DNA of 64,000 bases from Squalus acanthias (Eukaryota). This document shows, in pieces, positions 1-64,000 of the stretch. The notes below the pieces were generated by a model, which searched no databases, had not been told where the DNA came from, and saw only the letters and a program-made list of their open reading frames with translations. The position numbers and the translations under genes were made by a program. Where the stretch lies: the NCBI GenBank assembly GCA_030390025.1, contig CM059431.1, positions 155,684,001 through 155,748,000 of the forward strand, given 5' to 3'. The first letter of the stretch is position 1. Each line of letters begins with the position of its first letter.

Positions 1-280
1 GCCTAAACAAGTGCTCATTTTGATCAATTAATGAGCATTTTCTCTCATTCCACTCTCTGTTGTGCTACATAGAATGGTAAGAGACAATATAGATTTGTCT
101 GTTCGGGTAAACTTTCGGGTAAACTGTTTCGTGGAGAAGATTTGATTAGATCAGATTGGGTGTTGGCAACATCATACCCGAAATTTGCGCACTTTTTGCA
201 CCGCGTGGGTCCCTGGATTAATCATTGATATATCCCCTCAGTCTCCATACATTAGCTCTCTGTTGGGATATAACACGATT

Positions 281-540
281 TCACAGAATCATAGAATCTT
301 ACAGCCCAGAAGGAGTCCGTCCAGCCCATCCTGCCTGTTCTGGTTTATCGAATGAGCTAGCAAATTAGTCCCACTCTCCTGCTCTTTCTCCATTGCCCTG
401 CAACTTTATCTCCTTCAAGTATGTATCCAATTGCCTTTTGAAAGTTACTATTGAATGTGCTTCCAAAAGCCTTTCAGATTCCTCATCTCACATCTGCCTT
501 TTTTGCTAATTAGTTTCCGTTTGTGCCCTTTGTTTACCGA
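281..540 (-). mobile_element. CR1 LINE 3' end fragment
   Basis: Reverse-strand CR1 tail (CACAGAATCATAGAATC, then ACAGCCCAGAAGGAG...CCCATC), similar to other CR1 tails in the window. Confidence 0.65.
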
Positions 541-1330
541 GACATTTACAACTGGAACATGGACAGTAAGAACATATTTCGATTTTTTTTCAACTGTAAA
601 CTCAGTTCCATTAAATTACAAGCGAGTTATAGCAGTACTGTTAGAAAGTTACCAATTCCTCGATCAGATCGGATTTGCGGACCCAATAAAGTTGTTGTTG
701 AGCACAATGATGCCAACTGAGCCCGTTAGATGTGGGTTCATATCTGCGATTCCTCAACTTCTGAGTGCTCTTTCTAGCGGCACTGCTGTCCCAAGGCATC
801 ATCAGAATTCGGGAGAGATAAAAATGAGAGGAAATATCACTCCACCTGCTCTTATGCATATTCGAGCGATCTGTTACAGTCCCCAACAGTGGGTTCTCCA
901 ATAGACTTGGGAATGAGGTCAGTGCATTTTGAACGTCAGTGGATCAATTAGATAAGTTTCCTAAAATAGAGACAAGGTCGGAGGGACAGTCCGTAATTTT
1001 ACCCATAATTTTTATTTTAATGAAGAGAATTGTCCTGTGAAAGACATTTTGTCGGGGATTCCTCGTCGTTACAGACCACGAGTTGACAGCATGTAAACTG
1101 TAAACTACTCAGTGCCTACTTTACATGTAACCGTTTTAGAATGCATGGTTAAAAATTGACCACGGGCATTAGAGTAACTTCCTTGTTAAGCAACCAAACT
1201 GTCTGATAGCCAATGATTTCACCACGTGTGCTGTATGAAATTAACTGAATACAAATCATGGAATTGAATTTTAATTACGTGAATTATATTCGAGTCCTGG
1301 ATGTCCAACTTCTTCCATATTAAATATATT

Positions 1331-1850
1331 GGGCCGTAGTTTCCGAATTGGAAGCTTCCCGCATGATGAGGCCTCCGATCTGGAAAAACATCTACGCACT
1401 TACCTGAAGGCTCCGGGGTGCGTATATTTCCGATGCTGGACCTCTCCAACTCCAACTACGCAGGGCCCACGTATCCTCGAGGCGCATGAGGAGCGCAAGC
1501 GTCCCAGGGATCACGTGGGCCATGGGGAGCCAATAGAAGAAGGAAATATCGCTACCTACATTTCACAGATAGACATGTCAACAAAATGAATGGAGATCAC
1601 ACCAAAAACACTGTAAAATTTAAAAAATAAAATAAAATCACCTATTTAAAATTAGTTGAAATTAAAATAAATTAAACATTTTAAAGAAATGTTTACTTTT
1701 TTGAACAAAATAATTAAAGTTTTTAGCAGGGCTAAATATAAACTTACCTTTTATTTAAGTATTTTTAAATGATGAATGAGTTCAAAAAAATGTCATAAGT
1801 TTTTCAACTCTTATCCTGGTAAAAGCAAGCCTTAAGCCTGCTTTATTGCT
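1331..1850 (+). mobile_element. Hairpin-rich MITE family A, right end missing, in NLR intron
   Basis: Starts att|GGGCCGTAGTTTCCGA; same body as the 8751, 34189 and 60572 copies; absent at the mirror position (~59760). Confidence 0.8.
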
Positions 1851-1891
1851 TTATTGCATATTCATTAATGATTTTTTTTATGTGTTTTTAG

Positions 1892-1978
1892 ACTCAATGA
1901 GAATAAACTGGGAGATTCGGGAGTGAAACGGCTCTCTGCAGTTCTAAAGAAAAATGATTGTAAAATACAGAGACTGGA
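1892..1978 (+). CDS. NLR-like gene copy A, LRR exon (87 nt): LNENKLGDSGVKRLSAVLKKNDCKIQRLE
   Basis: ttttag acceptor, gtgagt donor, symmetric 87-nt exon encoding one ribonuclease-inhibitor-type LRR typical of NLR genes. Confidence 0.88.
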
Positions 1979-2244
1979 GTGAGTAATTTTGAAAAAATAA
2001 CGAACAGCATCACCAGAGAGTTATTTATGTATAATATTACTAATTACTGTGTTATGATGATTATTCAATTTCACTATTCAATTAAAGTTAAGATCAAAGT
2101 CATTTAGAAAGTGGGAGATCATGCATATATCATGAACAGGATTTCCCCTCGATTTAGGAATTCCACAGTAATAATTTGCAAGTGGCGAAAATTTAATTTG
2201 TCTGTGTTTTTATATAATCGCTGTTTATTTTTCGATCACTGCAG

Positions 2245-2436
2245 GTTAAAATCTAACGCTCTCACAGAGGATTGTGTGGACAGTCTGGTCTCTGCTCTCC
2301 GTGTAAACCGTTCACTAATGGAGCTGGATCTGTGTAACGATAATCAGGATGGCGAACAGGCCAACAGACTGACTGACAGGTCTGTTCCGTTATTGCGCAG
2401 TCTCATCCAGAGTAATGATAATCTCAAGGAAATCAA
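2245..2436 (+). CDS. NLR-like gene copy A, LRR exon (192 nt): LKSNALTEDCVDSLVSALRVNRSLMELDL...NLKEI
   Basis: ctgcag acceptor, gtgagt donor, 192 nt in phase with the previous exon; two RI-type LRRs; inside ORF 2111..2440. Confidence 0.88.
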
Positions 2437-2681
2437 GTGAGTTTCTGTGTTAACTATTTATTATTTAAATGGTCTTTCAAGTTTAAAATATATTTTCATA
2501 TTTTTACTTCAATAAATGGATATGTAATAGAAAATAAATGATGTAATTTTTTTCTGCAGCATGTGTCTCCATCATACGAGTAAATACGTGTATTTTGAAT
2601 GAATCTAACAATGTCGCTACTCACATTGAACAGAATACTCCTGATTGATAATATTTTTTCGTTATTTTAATATTTTTTCAG

Positions 2682-2769
2682 CTGGATACACAATCAGCAC
2701 ATTGCAGAAGTAAATCAAATGTTGACTTCAATCAATATATAGGATCATTTCACTGTAATTAAATAATGA
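2682..2769 (+). CDS. NLR-like gene copy A, last coding exon with premature TAG at 2740-2742 (ancestral TGA 2767-2769)
   Basis: ttttcag acceptor; reads WIHNQHIAEVNQMLTSINI*DHFTVIK**, colinear with the open last exon of copy B. Confidence 0.7.
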
Positions 2770-3689
2770 GGATTGTTTACCATGAAGATTGTTTTCCGTA
2801 AGTATCTTAATTATTTCTTTTCGGTTACACTCGATAGAATCAGGTCAATTTTGAGCAAGTTGTCGGGACGCGATTCAGAGGAAATAAAAAAAACCACTAG
2901 GAACACGCTTGGGGGTATTTAAACTCTCGGCTGCAGATGGGGGGACTCCATGTGTCAACATTCAACATAGAAATACCGGGAACGCCGGTATCTCTGAACC
3001 GAGCCAGCAATGGAAGGATTGTATGAAAACAAAACCTTGCATTGCTTAATACCAATGCCACTAATGAGTCCGGATTGACCGCATTAATCGCCGTGCTCGC
3101 CTTCTCTGTACATTCAAATGACAGGGGCGCTTAGGCATCAGGATTACCCATTGCTTACGTCAATGTCGTCTCTGAAATCGACGTGACATTATTATCGATC
3201 AATGTACCATTATTTTTTGCAGTATTGGGTAACAATACTTAATAGAACATATTTTTCCTTTCTTAATTAATTCCTGTTGGCGAGAGGTGAAACTTATTTA
3301 AACTAAATTGGTATTATATTTTATGTTCATATGTTTGAAGTAATTATGGAAAAGGACAAATGGAACGCAAATGTTAAAAAAAACATAACTCGGAGAGTAC
3401 CAATTTCAGTGTCTTCAGAAGGGATCCATCAGTACGGTACCCTAATTATGATTGGCCAGGAAAACAGTAAACATGCAATGGCAGGACTTCGCGGCAGATA
3501 TAATAAGGTTACAAACGAAGCATATTCTCAGAAGGACGAAAGATATGGCTTCGAAAGATAAAGCTCGCTGGTGACAAAGGAAATAGACGTTGAAAGAAAA
3601 AAGAAAAATTAGGTTTATGACAAATGTCAGGTACAGAGTACTGTACAAAACCAGGCAGAATACAAGGAGTGCAGGGTGAAAATGAAGAA

Positions 3690-5290
3690 AACGATAAAGG
3701 AAGATCAAAGAGATTGTCCGAGAAATGATTATCGGGTAACATAAAATGGAACCAAAAACATCCTTTATAAATATAAAAATGAAACCGATCGTTACATGAA
3801 TGTTGGGGCCGATGAATGTTGCAGTAGAGGAGGGGAGTAGATATACTGCAAAGGTTAAAAATACAGAGAAAGGAGGTTCTATATATGTTTGTATCACTAA
3901 AATTTAACAAGTCACCCGGTCCACGTGGGATGCATCCTAGGTTGCTGAGGGAAGCTAGTTTGGAGATGCAGGAACCTCTGACCACGATCTGTCAATCTTC
4001 CTCGGAAATGGGAGTGGTGCCAGAGGACTGGAGAATTGTAAATGTTACATCCTTGTTCAAAATATTGGACAGGGATAACTCGAGTAACTACAGGTCAATC
4101 AGTCTGACAGTAGATGTGTATATTGACTATTAAAAGGCATGTGACATATTAAGACATAACATTCTTTTGCGGTAAATAGAAACGCATGGTATTAAAGAGC
4201 CGCTTTGTAACTTTGGTACCTAACTGGCTAAAAGATAGGAGGCAGAGATTAGTGGTGAACGGCTGTTAATCTGACTGGAGATAAGTATGCAGTGGAGTCC
4301 CCATGGGTTGGTATTAGGACCATTGCTTTTCTTGTTACATATACTTGACCTGAAATTGGGTATAAGCATTACAGTTGCGGAGTTTCAGCATGATAATAAA
4401 CTTGGCAACCTATTAAGTATTGAACAGGATGGTAGAAGACTTCAGAAGGACATATACAGACTGGTGTAATGGGCAGACACACGGCAGATGCAATTTAATA
4501 CGGATAACTGTGAAGTGATGCATTTGAGATGAACAACATGAAGAGTCAGTATAATCGAAACTGTAATCTTTTGAGGGTGTGCAAGAGCAGAGAGACATAG
4601 GGTGCAAAGTCACAAATCCATAAAGCAGCCAGGAAACGTTGATACGTGGGATTCGTAAACAGGATCATTGGAAAAAAATCAAGGAAGTCATGCTGAACAT
4701 TTACGTCGCTGGTTAGACCTCAGCAAAGCACTGTGCACAGTTCTGGACACAACATTTTACGCAGGATGTTAAGGCCTTGGAGAGGGTACAGAGGAGGTTC
4801 ACCAAGAAGGTACCAGGGATGAGGGTCTTCCGTTATGTGAAGAGATTGGTGAATCTATGATTGTGCTCCTTAGAGCAGAGAAGGTTAAGGCGAGACCTAT
4901 TAGGTATTCAAAATTATGACAGGGTTTGGTAGAGCAAATAAAGAGAAACTATTTCCTCTGGTAAGTGGTTCTATAAGCAGAAGTCAGCTTTTTAAAATAA
5001 TTGGCAAACGAACAAGACAGGAAATGAAGATAAATTAATTATGTGTAGGGTTGATATGATCCGGAATGCACGACCTGAAGGGTTGGTGATATTAAATAAC
5101 ATAGGTTCTTTCAGAAGGTAATTAGACTTGTATTTAACGATAACTAATTTGCTGGATTATGGGGTAAAATCTGGGGCGTGGAACTGAGTTAGACAGCTCT
5201 TTCAAAGAGCCGGCACAGGCAATATGGGCTAAAGGAACTCCTTCCGTGCTGTTAGATTCTATAATCCTAAGACTCTATGATGCTATGATT
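3690..5290 (+). mobile_element. Old degraded CR1 LINE (RT region to 3' tail), pre-dating the duplication
   Basis: RT peptides KSPGPRGMHPRLLREA, PEDWRIVNV, LGPLLFLLHI; CTATGA-type tail ~5260-5290; mirrored by 56076-57290 and 48950-49074. Confidence 0.85.
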
Positions 5291-6589
5291 CCTGTCTCTT
5301 GTGCACCGCACGTTCTCTTCACATTATGTCTGATAGACCCCCTTCTGTATTGTTAGATGCTATGATTCTATGAACTTTCGACGATACATTTCACATACTG
5401 TGCCGTATATGTATATAACTTTGATGAAATAATTTTTTAATGGCAACAACAATAAATAAACTCATGTCAAAATCGATAACATATAAGTCTAACTCATTGC
5501 TCTAAATGATGAGGTGTCCCTTAATAATGTAACTCCAACCAAGATAATGTTACGATTTCAAATTTACTACGGCTTATTTTAGCTTAACAATTATCGAATA
5601 TATCCATAGTTTTCGGAAAATAATTTCCAATATGCTAACAGGTAGAATCAGTGAAATTAGATAGCAATTTCATTGACTTTCAATATTGATAAATCACGAA
5701 GCAACAGTAATTTCTGAAGCAGAATAACCTGAAATATTCACAAACATTTTATCTGGTTGGTCCTATACTACCCTCATCTGTACATCCGTAATATTATATT
5801 AAAATTCTTACCCCTTTACACGTTTCCTGCTAAAATAAACATTTAATAAGTAGTCATGCTTGCCTCTCATTTAGGTATCAATTTATTTATGATTATGAAA
5901 TCCAATGTCCACGCTTCATTGAAAATAGCTATATACAACTTGATTTTATTTATTGCTGGATAACTACTCACACTGAAATTTTGTGATCGGAAAAGGAGAC
6001 TTGGTGCATCAACCAGTTTTTTTTCTGCTGGTCAAGCTTAATATCCGGGCGATGCAAAATCGAGTTCTGCTGGCATCAGCACTGGCTGCAGGACAATATT
6101 CATGCACGGCAATTTATATAGGATGTTTCTACTACCCATGACTGCACAGGAAAGTATAACTGAAAAAGTGCGCGCAAAAATGAGATTGGCATCATAGAGA
6201 ATCTTATGGCAAATAAAAACCGGTGAGGTCTTGAAGTTGTTGGTGAAGTTCTGGAAGGATTCGCAGAATAATTAACAGCCTGACAGGGTTCGATGGAGCA
6301 CTCATTCCATGGCCATAAAAAGCTCGATACCAGCCAATAGCATGCATAGGTACTAGAGGTCTGGAAGCTTTTAAGAGTTCCTATGGTCGATATGATGAGT
6401 AGGAGTGGGAAAATCTACATCCACGAGAGGTGATTATCCCGCTGGTTATTGTCACAGAATTCAGTGCCGCAGCTGAGGTTTCAGCTCGGGGCGATCGGTG
6501 TTCGAACCCTTAACTTTGTCATTCAGAGGCAAGAAAGTTGCCATGAAGTGGAAATCCAGAATTCAAGAGGAGTTATTATCAGGGTTGGA

Positions 6590-7030
6590 AGATCCCAATT
6601 TCAAAGGCATGCATTTTCTATGATGTATTTTTAAAATGACTTTAAATTACATAAATTAAGTATTTTAAAGAAATAATTTAACAGGGCTACAAATAAACTT
6701 AACTTTCTTTAAAGTATTTTTAAATGATAAACTAGTGGAATTGTTTTAAAACTTTTTTCAACTCTTATGCTGGTAAAAGCAAGGCCTTACACCTGCTTTT
6801 ATCAGGCTCAAGAATTGTAAGTGTTTTCTGCGGGCGGAGGGTCTCCAAAAAACTGAACTTTCCCCCCCGCAGAGTCGCTGCTCCAGGGCAGCCGATGGAA
6901 TCGTTCTTGACTGATCGGAAATGCCGGTTTCCAGCGCATTTACAGTGCGTGCCGAAAACTGGCATTTCCGTTATCCCTGCGGGTGAGTACACAGCGCGTA
7001 CACACCCTTAGGGAACGGAATTTCTGCCTC
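6590..7030 (+). mobile_element. MITE family A, right half
   Basis: GGTAAAAGCAAGG..CCTGCTTTTA and GGGTGAGTAC..GTACACACCC hairpins; ends GGAATTTCTGCCTC|aat. Confidence 0.75.
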
Positions 7031-7629
7031 AATAGCAAATGCAACGACAATTGGCTTACAGTTAAGTAGAGTTCACCTATGCCATGCGATTTCGCGTCAA
7101 GGAGCTGGACAATGATATGTGTATGCGCTGCAGCGCCGCCACTGGTCAGAGGCTGTACCGAAAGCGGAAGAACGAGATCAGCAATATCAATTAGAAATTA
7201 GACCACCAGAATGTATAATGTAGGTGCGTAGAGACATAAGATGTTTGAAATGTTACAAAAACATCTAATTCAAGAATCATTGAGAATAATATTAAAATGA
7301 ACGATGTTTTCAATTGAATACTGATTTAATTACGCAAGAGAAGATTCTGGATCACACGGTTCAGAATGTGCTCACTCCTGACTGACTGCTGGACAGCTCA
7401 GCACAAAAGTAAATTGTAAAGAATCTGATTTTGGCGACGTACTGCAGGGCTGAAATAGAGAGACAGGTGGAGATAGGAGTCACAGGTGAGGCATCTTCCT
7501 TCGTGTCCCGAACTGTTCAGTTCATATCGACTTCACGTTATGATGCTATGACTCTGTGAATTCTGTGAGTTCGATGGTATACTTGACTTAATGGTGAGTT
7601 CTCCTCGGTAATATTGTGGCAAAGTGGAG

Positions 7630-7795
7630 CTATTTGCTCACACTTCAATGCAGTGCCGAGGTGCTGCATTACTACCCGCGTTGCCGTCTTTCGGACAAGA
7701 CATTAAACCAATACGCTGTCTGCACGCTATTGTGGATATAAACGCCCCAATGGCACTATTTGAAAGAAGAGCCGGGAAGTTCCCCATGTGCCAGC
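7630..7795 (+). mobile_element. Deu-domain SINE remnant
   Basis: GTGCTGCATT..TGCCGTCTTTCGGACAAGACATTAAACC..ATGGCACTATTTGAAAGAAGAGC resembles the DeuSINE core; mirrored at 45015-45145. Confidence 0.55.
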
Positions 7796-8099
7796 CATTA
7801 CACCTACATACCGCACTGCATATTGTGCCCAATCTCGAAACTTGTATACTCGCAAACAGTGGTCCTAAATGCACATTTATTTGTTTTTCCTGTGCCAGTC
7901 AACACACCAGTTCATCACGAAATGGCCCTGATCCAACTGATGCAGAAATTCGTACAATCCCTCTGCAGACTCTTCTTTAGTCTGAACCTGCATAGGGTGT
8001 ATCTCAAGCTGTTATCGCGAGTGAGAGAAAATTTAAGAGAATAGATTCCGGAATTACAGTCATTCATCTAAACCTGTAAGCAAGATCCAGAAGATAGTC

Positions 8100-8750
8100 A
8101 TTGGTACTGAGAGGCCTGGCCCATTGATATACCCTGTACACAAGGGACGCTCTTGGAAAGTATGCCGCACCAAACAACTGGCTACCAGCTAACACTACAT
8201 ATCCCTGAGGGCTCTGCCCCACTCACGGCCCAAGAGACCATGGTACTCTGATCTTCGACAGCTTCATATTCCAGGGTAGTCTGGTCAGAATGTCTGATTA
8301 TCCCAAAAGACCAGGATATACTCATGATATACAGGCGCAATAGCCAAGGATACTCTGCAACACTGCTGGACAATAGCCCAAGTTAATATGAACATCTGCA
8401 AAGGAAAGTAGCCGAGTTTAATCTGACCGTCTGCAGAGCCCAATAGCCATAGGTACTCTGACCCTCTATATACCCCAGGTAAATCTAGACGGCCCAGTAT
8501 CGCAGGTTACTCTCACCAACTGCACAGCCTAATTTACAGTGATCCTCCAAATTAAAATGAGTAATCTGACACTCTGCATTGCCAATGACCTAGGTACTCT
8601 TACCCTCTAAAGGATACAAATTTCAAGGTATTGTTACATTCTGTGTGGTCCAGGAAACTCTGACACTCTGTGTAGCCCAGTGTACTCTGACACCCTGTGT
8701 AGCCCAGGAAACACTGTCACTCTGTTTAGCCCAGGGTACTCTTGCACTCT
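8100..8750 (+). repeat. Degenerate minisatellite, segment 1 (27-bp and ~33-35-bp units)
   Basis: TAGCCCAG recurs at 8673, 8700 and 8727; consensus ~TAGCCCAGGGTACTCTGACACTCTGTG. Confidence 0.85.
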
Positions 8751-11700
8751 GGGCCGGATTTTCCGATCGGGGGCTTCCCGCGTGCTGAAGCGTCCAATTT
8801 GGAAAAAAATCTACGCATTTACCTGAGGGCTCCCGAGGTGCGTATATGTTCCGAACCTGGTCCACTCCAACACCAATTGCGCAGGGCCCACGTATCCCAG
8901 AGGCGCATGAGGTTCACAAGCGTCCCTCGGATCACGTGGGCCATGGGGAGCCAATCAAAGAAGGGAAACTCCCTTCATACACTTGACAGATGGACCTGTC
9001 AAATATATGAAAGGAGATCACCCAAAGACACATGAAAACATTAAATAAGAAAATAAAAAAATCATATTTTTAAAATTAGTTGAAATGAGATTCAGTTAAA
9101 TATTTTAAACAAAAATTATATATTCTGAAAAAAATAATTAAAGTTTTTAAAGGATCCAATAATAAACATACCTTTTATTAAAGTATTTTTAAATGATAAT
9201 TGATGGAAAAAAATTTTTTTTTACTTTTTTCAAATCTTATACTGGTAAAAGCAGGCATTACGCCTTGCGCCTGCTTTTACCAGACATAGAACATAGAACA
9301 TAGAACAGTACAGCACAGTACAGGCCCTTCGGCCCTCGATGTGGTGCCGAGCATTGTCCGAAACCAAGATCAAGCTATCCCACTCCCTGTCATTCTGGTC
9401 TGCTCTATGTGCTTATCCAATAACCGCTAGAAAGTTCCTAAAATGTCCGACTCCACTATCACAGCAGGCAGTCCATTCCACACCCCAACCACTCTCTGAG
9501 TAAAGAATCTAACTCGGACATCCCTTCTATATCTCCCCCCATGCACCTTATTGTTCTGACCCCTTGTAACAGCTACATCCACCCGAGGAAATAGTCTCTG
9601 AACATCCACTCTATCTAGCCACCTCATCATCTTATAAACCTCTATTAATTCGCCTGTCATCCTCCTCCGCTCTAAAGAGAAAAGCCCTAGCTCCCTCAAT
9701 CTTTCCTCATAAGACCTCCCCCCCCCCCAAACCAGGCAGCATCCTGGTAAATCTACTTTGCACTCTTTCAAATGCTTCCACGTCCTTCCTATAGTGAGGT
9801 GACCAGAACTGCGCACAATATTCCAAATGTCGTCTCACCAAGGTCCTGTACAGTTGCCGCATAACCTCACGGTTCTTAAACTCAAACCCCTTGTTAATAA
9901 ACGCTAACACACTATAGGCATTATTTAGTGCTCTATCCACTTGAGTGGCAACCTTCAGAGATCTGTGGATATGAACCCCCAGATCCCTTTGTTCCTCCAC
10001 GTTCCTCAGAACCCTGCCGTTGACACTGTAATCCTAGTTCTAATTTGCCCTACCAAAATGAATCACCTCGTACTTATCGGTGTTAAATTCCATCTGCCAT
10101 TTTTCGGCCCAGCTCTGCATCCTATCAATGTCTCTTTGCAGCCTACAACAGCCCTCTACCTCATCCACTACTCCACCAATCTTGGTGTCATCAGCAAATT
10201 TACTGATCCACCCTTCAGTCCCCTCCTCGAAGTCATTGATAAAAATCACAAGCACCGACCATTATGGCACACCGCTGGTAACTGGTCTCCAGTCCGAAAA
10301 TTTTCCATCCACCACCACCCTCTGCCTTCTATGAGATAGCCAGTTACTGATCCAAGCGGCCAAATTTCCCTCTATCCCACAACTCCTTACTTTCTTCATG
10401 AGCCGACCATGGGGAACCTTATGAAACGCCTTACTAAAATCCTTGTATACGACATCAAATGCTCTACCTTCATCTACACACTTAGTTACCTCCTCAAAGA
10501 ATTCAATCAAATTTGTTAGGCAAGACTTACCCTTCACGAATCCTTTTTGACTATCCCGGATTAAGTTGCATCTTTCCAAATGGTCATACATCCTATCCCT
10601 CAGGACCTTTTCCATTATCTTACCAACCACCGAAGTAAGACTAACCGGCCTATAATTATCAGGGTCATTCCTATTTCCTTTCTTGAAGACAGGAACAACA
10701 TTCGCCACTCTCCAGTCCTCTGGCACCATCCCCGTGGACAGTGAGGAACCAAATATCAAAGCCAAAGTCTCTGCAATCTCCTCCCTTGCCTCCCAAAGAA
10801 TCATAGGATATATCCCATCTGGCCCAGGGGACTTATCGACCCTCAGGTTCTACAAAATTGCTAAAACATCTTCCCTCAGAACATCTACCACCTCCAGCCT
10901 GTCCAACTTTATCACACTCTCATCCTCAAAAACATGGCCCCTCTCCTCGGTGAACACTGACGAAAAGTATTCATTCATCACCTCTCCTATCTCTTCTGAC
11001 TCCATGCACAAGTTCCCACTACTGTCCTTGACCGGCCCTACCCTCACCCTGGTCATTCTTTTATTTCTCACATAAGAGTAAAAAGCCTTGGGTTTTTCCT
11101 TGATCCGACCCGCCAAGGACTTATCATGCCCCCTCCTAGCTCTCCTAAGCTCTTTTTTAGCTAATTCCTTGCTACCTTTTACCCCTCAATCGACCCAACT
11201 GAATCTTGTTTTCTCATCCTTACATACGCTTCCTTTTTCCTCTTGAGTAGACATTCAACCTCTTTGTGAACCATGGTTCTCTCACTCGTCCATTTCCTCC
11301 CTGCCTGACAGGGACATACCTATCAAGGACACGCAGTAATTACTCCATGAAAAAGCTCCACTTTCCTTTGTGCCTTTCCCTGATAGTTTCTGTTCCCATC
11401 TTATGCTCCCTAATTCTTGCCTAATCGCATCAGAATTACCCCTCCCCCAATTATAAACCCTGCCCTGCCGTATGGCCCTATCCCTCTCCATTGCAATAGT
11501 GAAAGTCACCGAATTGTGGTCACTATCTCCAAAGTGCTCTCCCACATACAAATCAAACACTTGGCCCGGTTCATTACCCAGTACCAAATCCAATGTGGCC
11601 CCACCACTTGTCGGCCTATCCACATATTGTGTCAGGAAACCCTCCTGCACAAACCGTTCAAAAACTATCCCATCCGAACTGTTTGACCTACAAAAGTTCC

Positions 11701-12472
11701 AATCAATATTTGGAAAGTTGATGTCACCCATGACAACTACTCTGTGACCTCCACACCTATTCATAATCTGCTTTGCAATTTCTCCCTCCACAGCTCTATT
11801 ACTATTTGGGGGCCTGTAGAAAACTCCTAACAACGTGACCGCTCCTTTCTTATTTCTAACTTCAGCCCCAAATACCTCAGACGGCAGATCCCCCTCGAAC
11901 TGCCTTTCTGCCGCTGTTAAACTATCATTGATTACCAATGCTACTCCTCCACCTTTCTTAGCACCTTCCCTACTCTAACGGAAGCATCTATACCCCGGAA
12001 CTTCCAACAACCATTCCTGTCCCTGTTCTAACCATGTCTCCGTAATGGCCACCACATCGTAGTCCCAAGTACCAATCCACGCTCCAAGTTCACCTACCTT
12101 ATTCCGGATGCTCCTTGCATTGAAGTAGACACACTTTAAGCCACCTTCCTGTCTGCCGGTACATTCCTGCTACCTTGATACCCTCCTCAGTACCTCCCTA
12201 AATTCATCACTGGCTCCTGGACTACAGCCCTTTTTCCCAGACTTAAGATTTCTAAGGGTTTTCTAAGGCGGAGGTTCTCCAGAAAGCGGAACTATCCGCC
12301 CGCAGAGGCCCTTCTCCAGCGCAAGCATCCGATCTGTCAAGAGCATTCTTGACAGATCAGAAATGCCGGTATTCAGCGCATGCGCTGTGCATGACTGAAA
12401 CCGGCGTTTCCGATGTCCCTACGGGTGTGTACATAGCGCGTACACACCCGTAGGCATCGGAATAGCCGGCCC
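8751..12472 (+). mobile_element. Complete MITE family A (~780 bp) split by a CR1 insertion
   Basis: Termini GGGCCGGATTTTCCGAT / ATCGGAATAGCCGGCCC are imperfect TIRs; halves 8751-9288 and 12232-12472. Confidence 0.85.
9289..12231 (-). mobile_element. Relatively young CR1 LINE (endonuclease + RT, frameshifted)
   Basis: ORFs 11282..11938 (APE-type GVFYRPPN, VMGDINFP, SDHN), 10262..10804, 10040..10255 (FADD); (ACATAGA)n tail; TSD-like TTTTACCAGACATA / TTTTCCCAGACTTA. Confidence 0.93.
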
Positions 12473-12474
12473 AA

Positions 12475-12800
12475 TCTAAGAAACCAGGTATACTCTGACA
12501 CTTTGTATTTCCCACTCTGTGTAGCCCTGGGAACTCTGACGCTCTGTGTCGCCCTCTGTACTCTGACACTCTATGTAGCCAAGGGTACACTGACACTCTC
12601 TATAGCCCAGGGAACTCTGGCACTCTGTGTAGCCCAGGGAACACTGACACTCTATGGAGCCTAGGGTACTCTGACTCTCTGTGTAGCCCAGCGTACTCTG
12701 ATACACTGTGTACCACAGGCTACACTGACACTCTGTGACGTCCAGTTTACTCTGACATTCTGTGTATGCCAGGGTACTCTGACACTCTATGTAGCCAAGG
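12475..12800 (+). repeat. Degenerate minisatellite, segment 2 (27-bp units)
   Basis: Repeated TAGCCCAGGG(T/A)ACTCTGACACTCT(A/G)TG. Confidence 0.85.
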
Positions 12801-12804
12801 TTAG

Positions 12805-15160
12805 ATTCAGAGAGTCATAGAGTTATACAGCACAAAAAGAGGGCCTTCGGCCCATCATACGTACGCCGGCCATCAAGCCCAGTATATTCTAATACCTTTT
12901 TCCAGCATTTGGGCCGTAGCCATGTATGCTATGGCGTTTCAAGTGCTCAACTAAATGCTTCTTGAATGTTGTGAGGGTTCCTGCCTGTAGCAAACTTTCA
13001 GGAAATTAGTTCCTGATTCCAAACACCCTCTGGGTGAAAAGGTTTTATCTCAAATCACCTCTAAACCTCCTGCCCCTTACCTTGAAACTATGCCCCCTGG
13101 TTCGTGATCCCTCTAATAAGGGGAAACGTTCCTTTCTATCTATCATATCTATGCCCCTCATAATTTTGTACACATCAATCAGGTCCCCCCCCAGCCTTCT
13201 CTGCTCTAAGGAAAACAAGCCCAGCCTGTCCAGTCGCTCTTCATAGCTGAAGCGCTCCAGCCCAGATAACATCCTGGTGAATCTCCTCTGCACCCTCTCC
13301 AATGCAATCACATCCTTCCTATAGTGTGGCGACCAGAACTGCACGCAGTATTCCAGCTGTGGTCTATCTAACGTTTGGACAGCTCCATGATAACCTCCCT
13401 GCTCTTATATTCTATGCCTCGGCTAATGAAGGCAAGTATCCAATATGCCTTTTTAACCACCTTATCTACCTGTCCTGCTGCCTTCAGGGATCTATGTACA
13501 TGTACACCAAGGTCCCTCTGATCATCTGTCCTTCGTAGGATCCAACCATTCATTGTTTATTCCCTAGCCTTATTTGCCCTCCCAAAATGCATCACCTCAC
13601 ACTTTTCAGGGGCAAATTACATTTGCCACTGTTGTGCCCATCTGACCATCCCGTCCATATCGTCCTGTAGCCTCAGGCTTCCCTACTCGCTATTTACCAT
13701 TCCACCCATATTTGTGTCATCTGCGAATTTACTGATCATAACTACTACATTCATATCTAAATCTTTAATGGGCACAAAAAGACAGTAAAGGACCCAGCAC
13801 CGATCCCTGCGGTACTGCACTGGACACAGGCTTCCAGTCACAAAAACAACCTTCCACCATTCAGTCACTAAGCCAATTTTGGATCCAATGAGACAAATTG
13901 CCCTGAATCCCATGGGCTCTTACCTTCTTGATCAGTCTCCCGCGTGGGACTTTTTCAAAAGCCTTACTGAAGTCCATGTAGACTACATCAACTGCACGAC
14001 CCTAATCCACACACCCAGTCACCCCCTCGAAAAATTCAATAAAATTGGTCAGATATGATTTCCCCCTGACAAAGCCATGCTGACTATCCCTGGTTAATCA
14101 CTGCCTCTCCAAGTGTAGACTTATTCTGTCCCTCAGAATATTTCCAATAATTTCCCTACCACTGATGTTAGGCTCACTGGCTTGTAATTCCCTGGTTTAT
14201 TCCTACTACCGTTCTTGAATAATGGTACTACGTTCGCTGTTCTCCAGTCCTCTGGCACAACTCCTGTGGCCAGAGAGGATCTTAAAATTTGTGTCAGAGC
14301 CCCTGAAATCTCCTCCCTCGCCTTACATAGTAGCATGGGATACATCCCATCAGAGCCTGGTGATTTATCCACTTTCATTCCGGCTGGAACCGCTAGTACC
14401 TCCTCCCTCTCAAGACTAAGCTGTTCAAGTATATCACAATCCCCCTGCCTGATTTCTATGCTTATATCACCGTTCTCCATGGTGAACACAGATTCAAAAT
14501 ATTCATTTAAAACCTCACCTACATCTTTCGGCTCTCCACACAGATTGCCAATTTAGTCCCTAATGGGCACTACTTTTTCCCTGGTTATCCTCTTGCCCTT
14601 AATATACTCACAAAACAATTTGGGATTTTCCTTTATTTTGCACGCCAGTGTTTTTTCATGCCCCCTCTTCGCTCTCCTATTTTTTTTGAGTACCCCCGTG
14701 CTTTTTCTAAACTCCTCCAGGGCTTCCACTGTTTTCAGTCCTTAGTATCTGCCAAAATCCTCCTTTTTTCCGAATCCATTCTTGTATATCGCCGCTTGAC
14801 ATCCAGGGTTCCCTGTACTTGTTGGTCCCACCCTTGACGTTTCCGGGAACATGTTGGCGTTGTACTCTCTCTAATTCCTTTCTGAAAGGCTTCCATTGCT
14901 CTTATGTGGATTTTCCTACAAGTAGCTGATCACAGTCCATTTTGGCCAGATCCTGCGTTATCTTATTAAAATCGGCCTTCCCCCAATAAAGAAAATGTAT
15001 TTCCGGTCCATCTTTGTCCTTTTCCACGACTACCTTAAATTTCAACGAATTATGGTCACTGTCACCAAAATGCTCTCTTCCTGACACTTCTACCACTTGC
15101 CCGGCCACCTTCCCTAGAATTAGGTCCAGTACCGCCCCCTCTCTTGTAGGACTTTCTACT
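12805..15160 (-). mobile_element. 5'-truncated CR1 LINE inserted in the minisatellite
   Basis: ORFs 13045..13344, 13368..13553, 13683..13913 (FADD) and 14133..14489 are CR1 RT fragments; the array resumes on both sides. Confidence 0.92.
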
Positions 15161-18100
15161 CTTACACTCTGTGAAACGAAGGGTACTCTGACACTCTGTG
15201 TAGCCCAGGGAACTCTGACATTCTGTATAGCCCAGGTAACCTGACTCTCTGTATAGCCCAGGGTACACTTACACTCTGTGTCGTACAGTTTACTCTTACA
15301 CTTTGTGTAGCCCAGTTTACTCGGACCCTCTGCATGCACAATCGCACTGGGTACCCTGACTCTTCACTGGCCCAATAGCTTTGATTATTAACTGGCCCTA
15401 TAGACCATGGTGCTCTGACCCTCTACATACCCAAAATTGCCAGGGTACACTGACCCACTACATGTCCAATAGCCTTGGATAGTGTGACCCACTAGAGGGC
15501 CAACAGCCCAAGTACTCTGACACACTTATTGTGAGGGCTAACTGACCCTCTATAGTGCCAATAGCCCATGCTACTGTGTCCCGATAAAGTCCCCAAATCC
15601 CAGGATACTCTGACCAACTTCAAGCCAAATACCCAAGGAACACTGACCCTCTTCATAGCCCAAGGTAAACAGACCGTCTGCAAATTCCAGTATAATCTCT
15701 CCCTCAACAGGGCCAGAAGATCAGGTTACTCTTACCCACTGTATAACGCAGGGTACACTGACCCTCCATAGGCTCATATCTCAGTTTAACTTAAAATTTT
15801 AAATGCCCAATAGATCAGGATACTCTTTCCCGCTTTATAGGTCAGGTACTCTTTCGATTCAATAGCTCAGTTATTCTGACCTTCTACAGAATCAGTAGCG
15901 CAGTCATTCCAACCATCTACATGCCCTATAGCAATTTTAATCTGTCCCCCTTTATACATCAATTTACGCAAATCATTTGCAGGCGCAATAGCTCAGGTAC
16001 TCTGACATTCCACTGGCTGAAAGTTGAGGGAAACCAGATCATCTAAAGGCCCACTATCCTAGTTTCTCTGATGCTTAATGCCCAATATCTCAAGTTCTCT
16101 GACTCGCTGATGCCCAATATCCTAGGTTCTCTGACCCGCTTCACAGCCCAATATCCCAGGCTCTCTGACCCCCTTAATGCCCTATATCTCAGGCTCTCTG
16201 ACTTGCTTAATGCCCAATATCCCAATTCTTCTCAGCGGTGAATGCCCAATTTCTGACTCGCTAAATGCACAATTTCTCAGCGTACTCTACCCTTCTAAAA
16301 TTCCAGTATCCCAGGGTTCGCTTGCCCTCTACAACAACAACATCCCAGTGTTCTCTGATCCTATACAGATTCAATATGCAATGATATTCTGATCCTTTAT
16401 TGTCCAAATATCCCATTGCTCACTGATCCTCTACAGATTCAATAGCCAAGGATAATCAGAGCCTTTATTGTCCCAATGTCACATTGTCCTCTGCCCCTCT
16501 ACATATTCAATACACAATTTATTCGGGCTTCCACAGATTCAATAGCTCAGGGTACTATGAACCTCTTCAGGCCCAATATCCCAGATTACTCTTACCGACA
16601 CAGGCTCAATTGGCCGGTATTCTGGCGCTCTACGGACTCAATCGCTCAGTGTAGTCTGAATCACTTTAGGCCCAATAGCCCGGTGAACTGTGACCCTCTT
16701 CATTCCACAAGTTACTGTGACCCTCTTCAAATCTCAGGGTACCACGATAAATAGCTCACCTTAATCACACGCTCTGCATCGCCCATTGTGCTCTCGCCCT
16801 GTACAAGCCCAATAGACAAGGTACTCTGACAATATGTATATGTCATGGTACTGTGAAACTCTACAGTCTCAAAAGCCAAAGTTACGCTGCGCCTCTGAAG
16901 ACCTAATATCCCAGAGTAATCTGAAACAACACAGGCTCAATAGCTCAGCGTACTCTGACCTTCTACTGTCTCAATAGCCCAGGGCACTTTGACACTAAAA
17001 GCCCAGGAGCCCAGGGTTCTCTGCCCCGCTATGGACACAGTAGCCCAGGGTACTTTGATGCTCTAAAGGTCCAATAGGCTACGGTAATTTGGGACTATAA
17101 TGACACAATAGCCCAGGGAATGTTGACCCTGTAATGGCCCAATATCCAAGCGTACTTTGATCCTCTAAATACTCAGTAACCCAGGTACTCTGAACCTACT
17201 AATACCCAAGGGACGAGGACTCGTTATAGTTAAAATAGCCCATCAACTCTGACCATCTACAGGTAATCGCCAAGGGTGCACTGAACCTCTAAATGCCGAA
17301 TATCCCAGGGTACTATGACCCATTAGAAGCCCAATACTTCGTAACACTCTGAGCCACCAAAGTCTCAATAGTCCAGGTTACTTTGACCCTTTGCATAGCC
17401 GTGTGTAATCTGACTCTTTACATTCCCAACAGCTCTTCTTCGCTGATTTTCTACAGACTCAATAGCTGACGGAAATCTAGTTCACTCAATTTACAAGGGT
17501 ACTCTGTACATCTAGGGACTCATTAGCACAGTGTATTCTGACCGACTGCAGGCCCAATAGACTAGGGTACACTGACTCTCTACAAACTCAATAGCCAAGA
17601 TGTTCTGACCCTCTACAGGGCATATATCCCATGTACTTTGACCCTCTGTATAATCTAGGGTACTTTGATACTCTACAGGCCCAATCACCCAGCGTACTCT
17701 GAAGCTTTATCGGCCCAATAGCCCAGGATAATCTGAGAGTTTCCTTAGACAATAGCCCAGGGTATTCTGACCCTCTAAAGATTCAATAGGAAACGAATGC
17801 TGACCCATCAAAGCATCAGTAGCGCAGGTATTCTAGCCATCTGCACGTTCAATAGCTATGTTGTCTGAACCGCCTTATAGTTAGGTGTACTCTGGTCCTT
17901 TACAGATTACGATGACGGAAACTCCGAAGTCAGCTCAGGTACTCTAGTTTTCCAGATTCTCTCTCTCTCCAAACGTCCAATATCACTATAATCTTATCTA
18001 CAGTAAAGCTCATGTTATTCTGATCCTCTGCATAGCCAAGGGTACCCAGAAACACTACAGACAAAATATAGCAAGGATCCATGTCCTTCTGCAAGCCCAA

Positions 18101-18660
18101 TATCCCAGAGTGCTCTGACACTCTGTAGACCCAATATCCCAGATTACCTGTCTCTCGACATTCCCTAGCACAAAGTATTCTGAAGCTTTTTTGGTCCAAA
18201 AGCCTCGGGTACTTTGACCATCTACCAATCTAATTCTGCAGGACTCTCTGGCCCTCTACGGACTCAAAAGCCCACTTATTCTGACCCTATACAAACCCAA
18301 TTTCCCGGGGTACTCCGACAATCTACGTTACCCAAGTAACCCTGACCCTCTACAGACTCAATAATCCAGGAGCTCTAACCCTCTAAATGTCCAATAGTAC
18401 AGTATACACTAATGCTTCACAGATTCAATTGCACAGGAGCATTCTGACCTAGCACACGTTACAGTGCCCCTCTGCTTGCCAAATACCCAAAGTGCTCTTA
18501 ACTTCTGCATTGCCCACTGTACTGTGACATTCTACTGGCCCTATTGTTCAAGGTAATCTAACCGTCTGCAGGTCCAATAACTCAATAATCTGACCTTTTG
18601 CAGGATCAACAGCTGTGGGAACTCAGATCCTCTAAAAGGCCCAATGTCACAGAGAAATAG
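15160..18660 (+). repeat. Degenerate minisatellite, segment 3 (~3.5 kb, mostly ~33-35-bp units)
   Basis: Consensus ~CCCAATAGCCCAGGGTACTCTGACCCTCTACAGG; 33-bp period visible at 16080-16230. Confidence 0.85.
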
Positions 18661-18679
18661 GGCCATAGTACAAACAAAT

Positions 18680-20045
18680 GTTATGATGTCTAACAATGTT
18701 ATAAATACAAATCTATAGGAACTGTTTCTGAATCCACGAAGCATTCGTAATACGGTAGACGAATTAACAGCGCAAGTAGATGTAAACAGATATGATATAA
18801 TTGCAATTACGGAGACATGGCTGCAGGGCGACGAAGGATGGGAGCTGAATATCCAAGGATATTAAATATTTAGGAAGGACAGGGAAAAAGAAAAATGAGG
18901 TGAGGTGGCGTTGTTCGTAAAGGATGAAATCAGAGCAATAGTGAGAAAGGATATTGGCTCAGAAGATCAAGATGTGAAATAAGTCTGGGTGGAGCTAAGA
19001 AGACACAAGGGGCAGAAAACATTGCTGAGAGTTGTCTATAGACCTCAACACAGTAGTGGTAATGTAGGGGATGGCATCAAACCGGAAATTAGAGATGCAT
19101 GTATCAAGGGTACTATAGTTATCATGGGTGACTACAATCTACATATGGACTGGCAAAACCAAATTAGCATTAATACTGTGGAGGATGAATTCCTGAAGTG
19201 TGTCCGACACGTTTTTTAAGACCAGTACTTTGAGGAGCCAACGAGGGAACAGGCTATCTTAGATAGTGTATTGTGCAATGAGAAGGGGTTAATTAATAAT
19301 CTTGTTGTGCGGGTTCCTTTAGGGAAGAGTGACCATAACATGTAGAATTCTTCATTAAGATGGAAACTGAAGAAGTCCAATCCGAAACTAGGGTCCTATA
19401 TCTAAACAAAGGAAACTACGAAGGTATGAGGAGAGAGTTGGCTTCGATAGATTGAGGAGCTTCATTAAAAGGCATGACGGTGGATAGGCAATAACCAACA
19501 TTTAAGGAACGAATGCAGGAATTGCAACTGTTATACATTCCTTTCTGGTGCAAAAACACAAAAAGAATAGCGGCCCAACCATGGATAACAAAATAAATTA
19601 AGGATAGTATTAGATCCAAAGATGGGTCATATAAATTTGTCAGGAAAGCTAGCAAGCTTAAGGATTGGGAGCAGTTTAGATTCAGTAAAAAAGGCCAAAG
19701 AGATTGATTAAGAGGGGAAAAATAGTGAATGAGAGTAAACTTGCAAGGAACATAAAAGCGGACTGTAAAAGCTACTACAAGTATGTAAAAAGAAATAGTT
19801 TAGTGAAGACAAATGTTGGTCCCTTACAGTCAGAAGCGGGATAATTTATAATGGGGAACAAGGAAATGGCTGAGCAATTAAACAAATACTTTGGTTCTGT
19901 CATCACGGAAGAGGAAACAAAAAACTTTGAGAATGCTAGGGAATCAAGCTTCTAGTGAGAAGGAGCAATTAAAGGAAATTATTATTAGTAAAAAAAACTA
20001 GTGCTGTAGAAATTAATGGGAATGGAAGCTGGTAAATCACCAGGG
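18680..20045 (+). mobile_element. CR1 LINE fragment (endonuclease region)
   Basis: IAITETWL-coding sequence, VVYRP, IMGDYN, SDHN motifs; multiple stops. Confidence 0.85.
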
Positions 20046-20049
20046 AAAC

Positions 20050-20800
20050 CGAAAATAATTAAAGGGGAGAAAATTACTGTAATTTTGATACTGTTGCGAG
20101 TTGAAAAAGCGTTAGTTATAATCTTTCATAGCTCCGCTGATTCAGGAATTGTGCTATTAGACTGGAAATTCCTATCGTCACCCAATTATTTAATATGGGT
20201 GATAAAGAGAAACAAGGTAACTTTAGGCTTGCCAGTTTTACGACCGTTCAGGGAAAGTTACACAGATCGGTCATTAAGGAAAGTGTGACTGAGCACTTGA
20301 GCACATATGAGTTGGTTAGAGACAGCCAACATGTATTTGTTAAAACAAAATCTTCTCTGACAATTCTAGTTGACGATAAAAAGTAGACTACTATAAAGGT
20401 ATATAAAGGTATGTCAACAGTTGCTATCTATGGGCACCACTTGCAGAAGGCATTCGGTAAGGCTCCAGACAGAATGTATATGACAAAAATTATAGCACAT
20501 GTAATTGAAGGCAGCCTTTGAAGTTTTGTAGAAATTGGAAGGGAGTTCGGAGGCAAAATGTGGATCAATGCTATTTACTGAGATTGTTAGGTTGTTGATG
20601 GGTGACCTGAAAGAGGTGGTTAAAATGTTAATAGTTTTCTATAGGCGAGATAGATTGAAACTATCTCCTCTGATGGGAGAATCAAGATCAGGGGATATAC
20701 TTTTACCATAGAATGAATCCCTAAACTAGTGAAACTACAAAGTAGACAAAGTAAAACAAGGTGAATTTTGAACATGGAGATGAGAAATTTAACAAAAAAG
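20050..20800 (+). mobile_element. Very old CR1 RT fragment shared by both duplication arms
   Basis: ORF 20195..20386 (RDSQHVFVK); reverse-complement match to 31740-31880. Confidence 0.7.
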
Positions 20801-21149
20801 TTTATTGAGTAGCAAATATAGCCAGCTGCCGATTCGTTATTATAGGTCGAATTTCTCGAGTCTGTAGCCGTATTCAGTGAAGATAAAATTGGATTGGCCA
20901 TGCAGGTGTACTGGATTATGCACGTATTAGTGAGGCGCTGCAGCATTTAGACTAGCTCTGATGTATCGTTTGTAGTGGATTGGGATTTCGATATGCAGCA
21001 GGATGGTGAAGGTATCACGGAAGGTAATGAGACATATGGCAGTTGAAACGGAAAGGAGAGTGAGAATCAGATCTAGAAAAGGAAGGCGACATAATGTGAT
21101 CAAGATTGGGAACGGAGTAGGAGGAAAAGAAGGGCAAATGTCAATTAGT

Positions 21150-21780
21150 TTTATTCGTTTTATAAGGGATGTGGGCGTCGCTGGGAAGGCCAGCATTTAT
21201 TGACCATCCCTAATTGCCCTAGCGGTGGTGAGCCGCCTTCCTGAACCGCTGCAGTCCGTGTGGTGAAGGTTCTCATACAGTGCTGTTAAGTAGGATCTTC
21301 CAGGATTTTGACACAGCGACGATGAAGGATTGGCGATATACTTCTATTTCAGGGTGGTGTGTTACCTGGAGGGGAACTTGGATGTGGTGGTGTTCCCATG
21401 CGCCTGCTGCCCCTGTCCGTCTAGCTAGAAGAGATCGCGGGTTTGGGAGGTGCTGCCGAAGAAGACTTGGTGTGTTGCTGCATTGCATCTTGTAGATGGG
21501 ATACACTGCAGCCACGGTACGAAGGAGGGGGAGGAAATGAATGTCTAAGGTGGTGGATGGGGGGCCAATCAGACGTGCTGCTTTGTCCTGGATGATGTTG
21601 AGCTTCTTCAGTGTTGTTGGAACTGCACTCATCCAGGCAAGTGGAGTGTATTACATCACAACCCCACGACAACGCTGCAGGAGATCCTCAGCTCGGTGTC
21701 CAAGGACCAACCATCTTCAGTTCCTTCTTCAATGATATTCCCTCCAACATAAGGACCGAAATGGGGATGTTCGCTCATGA
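21150..21780 (-). mobile_element. CR1-clade LINE 3' fragment with short inverted 5' piece (second LINE family)
   Basis: ORF 21273..21632 nearly identical to ORF 27125..27625; 21660-21780 is in the opposite orientation. Confidence 0.75.
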
Positions 21781-22415
21781 ATGATTGCTGCAGCTGGGGG
21801 AAAGAATACAATATTATCAGAGAGATGGGTTGAAGTAACTTTATAGAGCTGGAGGCCCTTAAATATGTTGGGGAAATTCAAGCTTGGAGCAGCTAGTTAA
21901 ATGCATTTGCTAATTTGTAAATCGATTCAATGTTCTGAGTTGCTCAGTCTCACAATAAATTGAATCCGTTGCCATACTCTGAAAGGAAAGATGAAATTCA
22001 AATGTGAGAGTGAAGCTCTAGGCCTGTGAGAGAGACAGGGAGCTGGGAGTAGAGTCCCCGATCAATGAAACCGAAATTTCGTTAGTTTGTCGCAGACATT
22101 TGCTGATTCATTTCTAGTTAATGAAACCCGCACTCTGATTCTCCTCATTGTGAACATCCTGATTAAGGCCCACACTTGTACTGCAGACTCTCATCAGGAT
22201 TGTATAATCATTGTTCTGTTGCTAATAGGAAAATAAGCTTTGACGGCAATTGTACAAATTTAGGGCAATAAGGATCACATTAACATTATAACGGCCTCAT
22301 CCTGAGAATAATAGAGCCGGGATCCGAATGAAGTTCAATTACTCCGAGTTAGAATCGGGACAAAGAAACAACCAATGATCGAAAAGGAAGATATTTCCAA
22401 ACCAATACGGCCTGT

Positions 22416-23158
22416 GAACCATATATTCCGCTCCCATCGGGTTGTACCGCTAAGTGCACACACGTAGGGTCACCGGAAATGCCGGTTTCAGGCACGCCAA
22501 GCGCATGCGCTGAAAACCGGCATTTCCGATCGGTCAACAATGCACTTGATATATCGGAAGCCTGCCCTGGAGAAGGGCCTCTGCGGGCGGATAGTTCCGC
22601 TTTTTGGAGAACCTTCGCCCGCAGAAAACCCTTAGAAATCATACGCCTGGTAAAAGCAGGCGTAAGGCCTGCTTTTACCAGCATAAAATTGAAAAAGTAA
22701 GAGCAAAAATTCATTTAACTCATTTATCATTTTGAAATACTTTAAAAAAGGTAAGTCTAAGTAAAAAAAGTAATTATGCTTTTACAAAAAAAATATTTTT
22801 TGTCTAAAATATTTAATTTATTGTAATTACAAGTCATTTAAAAAATGTGATGCTTTTTAAAAAAAATATATAATGTTTTATAATGTTTTTGGGGTGCTCT
22901 TCTTTCATATATTCGACAGACTATCGTTCAAGTGTATGAAGGGCGATTCCCTTCTCCTATTGGCACCCCATGGCCCACGTGATCCCAGGGGCGCTTGTGA
23001 ACTGCATGTGCCTCTGGGATATATGCCTTGCGCACTTCGAGTTGCGGAGGCCAGGAACGGAAGTACATACACTTCGGGAGCCCTCATGTAAGCCCGTAGA
23101 TTTTTTCCAGATCGGAGGCCTCCGCACGCAGGAAGCCTCCGATCGGAAAGTACGGGAC
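22416..23158 (-). mobile_element. MITE family A at the inner edge of the left arm
   Basis: Full set of internal hairpins (perfect 15-bp stem 22647-22681); ends GATCGGAAAGTACGGGAC|aat. Confidence 0.82.
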
Positions 23159-23159
23159 A

Positions 23160-23520
23160 ATATTGTAGCTGCGACCTGATCAGTATTTCATAAAGATTTA
23201 GCATAACTTCCTTGATTTTGTACACTATGTATTTAATAATAAAGTCAAGAATATCATATGCATTTGCAGCATCCTTCTCAAATTATTCTGCCATATTCAA
23301 ATATTTTTCCACATACGAACCCAGGTCTCTCTTTCCTGCAGCCCCAATACAATGGTACAATTAAGTTTATATTGCCTCTCCTCCTTACCTATAACAAAAT
23401 ATATTGATTCACACTTTTCTGCGTGAAATTTCATCTGCTATGTTTCTGTTCGTCTGCAATTTGTTAATGTCCTCCAGGAGTCTGTTAACATCTTCCACAT
23501 TGTTTAAAAAAAATTAGTAA
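23160..23520 (-). mobile_element. Degraded CR1 RT fragment
   Basis: KEVMLNLYEILIRSQLQYC at the start of ORF 22905..23225. Confidence 0.65.
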
Positions 23521-25235
23521 TTTCATATAACTGATCAGTTGGACATGATAGCGCAAGATGAAATTAGTAATCATATAATCGCATTTAAAATAAAAAAGTG
23601 GAGAAATATTAATTAAACTAATCAAAGCCCATACGGATGAAACTCATCGACCAAAAGGATTGCAATTTAGGGAAAATAGCAGAGGAAAGGTGTAGTGCCT
23701 GAGGACTAGCGGATAGCAAATGTTATACGTATATTTAAGAAAGGAGATATAAAATATAAAGGCAAAAACAGAGTAGTCAGCGTAACATCGGTAGTAGGAA
23801 AGATAATGGATTCCCTATTATCGGTGAAAATAGAAAAAAAAATATCGAAACCAAAGATATAATAATGAATAGTCAGCATGGATTTCGAAACGTGCATCGC
23901 TACTTTTAATGATTTGTGTAATGGAGCTCCCAGATCCCTTTGCTCCTCTACCCTAGATATTTGCTTTCCAAGTAACCTATGAACCCCGAGCTTGACAAAC
24001 CTCGTTGAATCCATCAAAGAGGGAAAAGAGAGAATAGACTAGGGTATTGTAGTAGACGGAACAGATGCAGATTTCCAAAAGGCCATCAGTAAGATACCAC
24101 ATAATAGAATGAGGTCAGATCATGTGCAGTCAGGTGAAAATAAGCAGAATGGATAGCTAGATGGCTGAAAGACAGACAACAAAGAGTAGAGGTAAAGGAC
24201 AGCTATTCCGAACGGCAGAAGTTGGGAAGTGGGTTCCCAAAAGGATCAGTGCTGGAACCACAGTTGTTCACAATTTATATAAACGATTTAGACGTTTGGA
24301 TCAAGAAGATAATCTTCAAATTTTCCGAGGAAACCATACTCCATTGGGCGAGATTCAATATTGAGAACGACTGCAACAAATTACATTAATACATCAGTAA
24401 ACTTGTAAAACGGGAATATATAATTGAGAAATGATTTTCAACATAGATAAGTGTATTACGTTTTTGAAAGAAATATAAAGCGTTTCATAGGTTACTTGGA
24501 AAGTAAAAATCACGGGTAGAGGAGCAAAGGGATCTGGGAGCGCCATTACACAAATCACTAAAAGTAGCGATGCAGGTTAGTAAGGCCATACAAAAGCAAA
24601 CCAATTAGAAGGGTTATTTTTCTAGAGGGAAAATTTGAAATGCAGAGAAGTTGTGCTAAACAGTATTGAAACATGGAGTACAGTTTACAGTTCTGGTCGC
24701 CATATTATAAAAAAGAATGTAGAGGAACTGGAGCGGGTGCAAGACAGATTTACAATGATGATACCAGAAGTATGAGTCTTTATCTACCAGGAAAGAATGA
24801 ACATGTTGGATGTGATTTCCATTCAAAAAAGAAGTCTGAGGATTACCTAATAGACGTCTTTAAAATTATGAAAGGTTTTGATAGAGTGGATGCAGAGAGA
24901 GTGTTTCCACTTGTGGGAAAGAAAAAACTAGAGCCCATTAATATAAGATAATCACCAAGGAATCAAACAGGGATTTCAGATGAAACTTCTTTACCCAACG
25001 GCGGTAAGAATGTGGAACACTCTACCACAGGGAGTAGTTCAGGCGAATAGTATATATGCGATTAAGGGGAAGCAAGATAAGCATACGAGGGAGAAGAACA
25101 TAGAGGATCATGCTGATAGATTTAGATGAGGAAAGATGGGAGAGGGCACGAGTGGTGCATTAAACGCGGGCATGGACTGGTTGGGCCGAATGGCCTTATT
25201 CTGTGCTGCATATTCTATGTATTCAATGAATTTAT
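23520..25235 (+). mobile_element. Degraded CR1 LINE (RT to 3' tail) in the duplication spacer
   Basis: EYSLQFWSPYYKK, DVFKIMKGFDRVD; tail GGGCCGAATGGCCT..TTCTATGTATTC. Confidence 0.85.
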
Positions 25236-25466
25236 CGAACGATAGATTAGTACAGGAAGCAAGGGTTAACTACCGCTGTTAGATTATTGTTATCAAATAG
25301 CAGTTGGAGTGGCACAGCGAACGTTCTGAGTTCAAACTATGTATGTATTTATCTTCTCTTTCGATGATTAGCTGTTTCTTTGTTTCGTTTCTAACGCTGA
25401 GTAAATGAATTACATTCGGATCACTGCTCTATTATCCTCAGTATGAGACCCTTTATAATGCTAATG

Positions 25467-26295
25467 TACATAGATACATAGATACATAGAAGATAGGAGC
25501 AGGAGTAGGCCATCCGGCCCTTCGAGCCTGCTCCGCCATTTAATGAGATCATGGCTGATCCTCCAATTCAGTATCCCGTCCCCGCCTTCTCTCCATAACC
25601 CTTAACCCCTTTTGCCTGTAGAAATATATCTAATTCCCTCTTAAATATATTTAATGAGCTGGCGTACACTGCCCTCTGTGGCAATGAGTTCCACAGTTTC
25701 ACCACCCTCTGAGTGAAGAAATTCCCCCTCATTTCTGTCCTAAATGGTTTAGCCCTTATCCTTAAATTATGTCCTCTAGTTCTGTTCTCACCCGCCAAGG
25801 GAAATATTCCTTCTGCATCTAGTCTGTCTAGACCTGTCAGAATTTTATACACTTCTATGAGGTCCCCTCTCAATCTTCTAAACTCCAGTGTGTACATCCC
25901 TAAACTACATAGTCTCTCCTCATAGGTCAATCCCGCCATTCCTGGTATCAGCCTGGTGAATCGCCGCTGCACCCCCTCCATGGCAAGAACATCTTTCCTC
26001 AGATGAGGCGACCAAAACTGTACACAGTACTCGAGGTGTGGTCTCACCAGTGCCCTGTACAGCTGCAGCAAGGTATCCCTGTTCCTGTATTCCAACCCTT
26101 TTGCTATGAAGGCCAGCATACCGTTTGCCTTCTTGACCGCCTGTTGCACCTGCATGCTCGCCTTCAGTGACTGGTGTACAAGAACACCCAGGTCTCTCTG
26201 TACTTCCCCCTCTCCCAATTTTTTGCCATTTAAATAATAATTTGCCCTCCCGTTCCTGCACCCAAGGTGGATAACTTCGCACTTGTCCACATTAT
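25467..26295 (-). mobile_element. Young 5'-truncated CR1 with uninterrupted ORF2 C-terminus (240 aa)
   Basis: ORF 25568..26290 (LVRPHLEYCVQFWSP, RRLRGDLIEVYKI, TRGHN); (TACATAGA)n tail; absent from the mirror position ~22280. Confidence 0.93.
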
Positions 26296-29200
26296 AGTGA
26301 TCCGTATTGCGCTAAACTTGTACAATAGCCGGCAATGGTTATGTTCCTATTAGAAACGGAACAATGATTATAAAATATGGGAGGTAGTCTCCAATTCATG
26401 AGTTAAAGTTTGGGCCTTCATCAGGATATTTACACCTATTAATATCTGGCATCCGCTTTCAATAACTAGAACTAAATCAGTGAATGTTTGTGGTAAGGAA
26501 ATTAATTTTAGACTTCACTGACTGGGGCTTCTACGCCCAGCTCCCTGCCTCTCTCACAGACCGGGACCTCTACTTCCACTTTTAGTGTTGGTGATGTAAT
26601 TTCGCGTTGTCATTTAATGTTTATTTTAACAGGTTGGCAAGGTATTCAAATTATTTTGAGACTGAGAAACTCTGAACATTGAATTGATTTCCAAATTAGC
26701 ATTTATATTTAATGTAATATTAAAAGTTATTGTTACCTCCAGCATCTCCTACGTATTTCATTCTAATTCCTACTTCTCTTTGCTGAAGCTTTCAATCTGT
26801 GTCCGGCTTCCAGTACTAGGGTTCTTAGATCACTTATTTTTTACCTGTATGCTTCCCTACTCGATTCTGTTCCTGGCCTTTAATGTTTACATCCCTTCCC
26901 CACCGGTTCCATGCTTGTTCTCCCACTCCTTCTATTCCCATCAGGTCTAAGTTGGATTCTATAGTAACTTCCCTTCCCCAGATGCACATTCCATCCCACA
27001 TGCTCCATGACTGAATCTCCTCTACATTTGTAACTGCCTGTCTTCAGAACTAATTCTCTCGCTTAATCTTGTATTCCTTCTCCAAATGCTTCAAACCTAA
27101 TTTTCAGTCTTGTGGAACCCCTATTTAATTTGTCCCTGGGATGTTGGCGTCGCTAGCAAATCCAAAATGTATTAACCATCCCGAATTGCCCTTGAGAAGG
27201 TGGTGGTGAGCCGCGTTCTTGAAACGCTGCTGTCCGTCTGGTGAAGGTACTCCCACAGTGCTATTACGGAGGGATTTCCAGCAATTTAACCAAGCGACCA
27301 GGAAGGAACGGCGATATACTTCCAACTCAGGATGGTGTGTGACTTGGAGGGGAAAGTGGAGGTGGTGGTGTTCCCATGCGCCTGCTGCCCTTGTCCTTCT
27401 AGGTGGAAGTGGTCGCGGGTTTGGGAGGAGCTGTCGAAGAAGCCTTGGTGTGCTGCTGCAGTGCATCTTGTAGATGGTACACATTACAGCCAAGGTGAGC
27501 CGGTGGTGTAGAATGTTTAGAGGCCAATATTGCACAATATTGCACAATATTCCATCACACTCATAACTTGTGCCTTGTAGATGGTGGAAAGGCTTTGGGG
27601 CGTCAGGAGTTGAGATACTCGTCACAGAATAACCAGCCTCTTAAGTGCTCTTGAAGCCACAGTAGTTATGTGGCTGGTACAGTTAAGTTCCTGGGTGAAT
27701 CCCAGGATGTTGTTGGTGGGTGATTTGGCAATGGAAATGCCGTTGAATGTCAAGGGGCGGTGGATAGTCTCTCTCTTGTTGGATATTATCATTGCCTGAC
27801 ACTTGTGTGTTGCGAATGTTACTTGCCACTTATCAGCCGAAGCCTGAAAGTCATCCAGGCCTTGTTGCATGCAAGCACGACTGTTTCATTATCTGAGGGG
27901 CTGCGAATGGAAATGAACACTATGAAAGCATCAGCGAACATCTCCTCTTCTGACCTTATGATGGAGGGTTGATCATTGATGAAACAACTGAAGATGGTTA
28001 GCCCTGAGGAACTCCCACAGTGACGTCCTGGGGATGAGATTTTTGACCTCAGATAAAAACAGCCATCTTCCTTTCTGCTGGTGTGACTCAATTCATTAGA
28101 GAATTCTCCCCCTAATTCCCATTGACTTCATTTTTAATAAAGTTTCTTGGTGCCACACTCGGCCAAATGCTGCCTTAATGTCAAGGGTTGTTACACGCAC
28201 CTCGCCTCAGCTATTAAGCTCTTTAGTCCATTTTTCGACCAAGGCTGTAATGGGCGGGGCAGCTGGTTATGGACCACAAGTGTTCAGCACGCCAGACGGG
28301 ATTTTGTGGGGGACCACAACCGTTGCTGTATCCAGTGCGCTGAGCCGTTTCTTGATATCGCTTGGAGTGAATCGAATTAGCTGAAGTCTGGCTTCTGTGA
28401 AAGTGGGTACGTCAGGAGTAGGCCGATATGGATCATCCACTCGGGAGTTCTGTTAGAAGATGTTTGCAAACACTTCAGCCTTGTCCTTTGCACACGGATG
28501 TTGTACACCGCCATCCTTGAGGTTGGGGATGTTGGTGGAGCCAAAGTTAGTTGTTTAATTGCCATTCCCATTCACGATTGGATGTGACAGGACTGCAGAA
28601 CTTTGATTCTATCCGTTGATTAGGAGATCGCTTACATCTGTCTATCGCTTGCTGCTTCAACTGTTTAGCATGCCTGTAGTTCTGTGTTGTTCCTTCCCCA
28701 GGCTGTCACCGTCTTTTGGGGATGCGCCTGGTGCTGATCTCCGCATGCTCTTGTACACTCCTCATTGAACCAGTGTTGGTCCTCTGGCTTTATGGTAATG
28801 GTAGAGTGACGGATATGTCGGACCATAAGGTTACATATTGTGGTGGAATACAATTCTGCTGCTGATGATGGCCCACATGGATGCCCAGTTTTGATCGGCT
28901 TATTGTTCTGAATCTATCCTATTTAGCACGGTGGTACAGCCACACAACGCGATGGAGCGTGTCCTCAGTGTGAAGACGGGACAAGGACTGTGCGGTTTTC
29001 ACTGCTACCAATATTGTTGTGGAAAAATGCATTTGGGACAGGAAGCCTGGTGAGGCCGCGATCAAGTTGTTTTTTCTCTCGTGTTCGTTCTGTCATCGCC
29101 AGTCACATGCCCAGTCTGGCAGCCATGTTCTTCAGGACTCGGCCAGCTCGCTCACGAGTGGTGCTACCGAGCCACTCTTGGTGGAAGACTTTGAAGTCAC

Positions 29201-29702
29201 TCACCCAGAGTATATTCTGTGCCCTTGCAACCCTCAGTGCTTCTTCTAAGTGGGGTTCAACATGGAGGACTACTGATTGATAAGCTGAGGATGGGCGTTA
29301 GGTGGTAATCAGCAAGATTATTGCTTGCCAATGCTTGACCTGAAACCCTGAGAGATCATGAGGTCTCCAGTCAATGTTGAGAATTCCCAGGGCCGCATCC
29401 TTCCTCCAGTATATCACTGTGCCACCATCTTTGTTCTGTCTGTCCTGCCGGTGGTACAGGACATACCCAAGATTGGTGATGTGGGATTCAGGACGTTGGC
29501 TATAAGATAGGATTCTGTAATTATAATTATGTTAGGCTGTTGCTTGACTACTCTGAGGGACAGCTCTCCCAATTTTGGCACAAGTCCCCAGATGTTAGTG
29601 AGGAGGACTTTGCATGGGCTACTGTGCTGTGTGTGCCATTGTTGTGTCCGAAGACGGTTACCGAGATCGAAGTCGGGTGGTCCGCCCGGTTTTATACTTA
29701 TT

Positions 29703-31463
29703 GGCCCAGATAGTCCGATCTCTACGGGTGGGTATGCGCTGTGTACCCACCCGCCGGGACATCATTAATGCCGGTTTCAGGCTTGTACAGCGCATGCGCT
29801 GAAAACCGGCATTTCCGATCTGTCAAGAATCGTCTTGACAGATCCTCCGGCTGCCTTGGAGAAGGGCGTCTGCTGACGGAAATTTCCGCTTTTTGGAGAA
29901 CCTGCGATCGCAGAAAACCCTTACAATTCTTACGGCTGATAAAAGCAGGCGTAAGGCCTGCTTTTACGAGAATAAGGGGTAAAAATTCAGTTGGTTGCGC
30001 CTCCCGTTAGCGCCTTAAGAGGGCGCTAATGGGGCGCAAAGCCGCTAACGCCCGGGCGCAGCGATGTTTGCGCCGCTCGAGAACTTAACTTGAGATTGTG
30101 CGGCGAAGCTAAAACTTACCACTGCGACCACCTGCGCGCGCAGATTGTGACGTCATTCCATGGTGCAACGCCCTTGTGGCGCCCCGGAGCGGAAATTGAG
30201 TGGCGCCCCCTGCCTTACCGCCTGGCGCATCCAACGACCAGAAGACTGTAACGCTATCAATCGCTGTGGGGCTGGGGGTGGCGCTATTTAAAGGGGGCCT
30301 CTTCCTGTCTTTTATTGTTGGTGGCATTTTTGAACTACGCATTCTGAGAGAGAGAGGGAGAGACTTCTGGAGAGATTCAACGTTGTGTGAAGGAGTTTTG
30401 GGTACTGAGCAGCACTTTGCAGGTTCATTTTGATTTGCCATTCCTTGTATCGATTTAGCAGAGACTGTGGGAGCTGCACTCTGAGCTCTTTGCCTGGTAC
30501 TCTCCATTGTTCTTTCCAGCACATTTGATGTGCAAAGCTCTCCAGGCCGAGATTCAAGGCTGCAATGAACAGGATGTGGATGGAAAGCAAGATTAACCAT
30601 CCCCTTTAAGAACTGGCCCGTGCCATTGTGTGTGTGTTCCATTGCTGACTGACATTACATGAGCTGCGAACTACCTGCGCCCCTGTGATACGTGGGCCCT
30701 GCAAACTTGCAGTTTGGAGAGGCCAGGAGCGGAAGCGTGTGCGTCCCGGGAGCCCTCAGGTAAGGAAGTAGATTTTTCCAGTTTGCGCTCTGAGTTAGCG
30801 CCTCAGTCCTTGGCCTTTGCACCTTAAGACAGGTGTGCAGCGCCTGCTTTAGCGCTCCACTCATCTCCCGGGGTGGTAAAAGTGAAGTTTCCAGTCAGTG
30901 CCGATAATTAGCGCCAGGCGCTAATATTTGCGTCCAGACGATATTTGCGCCCCACATGGGGCGCGACCTAATTTCTACCCCTAAGTGTCGAAAAAATTTA
31001 AAACAAAATTTCGCTGATTTATCATTGAAAAATACTTTAAATAAGGTAAGTTTATTTTTAGCCCCGTAAAAAAACATTAATATTTTTTCCAAAAATTACA
31101 TTTTTGTTAAAAATACTTAATTTATTGTAATTTCAAGTCATTATAAAAATGTGTATTTTAAAAAATATATATTTAAAGTTTTGCTATGTTTTTGGGATGA
31201 TCTCCATTCATATATTTGACAGGTTTTCCTGTCAACTGTATGAAGGGAGATTCCCTTTCGTGATTGCCTCCCCATGGTCCACGTGATCCCAGGGACGCTG
31301 CGAACTACCTGCGCCCCTGTGATACGTGGGCCCTGCAAACTTGCAGTTTGGAGAGGCCAGGAGCGGAAGCGTGTGCGTCCCGGGAGCCCTCAGGTAAGGA
31401 AGTAGATTTTTCCAGTTTGCAGGCCTCCGCTCGCGGGAGGCCTGAGATCGGAAAATATGGGCC
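29703..31463 (-). mobile_element. MITE family A with ATT target-site duplication, hosting a nested MITE
   Basis: att|GGCCCAGATAGTCCGAT ... ATCGGAAAATATGGGCC|att. Confidence 0.88.
29976..30981. mobile_element. PIF/Harbinger-like MITE (family B), TAA TSD
   Basis: taa|GGGGTAAAAATT ... AATTTCTACCCC|taa; subterminal TTAGCGCC/GGCGCTAA motifs. Confidence 0.88.
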
Positions 31464-31629
31464 ATTATTGTTTTTCGTATTGGTTTGGAAGAAATGAGTG
31501 GCTTGCTAACCCATTTCATAGGCAGGTTAAGAGTCAATCTCATTGCTGTGTGTCTGGAATCACATAGTCCAGGCAAGGTAAGGACGGCTGATTTTCTTCG
31601 CTAAAGAACATTAGTATCGAATGCCTTCT

Positions 31630-32750
31630 GGACGTCCACTTAATTAACCTCTGTAGACACTCCTTTGTCGACCTTTTTATTGATCGCGTCAAAATATTCA
31701 AATTAATTAGTCCGACATGAGCTGCCTTTAACAAAGCCATGTTGGCTCTCTCTATTCAGCTCATATTTACTCAAGTTCTCAATCACTCTACCCTTAATAA
31801 GCGATTCAAGTAGCTTCCCCCTCAACGGTCGTTAAACTAGCAGGCCTGTAGTGAGCTGATTTCTGTCTATCGCCCACCTTACATAATGGAGAGATGATAG
31901 GAATTACCAGTCTAATGGCACAACTCCGGAATCAAGAGAACTTTGAAATAATATAACTCACGCTTCATTAGTTCCTACCCCTTCTTATTTTAATACCCTT
32001 GGAAGGAAACTATCTGGGACTAGATATTTTTGTATCCTAACTCTCCATGTTTATTGCATCAACATTTTTACTATCATAATTACAGTAAGTTCCACCGCAG
32101 AATATTTTTACGTTTGCCTTCGATCACTGGTATTTGGTCATTTTCCTCTTCTGTGAAAAACGTATATATATATTATAATCTGCTATTTCCTTGTTACCTA
32201 TTACCGTAGTCTGTTTTAATGGAATCACATTTCCCGCAGGCACTCTCTTAATCTTATCATATTTTACAAATATTCACCATTAGCTTTTACATTGCATGAA
32301 TTTTTTTTGTATTTCCTATTTGCAACTCTTAGGCATAGAAATTCTTCTCGGGCGGTGGCGAAAAGGGGGCGATATCGGTGTGGCTTCCGTTATACGCAGC
32401 GCCTGAAATTAATTTCCCTTGACTGCAATAAATTAATTTCCCTTGACTGCAATAGAACTGAATTTCGGCGGCTTCGAATCATGGGCAGTCGATCCGATAC
32501 CGCCCGATTTGCGCTACCGCCCAAGATGAATTTCAAGCCCTTAATATTTTCTTCCTATGCCTTTGCGGCTTTCTATATTTCTCCCAGTCCTCTGGATTAA
32601 TTTTTCTTTGGCATTTCTATGAGTCACTTCCTTTAACTTTGTACTGCATCTTACCTCACCTGATTAACACGGTTGCTTGACAGGACAAGTGAAATTTCTG
32701 CTCTATAGGGCTATGTTTTGGAAGACCAGCTATGTCCTGCTCACAAAATT
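31630..32750 (-). mobile_element. Very old CR1 RT fragment (mirror of 20050-20800)
   Basis: Reverse complement encodes decayed RT N-terminal motifs and aligns with 20197-20330. Confidence 0.65.
32332..32540. mobile_element. 209-bp PIF/Harbinger-like MITE (family C), TTA TSD
   Basis: tta|GGCATAGAAATTCTTCTCGGGCGGTGGCG ... CGCTACCGCCCAAGATGAATTTCAAGCCC|tta; internal 24-bp tandem duplication at ~32407-32454. Confidence 0.85.
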
Positions 32751-32977
32751 AAGTACAGACTAAATCCATAAAATTAACACCCTAAGCGCCACCTCACAAT
32801 GGTCAGCAAATGATGGTTGAACTCATAAAGAGTGTCATCAATAATCTGCTCAATGACACGCAGTTCGCATGGTGCCTGAATTATCGCATCTAGTACTGAT
32901 CACAGATAGAAGAGGTAAATGCAACAGAAGATGCGACTGCAACCCCTCGCCAACAATGCAGCATTTTACTGGGTTTA

Positions 32978-33292
32978 GTACAACAGCAACAATTTGCATT
33001 TTTATAGCGCCGTCAATATAGGAAAACGTCCGAAAGCGCTTCACTGGAGCACTATAACACAACATTTACACGGAGCCACATAAGGCGATATAATGGCAAA
33101 TGACCAAATATCAGTTAAAGTGGTAGATTTTATCGAGACTCTTAAAGGAGAGAAAGGAGGTAGAGAGGCGGAGAGGTGTAGGGAAGGAATTCCAGAGTTT
33201 TGTGTTTCGGCAGGTGAAGCCATAGCCACCAATGGTGGATTGATTGAAATCGGGGATGCTCAAGAGGCCAGATTTAGGGGAGCGCAGATATA
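32978..33292 (-). mobile_element. L2-type LINE 3' fragment
   Basis: ACAACAGCAACAATTTGCATTTTTATAGCG tail; TIGGYGF..KLWNSFP peptide matches ORF 43029..43322. Confidence 0.75.
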
Positions 33293-33294
33293 AA

Positions 33295-36200
33295 ATCATA
33301 GAATCAGAGAATTGCTGTAGCACAGAAGGCAGCCATTCTGTCCGTCGAACCCAAGCCAGCTCTCTGCAAGAACACATCAGTTAGTCCCACATCCCACACT
33401 TTCCCCGTAGCTCTGCTTTTGTTTTCCTTCAGGATATTATCCGATTCCCTTTTGAAGGCCACGATTGAATCTGCCTCCACCTCCCTTTCAGGTAGTGCAT
33501 TCAGATCCTAACCACTTGCTGAGTAAAAAATATATTTCCTCATGTCGCCTTTGGTTCGTCTGCCAATCACCTTCTTGTGTCCTCTGGCACTACACCCTTC
33601 CACCAATGGGAGCAGTTACTCTCGATCCACTCTGTCTAGACTCCTCATGTTTTTGATCACCTCTTTCAAATCGCCTCTCAATCTTCCTTGCTCTAAGGAG
33701 AATAGCCCCAGTTTCTCCAGTCTATCCACGTAACATAATTCCTTCATCCCTAGAACCATCCTGGACAATCTTTACAGCGCCCTCTCTAAGCCTTCAGATC
33801 CTTCCTAAAGTGTGGTGCCCTACTTTGGACGCAATACTCCAGATGTGGCCGATTGCGTGGCCGATAAATGTTCATCCTAAATTCCTTGTTTTTGTTCTCT
33901 ATGCCGTTACTAATGAAGCCCAGGATCCGTATGCTATTTAAACGCTTTCTCAACCTGCCATGCTGCGTTCAACAATGTGTGCACATATACCGCAAGGTCA
34001 CTCTCTTCCTGCACCTCCTTTAGAATTGTGACCTTTAGTTTATATTGCCTCTGCTCGTTCTTTCTACCAAAAAGTAATACTTCACACTTTGCTGCTTATT
34101 TTCATCTGCCACGTTTCCACCCATTCCACCATCCTGTCCAATCTGCAAATTTGGAAATTGTGCCCTGTACACACATTTCCAAGTCATTTATCCAGAAATT
34201 CGGGTCGGAGGCTTCCCGCGGGTGCAAGCACAGCGGGTGCAGTTACAAAGGCACCTGCCGTTGTGCTGTGGGCCCCCGTGGAATTCGGTTCCTGGGCCTC
34301 CTCCAGCTGCCGGTGTACAGTGCTCGCGTATCCCAGCAGCGCAGCTATTTCAAAGTGTCCCCTGGGAGCACGTGGGCCATGGGGAGCCAATTGGAGCAGG
34401 GAATCTCCATTCATAGATTTGACAGGAAGACCTGTCAAATCTATGAATAGAGATGGGCCCCAAAACATAAGTAAAACTCCAAATAGTTTTCTTTTTGAAT
34501 CACATTTTTAAAATAACGATAAATTACATAAATTAAGTATTTCAAACAAAAATTTAAATATTTGAAAAAAAAAATAATGTTTTTACTGTGGCTAAAAATA
34601 AGCTTAACTTTCTTTAAAGTATTTAAAAATGATTAACCTATGGAATTTTTTTTTTAATGTTACTTAATGCAACTCTTACCTTGTTAAAAGCAGGCCCTGC
34701 TTCGGACTTAGCCGCACGGAGAAACCTGAAAAAAAAGCTGATTTTCGATGCGTACGCGCTGACTCTCCCGCTCACGCGGTGGACCCGCGATCCGCTTCCT
34801 TTAAGAGACCGGAAGTTCAGGTTTCCAGCGCATGCGCATTGCATGCGCAAACCGGCACTTCCGGTGGCCCCGCGGATGAGTACACAGCGCGTACTCACCC
34901 TTGGGGACCCGAATTTCTGGCCCATTAATTTATATCAGGAAACGCAGAGGTCCTAGTGCCAACCCCTGGTCAACTTCACTGTTTATCTTCTTCTAATCCA
35001 GAAAACAACCCTTCACCACTACTATGTTTCATGTCGCTTAGGCAATTCCGTATCCATACTGCCACATTTAATTTTACTACATGGGCTTCAACTGTGCTGG
35101 CAGGCCTACTATGTGGCACGTTTTGAAAAGTTTTTTGGAAGTCCATATACACCCCATCAATCGCATTGCCAACAAAAACCCTGTCTGTTACCACATCGAA
35201 AAGGTCAATCGAGTTAGTTAACACGATCTGCCTTTATGAAACTCGTGCTCACTTTACTTTATTAATCCACACTTGTCCAAGTGACTTTTAATTCTGTTCT
35301 GGATTATCGTTTCTAAAAGCTTCCCCATTACCGAAGTTCAACCGACTGGCCTGTAATTGCTGGCTTTATCCTAACACCCTTTTTTGAACAACATTGTAAC
35401 ATATGCAGTTCTTCAGTCCTCTGGCACCACCCCCTTATCTAAGGAGGATAGATTGATTATGGCCAGCACCAGCACAATTTCCACCTTTAAATACCTCAAC
35501 ATCCTAGGATGCATCTCTTACGGTCCTGGTGATTTATCTAATTTAAATACAGCCAGCCTTTCTAGTACCTCCTCTTTATCAATTTTCATCCCATCCGGTA
35601 TCTCAACTACCTTCACTTTCACTTTTCCTTTAGCAGCATCTTCTCCCTTGGTAAAGACAGATGCAAAGTACTCATTTAGATTCATAGCCAGTTCCTTTTA
35701 CTCCATGTGCAGATCTTCATTTTTGTCCCTAAACGTCCACACCCCATCTCTTACTACCCGTTTACTATGTATATGCCTGTAGAAGACTTTGGACTCCCTT
35801 TTATGTTAGCTGGTAATTTATTCCCATACTCTCTCTTTGCAGCTTTTATTTCCTTTTTCACTTCCATTTTGAACTTTCTATATTCAGAATTGTTCTCACT
35901 TATATTCTCCACCTAACATTTTGTGATTCATCTTACTCTCTGTGTCTTTCGTCGTCCAGCGAGCTCTGACTTCAGTTGACATAACTTTCCTCCTCGTGGA
36001 AATGTACCTCAATTTACCCATTTCCTCTTTAAATGGAGCTCATTAATCGAATACAATTTTGCCTCCCAATCTTTTATTCAAATTTAGCAGGGCCATATCC
36101 ATTCTCAACCTACTGAAATTGTCCCTCCTCCTATTAAGTAATTTTACTCTAGACTGCTCCATTTCCTACTACATAACTAATCTATACCTTATGATACTAT

Positions 36201-37245
36201 GAGCACTTTTGCCATAATTTTCACCGACTGACACTTGCTACATTTAACGCAGAAACAGATTCGGCAATGCTTCATTCCTTATTGTGTCAGAAGTATAATG
36301 AGCAAGATAGTTCCCCTGAACAAACTTCAGAAATTCTTCCCCATCGCTGCACTTTTCACTATTACTAGCCCAGTTTATATTAGGGTTGTTTAAGTCCCCC
36401 ATTGTCACTACTCTGTATTTCTTGCAGTTCATTCCCTGCAAATTTGCTTCTTTATATCCTTCTCACTATTTGGTGGCCTAGAGAATACATCTAGTATTGT
36501 AATGTCACCTCTATTGTATCTTAATTCTAAACAAATAGATTCGGTTCTTGATCCCTCCAGGCCATCTTCTCTCTCCAGCACTGTAATATTCTCCATACTC
36601 ACTACTGCCACCCCACCTCCTTTCGTTCTGTTCATGTCTTTCCTGAACAACTTATATCCAGTAATATTTAATACCAATCCTGGCCTTGTTGAGCCAGTTC
36701 TCCGTTATAACCAAGACATTATATTCCCAGTTGTGTAATTGCGCCTATAGCTGAGCAACCTTATTTACCACACTTCCTGCGTTTACACACTTGCACTGTA
36801 AACCAATCTTAGAAGTTATTGAAATCTTTCTTAGTCTAATCCCACATAATACAGTACTATTTATATCTTTAATGCTATCTGTCTGTTTCAATCCTTTGTG
36901 CACCTTATTTCTTCTTTCCAATGCTATCAGCTGGTGCCCACCCGACTGCCAAATTAGCTTAAACCCTCTCGAACAGCAGAAGCAAACCCCAGCACCGCGA
37001 GGATATTGGTTATGGCTCTGTTGAGATGCAATACAGGCCTGTACAGATCACACCGCCCACAGAACGGGCCCCAATTTCTCACTGAGAATGTAAATCCCTC
37101 CCTCATGCACGATCTGTCCAGCCATGCATTCATCTTCTCTATACTCGTATTCATATACTCATTAGCTCGTGGCATCGGGAGTAATCTGGATATTACTACC
37201 ATTGAGATCCTTCTTTTTAAACTCTTTCCTAGCAGCATGCAGAAA
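33295..37245 (-). mobile_element. Near full-length degraded CR1 LINE incl. ORF1 esterase-like remnant
   Basis: 36954..37250 (VVISRLLP..NAWL..LHLN, CR1 ORF1-like); endonuclease 36244-36677 (GGGVAV, SRPPN, MGDLN); RT 34976..35224; tail at ~33300. Confidence 0.88.
34189..34923 (+). mobile_element. MITE family A (diverged subfamily), ATT TSD, inserted in CR1
   Basis: att|TATCCAGAAATTCGGG ... CCCGAATTTCTGGCCC|att; CR1 sequence is continuous across it. Confidence 0.82.
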
Positions 37246-37321
37246 TCCATGAGCTGTTCAGTGGGATAGGGTACTCTGGGATAGACGATCTGTAGACCTT
37301 CTTTAGAGGGTCAGAGAATAT

Positions 37322-39650
37322 ACATAAGAACATAAGCACATAAGAAATAGGAGCAGGAGTAGACCAATCGGCCCCTCGAGCCTGCTCCGCCAACTACAGG
37401 GCCTTGACCGATCCGAACTCAAACTCATGTCCAATTTCCAGCCCGCTCCCCGTAACCCGTGATTCCCTTTACTTCTAGGAAACGATCTATTTCTGTTTTA
37501 AATTTATTTAATGTATTAGCTTCCACAGTTTCCTGTGGTAGCAAATTCCACAGACCCACTACCCTCTGAGTGAAAAAGTTTCTCCTCATCTCAGTTTTGA
37601 AAGAGCCGCCCCTTATTCTAAGATTATGTCCCCTAGTTCTAGTTTCACCCATCATTGGGAACATCCTCACCGCGTCCACCCGATCAAGCCCCTTCACAAT
37701 CTTATATGTTTCAATAAGATCGCCTCTCATTCTTCTGAACTCCAATGAGTAGAGTCCCAATCTACTCAACCTCTCCTCGAATGTCCACCCCCTCATCCCC
37801 GGAATTAACCGAGTGAACCTTCTTTGTACTGCCTCGAGAGCAAGTATGTCTTTTCTTAAGTATGGACACCAAAACTGTATGCAGTACTCCCGGTGCGGTC
37901 TCACCAATACCCTATACAACTGAACAATGCCTGACTGTTTTTATATTCTATCCCCCTAGCAATAAACGCCAACATTCCATTGGCTTTCTTTATCACCTGC
38001 TGCACCTGCATACTAACTTTTTGATTTTCTTGCACCAAGACCCCCAGATTCCTTTGTACTGCAGTACTTTCCAGTTCTCGACATTAAGATAATAACTTGC
38101 TCTCTGATTTTTCCTGCCAAAGTGCATAACCTCGCATTTTCCAATATTGTATTGCATCTGCTAAATCTCTTCCCACTCACCCAACCTGTCTATATCCCCC
38201 TGTAGGTTTTTTATGTCCTCCTCACTCTCTACTTTCCCTCCCATCTTTGAATCATCTGCAAACTTTGATACATTACACTCGGTCCCCTCCTTCAAATCGT
38301 TAATATAGATTGTAAAGAGTTGGGGACCCAGCACAGACCCCTGCGGAACACCACTGGCTACTGGTTGCCAGTCCAAGAATGAACCATTTATCCCAACTCT
38401 CTGCTGCCTGTTAGATACCCAATCCTCCACCAATGCCAGAATATTATCCACAATCCAATGATTTTTTATCTTGAGTAATAATCTTTTTTGTGGCACCTTG
38501 TCAAATGCCTTCTGGAAGTCTAAATACACTACATCCACTGGTTCCGCTTTATCCACCCTGTACGTTATGTCCTCAAAGAACTCGAGCAAATTTGTCAGAC
38601 ATGACTTCCCCTTCATAAAGCCATGCTGACTTTGTCCTATTAAATTATGTTTATCTAAATGTTCCGTTACTGTCTCCTTAATAATAGACTCCAAAATTTT
38701 ACCCACCACAGATGTTAGGCTAACTGGTCTATAATTTCCAGCCTTCTGCCTGCAACAATTTTTAAATAAGGGTGTTGCATTAGCAGTTTTCCAATCTGCC
38801 GGGACCTTTGCTGAGTTCAGGGAGTTTTGGAAAATTATTACCAAAGCATCCACAATTCCTATTGCCACTTCCCTCAAGACCCTAGGATGTAAGCCATCAG
38901 GTCCAGGGGATTTATCCGCCTTGAGTCCCATTATTTTACTGAGTACCAAATCCTTAGTGATTTTAATCGTATTTAGCTCCTCCCCCACTAGAGGCCCCTG
39001 TTTGTCCAGTGTTGGGATATTCTTAGTGTCCTCTACCGTAAAGACTGAAACATTTTTGCCATCTCCATGTTTCCCACCATTAATTTCCCGGTCTCATCCT
39101 CTAAGGGAACTACTTTTTCCTTAACCACCCTTTTTCTTTTTATATAACTATAGAAACTCTTGCTTTCTGTTTTTATATTTTTTGCTAATTTACTTTCATA
39201 GTCTATTTTCCCTTTCTTAATCAATCCTTTAGTTACTTTTTGTTGTCTTTTGAAGACTTCCCAATCTTCTATCCTCCTACTAGCTTTGGCTACCTTATAT
39301 GTCCTTGTTTTTAGTTAGATACTTTCTTTAATTTCTTTACTTAGCCATGGATGGCTGTCATTTCTTTTACACCCTTTTTTCCTCAGTGGAATATATTTAT
39401 TTTGAAAGTTGTAAAATAACTCCTTGAATGAACACCACTGCTCATGTACCGTCTTACCCTTTAATCTATTTTCCCAGTCCACTTTAATCAGTTCTGCTCT
39501 CATACCATCATAGTCTCCTTTATTCAAGCTCAGTATGCTTGTTTGAGAACCAACCTTCTCACCCTCTAATTGGATATGGAATTCAACCATGTTATGATCA
39601 CTCATTCCAATGGGATCCTTACCTAAGACATTATTAATTAATCCGGTCAT
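37322..39650 (-). mobile_element. Young 5'-truncated CR1 LINE
   Basis: ORFs 38161..38988 (GVPQGSVLGP, FADD), 37425..37919 and 39315..39650; (ACATAAG)n tail. Confidence 0.93.
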
Positions 39651-39654
39651 AGTG

Positions 39655-39790
39655 TGCTGAATTATTGGGCCTGTGGACCGTCAGGGTAACTGGGGTTATT
39701 GGGCCTGTAGAGAGTAAGTGGATCTTTAGATATTCAACTACTCTTGGCTGTTAGGCCATTAGAAGTTAGAAAGGTAATACGGAATCAGTG
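39655..39790 (-). repeat. Minisatellite remnant, inverted orientation
   Basis: TATTGGGCCTGTAGA, CAGGGTAACTGGGGTTATTGGG are the reverse complement of the 34-bp unit. Confidence 0.65.
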
Positions 39791-39829
39791 ACTAAGGTGA
39801 CATCTGGGAAAAATAGAAAATAACTTAAA

Positions 39830-42625
39830 GATAAACCCACGATATCTGAATGCACGAAACATTTGCAAAAAATAGATGAATGAATAGCAAAGATGGACAT
39901 TATTGTGTTTTATTTAATAGCATTTATGGAGACGTGATTGCAGAGTGACCGATGTTTGGAATTAAAATTTCAATGATAATTGACTTTTGGAAAAGTTAGG
40001 CAGACTGGAAACGGAGGGAGTAGTCCTGAGAATAAACTATGGGATAAAGACAACAGAGAGAAAGGACCTTCGCTCGGAAAATTAAGCTGTTGAATCACTT
40101 TAGGTGGAGCTAAGAAATAGCAAGGGGCAGCAAACATTTGTGAGTGTCGTTTATACGCCCCTCACAGTATTTGTAGTGTCGTGCAGAAATAAATCACGAG
40201 ATTAGAGGTACAGATAACAAGGGTAATACAGTAATCATGAGGGACTTTAATGTTCAGACAGACCAGACAAACCAAAAATTCTGCAGAGGACATGTTCATG
40301 GAATATATTCAAGACTGTTTTCTGTATCACGATGCCGAGTTATTTTACATCTAACATTGTGCAAGGAGACGGGGTTGATTAATAATCTTGTCGTAAAGGA
40401 GCGTCTGGGCAGCAGTGCTCATAATATGATCGAACTCGATATTGTTTTTGAGAGTGAGAAGTCCTAAACCAGTGCCTTAGATCTGACCAAAACAAACTAC
40501 GTAGATATGAGAGGTGTGTTGGCTGAGGTAGAATGGGAAACTAGGTTAGATGATTCAACTCGAGATAAGTAATGGGACACATTTGAAGAAATAAATCCAC
40601 AACGAATATACATTTCCAATAGGACTCAAATCCCCACGGGAAAATGGTCCAATCATGACTAACAAGGAATGGTAAAGTTAATATTAGATTAAAGGCAGAG
40701 GCTTGTAATGCTTCCAACAAGAGTACTAAGCCTGAGGATTGGGAGGAGTTTAAAATAAAACAAAGGAGGACCAAGAAATTGTTAGAGATAAAATGGAAAA
40801 GTAGATTAAACTAGCAAAAGACATATAACAAATTGTAAAAGGTTCTATATGTATGCAAAAAGGAAGACAGGAGCAAAAGTAAACTTGGGTCCCTTACTGG
40901 CAGAGACAAAATAAATTATAATGAGGAATAAAGAAATGGCAGATGCATTACATACATATCTAACTTCACAGAAGAAGACAAAAAAGCATTCTGAAAATAG
41001 TGGGGCATCAAGAGTCTATCGAGGATGAGATATTTCAAGAAATAATTATGAGTAAAGAAGTACTTCTAGACAAATTAATGGGACTAAAAGCCAACGAATC
41101 CCATGAACCTGATGGCCTAGATCATTTGGTTTTAAATGAGATTGCTGCAGAGACAGTGGATGTTTTGGATTTTGATCTTACAGGATTCCCTAGATTTTAG
41201 AACGGCCCCTCTGGATTAGAAGGCAGCAAATGTAACATCGCCAATCAGGAAATGAGAGAGAGAGCTAGCCTGACATCGGTAGTACTGAAAATGAAAGAAT
41301 CTGCTATGAGGGAAATGGTAACAGGGCACTTAAATGCATAATATGATTAGGCAGAGTCAACACATAATTATGAAAGAGAAATCGTGCCTGACAAACATGT
41401 TACAGTTTTTTATGTTTGTAAATACCAGGGTAGATAAGGGGGCAACAAGTAGATGTAGAGTGCTTGGATGTTTAAGAAAAACATTTGATAAGGTGCCACG
41501 CAGGAGGTTATTACAGAAAATTAGTGTTCACGGGGATTAGGGGTACTATATTAGCAATAATTGAGGATTAGTTAAAGGACAGAAAGCAGCATATAGTTGT
41601 TTTCGGATTGGCAGGCTGTACCCAGAGGGGTAGGTTAGGTCTCAGCTATCTACAATCTATATCAATGTCTTAGAAGAGAGGACCTGGAGTAGTTTATCCA
41701 AGTTTGCTGATGATACAAAGCTAGTTGGGAAAGTAAGTTGTGAGGAGGATGCAAAGAGGCTGCAAAGGAATATAGACAGGTTACGTGAGTGGAAAACAAC
41801 ATGGCAGTTGGAATATAATGTGGAGAAATGTGAAGTTATCCACTTTAGTAGGAAACTTAGAAAATCAGCATGTTTTAATTATTGAGAGTTTGGGAAATGT
41901 CGCTATTCAGACGGACCTGGGTGTCCTTGTACAGTAATCACTGAACGTTAAAATGCAGTTACAAGAAACAATTAGGAAAGCAAATGGTATGCTAGCCTTT
42001 ATTGAAAAAGAATTGGTGTACAGGAGTACAGAAGTTTTACTCCTATTATATAAGGCATTGGTGAGACCACACCTGGTACACTGTGTAATGTTGTTGTCTC
42101 CTTACCTAAGGAAGGATAAACTTGCGTTAGAGGGAGTGCATTGAAGGTTCACCAGACTGATTCCTGGGATTGGCGATTGTCCTATCAGGAGACTGAGGAG
42201 ACTAGACTTACATTCCCTAGAATTTCGAAGAACGAGAGGTGATCTCATTCATAAATATAAAACTCGTATATGGCTTGATCGGGTATATGCTGAGAGGATG
42301 TTTCACCTGCTTGAGCGTCCAGAACCAGAGTTCACAGTCTCAGTAAATTTGGAATGCCATTTTGGACTGAGATGAGGAGTATTTCTTCACGCAAAGTTTT
42401 GTGAATCTTAGGAAATTTCTGCGCGAGATGGCTGTGAATGTTCAGTCATTGAGGGTATTCAAGACTTTGATGGATAGTTTTTTTGATATTACGGCTATCA
42501 GTGGATAGGGGGTAGTGCCGAAGGCTGGCGTTGAGGTAGAATATCAGCCATGATTTTATTGAATGGAGGAGAAGGCTCGAAGGGCCTACTGCTGTTCCTA
42601 CTTCTAATGTTGTTATGTTCTTATT
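39830..42625 (+). mobile_element. Degraded CR1 LINE (endonuclease to 3' tail)
   Basis: MRDFN, SAHNMI, IRQSQH, FADD-coding TTTGCTGATGAT at ~41703, LYKALVRPHL; tail AAGGGCCTACTGCTGTTCCT. Confidence 0.88.
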
Positions 42626-42819
42626 TTGTAAGAGTACATTTTCTATTTGGCCTGCAGAGTGTGAGGACATCTTGGACTACGCAGAGAGTCAGTTTTAGTT
42701 GCGCTATTGGCCCATTAGAGTGTCAGATTATCCGAGGCTGCTCGTCATGTAGAAGCTCAGAATGCCCTGGGCTATTGGGCCCGTCGTGGATCCGAGCATC
42801 CTGGGCTACCACGGAATAA

Positions 42820-43490
42820 CGAAGACCGCCTATTTTCACCTCCGTAACATCTGCTGAAATCCTCATCTATACTTTTGTTACCTCTAGACTTGACTATTGC
42901 AAAGCACTCCTGACTGGCCTCCCACGTTCTACCCTATGTAAACTTGAAGTTATCCAAAACTCGGCTGCCCGTGTCCTAACTCGCTTCAAGTCCCGTTCCC
43001 CCATCAAACCTGTGCTCGGTGACCTTCATTGGCTCCCGTTAAAACAATGACTCGATTTCAAACTTTTCGTCCTTGTTTTCAAATTCACCCCTGGCCTCGC
43101 CAACCCCCACCCCTCGATCTCTCTAATCTCATCCAGCCCCATAACCCCCCGAGATATCTGCGTTCCTCTAATTCTGTATTCTTGAGCATCCCTGATTATA
43201 ATCGCTCAACCATTGGTGGCCGTGCCTTCTGCTGCCTAAGCCTAAAGCTCTGGAATTCCCTCCCTAAACCTTTCCGCTTCTCAACCTCTCTTTCCTCCTT
43301 TAAGACGCTCCTTAAAAACTAATTCTTGGACCAAGTTTTTGATCAATTACCCTAATTTCTCCTTCTGTGGCTCGGTGTCAAATTTGTTCCTCTTATAATA
43401 CACCTATGAATCGCCTTGTGACGTTTTACTACGTTAAACGAGCTATACACATATAAGTTGTTGTAGTATATATAAATATACGTTGTTATG
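42820..43490 (+). mobile_element. L2-type LINE 3' portion
   Basis: SRLDYC-, IQNSAAR- and LHWLP-coding sequence; ORF 43029..43322 (TIGGRAF..KLWNSLP); AAGTTGTTG tail. Confidence 0.8.
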
Positions 43491-44580
43491 ACTTGGATCT
43501 GTTGAGGATTTGAGCATTCTGTGCTACACAGAGGATCAGATTACGTTGGTCTATTTATAAGCAGATGGTCAGAGTACCTTTATCTTCTGAGCCATTAGAG
43601 GGCCAGGTTTTCTGGGCGATATGGCAAGTACAGGGTCAGCGTACCCTGGGCAATTTGGCCTATATAGATCCATCTACTCTTGTACACTGTGCCTGCAGTG
43701 GGTCAATGTAAACTGGGCTCTACACAGCGTGTCAGAGTACTCTGGTCTATTGGACCTGCAGAGGGACAAAGAACCTTCAGTAATTGAGCCGGCAGAGGGA
43801 CAGAGTAGCTGAGCTATTGCGCGTGTAAAGTATCAGATTACCCTGGGCTATAAAAAGAATCAGAGTACCCTCGGCTATTGCAAAAAGTCAGAATAACAAG
43901 GGCAATTCAGAAGTTTAGAGTACCCTGGAATCGTGGATCTGGAGAGGGTCAAAGTACCCTGGGCTGGATATAGGTTAAGAGTACACAGTTTTAGAAACAT
44001 AGGAAAACGTAGAGAAATAGGAGCAGGGGTAGGCCATTCGGCCCTTCGAGCCTCCTCCGACATTCAATATGATCATTGGGCCTGCGGAGGTGCCAGGTTA
44101 CCTGATCAGTAAAGAATGTCAGAAAGTCCTCGGCTATTGGGCCTCTATCTGATCAACCTACACTGGTCTTTTGAGCCTGAAGAGTGTCAGTGAACCCTGA
44201 ACTGTACACTTGGTTAGAGTTCCCTGCGTTATACATAGGTTCAGAATATCCAAGCATTGGGCCTATAGAGGGTTAGAATATCCTCAGATGTTGAACCCGC
44301 TGAGGATCAGTGTAACTGTGCTGTTAGGCGTGTAAAGTTACGGAGTAACCAGGGTTATAAGGATGGTCAGATTGCCCTGAGCTAATTGACCTGTAGAGTG
44401 TCACAGTACCATCGGCTATTATAAGTACAGTTGGGCAGAGTACTCTGGGCTATTCAGAGAGTCAGGCTATTGGGCTTACAGAGGGTTGTGGACCAGTAGA
44501 GTGTCAGAGTATCCTGTCTATTGAACCTGTAGAGCGACTGTATATCCCGGGGTATTTTGTTTGTAGAGTGTAAGACGAGC
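43490..44580 (-). repeat. Degenerate minisatellite, inverted mirror of the 8.1-18.7 kb array (also 42630-42815, 37255-37320)
   Basis: Repeated GTCAGAGTACCCTGGGCTATTGGG, the reverse complement of the left-arm unit. Confidence 0.85.
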
Positions 44581-45014
44581 TTGTCATATGCAGCGTTAGC
44601 TGGGAGCCATTTGGGAGGTGAGGCACAGTTTTCAACGGGTCTATCAATGAGCCAGGCCTCCCACTTCCGATCATTATCACCTGGCCTTTGTTAGAAAGTA
44701 CCGCTGAGTTACTGTCATCCCTGATTCTATCGTCTGAAATGTGTTCTCCCTCGGGATAACAGCATGACAAACACACTATTTAGGCTCACACTAAAATCAC
44801 TCGGCTGAGGGATTTCACGAATTTCTGCTTAAGTTGGATCAGATCCATTTCGTGATAGACTGACCTTTGGACTGGCGTGGAGAAAAATACATAAAGGAGC
44901 ATAGATGTACATATAGTCCCGCTGACGTTGAGTTTTCATCTTTCCAGAGTCTTCAGCAGAATACCTCGGCTGACACTCTCGCGCCTGTTTGTAGGTGCAA
45001 TAATCAGGACATTG

Positions 45015-45145
45015 GATAAATCTCCTGATCTTCTAAATAGTGCAATCGGAATTTTTACATCCACCTGAGATGGCAGACGTGGTTCCTTTTCAATCTCTTG
45101 TTAAAAGATGGGAGCTCCGACATTGCAGCCGTCCCTCAGTGCAAA
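45015..45145 (-). mobile_element. Deu-domain SINE remnant (mirror of 7630-7795)
   Basis: Reverse complement contains GTCTGCC..CAGGTGGATGTAAAA..GCACTATTTAGAAGA. Confidence 0.55.
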
Positions 45146-46394
45146 TAACTCCTACTTGCCCCAATATTACCGAGTAGAAGTCACCGCTGAGTCATGTATA
45201 CCATTGAACTCATAGAAGTGCAGCCGAAGTCAAATGGTCATTTTGAGACAAATCTAAATACCGTTTACCTGTGACTCCTGTCTCTCTTTGAGCCCTGTAA
45301 GATAAAGCCAAAATCAGCTTCGTTGCACGTTTTTGTGCCCTGAGCTGTTCGGCACTGAGTAAAGAGTGAGCCCGTTCTGAATAGTGTGATCCAGAATCCA
45401 TCTCTATCTTGTGTATTAAATTGGCGCTCGCACGTAATTCAGTCTCCATTGAAAACGTCTTTCATTGTAATACTATTTTAAATGATTCTTGAATTAGATT
45501 TCTTTGTAATATATTAAAAATCTTATGTATTTCTTTGTAATATATTAAAAACCTTATGTCTCTACGCAACTACATTCTACGTTCTGGTGCCCATACTTCT
45601 CATTGAGATTGTGGATATCGTTCTTACGCTTTAATTAGACCCTCCGACCAGTTTCGGTGCTGCAGCGTCAACATATATCATTGTCCTGCTCCTTGATGCG
45701 AAATCGCTTGGCATCAGTGCCCTCATCGTAACTGTAAGCGAAATTGTCAATAGTTTAGTTGTTATCTATCACAAATTATTAACGAAAAAAGATTAATGTA
45801 AAAAAAAAGGCAGGATACATGCCTTTAAATTTGGGACGGAATTCGATTTACTCATACGAATTCCTCTTCACTCTTGGACTTCGACTTCGTGGCATCATTC
45901 CCACCTCTGAGTGACAAGGTGCAAGGTTCGAACAACGATCGCACCGAGTTGAAACATGAGCTCCGGCTCTCAATTCTGTGATAACATCCTGCGGGCCACT
46001 CACGTCTGCTGGGCGTCGATTGCCCCTGCCCTCCTCATCTTATCGCTCATAAGAGCCATTAAAACCTTCCAGATCTATAGAAGCTGAACAGCCTATTGGC
46101 TGGTACAGAGATGGTTACGGCTGTGAAGGTAGTATTCCATCGAACTCCGTCATAAAGTTAATCAACCTGTGAATCTTTCCAGTACTTCACACGAACCTCG
46201 AGACTTCACCAGGGTTTGACTTGACATCAGAATCTCTATGATTCCAAATCCTTAATGTGAATCCACTTTTTCAGTTATAATTTCCTCTGCCGACATATGT
46301 AAGGGAAACGTCCAATGTTCCAAGGAACCTCGTCAGAAACTTAATTAACTTGCGAATCCTTCTACAACTGCCTAACATCTGTTGCCGGGAAATT

Positions 46395-46712
46395 CACAAA
46401 ATCACAGAATCCCCACAGTGCAGATAGAGGCCATTTCGGCCCATCGAGCCTGCACCGACACATATCCCACACTATCCCCGTAACCCCACGTATTTAATCC
46501 CCCTAACACTGAGGGTCAATTTATCTTAGCCAAATCAACCTAACCCGCACATCTTTGGATTGTGGGAGGAAACCGGAGCACCCGGAGGAAACGCACGCAG
46601 ACACGGGGAGAATGTGCAAAATCCACACAGACAGTCACCCGTGGCCGGATTCGAACACGAGTCCCTGGCGCTGTGAGGCAACAGTGCTAACCACTATGCC
46701 ACCGTGTTGCCC
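46395..46712 (-). mobile_element. tRNA-derived SINE (V-SINE/HE1-like) with CR1 tail, inserted in a + strand CR1 fragment (~46290-47225)
   Basis: Head GGGCAACACGGTGGCATAGTGG (A box) and GTTCGAATCC (B box) on - strand; central TGTCTGTGTGGA..TTCTCCCCGTGTCTGCGTG core. Confidence 0.88.
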
Positions 46713-47699
46713 AGAATTGCTGGAGTCTATAATTAAGGATAGGGCAACTGGACAACTCGACATTTTTCAGTTGATAATTGAGAGCCAGCGTGGATTTGTA
46801 AAAGTTAGCTCATGTCAGACAGGCCGGATTGATTGTTTTTGAGGCGGTGACAGGAGTAATGGACGGCGGAATGTCTATGGTTGTTATTTGTATAGACTTC
46901 GACACGGCATTTGATAAATCCCAGATGAAAGATATGTTAACTAAGGTAGAAGGCCACGGAATTGAGGGCAAATTATAGACCCAGTAAGGAAATCGGCTGA
47001 ACGGCAGCAGACAGTCAGTGGGGATAATGGGTAGGTATTCAAATTGGCAGTATGTGAAAATGGTGTCCCGCAAGGATCTGTGTTGGGGCCTCAACTATTC
47101 ACAGTATTTATTACCGACCGATGATGGCATAGAAAGTCATATATCCAAATTTGCCGATGACATGGATAGGCGGCATTCCAGGAAGAATACATGAACGCAT
47201 ACAATTACCAAGGTATATGGTCAAATTAAGTGCTGTCCAATTTAGCCGCACAGTCCTGGTTTTTCTTCATAACCCTGCAAATTACCTTTCTTCAGATACA
47301 TGTCCAATTGGCTTTTGAAATACCGTTGGAATCTAATTCCAATTGCCTTTCAGGTAGCGCTTTTCAGATGAGAAAAACCATCAATGTGAAATAATTTTTC
47401 CTCATTTCCCCTCTTGTTCATTTGCCAATTATTAGAAAAAGACGACTTCTGGTTATCGACTTATTGGCAGAGGAACTATTTGCTTCTTAATTGCTCTATC
47501 GAAAAGTGTCAACATTTTGGATACTTCTACTAGCGGAGGGATTACTTGCACGAGCAGCAACTTGTGAGTACCTTCGCCACACGGACTGCAGCGGTTCATG
47601 AAGGCGGCTCACCATCACATTCTCAAGGGAAATTAGGGATGGGGAATAAATGCCGGCCTTGTCAGCGACTCACACATCACACAAATTAATTAAAAAAAA

Positions 47700-48945
47700 T
47701 ATACGTTGCCTACTGCACATACAGACGGTATTCTGCAGCCGTGCATGCGCACCCGATACCGCCTTCTGCACCTGCACGCTGTTACCGAGGTCAAGCATGC
47801 GCAGTACCCTACAGTTGCTGTCTGCAGCGTGTGCCACCCTTCCTTCAGCTCCGTGGGAAATGGCCCAGCACTGTATCCGTGCTGGCCCGGTGACAAAAGA
47901 GGATCTAAAGGGGAGAGAGTGAGAATCGGAGAGAGAGAGAGAGTGAGTTGACCGGCGGGGGAAGACAGGGAGAGAGAGGAGCGAGAGAAGAGGGAGAGAG
48001 AGTGGAGGGCGGAGGAGATCAAGAGCTCGAGGGATCTAAAGAACATGGAGAGCGCAGTGGACATGGGGCAAGAACGTGATCCATGTCTAAAGGAGGGGGA
48101 AGAGAGCGGGAACATGATCCAGATGGTAACACGGATCACGTTCTTCCAAACCACCCTCTAAACCTGTACCACGTTCTCCGTCTCCTCTTCTCCCCCTTGA
48201 CCTGGTTGATTTCTCGGAAAGCTGGGTGCGTGTGTGGCGAGTGATATCATTGGACTGGACGAAATCCGGAAGTCATGACACTGTCACTATATACTTAATA
48301 TCCAATAAACCTGTTCAATATCCGTGACCAACACACAAACCCTATCTAATGAGGTGGGGGGGTGGAGTTCAGTAACTTACTGCCCGGAGAACGTTATGAA
48401 CCCGCGGGGGGATGGGGAGAGGGAGCAGAACTTTGGCAAGTGTAGAAGGTCAGGAACCAAGGGGGTGGAACTTGGTAGAGGAGAAGTTCTGGAAATTGGC
48501 GGGAGCTGAGTAACTTGGGGCGGGGTGGGTCTGGAACTCGGGTGTGTTGATGAGGTCAGAAACTAGAAAGTGGTCAGAAACTTGGGCAGGGGAGAACGTC
48601 AGTAACTTGGAGGAGAGTTCAGGAACCTGGACTGGAGAAGGTCAGGGTTCGAGTGATGGAGGAGGTCAGAAACTTAGAGGGGCAGGTCAGGAAGTCGGGG
48701 CGGGTGGAGGTTTTATCCCGCCCGGGTGAGCCCTATCTGTTCTATGTGAGCACTGTTCTGTTTGAAACAAGGCAATCAGAATGGCACGAATTACACTTTG
48801 CAACCTAATTGATTACTGAGGCAGTCAGGATCTAATTACAATTTCAAGAGAAACTGCTAGGTCTGTCTAGTCCTCCAAAAGGGACAAAACTGAAATCAGG
48901 TGTTGCAAACAAGGTGACTGATCAGTGATCTGGTGTCCATTTATC
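47700..48945. other. Unclassified GC/purine-rich insertion specific to the right arm
   Basis: GA-rich tract, 17-bp inverted repeat, TATA-like and AATAAA motifs, degenerate GGTCAGAAACTT repeats; lies between two pieces of one CR1. Confidence 0.4.
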
Positions 48946-49074
48946 TTCTGTGCTATAATGAGTGCAATCGCAGAATGTCCAATCTCTCCACATTACTGAA
49001 AATCCTCATCCCTGGAACTGTCTTGCTACTCCTCCTCCCCATACTCGCCAAAGTTTGACATTCTTCCTATAAAG

Positions 49075-49357
49075 TGAAAGGATTAATTTGAACTCACTTT
49101 AAATTAAAATATAACGAATTAACTGTAAGCTGTTTAAGTTTGAAATGGACATACTTGTAATCATGTGATATTTTGTAATTATGTGATTGGACAACTCTTC
49201 AATAAAGGTTGTCATTGACAACGAGAGGTCGAGAAGTGAAGCCATCAGACCAAGCAAGGTTCTGTGTCACTTCTCCCAGGGATCTCTGAATATTAAATAA
49301 ACTGTTTTTTGCTTTTTACCTATAAACAGACTGGAGTGTAATAATTTCTCCCTAACA
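49075..49357 (+). repeat. 5' LTR (283 bp)
   Basis: TGAAAG...CCCTAACA; 9 substitutions + 1 indel versus the 3' LTR by eye; AATAAA motifs. Confidence 0.95.
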
Positions 49358-49359
49358 AT

Positions 49360-49377
49360 TGGCGTAGTCGGCAGGGA
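49360..49377 (+). promoter_or_regulatory. Primer-binding site complementary to tRNA-Ser 3' end
   Basis: TGGCGTAGTCGGCAGG, 2 nt after the LTR, is the reverse complement of CCTGCCGACTACGCCA; candidate splice donor GTGAGT at 49417. Confidence 0.85.
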
Positions 49378-49974
49378 TACTTCGGAGCTGAAAGACCGCC
49401 TGTACCAGTGAACAGGGTGAGTAGTCAAATCTTTGACAACCCAGAAATTGTGTCACTTGGAAGGGCGGTGTGAAGGCAACCGCAGTATCTAACGAATTTG
49501 GTGTCTGTGACGGGTAAGAAACAGTTTATTAAAACCTAGGTAGCGCATAACGTGTTTGTATATTGAAATAATAAGGTTAACCAAACGTATTAATAGTAGT
49601 TAAGATATTTGAAGCCTGATGTGTTATTTCGGACAATAAATGTCTCGTGGACCCATACTGATCCGAAATTAAGAGGGCGATTGGGCCCCGCGTGACGGCC
49701 AGACTTAGTTGGTAATCCGAGACAGAAAAAGTATCTGTCAGACCTCTCTGCTGTGTTGCGTTGCGGGACCTGTTGGATTGTATGACGTGTAGTGATAATG
49801 TATTAATGGCTACATGTGAAAGGGCCAAGTGGCTGCCCAAAACTCACCTCTGTGAGCAAGATTGTTCCAAGTCGGGGGCGCCACCATACTTATGGTGGAT
49901 GATAGGCAGACCTCTGAAAACGAGTTACTAGTCGTGGCCGGATAGCGGTAAGCTAGTAACGATATTAATACATT

Positions 49975-50376
49975 ATGGAGAAAGGCGCCAGAAATGATGA
50001 GGACAAGAGGATTCAGGGGAGCTGTTATACTTGTGTAAAGGTAGGACATATGGCGAAGGATTGCAGGAGTGGAAAAAAAGGGGGATGTGACTATTGTGGT
50101 AAGCTAGGACACCAGAGTCACAACTTCTGGCAGAAGAAAGGAGACGTGGACCAGACACAGGGCGCTTATCTCAGTCTGGAGAATAAAAGGGACTTTATGG
50201 AGTACCTCAAGTCAAAGGGGAAGAGTCAATTACGGGAGTTGGCCCCAGTAAAAGGAGGCTCGGATAACCGAGTCTACGTTGCAGCATTATTAGGGGGCCA
50301 ATCGTGTGAAATGCTAGTTGATACAGGAGCATCAGTATCTTTAACTGATTTGCCCCGTCCGACAAACCGAAGATAA
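49975..50376 (+). pseudogene. gag-pro: Retroviral nucleocapsid (two zinc knuckles) fused to aspartic protease N-half
   Basis: CYTCVKVGHMAKDC; CDYCGKLGHQSHNF (last Cys lost); MLVDTGAS. Confidence 0.85.
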
Positions 50377-51062
50377 AGAAGGAAAAGATCTAAATTGCAG
50401 GCTAACCAATCTGAAACTAAGCTTAGACAAAGAAAAAAGGACTTGGAAAGCCAGGAAAGCTGCTGAGATACCATGTAAAAAGAAAAAGAGGGAAATTTAA
50501 AGTTTTACCGACATGGAAGTTATTAATGTCTGTGCCTAGACAAATACAACACAAGATTTGTTGAGTGAAAGGAATCTTAAAAGGAATGCTGGGATGTAAG
50601 TTTGTGTGCAAGTGTGTGTTATAGTGTCAGAGTCTTCCTGACTGTGAAAGTTTAAGGAGTTGCAGTATTTCTTTTGTCTGAATGTCTGTCTTTAAAAATG
50701 TGTCTGTCATTTTTGTTTTGGCTCCACACACTCTTTTGTACAGAGAGCTAAATACTGTATAACCCTTTGAAAACTTGTTTTGTTGTTTTGAGTTTGTTAA
50801 TTGTTTTACAAAAAATAAGCTTCAGCCTTGAAGTCACAGTTGCCAATGTGCCTGGAAAAAAATGAATTTGAATGTCTACAAGGAATGGGTAATTGTTTCT
50901 TTGTTAATGTGGCTATGGTTTATTTCTTTATCTTTGATATGGTTAGTTTAAAAGAAAATTTTGATCTAAATTGAATTGGAGTTATTTAGGTTAATTAACT
51001 TATTAAAACCAGACTTTTATTGTGCACGGTGAAATTCGGGTTGGTGTAAATTTGTGTAGACC

Positions 51063-51260
51063 ACATTTAATAATATATTTAATGGTCTGAAACCAGACTT
51101 TAAAATATTTACAGTCTTGGATACAGAACGGGTTCTGGTCCATACCATTGGCAGATGAATCACAAGGGAAATTTGCTTTTACTGTCAGTAATAGACAGGA
51201 GTTTTATATCAGACTTTGCAGGGAAAGCAGAGCCGATTCAACAGTTAGTTAAAGAGGGGT
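51063..51260 (+). pseudogene. pol: Reverse transcriptase remnants
   Basis: Manual translation: FKIFTVLD/(frameshift)/NGFWSIPLADESQGKFAFT joined directly to thumb-like SFISDFAGKAEPIQQLVK. Confidence 0.75.
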
Positions 51261-51344
51261 CCAGTAGCGAAGGCAATGCGACGATGTGTGGCTGCAACAA
51301 ATTCTGCCCCAAGAATTAGAAAAAAACTTTGAACTACAATTTAA

Positions 51345-51755
51345 GGGCAACACGGTGGCATAGTGGTTAGCACTGGTGCCTCACAGCGCCAGAGACCCGG
51401 GTTCGAATCTAACCTCGGGTGACTGTCTGTGTGGAGTTTACACATTCTCCCCGTGTCTGCGTGGGTTTTCGCCGGGTGCTCCGGTTTCCTCCCACAGTCC
51501 AAAAATGTGCGGGTTAGGTTGATTTGGCTATGATAAATTGTGTTAGTGTTAGGGGGCGATTAAATATGTGGGGTTATTGGGATATGTTAGGGGGAATTAA
51601 ATACGTGGGGTTACGGGGGTAGGGTGGGATATGTGTACTGTGGGGATTAAAGCAGGGACAGGGTACTGGACTTGGATGATCAGCCATGATCGTATTGAAT
51701 GGTGGAGCAGGCTCGACGGGCCGAATGGCCTACTCCTGCTCCTAGATTCTATGTT
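51345..51755 (+). mobile_element. tRNA-derived SINE (V-SINE/HE1-like) inside the ERV
   Basis: A box TGGCATAGTGG, B box GGTTCGAATC, same core as 46395-46712, CR1-type tail. Confidence 0.88.
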
Positions 51756-53837
51756 AAGTTAAGCTGGTGTGTAAAACTGAGAGGAACAAAAGTTTGTTTA
51801 ACAAAGATTAAGTTTCGGTCTAAGATTTAACCTTGGAGTCGCGGTTGCTATGGTGAATTCTTCCAAAGCAGTGTGATTTGATTTGCTTAAAAGTGAAACA
51901 CTAATTTTTCTCCAGTTATATTTAATGTTTTTACAGTTTTTTGGAAAGGCATCTGAAGAATGGACAATAAGAAATATGATGTAATTTATGGTTTTCTACA
52001 AGCATGCATTGTTTTGTTTTGGTTTTTTTTCTGTTCGTGTTCAGTTACGTGAAATGACGCAAGTGCGTGCGTCTGACAATATTTCGCTCCGCCTTCTTAA
52101 AAAAAACCTGCAAAGGTGTTAACCCTTTCCACTGACAACTGTTTAAGTTATAGAAATGAAATTGAACATTGACAAGACCTGTCAGTTCAACAGTACTGCT
52201 GTTTGGATTTCGGGATAATTTTGAAATGACAAAATGAACTCAGGTACTATATATTGGGTTACTTTTGGAAAAATAAAAGGCTCTCTAAAATAATGGAAAT
52301 AAAAAGTGTTAATAACTTGGACCAAGTGAGAATGTTTAATCTATGTTTTCAATCTTAAATATTGTACTGGACAGTAAATTTCCTCCAGGGCTCATGAATG
52401 AGATATGGATGGTAATTAATAGAATGTGTAAAATGGAGAAAGGAAGTGATTGAGGGTGAGATGGAAACAGGAGAATTACACCACCAATTGAGAATTTTCC
52501 AAACTTTCTAGTGAAAGTCAGGAAAGTGTAGTTAAGAATAGTAAATTGATAGCTTTCTCTTGGAGACATTTGTTTCCCTGCCTATAATTAACTTTTTAAG
52601 GAAACTGAACTTGATAGCCTGGCCACTATCAAAGACATCGGGACCATGCAGAGGAAGATGAACAAAGACCTCCAGACAATCTTTTGATAAGATACCTGAA
52701 AGCCCGAGAAAGGCACATGTGGCATGATGTGGAGATACCGATATGAGTGTGCAAATGTGATTTGTTACATGTGATGCAGTTGCCATCCGGGAATGTATGT
52801 TGAATCTGCACTGCAGAACGGGTCTCAGACATGCTCAGTTACTTGATAACAGCAAAACATGAAATGGTTAATGTGGTTCAGGAGAGCGAGACAACTTTTA
52901 AAGCATTGACACATACTCCGTCGAGAAACTATCTAATTAATGAAACAATCAAAATAGAGTTAAATACACTGGTACCTGTTAGAGGGATTGAAATTGAAGT
53001 TGAAGCGAAGAGTTACATGAAATCTGGATTGGGACAATTGAGGGCTAAGGAGAAATCATGTTTAGTAAGAATTATCCACAAGATGGATATGAGTAAAAGA
53101 GAGATCTGGAGAATCTTTTAAGTCCATGATTTGTTGGCTAGATGTTAAAGTGTAATGTCGCTTGAAATGATGTAAGACTGAATTTGACTGTGACTGTAAT
53201 AATTGTGTTTTGTGGGTAACAGAGCGTGAGAAAAACCAGTGCGAATCCAGTATGAGGTGGTTTTGGTGGTGCCTCCTGTGTCACTACTACTGCAATTACC
53301 ATGCGTTATGGGTCTAACAGGACCTGTCCCATCAAACAGCATATTTTTAAGAATGAGCTGCACAATTATGTTGCACAATTCGGATACTACATTCCCCCGT
53401 GTCTGAGGAATTCAGTAAGCTTGTGATGCGACTGAACTCCTCCCTAAAGCATTTTTATGTTTTGGAGCAAGACAATTTGAGAATAGATATTGAAATTGAC
53501 TGCATAGGGGACAACTCAAACTGGTGGGATTTTGGGCTTAATATATCAGCACATCCTTAGATTTGTATTATTTCACACGCTCTGGTACTTCTCCAACTTG
53601 TCATGATAGTGTATTTGATATATGTAGCCTATGTAGTTTGATAAATAAGCCAATTGGGTACTCATGCCTATGACTAACCAACACCAACCCACTAATTGAG
53701 CACACCGAAAGAGAAGATCCAAAGCAATGTAGAGGAGACCCCAGGCGGGGTAACATCAGGGAAGATAGAAGAAACAGAGGATATCCCAGGCGGGGCAGAA
53801 TTGGATCATCGGAACAATGAATTGTATTTGAATAAGG

Positions 53838-54650
53838 GGTCCCTGGGAAAAGATACAAATAGACATTACGGGACCCCTACCGATCTCAAGGGGAAGGGTA
53901 TATTGCTTAGTGATAATAGATCAATTGACAAGATGGGTGGAAGCTTTCCCCACACGAAACTGCGCAGCTGCCACAGTGGCCCGGATAATAGCAGAAGAAA
54001 TAATACCGAGGCGGGGGGTTCCTATTCAAATCGACTCTGACCAGGGAGCCCATTTCACGGGAAAGGTAGTAAAGAATATCTGCGCATGGATGGGAATAAA
54101 ACAAAAATGCCACATTCCCTACCCTCCTCAGAGCTCTGGGATGGTGGAGCGAATGAACCGAACCCTAAAAACCGCATTAGCAAAGGCTCTGAGTGAAACC
54201 CACCAATTTTGGGTAGATGCTCTGCCCACAGTCCTGATGAAATTGCGAGCTATCCCTAATCGAAGGACAGGCTTATCTCCCTATGAATTAATGACAGGGC
54301 GAGCAATGCAACTCACTTATGGAATTATGACGGGGGGAAAGGAACTAGGACCCTTACTGGATAGGATCCGCCGAATTGTCCTTGAATTAATCAAGCAGTT
54401 AAAACAAATGAGACAGCAGGTTAGAGAAAGACAGGAAGAAAATGATTAAAATTTAGACTTAACTGCGTTAAGAAACGTTCCCTTAGCAGGAACAAAAGTA
54501 ATGGTTAAGGTCCTACCTACAAAACAGGGGTTTGCCCCAAGATGGGCCGGTCCTTATCAGGTCCTTATCAGTGGGGACTCGTGTGCCTGTATTGATATAA
54601 AGGGAATGGGAAGGTGGAAAAACTGGACCCAGTTAAAGGTCTATAACCCT
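53838..54650 (+). pseudogene. pol: Retroviral integrase core and GPY C-terminal region
   Basis: PWEKIQIDITGP in frame upstream of ORF 53910..54449; SDQG..VERMN with 35 residues between D and E; stop at 54447-54449, then PRWAGPYQVL. Confidence 0.92.
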
Positions 54651-54709
54651 TCACCAGTGTAGAGATGGACGCAACAAAACAAATACCGAGTGTAAGAAAT
54701 TAGGGAGAG

Positions 54710-55659
54710 TTGAAACCGTACACAGAATGGGAATGGCCCCTGATAAGGGGATTGATCTGGGCATTATGCATCATTCTGATTTGCTTCACATTGGGTTGGA
54801 GTAGATGTGAGCAGAAATACGAATTAAAGAGGACCAGGAGTGGGTACAGTGGTGCATCACTCACGTGTGGGAACTGGAATCTCGGTACAATTCCAAACAT
54901 AACCAGTGTGGGGCAATGGAAGGGTAAAATCATGATGATGAATAACGTATGGAGTAGGTTTGAAGCCTATAATAACACTTATTTCATATGTGGGCAGAAA
55001 GCTTACCCGTGGCTCCCTTTCAATTGGACGGGGTCTTTTATCTGGGGTATGTCGTACCCTTTGTACACCACTGCCTAAACCTCAAGGAACACCCAGCCTA
55101 TCGTTATAAACGAGAAATTAATGAGGCTGAAAAATACTTTGCGATTTATCTACCCCCATACGGAGTCGCAAGAGCTATTAAAGAGGTACGGTTGTTGGCA
55201 GTGATTTTAGAACAGTTTGGGAATGATACAGCAGAAGCTCTAACAGACATGAACGCCGAGATGGTAGCGATAAGGACAGTGGCGCTACAGAACCGAATGG
55301 CACTTGATTACCTCCTAGCAGAAAAAGGGGGAACATGTGCATTGATTGGGACAGAGTGCTGTACATACATTCCTGACAGTTCAGAAAATATAACTGATTT
55401 GGCTGAGCACATACAGAGGGAAGTTCGGAAGATACACGAAACCGCAGGAGCAAACTGGTGGGGATGGTTGTTTGGGGGGACATCGGTTTCATATTTGATG
55501 GATGGACTGATAATTATTCTTGTAATTGGAATTGCACTCTGTGTTACCTTGATGATTTTAAATGCATGTTGTAAGGCAGGTATGGACAGAATGATGCCGG
55601 TTGCTGTAGTCACTATTGAACCAAGCAATGAACAGCCACTACAGGATATCTATATGTAA
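54710..55659 (+). pseudogene. env: Envelope: shortened, frameshifted SU plus open gamma-type TM subunit
   Basis: YFICGQKAYPWLPFNWTG; furin site RYKR; immunosuppressive domain LQNRMALDYLLAEKGGTC; CX6CC (CALIGTECC); hydrophobic TM helix. Confidence 0.92.
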
Positions 55660-55779
55660 GGCTCTTTCCTTTTCATACAGACACCCGACACCGAGGATAG
55701 ATAGAAGGGAGAGGCGAATTTATGATAAATGCGGGAAAGTCAGTATGCCTGACCAGAATTTTTAATTTGGCAAGGTACC

Positions 55780-55791
55780 GAAAGGAGGGAG
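55780..55791 (+). promoter_or_regulatory. Polypurine tract
   Basis: GAAAGGAGGGAG immediately before the 3' LTR. Confidence 0.85.
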
Positions 55792-56075
55792 TGAAAGAGT
55801 TAATTTGAGCTCACTTTAAATTAAAATATAACGAATTAATTGCAAGCTGTTTAAGTTTGAAATGGACATACTTGTAATCATGTGATATTTTGTAACTATG
55901 TGATTGGACAACTCTTCAATAAAAGGTTGTCATTGACAACGAGAGGTCGAGAAGTGAAGCCATCAGACCAAGCAAGGTTCTGTGCCACTTCACCCAGGGA
56001 TCTCTGAATATTAAATAAACTGTTTTTTGCTTTTTACCTATAAACAGACTGGAGTGAAATAATTTCTCCCTAACA
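55792..56075 (+). repeat. 3' LTR (284 bp)
   Basis: Direct repeat of 49075-49357. Confidence 0.95.
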
Positions 56076-57290
56076 ATAATTTTGTCCAGAATTTTGCACA
56101 TTACTCCAGCTGAGGCCTAACTAGTGATTTGTAAGGTTTTACCATTACTTCCTTGTTTTGTATTGAATGTCGCTATTTACATAGCGCAGTACCACATAAG
56201 CTTTCTTAACTGCCTTATCAACTTGCCCTGCCAGCTTTAGGCATTTGTTAATATGCAACCCCATGTCACTCTGCACTTGCAACCCCTCAATATAGAACCA
56301 TTTAGATTTTACTGCCTCACCATGTAGTTCCTCTCAAAATGTATAATTTCACAGTGATCCACATTAAATCGCATCTGCTGTGTGTCTGCCACTTACACCA
56401 GTTTGTCGATGTCCTCCTGAAGTCAGCTATTGTTCTGTTCAATACTTAGTACGTTGCCAGATTTTGTATCATCCGCAAACTTCGAAATTGTAAACCTCAT
56501 GACCATGTCCAGGTCATTTATATGTTGCAAGAAAAGCAATGGTCCGTATACCGACCCTTTGGGGGACCACAATGCACATATATTTTTATTCAGAAAAATA
56601 CATCCGTTCACCACCAATCTCTGCCTACTGTTTCTTTGCGAATTATGTACCAAAGTTACCATCGGCCCTTTAATTCCGTGTGTTCCTATTTTCTGATTAA
56701 GTCTGTTATGTGTTAACTATATCAAATGCCTTTTGCAAGTCCATCAACTGCATTACATTCATCCGAACTCTCTGTTACGTTATCAAAGAAATCAATTAGG
56801 TTAGCCAGACACGATTTGTCTTTAATAAATCCGTGCCAGCTGCCTCTTTTTAGGCAGTGCTTCTCCATGTGAGAATTTTTTGGGCAATGAACTCTACCAG
56901 TTCTCCAATCACTGATTAGACTGATTGGTCAAAATTTACCAGGCCTATCCCTCACACCTTTGCTGCACATGGGTGTACATTTGTAATTCTACAGTCCTTT
57001 GGCAGCACTCCCATTTCCAATCAGGATTAAAAGGTTGTGGTCCGAGGTTCGTGTACCTTCACCCCAGCTTCCCTCAGCAGTCTAGAATGTTTCCCACATG
57101 GACCGGGTGACATGTTACCTATTTAGCAACTAATTTCTGTCTATTTTTATCTTTTACAATATCTCATCTCCCCCGCCTTTCCTGCAACATTAATCGACCC
57201 CACAATCCGTAAAATTATCCTTATGCTTTTATATGTTTATAAAAGATTTTTTGGTTTCATTTTAGGTTACCCGATAATCTTTTCACGTAC
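56076..57290 (-). mobile_element. Old CR1 (mirror of 3690-5290), split by the ERV; continues at 48950-49074 and ~47230-47530
   Basis: ORF 56423..56662 (GPLLFLQHIND, FADD) aligns with 4287..4469. Confidence 0.85.
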
Positions 57291-57644
57291 AACTCTGAAT
57301 ATACAGAGAAATCGGGCAGGACGATTATTGAGGAAAAATCCGGACTCATGAGTGGCATTGATAGGAATCAGTGTAATTTATGTCTCTAATGAAACCCTTC
57401 CATTGTTTGGTTCAGCTTTTACAGAAACCGGCATTCCCGGTATCACTATGTTGAATGTTGACACTGCGGCCCCACCTGTCTGTGGCAATAAGTTTAAATA
57501 TCCCGAAATTACACAGTTCCTCGTTTTCGTTCCCCTCTGGAAAACGTCCCCACAACTTGCTTAAAATGGGCCAGATTCAATCGAGACTAACCTACAAAAT
57601 ATACTTAAAATATTTACATAAAAATGCTCATGATAAAAAATCCT

Positions 57645-57732
57645 TCATTCTGTAATTACAGTTAAAAGATCCGATTCTGAGATTGTCTTCAGAATTTGCT
57701 GTTCTACTGCGATGTGTTCATTGTGCATCAAA
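57645..57732 (-). CDS. NLR-like gene copy B, last coding exon: LMHNEHIAVEQQILKTISESDLLTVITE*
   Basis: ttttcag acceptor, in phase with the previous exon, open to TGA. Confidence 0.75.
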
Positions 57733-57902
57733 CTGAAAAAAAAAATAATATAACGAAAAATTGTTATCAGTAAGCAGTATTCTGTTCACTGTGAGTGACA
57801 ATATTGTTAGATTCATTCAAAACATGTGTTTGCTCGTGTGAATGAGACAAATTCTCCACAAAATAATTAGTTTATTTATTACCCATTACTAGTATATTTA
57901 TT

Positions 57903-59100
57903 AAGAACAGAAGAATGTAATAATTAGGAGCAGGAGTAATCCATACAGCCTCTCGAGCCTGCTCCGCCATTCAATATACTCATGGCTGATCTTCAAACTC
58001 AACTCCACCTTTCTGTTGTATCCCCATATCCCTAGTTTCCCCTGGTGTCCATAGATCTATCTCAGCCTTTGAATGTATTCAACGAATGACCATCCATGGC
58101 ACTTTGGGGCAGAGAATTCCAAAGATTCACAAAACCTCCTCATGTTAGTCTTAAAAAGCCGTCCTCTTATCCTGAGACTATGCCCCCTAGTTCCAAACTC
58201 TCCAGACAGGGGAAACAATCTCTCAGCAAACGATCCTGTCACTACCCCTCAGAATATTATATGATTTAATGAGACCACCTCTCATTCTTCTAAAGTCCAA
58301 AGAGTACAGACCCAATCCACTGAACCTCTTCTCATGGGACAGCACTCTCATCCCAGTAATCAATCTAGTGAACCCTCGTTGCCCCCCCTCTAGGTCTAAT
58401 ATATCCTTCCTTAGGAAACTGTGCCGAGTACTCCAGGTGTGGTCACACCAGCACCCTGTACAATTGCAGCAACACTTCCTTACCGTTGCACTCCAACCCT
58501 CTAGCAATAAATGCCGACATGTCATTTGCCTTCCTAAATGCTTGCTGTACCTGCATGCTAACACTCTGTGTCTCTTGAACTAGGATACCAACTTTAATAG
58601 ATTCTCACCATTTAAATATTTTCTGTTTTTCTATTCTTCCTACTAAAGTGAATAACCGCACATTTCCTTACATTATACTCCATCATCCACATTATTGCCC
58701 ACTCATTTAACCTGTCTATTTCCCTTTACAGGCTCTTTGTGTCCTCCGCACATCTTTCACTTACACCTAGCTTTGTATCGTCAACAAACTTGGATACCAT
58801 CCACTCGGTCCCTTCATCTCGGTCAATAATATAGATTGTAAATATTTGAGGCCCAAGCACTGATTCTTGCGGCATACCACTAGTTACATCTTACCAATCT
58901 GAAAATGACCCGCTTATCCCTACTCTCTGTTTTCTGTCTGTTAAATCATTCTTTATCCAAGCTAATACATTACCCCAAACCCATATGCCCTAAACTTGCT
59001 AAACAACGTTTTAATCTGCACCTTATCGAATGCCTTTTGAAAATCCGTATGTACTACATCGATTGGAAAACTCCTTTAACTACCCTGCTAGATACGGCCT
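57903..59100 (-). mobile_element. 5'-truncated CR1 in the last intron of NLR copy B
   Basis: ORFs 58223..58564 and 58057..58242; CR1 tail at ~57905-57990; absent from the copy A intron. Confidence 0.88.
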
Positions 59101-59175
59101 GAAAGTTAAAGTATAGAAAAATAATTTAATCTTGAAAAACTAATTATTACACAAATATTTATCACGGGAAGTTAC

Positions 59176-59367
59176 CTGATTTCCTTCAGATTACAGCTAC
59201 TCTTAATGAGACTGCGCAATGACGGAACAAATTTGTCAGGTAATCTGTTCGCCTGTTCCCCATACTGATTATCATTACTCAGGTTCAGCTCCATCAGTGA
59301 ACCGTCTACACGGAGGGCAGATACCAGACTTTCCACACAATCATCTGTGAGAGCGTTAGATCTCAAC
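59176..59367 (-). CDS. NLR-like gene copy B, LRR exon (192 nt): LRSNALTDDCVESLVSALRVDGSLMELNL...NLKEI
   Basis: ctgcag/gtaact splice sites; same length and phase as 2245-2436; inside ORF 59172..59483. Confidence 0.88.
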
Positions 59368-59632
59368 CTGCAGTGATCGAAAAATAATGAGTGATTATAT
59401 AAAACGCACACACATTCGCAAGTTAAAATATTCACCACTTGTAAATAATTGCTGAGGAATTCCAAAATCACGGGGGGGATCATGTTCAGGATACATATAT
59501 GCCTTCCCTATTTCTAAATTATTTTCGTCTTAAAGTGAATTGAATAGTGAGAGTTGCTCCTCAGGATTAACACAGTAACTTGATTTTTTTTACATAACTG
59601 TGTTGTTCGATATTTAAAAAAACAATACTCAC

Positions 59633-59719
59633 TCCAATCTTTGTATTTTACAATCATTTTTCATCAGTACTGCAGAGAGCCGTTTCAATCCCGAATCTCT
59701 CAGTTTATTCTCATTGAGT
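59633..59719 (-). CDS. NLR-like gene copy B, LRR exon (87 nt): LNENKLRDSGLKRLSAVLMKNDCKIQRLE
   Basis: ttttag/gtgagt splice sites; 80/87 nt identical to 1892-1978. Confidence 0.88.
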
Positions 59720-60571
59720 CTAAAAACAAATTTAAAAAATCAATAATGTATATGGATTAATGCATCAGACAGGATATATTATTTAGTAAGCTACATATTT
59801 GAGGTTGGACACCTTTGGTATCCTAGTCAGGAATAAAAGACATCTCATTCAAAAACAATTCTATGAGTTGCATTAAGTTAATTAGATATAGAGCATGTGT
59901 TAAAATCAGTGACCATCACAGAGTGCAGTTGCTTGACCCGCCAGTTACTCTAATGCCGGAGATCAAGATTTATACATGCATCTTAAAACGATTGTATGTA
60001 AAGTAGGCATTGCGTAGTTAACAGGTTAAATACAGTAAACCTGCGGTCTTTCTCGAAGAAGAAGCCCCGACAAATGCACCTCACAGGACGATTCTCTTTA
60101 ATAAAACGTTAAATATGGGTACAATCCCTATCTCCGAACTTGTCCCTATTTTTTTAGAAAGTTATCAATTTGATGCTCTGAGGTTCACAAATGCACTTAG
60201 TCCATGCCCAATAACCGCAGCATTTTCTGAGACGGGGTTAGTAAGAAATCACTCTAATGTGTATAAGGACAGATGGAGTGATATTCAATCGCATTATCCT
60301 TTCCTACCGGCCTCTGATTGTGCCATAACATAATTGTACAGCTGGAATGAAGTACTCAGCATTGAGGAGTCGCAGAAGCGAACAAACATTTAACTGTCTT
60401 ACATGGCATAATTGAGCTCAACAACAATGTCATGATCGAGGAATTGGAATCTTTCAAATTGTACAGCAACATATCGCTTATAATTTAATCAAACTGGAAA
60501 ACAAAACAATTGTATTTTTTATTTTCTAAATAAAAGCCAAAAATGTTCGTGCAGACAATGTACCAGTGGCA

Positions 60572-61200
60572 CTTCTTGACAGATCGCACGCATTCCCAGG
60601 AGAAGGGCCTCCGCGGGTGGAGAGTTGCGCTTTTGCACAACTTCTGCCCGCTGAAAGCCTGTCAAAATGTCACGCCTTTTAAAAGCAGCCGTAAGACCTG
60701 CTTTTAACAGCATAAGAGTTTTAAAAAATAGATAAATAAAATTTGATCACTAATTTATCAATTAAATATCCTCTTAAAAAAGCTACGTTCATTTTTAGCC
60801 CCGTAAAAACATTTAATTATTATTTTCACAAAATTAAATTTTGGTTTAAAATATTTACTTAAATGTCATTTTAATTCATTTTAAATATGTAATATCTGTT
60901 TAATTTATTTAATGATTTATTGTGTTTATATTTGTGATCCCCATTCAAACATTTGACATTCATGTGCTTCAAATTTATGAAGGGGGTTTCCCTTCTTTCA
61001 TTCTTTCGCCTGGCCCACGTGATTCCAGGGGCGCTTGCGAACCCCATGCGCCTTTGGATACCTGGGCCTCTGCGCATTTCGAAGAGCAGAGGCCCAGGAT
61101 CGCAAGCCCCGGTATCTACGGAACCTGCAGGTAAGTTCGTAGATTTTTTCCAATCGGAGGCATCGGCCCGCAGGAAGCCTCCGATCGGAATCTCAGGGCC
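60572..61200 (-). mobile_element. MITE family A, one end truncated
   Basis: Same body and hairpins; terminus CCGATCGGAATCTCAGGGCC|aat. Confidence 0.8.
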
Positions 61201-61409
61201 AATATCCCACCTGCCAGTAAACAGTTGCTTTCTAAAATGATCAAGGGAAGTGGTAACAGAGGCGCTATTACATATATTTAATAATTAACAGAAAAAGTTG
61301 TCGTTTCAGAGCATAGAATCATAGTCAAAGAGTCATAGAGTTATACAGCACAGAAAGTGGCCCATCGGCCCATCGTGTCTGCGCCGAACATCAAACCCTG
61401 TCTATTCAA

Positions 61410-63912
61410 ATATGATAGCAAAATACTGCGGTAGCTGGAAATCCGAAATAACAACAGAAAACGCAGGAAAAACTCAGCAGGCCAAGCAACATCCGTGGAG
61501 AGAGAAACAGAGTTAACGTTTCAGGTCGAAACCCTTCGTCGGAACTGAGAGAAAAGCAAGACATTAAACAGATAAAAATGCGAGGGGGTGGCTGGGCGGA
61601 GGAATAAAAGAACAAAATGGGTGGTCTATGGTAAGTAGAGACATTAATAGATGCTCAAGGGAAGACGAGATGGTAATGGGACAGGTTAAGAAACAAAAGC
61701 TGAGGTGTGAAAAACTGGCAGAATGAGACAGCTGCCGTCGGGGGAGAGAGAGAAAGAAAAAAAAGGAAAAAGGCACGGACCAAAAGGGGTGGATAAAATG
61801 TATATATATGTGGGAGGGGCCGGGGTTATTATCTGAAATTGTTGAACTCGATATTGAGTACGGAAGGCTGTAAAGTGCCTAAACGAAAGATGAGGTGCTG
61901 TTCCTCGAGCTTACGCTGAGCTTCCGTGGAACAATGCACGAGGCCGAGGACGCTAAGGTCAGATGGGAGTGGAGCGGAGAATTAAAGTGACTAGCGACCG
62001 GATGCTCAGGGTCACTCTTACGGACTGAACGGAGGTGTTCAAAAAAGCGATCACCCAATCTGCGTTTGGTCTCCCCAATGTAGAGGAGAGCACATTGTGA
62101 GCAGCGAATACAGTATACTAGATTGCAAGAAGTACAAGTAAATCGCTGTTTCACCTGGAAGGGGTGTTTGGGGCCCTGGAGAGTGGGAAGGGAGGATGAA
62201 TAAGGGCAGGTGTTGCATTTCCTGCGCTTGCCCGGGAAGGGGCCGGGTGAAGGGGAAGGGGTACTGGGGGTGATTGAGGAGTGGACTAGGGTGTCTCGGA
62301 GGGAGCGGTCCCAACGGAATGCTGAAAGGGGAGGTGAGGGGAAGATACATTTGGTGGTTGAATCACGTTGGAGGTGGCGAAAATGGCGGAGGATGATCCG
62401 TTGAATGTGGAGGCTGGTGGGGTGAAAGGTGAGGACAAGGGGAACTCTATCGTGGTTCCAGGAGGGAGGGGTCGGGGTGAGGGCAGAAGTGCGGGAGATG
62501 GAACGGACCACGGTAGAGGGGAATCCTCGGTTGATGAAAAAGGAAGACATGTCGGAAGCACTGGTATGGAAGGTGGCATCGTCGGAGCAGATGCGGCTGA
62601 GATGGAGAAACTGGGAGAAGGGAATAGAGTCCTTACAGGAGGCGGGGTGGGAGGAAGTGTAGTCCAGGTAGCTGTGGGAGTTATTGGGCTTGTAGTGAAT
62701 GCTGGTCAATAAGCTATCCCCAGAGATAGAGACGGAGAAGTCGAGGAAGGGGAGGGAAGAGTCGGATATGGACCATGTGAAGGTGAGGGAAGGGTGGAAA
62801 TTGGAGGCAATGTGAATGAAATTGTCTAGTTCGGGGCGAGAGCAGGAAACGGCACCGATACAGTCGTCAATGTACCGGAAAAAGAGGTGAGTGAGGGGAC
62901 CCGAGTAGGACTGGAACAAAGAGTGATCCACATATCCCACGAAGAGGCAGGCATAGCTAGGACCCATGCGGCTACCCATAGCAACACCTTTGAACTGGAG
63001 TTAATGGGTGGAGTCAAAGGAGAAGTTGTTCAATGTGAGAACAAGTTCAGCCAGGCGGAGGAGGGTGGCGGTGGATGGGGACTGGTTGTGCCTCTGTTCA
63101 AGGAAGAAGCGGAGCGCCCTCAGGCCATCCTGGTGGGGGATGGAGGTCTAGAGGGATTGTACGTCCATGGTGAAAAGGAGGCGGTTGGGGCCAGGAAACT
63201 GAAAACTGTTAAAGTGGCGGAGGGCGTCAGAGGAATCACGGATGTAGGTGGGAAGGGACTGGAGAAGGGGAGAGAAAATAGTGTTGAGAAAGGAAGAGAT
63301 AAGTTCCGTGGGGCAAGAGCAGGCTGAAACGATGGGTCTACCAGGGCAGTCCTGTTTGTGGATCTTGGGAAGGAGGTAGAAGCGGGCTGTGCGGGGTTGG
63401 GGAACTATGAGGTTGGCGGCCGTGGGGGGACGATCTCCAGAGGAGATGAGGTCAGTGCCAGTCTTGGACACGGAGGCTTGATGTTCGGTAGTGGGGTCAT
63501 GGTCCAGGTGGAGGTAGGAGGAGGTGTCGGAGAGTTGGCGTTCAACTTCAACAAGGTAGAAGTCGTTTCGCCAAACAACAACAGCAGCACACTTGTCAGC
63601 AGGTTTAATGACAATGTCGGGGTTGGATCGGAGAGAATGGAGTGCTGCAAGTTCAGAGGGAGGTAGGTTGGAGTGAGTGAGGGGTGCAGAGAAATTGAGA
63701 TGGCCGATGTGACGGCGGCAGTTAGCAATGACAAGATCTAGAGAGGTTAAGAGGCCAAAGGGAGGGGTCCAGGTGGAACGGGAATTCTGAAAGCGGGAGA
63801 AAGGGTCAGCCGTGCGGGGGGAAGACTCCTGGCCAGAGAAGTGGGCACGGAGACGGAGGTGGCGGAAAAAGACCTCAGCATCGTGCCGAACTCGAAATTC
63901 ATTGAGGTGGGG
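61410..63912 (-). mobile_element. Penelope-like retroelement (RT + GIY-YIG endonuclease), frameshifted
   Basis: ORF 63148..63939 (KPADK, FYLLPKIHK, PGRPIVS, MDVQSL); ORF 61879..62979 (MGSRMGP, FRYIDD, LVYCIRC..YIGETKR..RFFEH). Confidence 0.92.
61511..61546 (-). ncRNA. Degenerate minimal hammerhead-ribozyme-like motif in the PLE 3' region
   Basis: - strand AGTT-CCGACGA-AGGGTTTCGACCT-GAAAC-GTT-AACT; the CUGANGA core has U>C. Confidence 0.5.
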
Positions 63913-64000
63913 GCTAACTGCCGCCGTGACATCGGCCATCTCCGTTCAGTCCGTAAGGGTCACCCCGAGCTTCCGATCGCTTGTCATTTTAATTCACCCC

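Follow-up and report, generated by a model that had tools for sequence, protein, structure and literature searches.

An old tail-to-tail inverted duplication of the 3′ region of an NLR gene in Squalus acanthias

How did the 3′ ends of two NLR genes come to face each other across a mirror-symmetric stretch of shark DNA, and what has happened to the two copies since? We examined 64,000 nucleotides of the Squalus acanthias genome (the window), which the initial annotation had described as two colinear reverse-complement arms. The arms and their main intergenic features are as follows.

551..22402, plus strand: left arm of the inverted duplication; inner limit at about 22393-22402; outward, homology stops at repeats and the window edge
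25341..60567, minus strand: right arm (mirror copy), entering MITE, CR1 tail and Penelope-like DNA until the window end
6118..8202, plus strand: non-repeat intergenic DNA with what we take to be a Deu-SINE-like element (7561-7800) and a left-only MITE; mirror copy 46316-44586
8203..18654, plus strand: satellite of 27-34-bp units, ~4.4 kb net, broken by left-only MITEs and CR1s
21789..22402, plus strand: non-repeat DNA at the inner end of the arm; its mirror copy, 27093-25341, is interrupted by a CR1 found only on the right (25463-26311)

All six anchors with coordinates aligned as reverse complements: 600-670/60430-60500 (53 of 69 aligned bases matching), 4260-4500/56370-56600 (174/229), 7070-7490/45260-45740 (331/405), 20197-20330/31740-31880 (102/134), 21900-22140/26450-26705 (174/230) and 22302-22392/25351-25441 (75/91, ungapped). 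When the left arm was cut into 42 tiles of 150 bp outside annotated repeats, 28 matched best to the right arm in inverted orientation and 14 had no match, with no break in order, while none of the 42 matched in direct orientation within the window. The arm alignment was built as anchored segments, and all 21 hand-delimited segments exceeded their shuffled controls (z 7.5-45). The satellite likewise matched in mirror orientation only (87 inverted HSPs, 0 direct), its mirror pieces lying between 39645 and 44585 (~1.3 kb net). We also looked for the signs that would speak against symmetry, matches restricted to repeats and exons or a non-colinear order, and saw neither; the mirror observation therefore stands. 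These data support an old inverted segmental duplication of the 3′ region of an NLR gene, with the copies tail to tail.

With the satellite excluded, alignable DNA makes up ~6.15 kb of the left arm (21.9 kb in all) and ~6.2 kb of the right arm (35.2 kb). Several pieces of 0.3-0.9 kb have been kept in one arm only (e.g. 3117-3708 and 5202-6117), and no match was found for 5190-6130, 18600-19750 and 20450-21140 in their respective mirror intervals. Rfam gave 0 matches in the window, the Deu-SINE-like element included. The outermost arm match is 551-590/60567-60528, beyond which nothing in 1-600 matched 60500-64000; at the limits 545 and 60570 proposed earlier, homology runs into repeats and the edge of the window, and they need not be breakpoints.

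Could the symmetry be an assembly artefact, or a chance alignment of dispersed repeats? The centre is spanned by none of the listed contigs, as an artefact would allow, but the probability of either is practically negligible: the non-repeat DNA is colinear, the arms differ by 24% and carry distinct insertions, unlike artefactual fold-backs, and low-depth contigs from run X1 are 95-99% identical to both inner arms and to the CR1a fragment of the spacer. The contigs over 19000-28200 are dominated by repeats, the listed joints connect dispersed CR1 or RTE copies, and gaps in the contig cover carry no weight.

Near its outer end, each arm holds three exons, the last coding ones of an elasmobranch 'NLRP3-like' NLR; their frames are open, and the splice sites are canonical in both arms.

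1892..1978, plus strand: left exon A, 87 nt, one LRR, AG/GT intact
2245..2436, plus strand: left exon B, 192 nt, its LRR carrying the SND..QAN insertion of the family
2682..2742, plus strand: left terminal coding exon C, its stop a few residues before that of the right copy
59633..59719, minus strand: right exon A
59176..59367, minus strand: right exon B
57645..57732, minus strand: right terminal coding exon C, ending LTVITE-stop as in several homologues

Two of what had been called three LRR exons are LRR exons, while the third is a C-terminal cap exon. Over 112 codons compared between left and right, dN/dS was 0.35 (95% CI 0.19-0.65) with dS of 0.42, and the exons of both copies have been under purifying selection for much of the time since the duplication. 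No RNA match was listed for 1800-3300, which speaks neither for nor against expression.

The exons are C-terminal RI-type LRR exons homologous to NACHT proteins, with tblastn E values down to 4e-21. The same LRR insertion and C-terminal end are found in elasmobranch genes carrying the automatic RefSeq name 'NACHT, LRR and PYD domains-containing protein 3-like', and proteins from Heterodontus, Scyliorhinus, Mustelus and Cetorhinus share 57-67% identity with exon B. Among the 10 full-length relatives scanned, NACHT was present in 9 and PYD in none. Whereas most of these relatives carry NACHT, the two window copies are seen only as 3′ exons, with the NACHT and N-terminal domains and the upstream exons falling outside the window: no NACHT match was obtained within it with 12 queries at E<=1, and the isolated exon peptides gave no Pfam match. 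In a protein tree of the best 32 of 120 proteins covering exons A and B (25 distinct once duplicates were removed), the left and right copies were sisters (support 72/53). They possibly belong to the NLRP-related expansion described for the whale shark in the available text of PMC8455134.

The order of events can be read from the transposons, of which roughly 25 insertions are arm-specific by hand count.

3327..5290, plus strand: CR1 predating the duplication; mirror copy split by later insertions (57296-56080, 49075-48932, 47533-47228)
20050..20720, plus strand: second CR1 predating the duplication; mirror copy ~32330-31615
49073..56077, plus strand: right-only endogenous retrovirus inside a shared CR1, LTRs 96.9% identical

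Each of these two shared CR1s forms a reciprocal best match with its mirror copy: the first pair scores 0.67, against 0.46-0.63 to other CR1s, and the left copy of the second matches its mirror at 0.68, against 0.48-0.53 to other CR1s. Empty sites in the opposite arm were seen for the CR1s at 57902-59102 and 25463-26311, and the retrovirus has no long intact ORFs. Decay was 340/1380=0.246 in CR1s common to both arms and 558/3794=0.147 in arm-specific ones (the left CR1 at 18727-20050, which misses most of its RT region, was excluded); no arm-specific CR1 scored was as decayed as the shared ones, and this gives the insertion order independently. Older insertions thus sit at mirror positions and younger ones in a single arm, the pattern of an inverted segmental duplication.

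Over 5,963 aligned bases the arms are 76% identical (ungapped; K2P 0.30), and identity is homogeneous over the 18 non-exonic segments (chi-square p=0.16). The highest non-exonic 100-column window reached 86, and the longest exact run, 28 bp, lies at a splice site and exon. By these three measures (homogeneity, windows and exact runs) we detected no recent gene-conversion tracts between the arms and, since identity is uniform outside the exons, the earlier view that they have not been homogenised recently is borne out. The term palindrome suits the geometry, but at 76% the arms lack the very high identity of a palindrome maintained by conversion (Y/X type). An absolute date was attempted with the epaulette-shark pedigree rate of 7e-10 per generation given in the accessible part of PMC10587355; on K=0.30 it yields ~2e8 generations, implausibly old, and was dropped. 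No Ks value for calibration was found in the part of 10.1101/2022.10.17.512540 available to us.

As the initial annotation had stated, symmetry continues to within ~3 kb of the centre and the spacer (22403-25340, 2,938 bp) is almost all transposon-derived (~2,830 bp). It is composed of five pieces.

22403..22415, minus strand: probable 13-14-bp CR1a remnant left of the MITE; in six CR1 copies, the homologous site agrees with it at 4-9 of 14 bases
22416..23158, unstranded: MITE with ~15-bp terminal inverted repeats, presumably PIF/Harbinger-like
23159..23487, minus strand: CR1a fragment truncated at both ends
23488..25234, plus strand: CR1b, 5′-truncated, 3′ tail kept
25235..25340, unstranded: 106 bp for which the rest of the window offered no convincing match

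The best local scores of the 106-bp piece in the window were 27-31, and it is not an upstream continuation of CR1a. Within CR1b, 23889-23983 repeats 24484-24578 as a 95-bp inverted copy. We considered whether CR1a could be the inverted 5′ part of CR1b left by twin priming and ruled this out, as their ORF2 positions overlap and they are only 44% alike.

The age of these elements bears on whether the spacer was originally very short, as had been proposed. The decay of CR1b (126/486=0.259) equals that of the shared CR1s (p=0.58) and exceeds that of the arm-specific ones (p=2e-9), also when only the three oldest of these are taken (0.198, p=0.006); CR1a (28/120=0.233) behaves similarly (p=0.83 and p=0.013) but does not differ from the three oldest (p=0.34), and throughout the test is confounded by subfamily distance. 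Stops and frameshifts per 100 codons (4.4 in CR1b, 2.4-4.5 in shared and 0-3.9 in arm-specific CR1s) separate the classes poorly. Since the spacer CR1s are as decayed as the shared ones (0.23-0.26 vs 0.25) and more so than the arm-specific ones (0.15), ~2.1 kb of spacer DNA may go back to the time of the duplication, although deletions could have shifted the spacer's length either way; the decay figures do not support the proposal of a very short original spacer.

That proposal in its full form holds that fold-back first gave a near-perfect palindrome, its arms at most ~100 bp apart, and that CR1 and MITE insertions then widened the spacer while deletions in the centre trimmed it; it appears quite unlikely. 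It would account for the transposon origin of ~2,830 of the 2,938 bases; yeast fold-back junctions lie at short inverted repeats with 40-80-bp loops, and their spacers are lengthened by later rearrangements (PMC10766186, as far as accessible). An insertion of CR1b soon after the event would also be compatible with the decay test, and contig depth at 92% likeness in run X1 (2,000-132,000 for CR1b against 47-104 for shared CR1-2) would fit a younger or larger family. Against it stand the decay of CR1b, above the three oldest arm-specific CR1s and equal to the shared ones, and the innermost 126 bp, which at 81% identity are not significantly more similar than the remainder (p=0.16).

We favour instead a one-step inverted duplication with an old spacer of ~2 kb, a junction near 22400, the right copy as parent and arms that evolved independently afterwards, to which we assign a probability of about 0.45. 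A single old event would have duplicated an elasmobranch NLRP3-like NLR gene, its 3′ part at least and probably all of it, together with roughly 8-12 kb of downstream DNA, and placed the copy inverted, ~2 kb from the downstream end of the parent. It probably did so by fold-back, template switching or a comparable inverted insertion in one step. The spacer would be mostly pre-existing flanking DNA, that is, two old CR1s and the 106 bp of unique sequence. A one-step origin is supported by the colinear mirror chain, which reaches 22402/25341, and most vertebrate inverted duplicate pairs were apparently born inverted rather than inverted later, according to the available text of PMC3194840.

The new junction would most likely lie near 22400, where CR1a appears to be cut in mid-ORF; the right copy would therefore be the parent. 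On insertion, a LINE normally retains its 3′ end. By way of the 13-14-bp remnant beyond the MITE, CR1a would stop in mid-ORF2 at the inner edge of the left arm, but this is suggestive only; the 14-bp remnant is weak evidence for the junction, and the truncation may be a later deletion, deletions being common in both arms. Junction repeats of 5-6 bp are unrecognisable at 0.3 substitutions per site. After the event, the arms accumulated ~0.30 substitutions per site with no detectable conversion, several deletions of 0.3-0.9 kb, growth of the left satellite and roughly 25 arm-specific transposon insertions, which spread ~12 kb of still-alignable DNA across 60 kb.

The MITE beside this junction raises the possibility that aberrant (alternative-end) transposition by its DNA-transposon family produced an inverted duplication ending at the element, a mechanism known from maize Ac/Ds. 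The MITE begins 13 bp from the inner edge of the left arm, and its flanks (TGT vs AAT) form no clean 3-bp target duplication, while AAT lies on both sides of two other copies; the family, present at least 8 times in the window, is old, since copies match the spacer one at 61-75%. However, CR1a seemingly resumes beyond the MITE, which would therefore be a plain insertion, arm homology ends short of its terminal repeat, and decay alone could erase a 3-bp duplication, so that we regard this origin as very improbable.

An alternative is a head-to-tail tandem duplication in an NLR cluster that was later rearranged by an inversion whose two breaks fell downstream of the genes and, in homologous coordinates, ~2 kb from each other; we consider this somewhat unlikely. 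It gives the same local mirror picture as a fold-back, and the outer junctions that would discriminate between them lie outside the window. The truncated, oppositely oriented spacer CR1s and the weak sister support of the two copies (72/53) agree with it, but it needs two breakpoints at nearly the same homologous position, none of the 42 non-repeat tiles has a direct-orientation match in the window, and this route predicts too few inverted pairs, 4-15 times more being observed (PMC3194840, available part).

As a tail-to-tail pair, the locus has known counterparts. Tail-to-tail pairs make up 20.8%, 15.1% and 12.2% of linked duplication events in human, mouse and zebrafish, respectively (PMC3194840, same part); at 12-21% of linked vertebrate duplications, the pair is ordinary. 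Like those, it consists of multi-exon, nearby, inverted paralogues with dS of ~0.4; unlike in the accessible treatment there, which does not address spacer anatomy, non-coding colinearity is traceable here to within 2.9 kb of the centre. Mammalian sex-chromosome palindromes have a similar geometry, e.g. human Y P8, where arms of 38.0 and 37.4 kb flank a 3.4-kb spacer and each carries one gene towards its outer end, but their arms stay highly identical via gene conversion (PMC6790999, in the part available), whereas the window arms, at 76% identity, give no sign of conversion and carry many arm-specific insertions. Fold-back/ODIRA duplications and triplications also have inverted arms across a short non-duplicated spacer that is later lengthened; they are defined, however, by short inverted repeats with 40-80-bp loops and a third direct copy (PMC10766186, same part), neither of which can be seen here, and the spacer of this locus was probably ~2 kb originally.

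The window is a real and well-preserved old mirror duplication, yet an ordinary way for gene clusters to grow: a clean worked example of an inverted gene duplication with its arms left diverging, and no new principle. We give rather long odds to the stronger reading, that the centre is a fossil germline fold-back junction with a legible break (CR1 cut at ~22400, right copy parental), that two selected NLR genes were kept mirrored without conversion, perhaps since before shark families split, and that such births could be a regular route of growth for the multi-megabase shark NLR cluster, the arms then serving as an internal clock for transposon waves in sharks. Our literature search, with subscription papers mostly and supplements outside its scope, found no report of shark NLR genes paired in inverted orientation, and the accessible text of PMC8455134 treats the shark NLR expansion solely at gene-tree level. 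The pair can serve as a natural control, its arms giving neutral divergence since the duplication and a before/after order for ~25 transposon insertions. If many short-spacer mirror pairs occur across the cluster, this would bear on the origin of the shark NLR expansion.

The mirror symmetry in the window is real. Self-BLAST returned a chain of inverted matches running from 603-1327/60496-59795 through 22277-22402/25467-25341, and the six anchors for which the initial annotation gave coordinates were all recovered as inverted matches, with 22302-22392/25351-25441 agreeing at 75 of 91 positions. When the left half was cut into 150-bp tiles, 42 of which lay outside annotated repeats, the best non-self match was inverted and within the right arm for 28, with no break of order among them; none of the 42 had its best match in direct orientation, and 14 had no match at all. 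The palindrome thus has the colinear, non-repeat homology on which the initial annotation had made it depend. All 21 hand-delimited segments scored far above shuffled controls (z 7.5-45), and the satellite matched its right-hand pieces in mirror orientation only (87 inverted HSPs vs 0 direct). The parts concerned are:

551-22402 (approximate start), + strand: left arm
25341-60567, - strand: right arm, the mirror copy
8203-18654 and 39645-44585: shared decayed satellite with 27- and 33/34-bp units, the left tract about three times the length of the right

Alignable DNA, with the satellite excluded, amounts to about 6.15 kb per arm, the arms themselves being 21.9 kb (left) and 35.2 kb (right) long; the remainder consists of arm-specific transposons, satellite (4.4 kb left vs 1.3 kb right) and stretches surviving in one arm only. 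The satellite was the target of many large insertions in both arms. By an approximate hand count there are about 25 arm-specific insertions, and empty sites are clean for the right-only CR1s at 57902-59102 (interrupting left 2509/2511) and 25463-26311 (interrupting left 22277-22279). The outermost mirror match is 551-590/60567-60528. Since the right side beyond it, up to the window end, is composed of MITE, CR1 tail and Penelope-like DNA, 551 and 60567 are limits of detectable homology within the window, not demonstrated breakpoints.

Arm-to-arm identity was 75.6% over 3,581 aligned bases of non-repeat non-coding DNA (K2P 0.30) and 74.4% over 1,810 aligned bases of the shared CR1s (copies at mirror sites in both arms), both slight overestimates owing to gap-tolerant alignment. 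Identity was homogeneous over 18 non-exonic segments (p=0.16); each of the five highest-scoring sliding windows, out of 99, overlaps an exon, the non-exonic maximum is 86/100, and exact runs reach 28 bp at most. These values bear out the earlier view that the arms were not recently homogenised. Recent conversion is absent; early conversion may have occurred. Dating in years by one pedigree rate was rejected, as the age obtained was implausible.

Each arm carries the last three coding exons (A, B and C) of an elasmobranch 'NLRP3-like' NLR. In both arms the splice sites of these exons are canonical and the frame stays open after splicing; the coordinates are:

1892-1978, 2245-2436, 2682-2742, + strand: left exons
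59719-59633, 59367-59176, 57732-57645, - strand: right exons

The gene 3′ ends face one another about 55 kb apart. Exon B matched a Scyliorhinus torazame protein (67%, E 7e-15), the full-length relatives of which are elasmobranch models, the majority named 'NLRP3-like', with NACHT in 9 of the 10 scanned. With 12 such proteins as queries, no NACHT was found in the window and only exons A and B matched. Exon C was identified by its end, at which the right copy agrees with homologues; in the left copy the stop comes a few residues sooner. Over 112 codons the two copies share 73% protein identity, with dS 0.42 and dN/dS 0.35 (95% CI 0.19-0.65), so both were under selection through much of their history. 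The tree placed them as sisters with weak support (72/53). In right exon B (59176-59367) the LTD motif has a proline where aligned relatives have threonine, a possible sign of relaxed selection.

Between the arms lies the spacer:

22403-25340: spacer, made of 13 bp, a 743-bp MITE, a 329-bp CR1 fragment on the - strand (CR1a), a 1,747-bp CR1 on the + strand (CR1b) and 106 unique bases

CR1 age was scored in 14 copies as decay at constrained first and second codon positions, a measure that includes subfamily distance. Decay was 340/1380 = 0.246 (range 0.240-0.281) in shared CR1s and 558/3794 = 0.147 (0.071-0.211) in eight arm-specific copies. CR1b (126/486 = 0.259) is on a par with the shared CR1s (p=0.58) and more decayed than even the three oldest arm-specific copies (p=0.006), whereas CR1a (28/120 = 0.233) is too short to be separated from the latter (p=0.34). 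Counting against an old CR1b are the share of subfamily distance in the measure, the overlap of stop and frameshift counts between CR1 classes, and a depth of contigs at 92% likeness that is far greater over CR1b than over CR1-2, one of the shared copies. Taken together, the data probably give about 2.1 kb of the spacer much the same age as the duplication, and the 'originally very short' spacer of the initial annotation is therefore unsupported; its near-perfect palindrome, widened afterwards, is a doubtful origin. The pair would most simply be explained by inverted duplication in one step, with about 2 kb of spacer, an explanation held tentatively (probability roughly 0.45). Fold-back, judged by the criteria of PMC10766186, is a possible route to such a pair. 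Tandem duplication followed by inversion is somewhat unlikely, and a rearrangement driven by MITEs highly improbable; these mechanisms predict different outer junctions, located beyond the window's ends.

With the MITE taken out, CR1a apparently extends a further 14 bp, up to the edge of the arm (six copies match at 4-9 of these 14 bases), and breaks off in mid-ORF2; this end would be either the duplication's new junction, making the right copy the parent, or the result of a later deletion. Within CR1b, 23889-23983 is a 95-bp inverted copy of 24484-24578, 500 bp downstream (92.6% identical), that replaces a few CR1 bases; it resembles a product of templated repair, far more recent than the arms. 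An assembly artefact is very unlikely, because low-depth contigs of run X1 cover both inner arms and CR1a, although none of these contigs spans the centre. Against the window, the six such contigs on 19992-26958 carry 36 differences in 1,545 bases (2.3%), a lot for a single species label; their source may be a divergent haplotype or a closely related organism.

Other repeats are listed below; Deu-SINE, Harbinger-like, Penelope-like, RTE and L2 are presumptive names based on sequence features:

49073-56077: endogenous retrovirus with 287-bp LTRs (96.9% identical), splitting a shared CR1 in the right arm
1326-1846, 6615-7045, 8750-9288, 12223-12488, 22416-23158, 29699-31471, 34192-34928, 60575-61214: MITE family, at least 8 copies
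61420-64000, - strand: Penelope-like element, long frames interrupted by single stops

In the retrovirus, a primer-binding-site-like stretch follows the first LTR, the gag/protease, integrase and envelope-like frames are broken, and SINE and CR1-tail sequence has inserted at 51345-51744. The MITEs share terminal inverted repeats of about 15 bp, internal hairpins and AAT/ATT target sites; two lie within CR1 reverse-transcriptase regions and one hosts a nested GC-rich element. In this nested complex, a 124-bp direct duplication (30663-30786 and 31297-31420) is very recent, since its copies are exact. In the Penelope-like element, 61976-62037 matches 63937-63998 as a short terminal repeat. Two 240-bp SINE copies (46473-46712 and 51345-51584), mutually inverted and 89% identical, are dispersed repeats outside the mirror chain.

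In zebrafish, mouse and human, according to PMC3194840, tail-to-tail pairs account for 12-21% of linked duplication events and for the most part were apparently inverted from birth. Human Y palindrome P8 resembles the shark pair in geometry, but its class, as described in PMC6790999, is defined by high identity and conversion, both of which the shark pair lacks. Our literature search found no report of the present pair; an NLRP-related expansion in sharks is already published (PMC8455134). The inverted NLR duplication of this shark is real, well preserved and ordinary.
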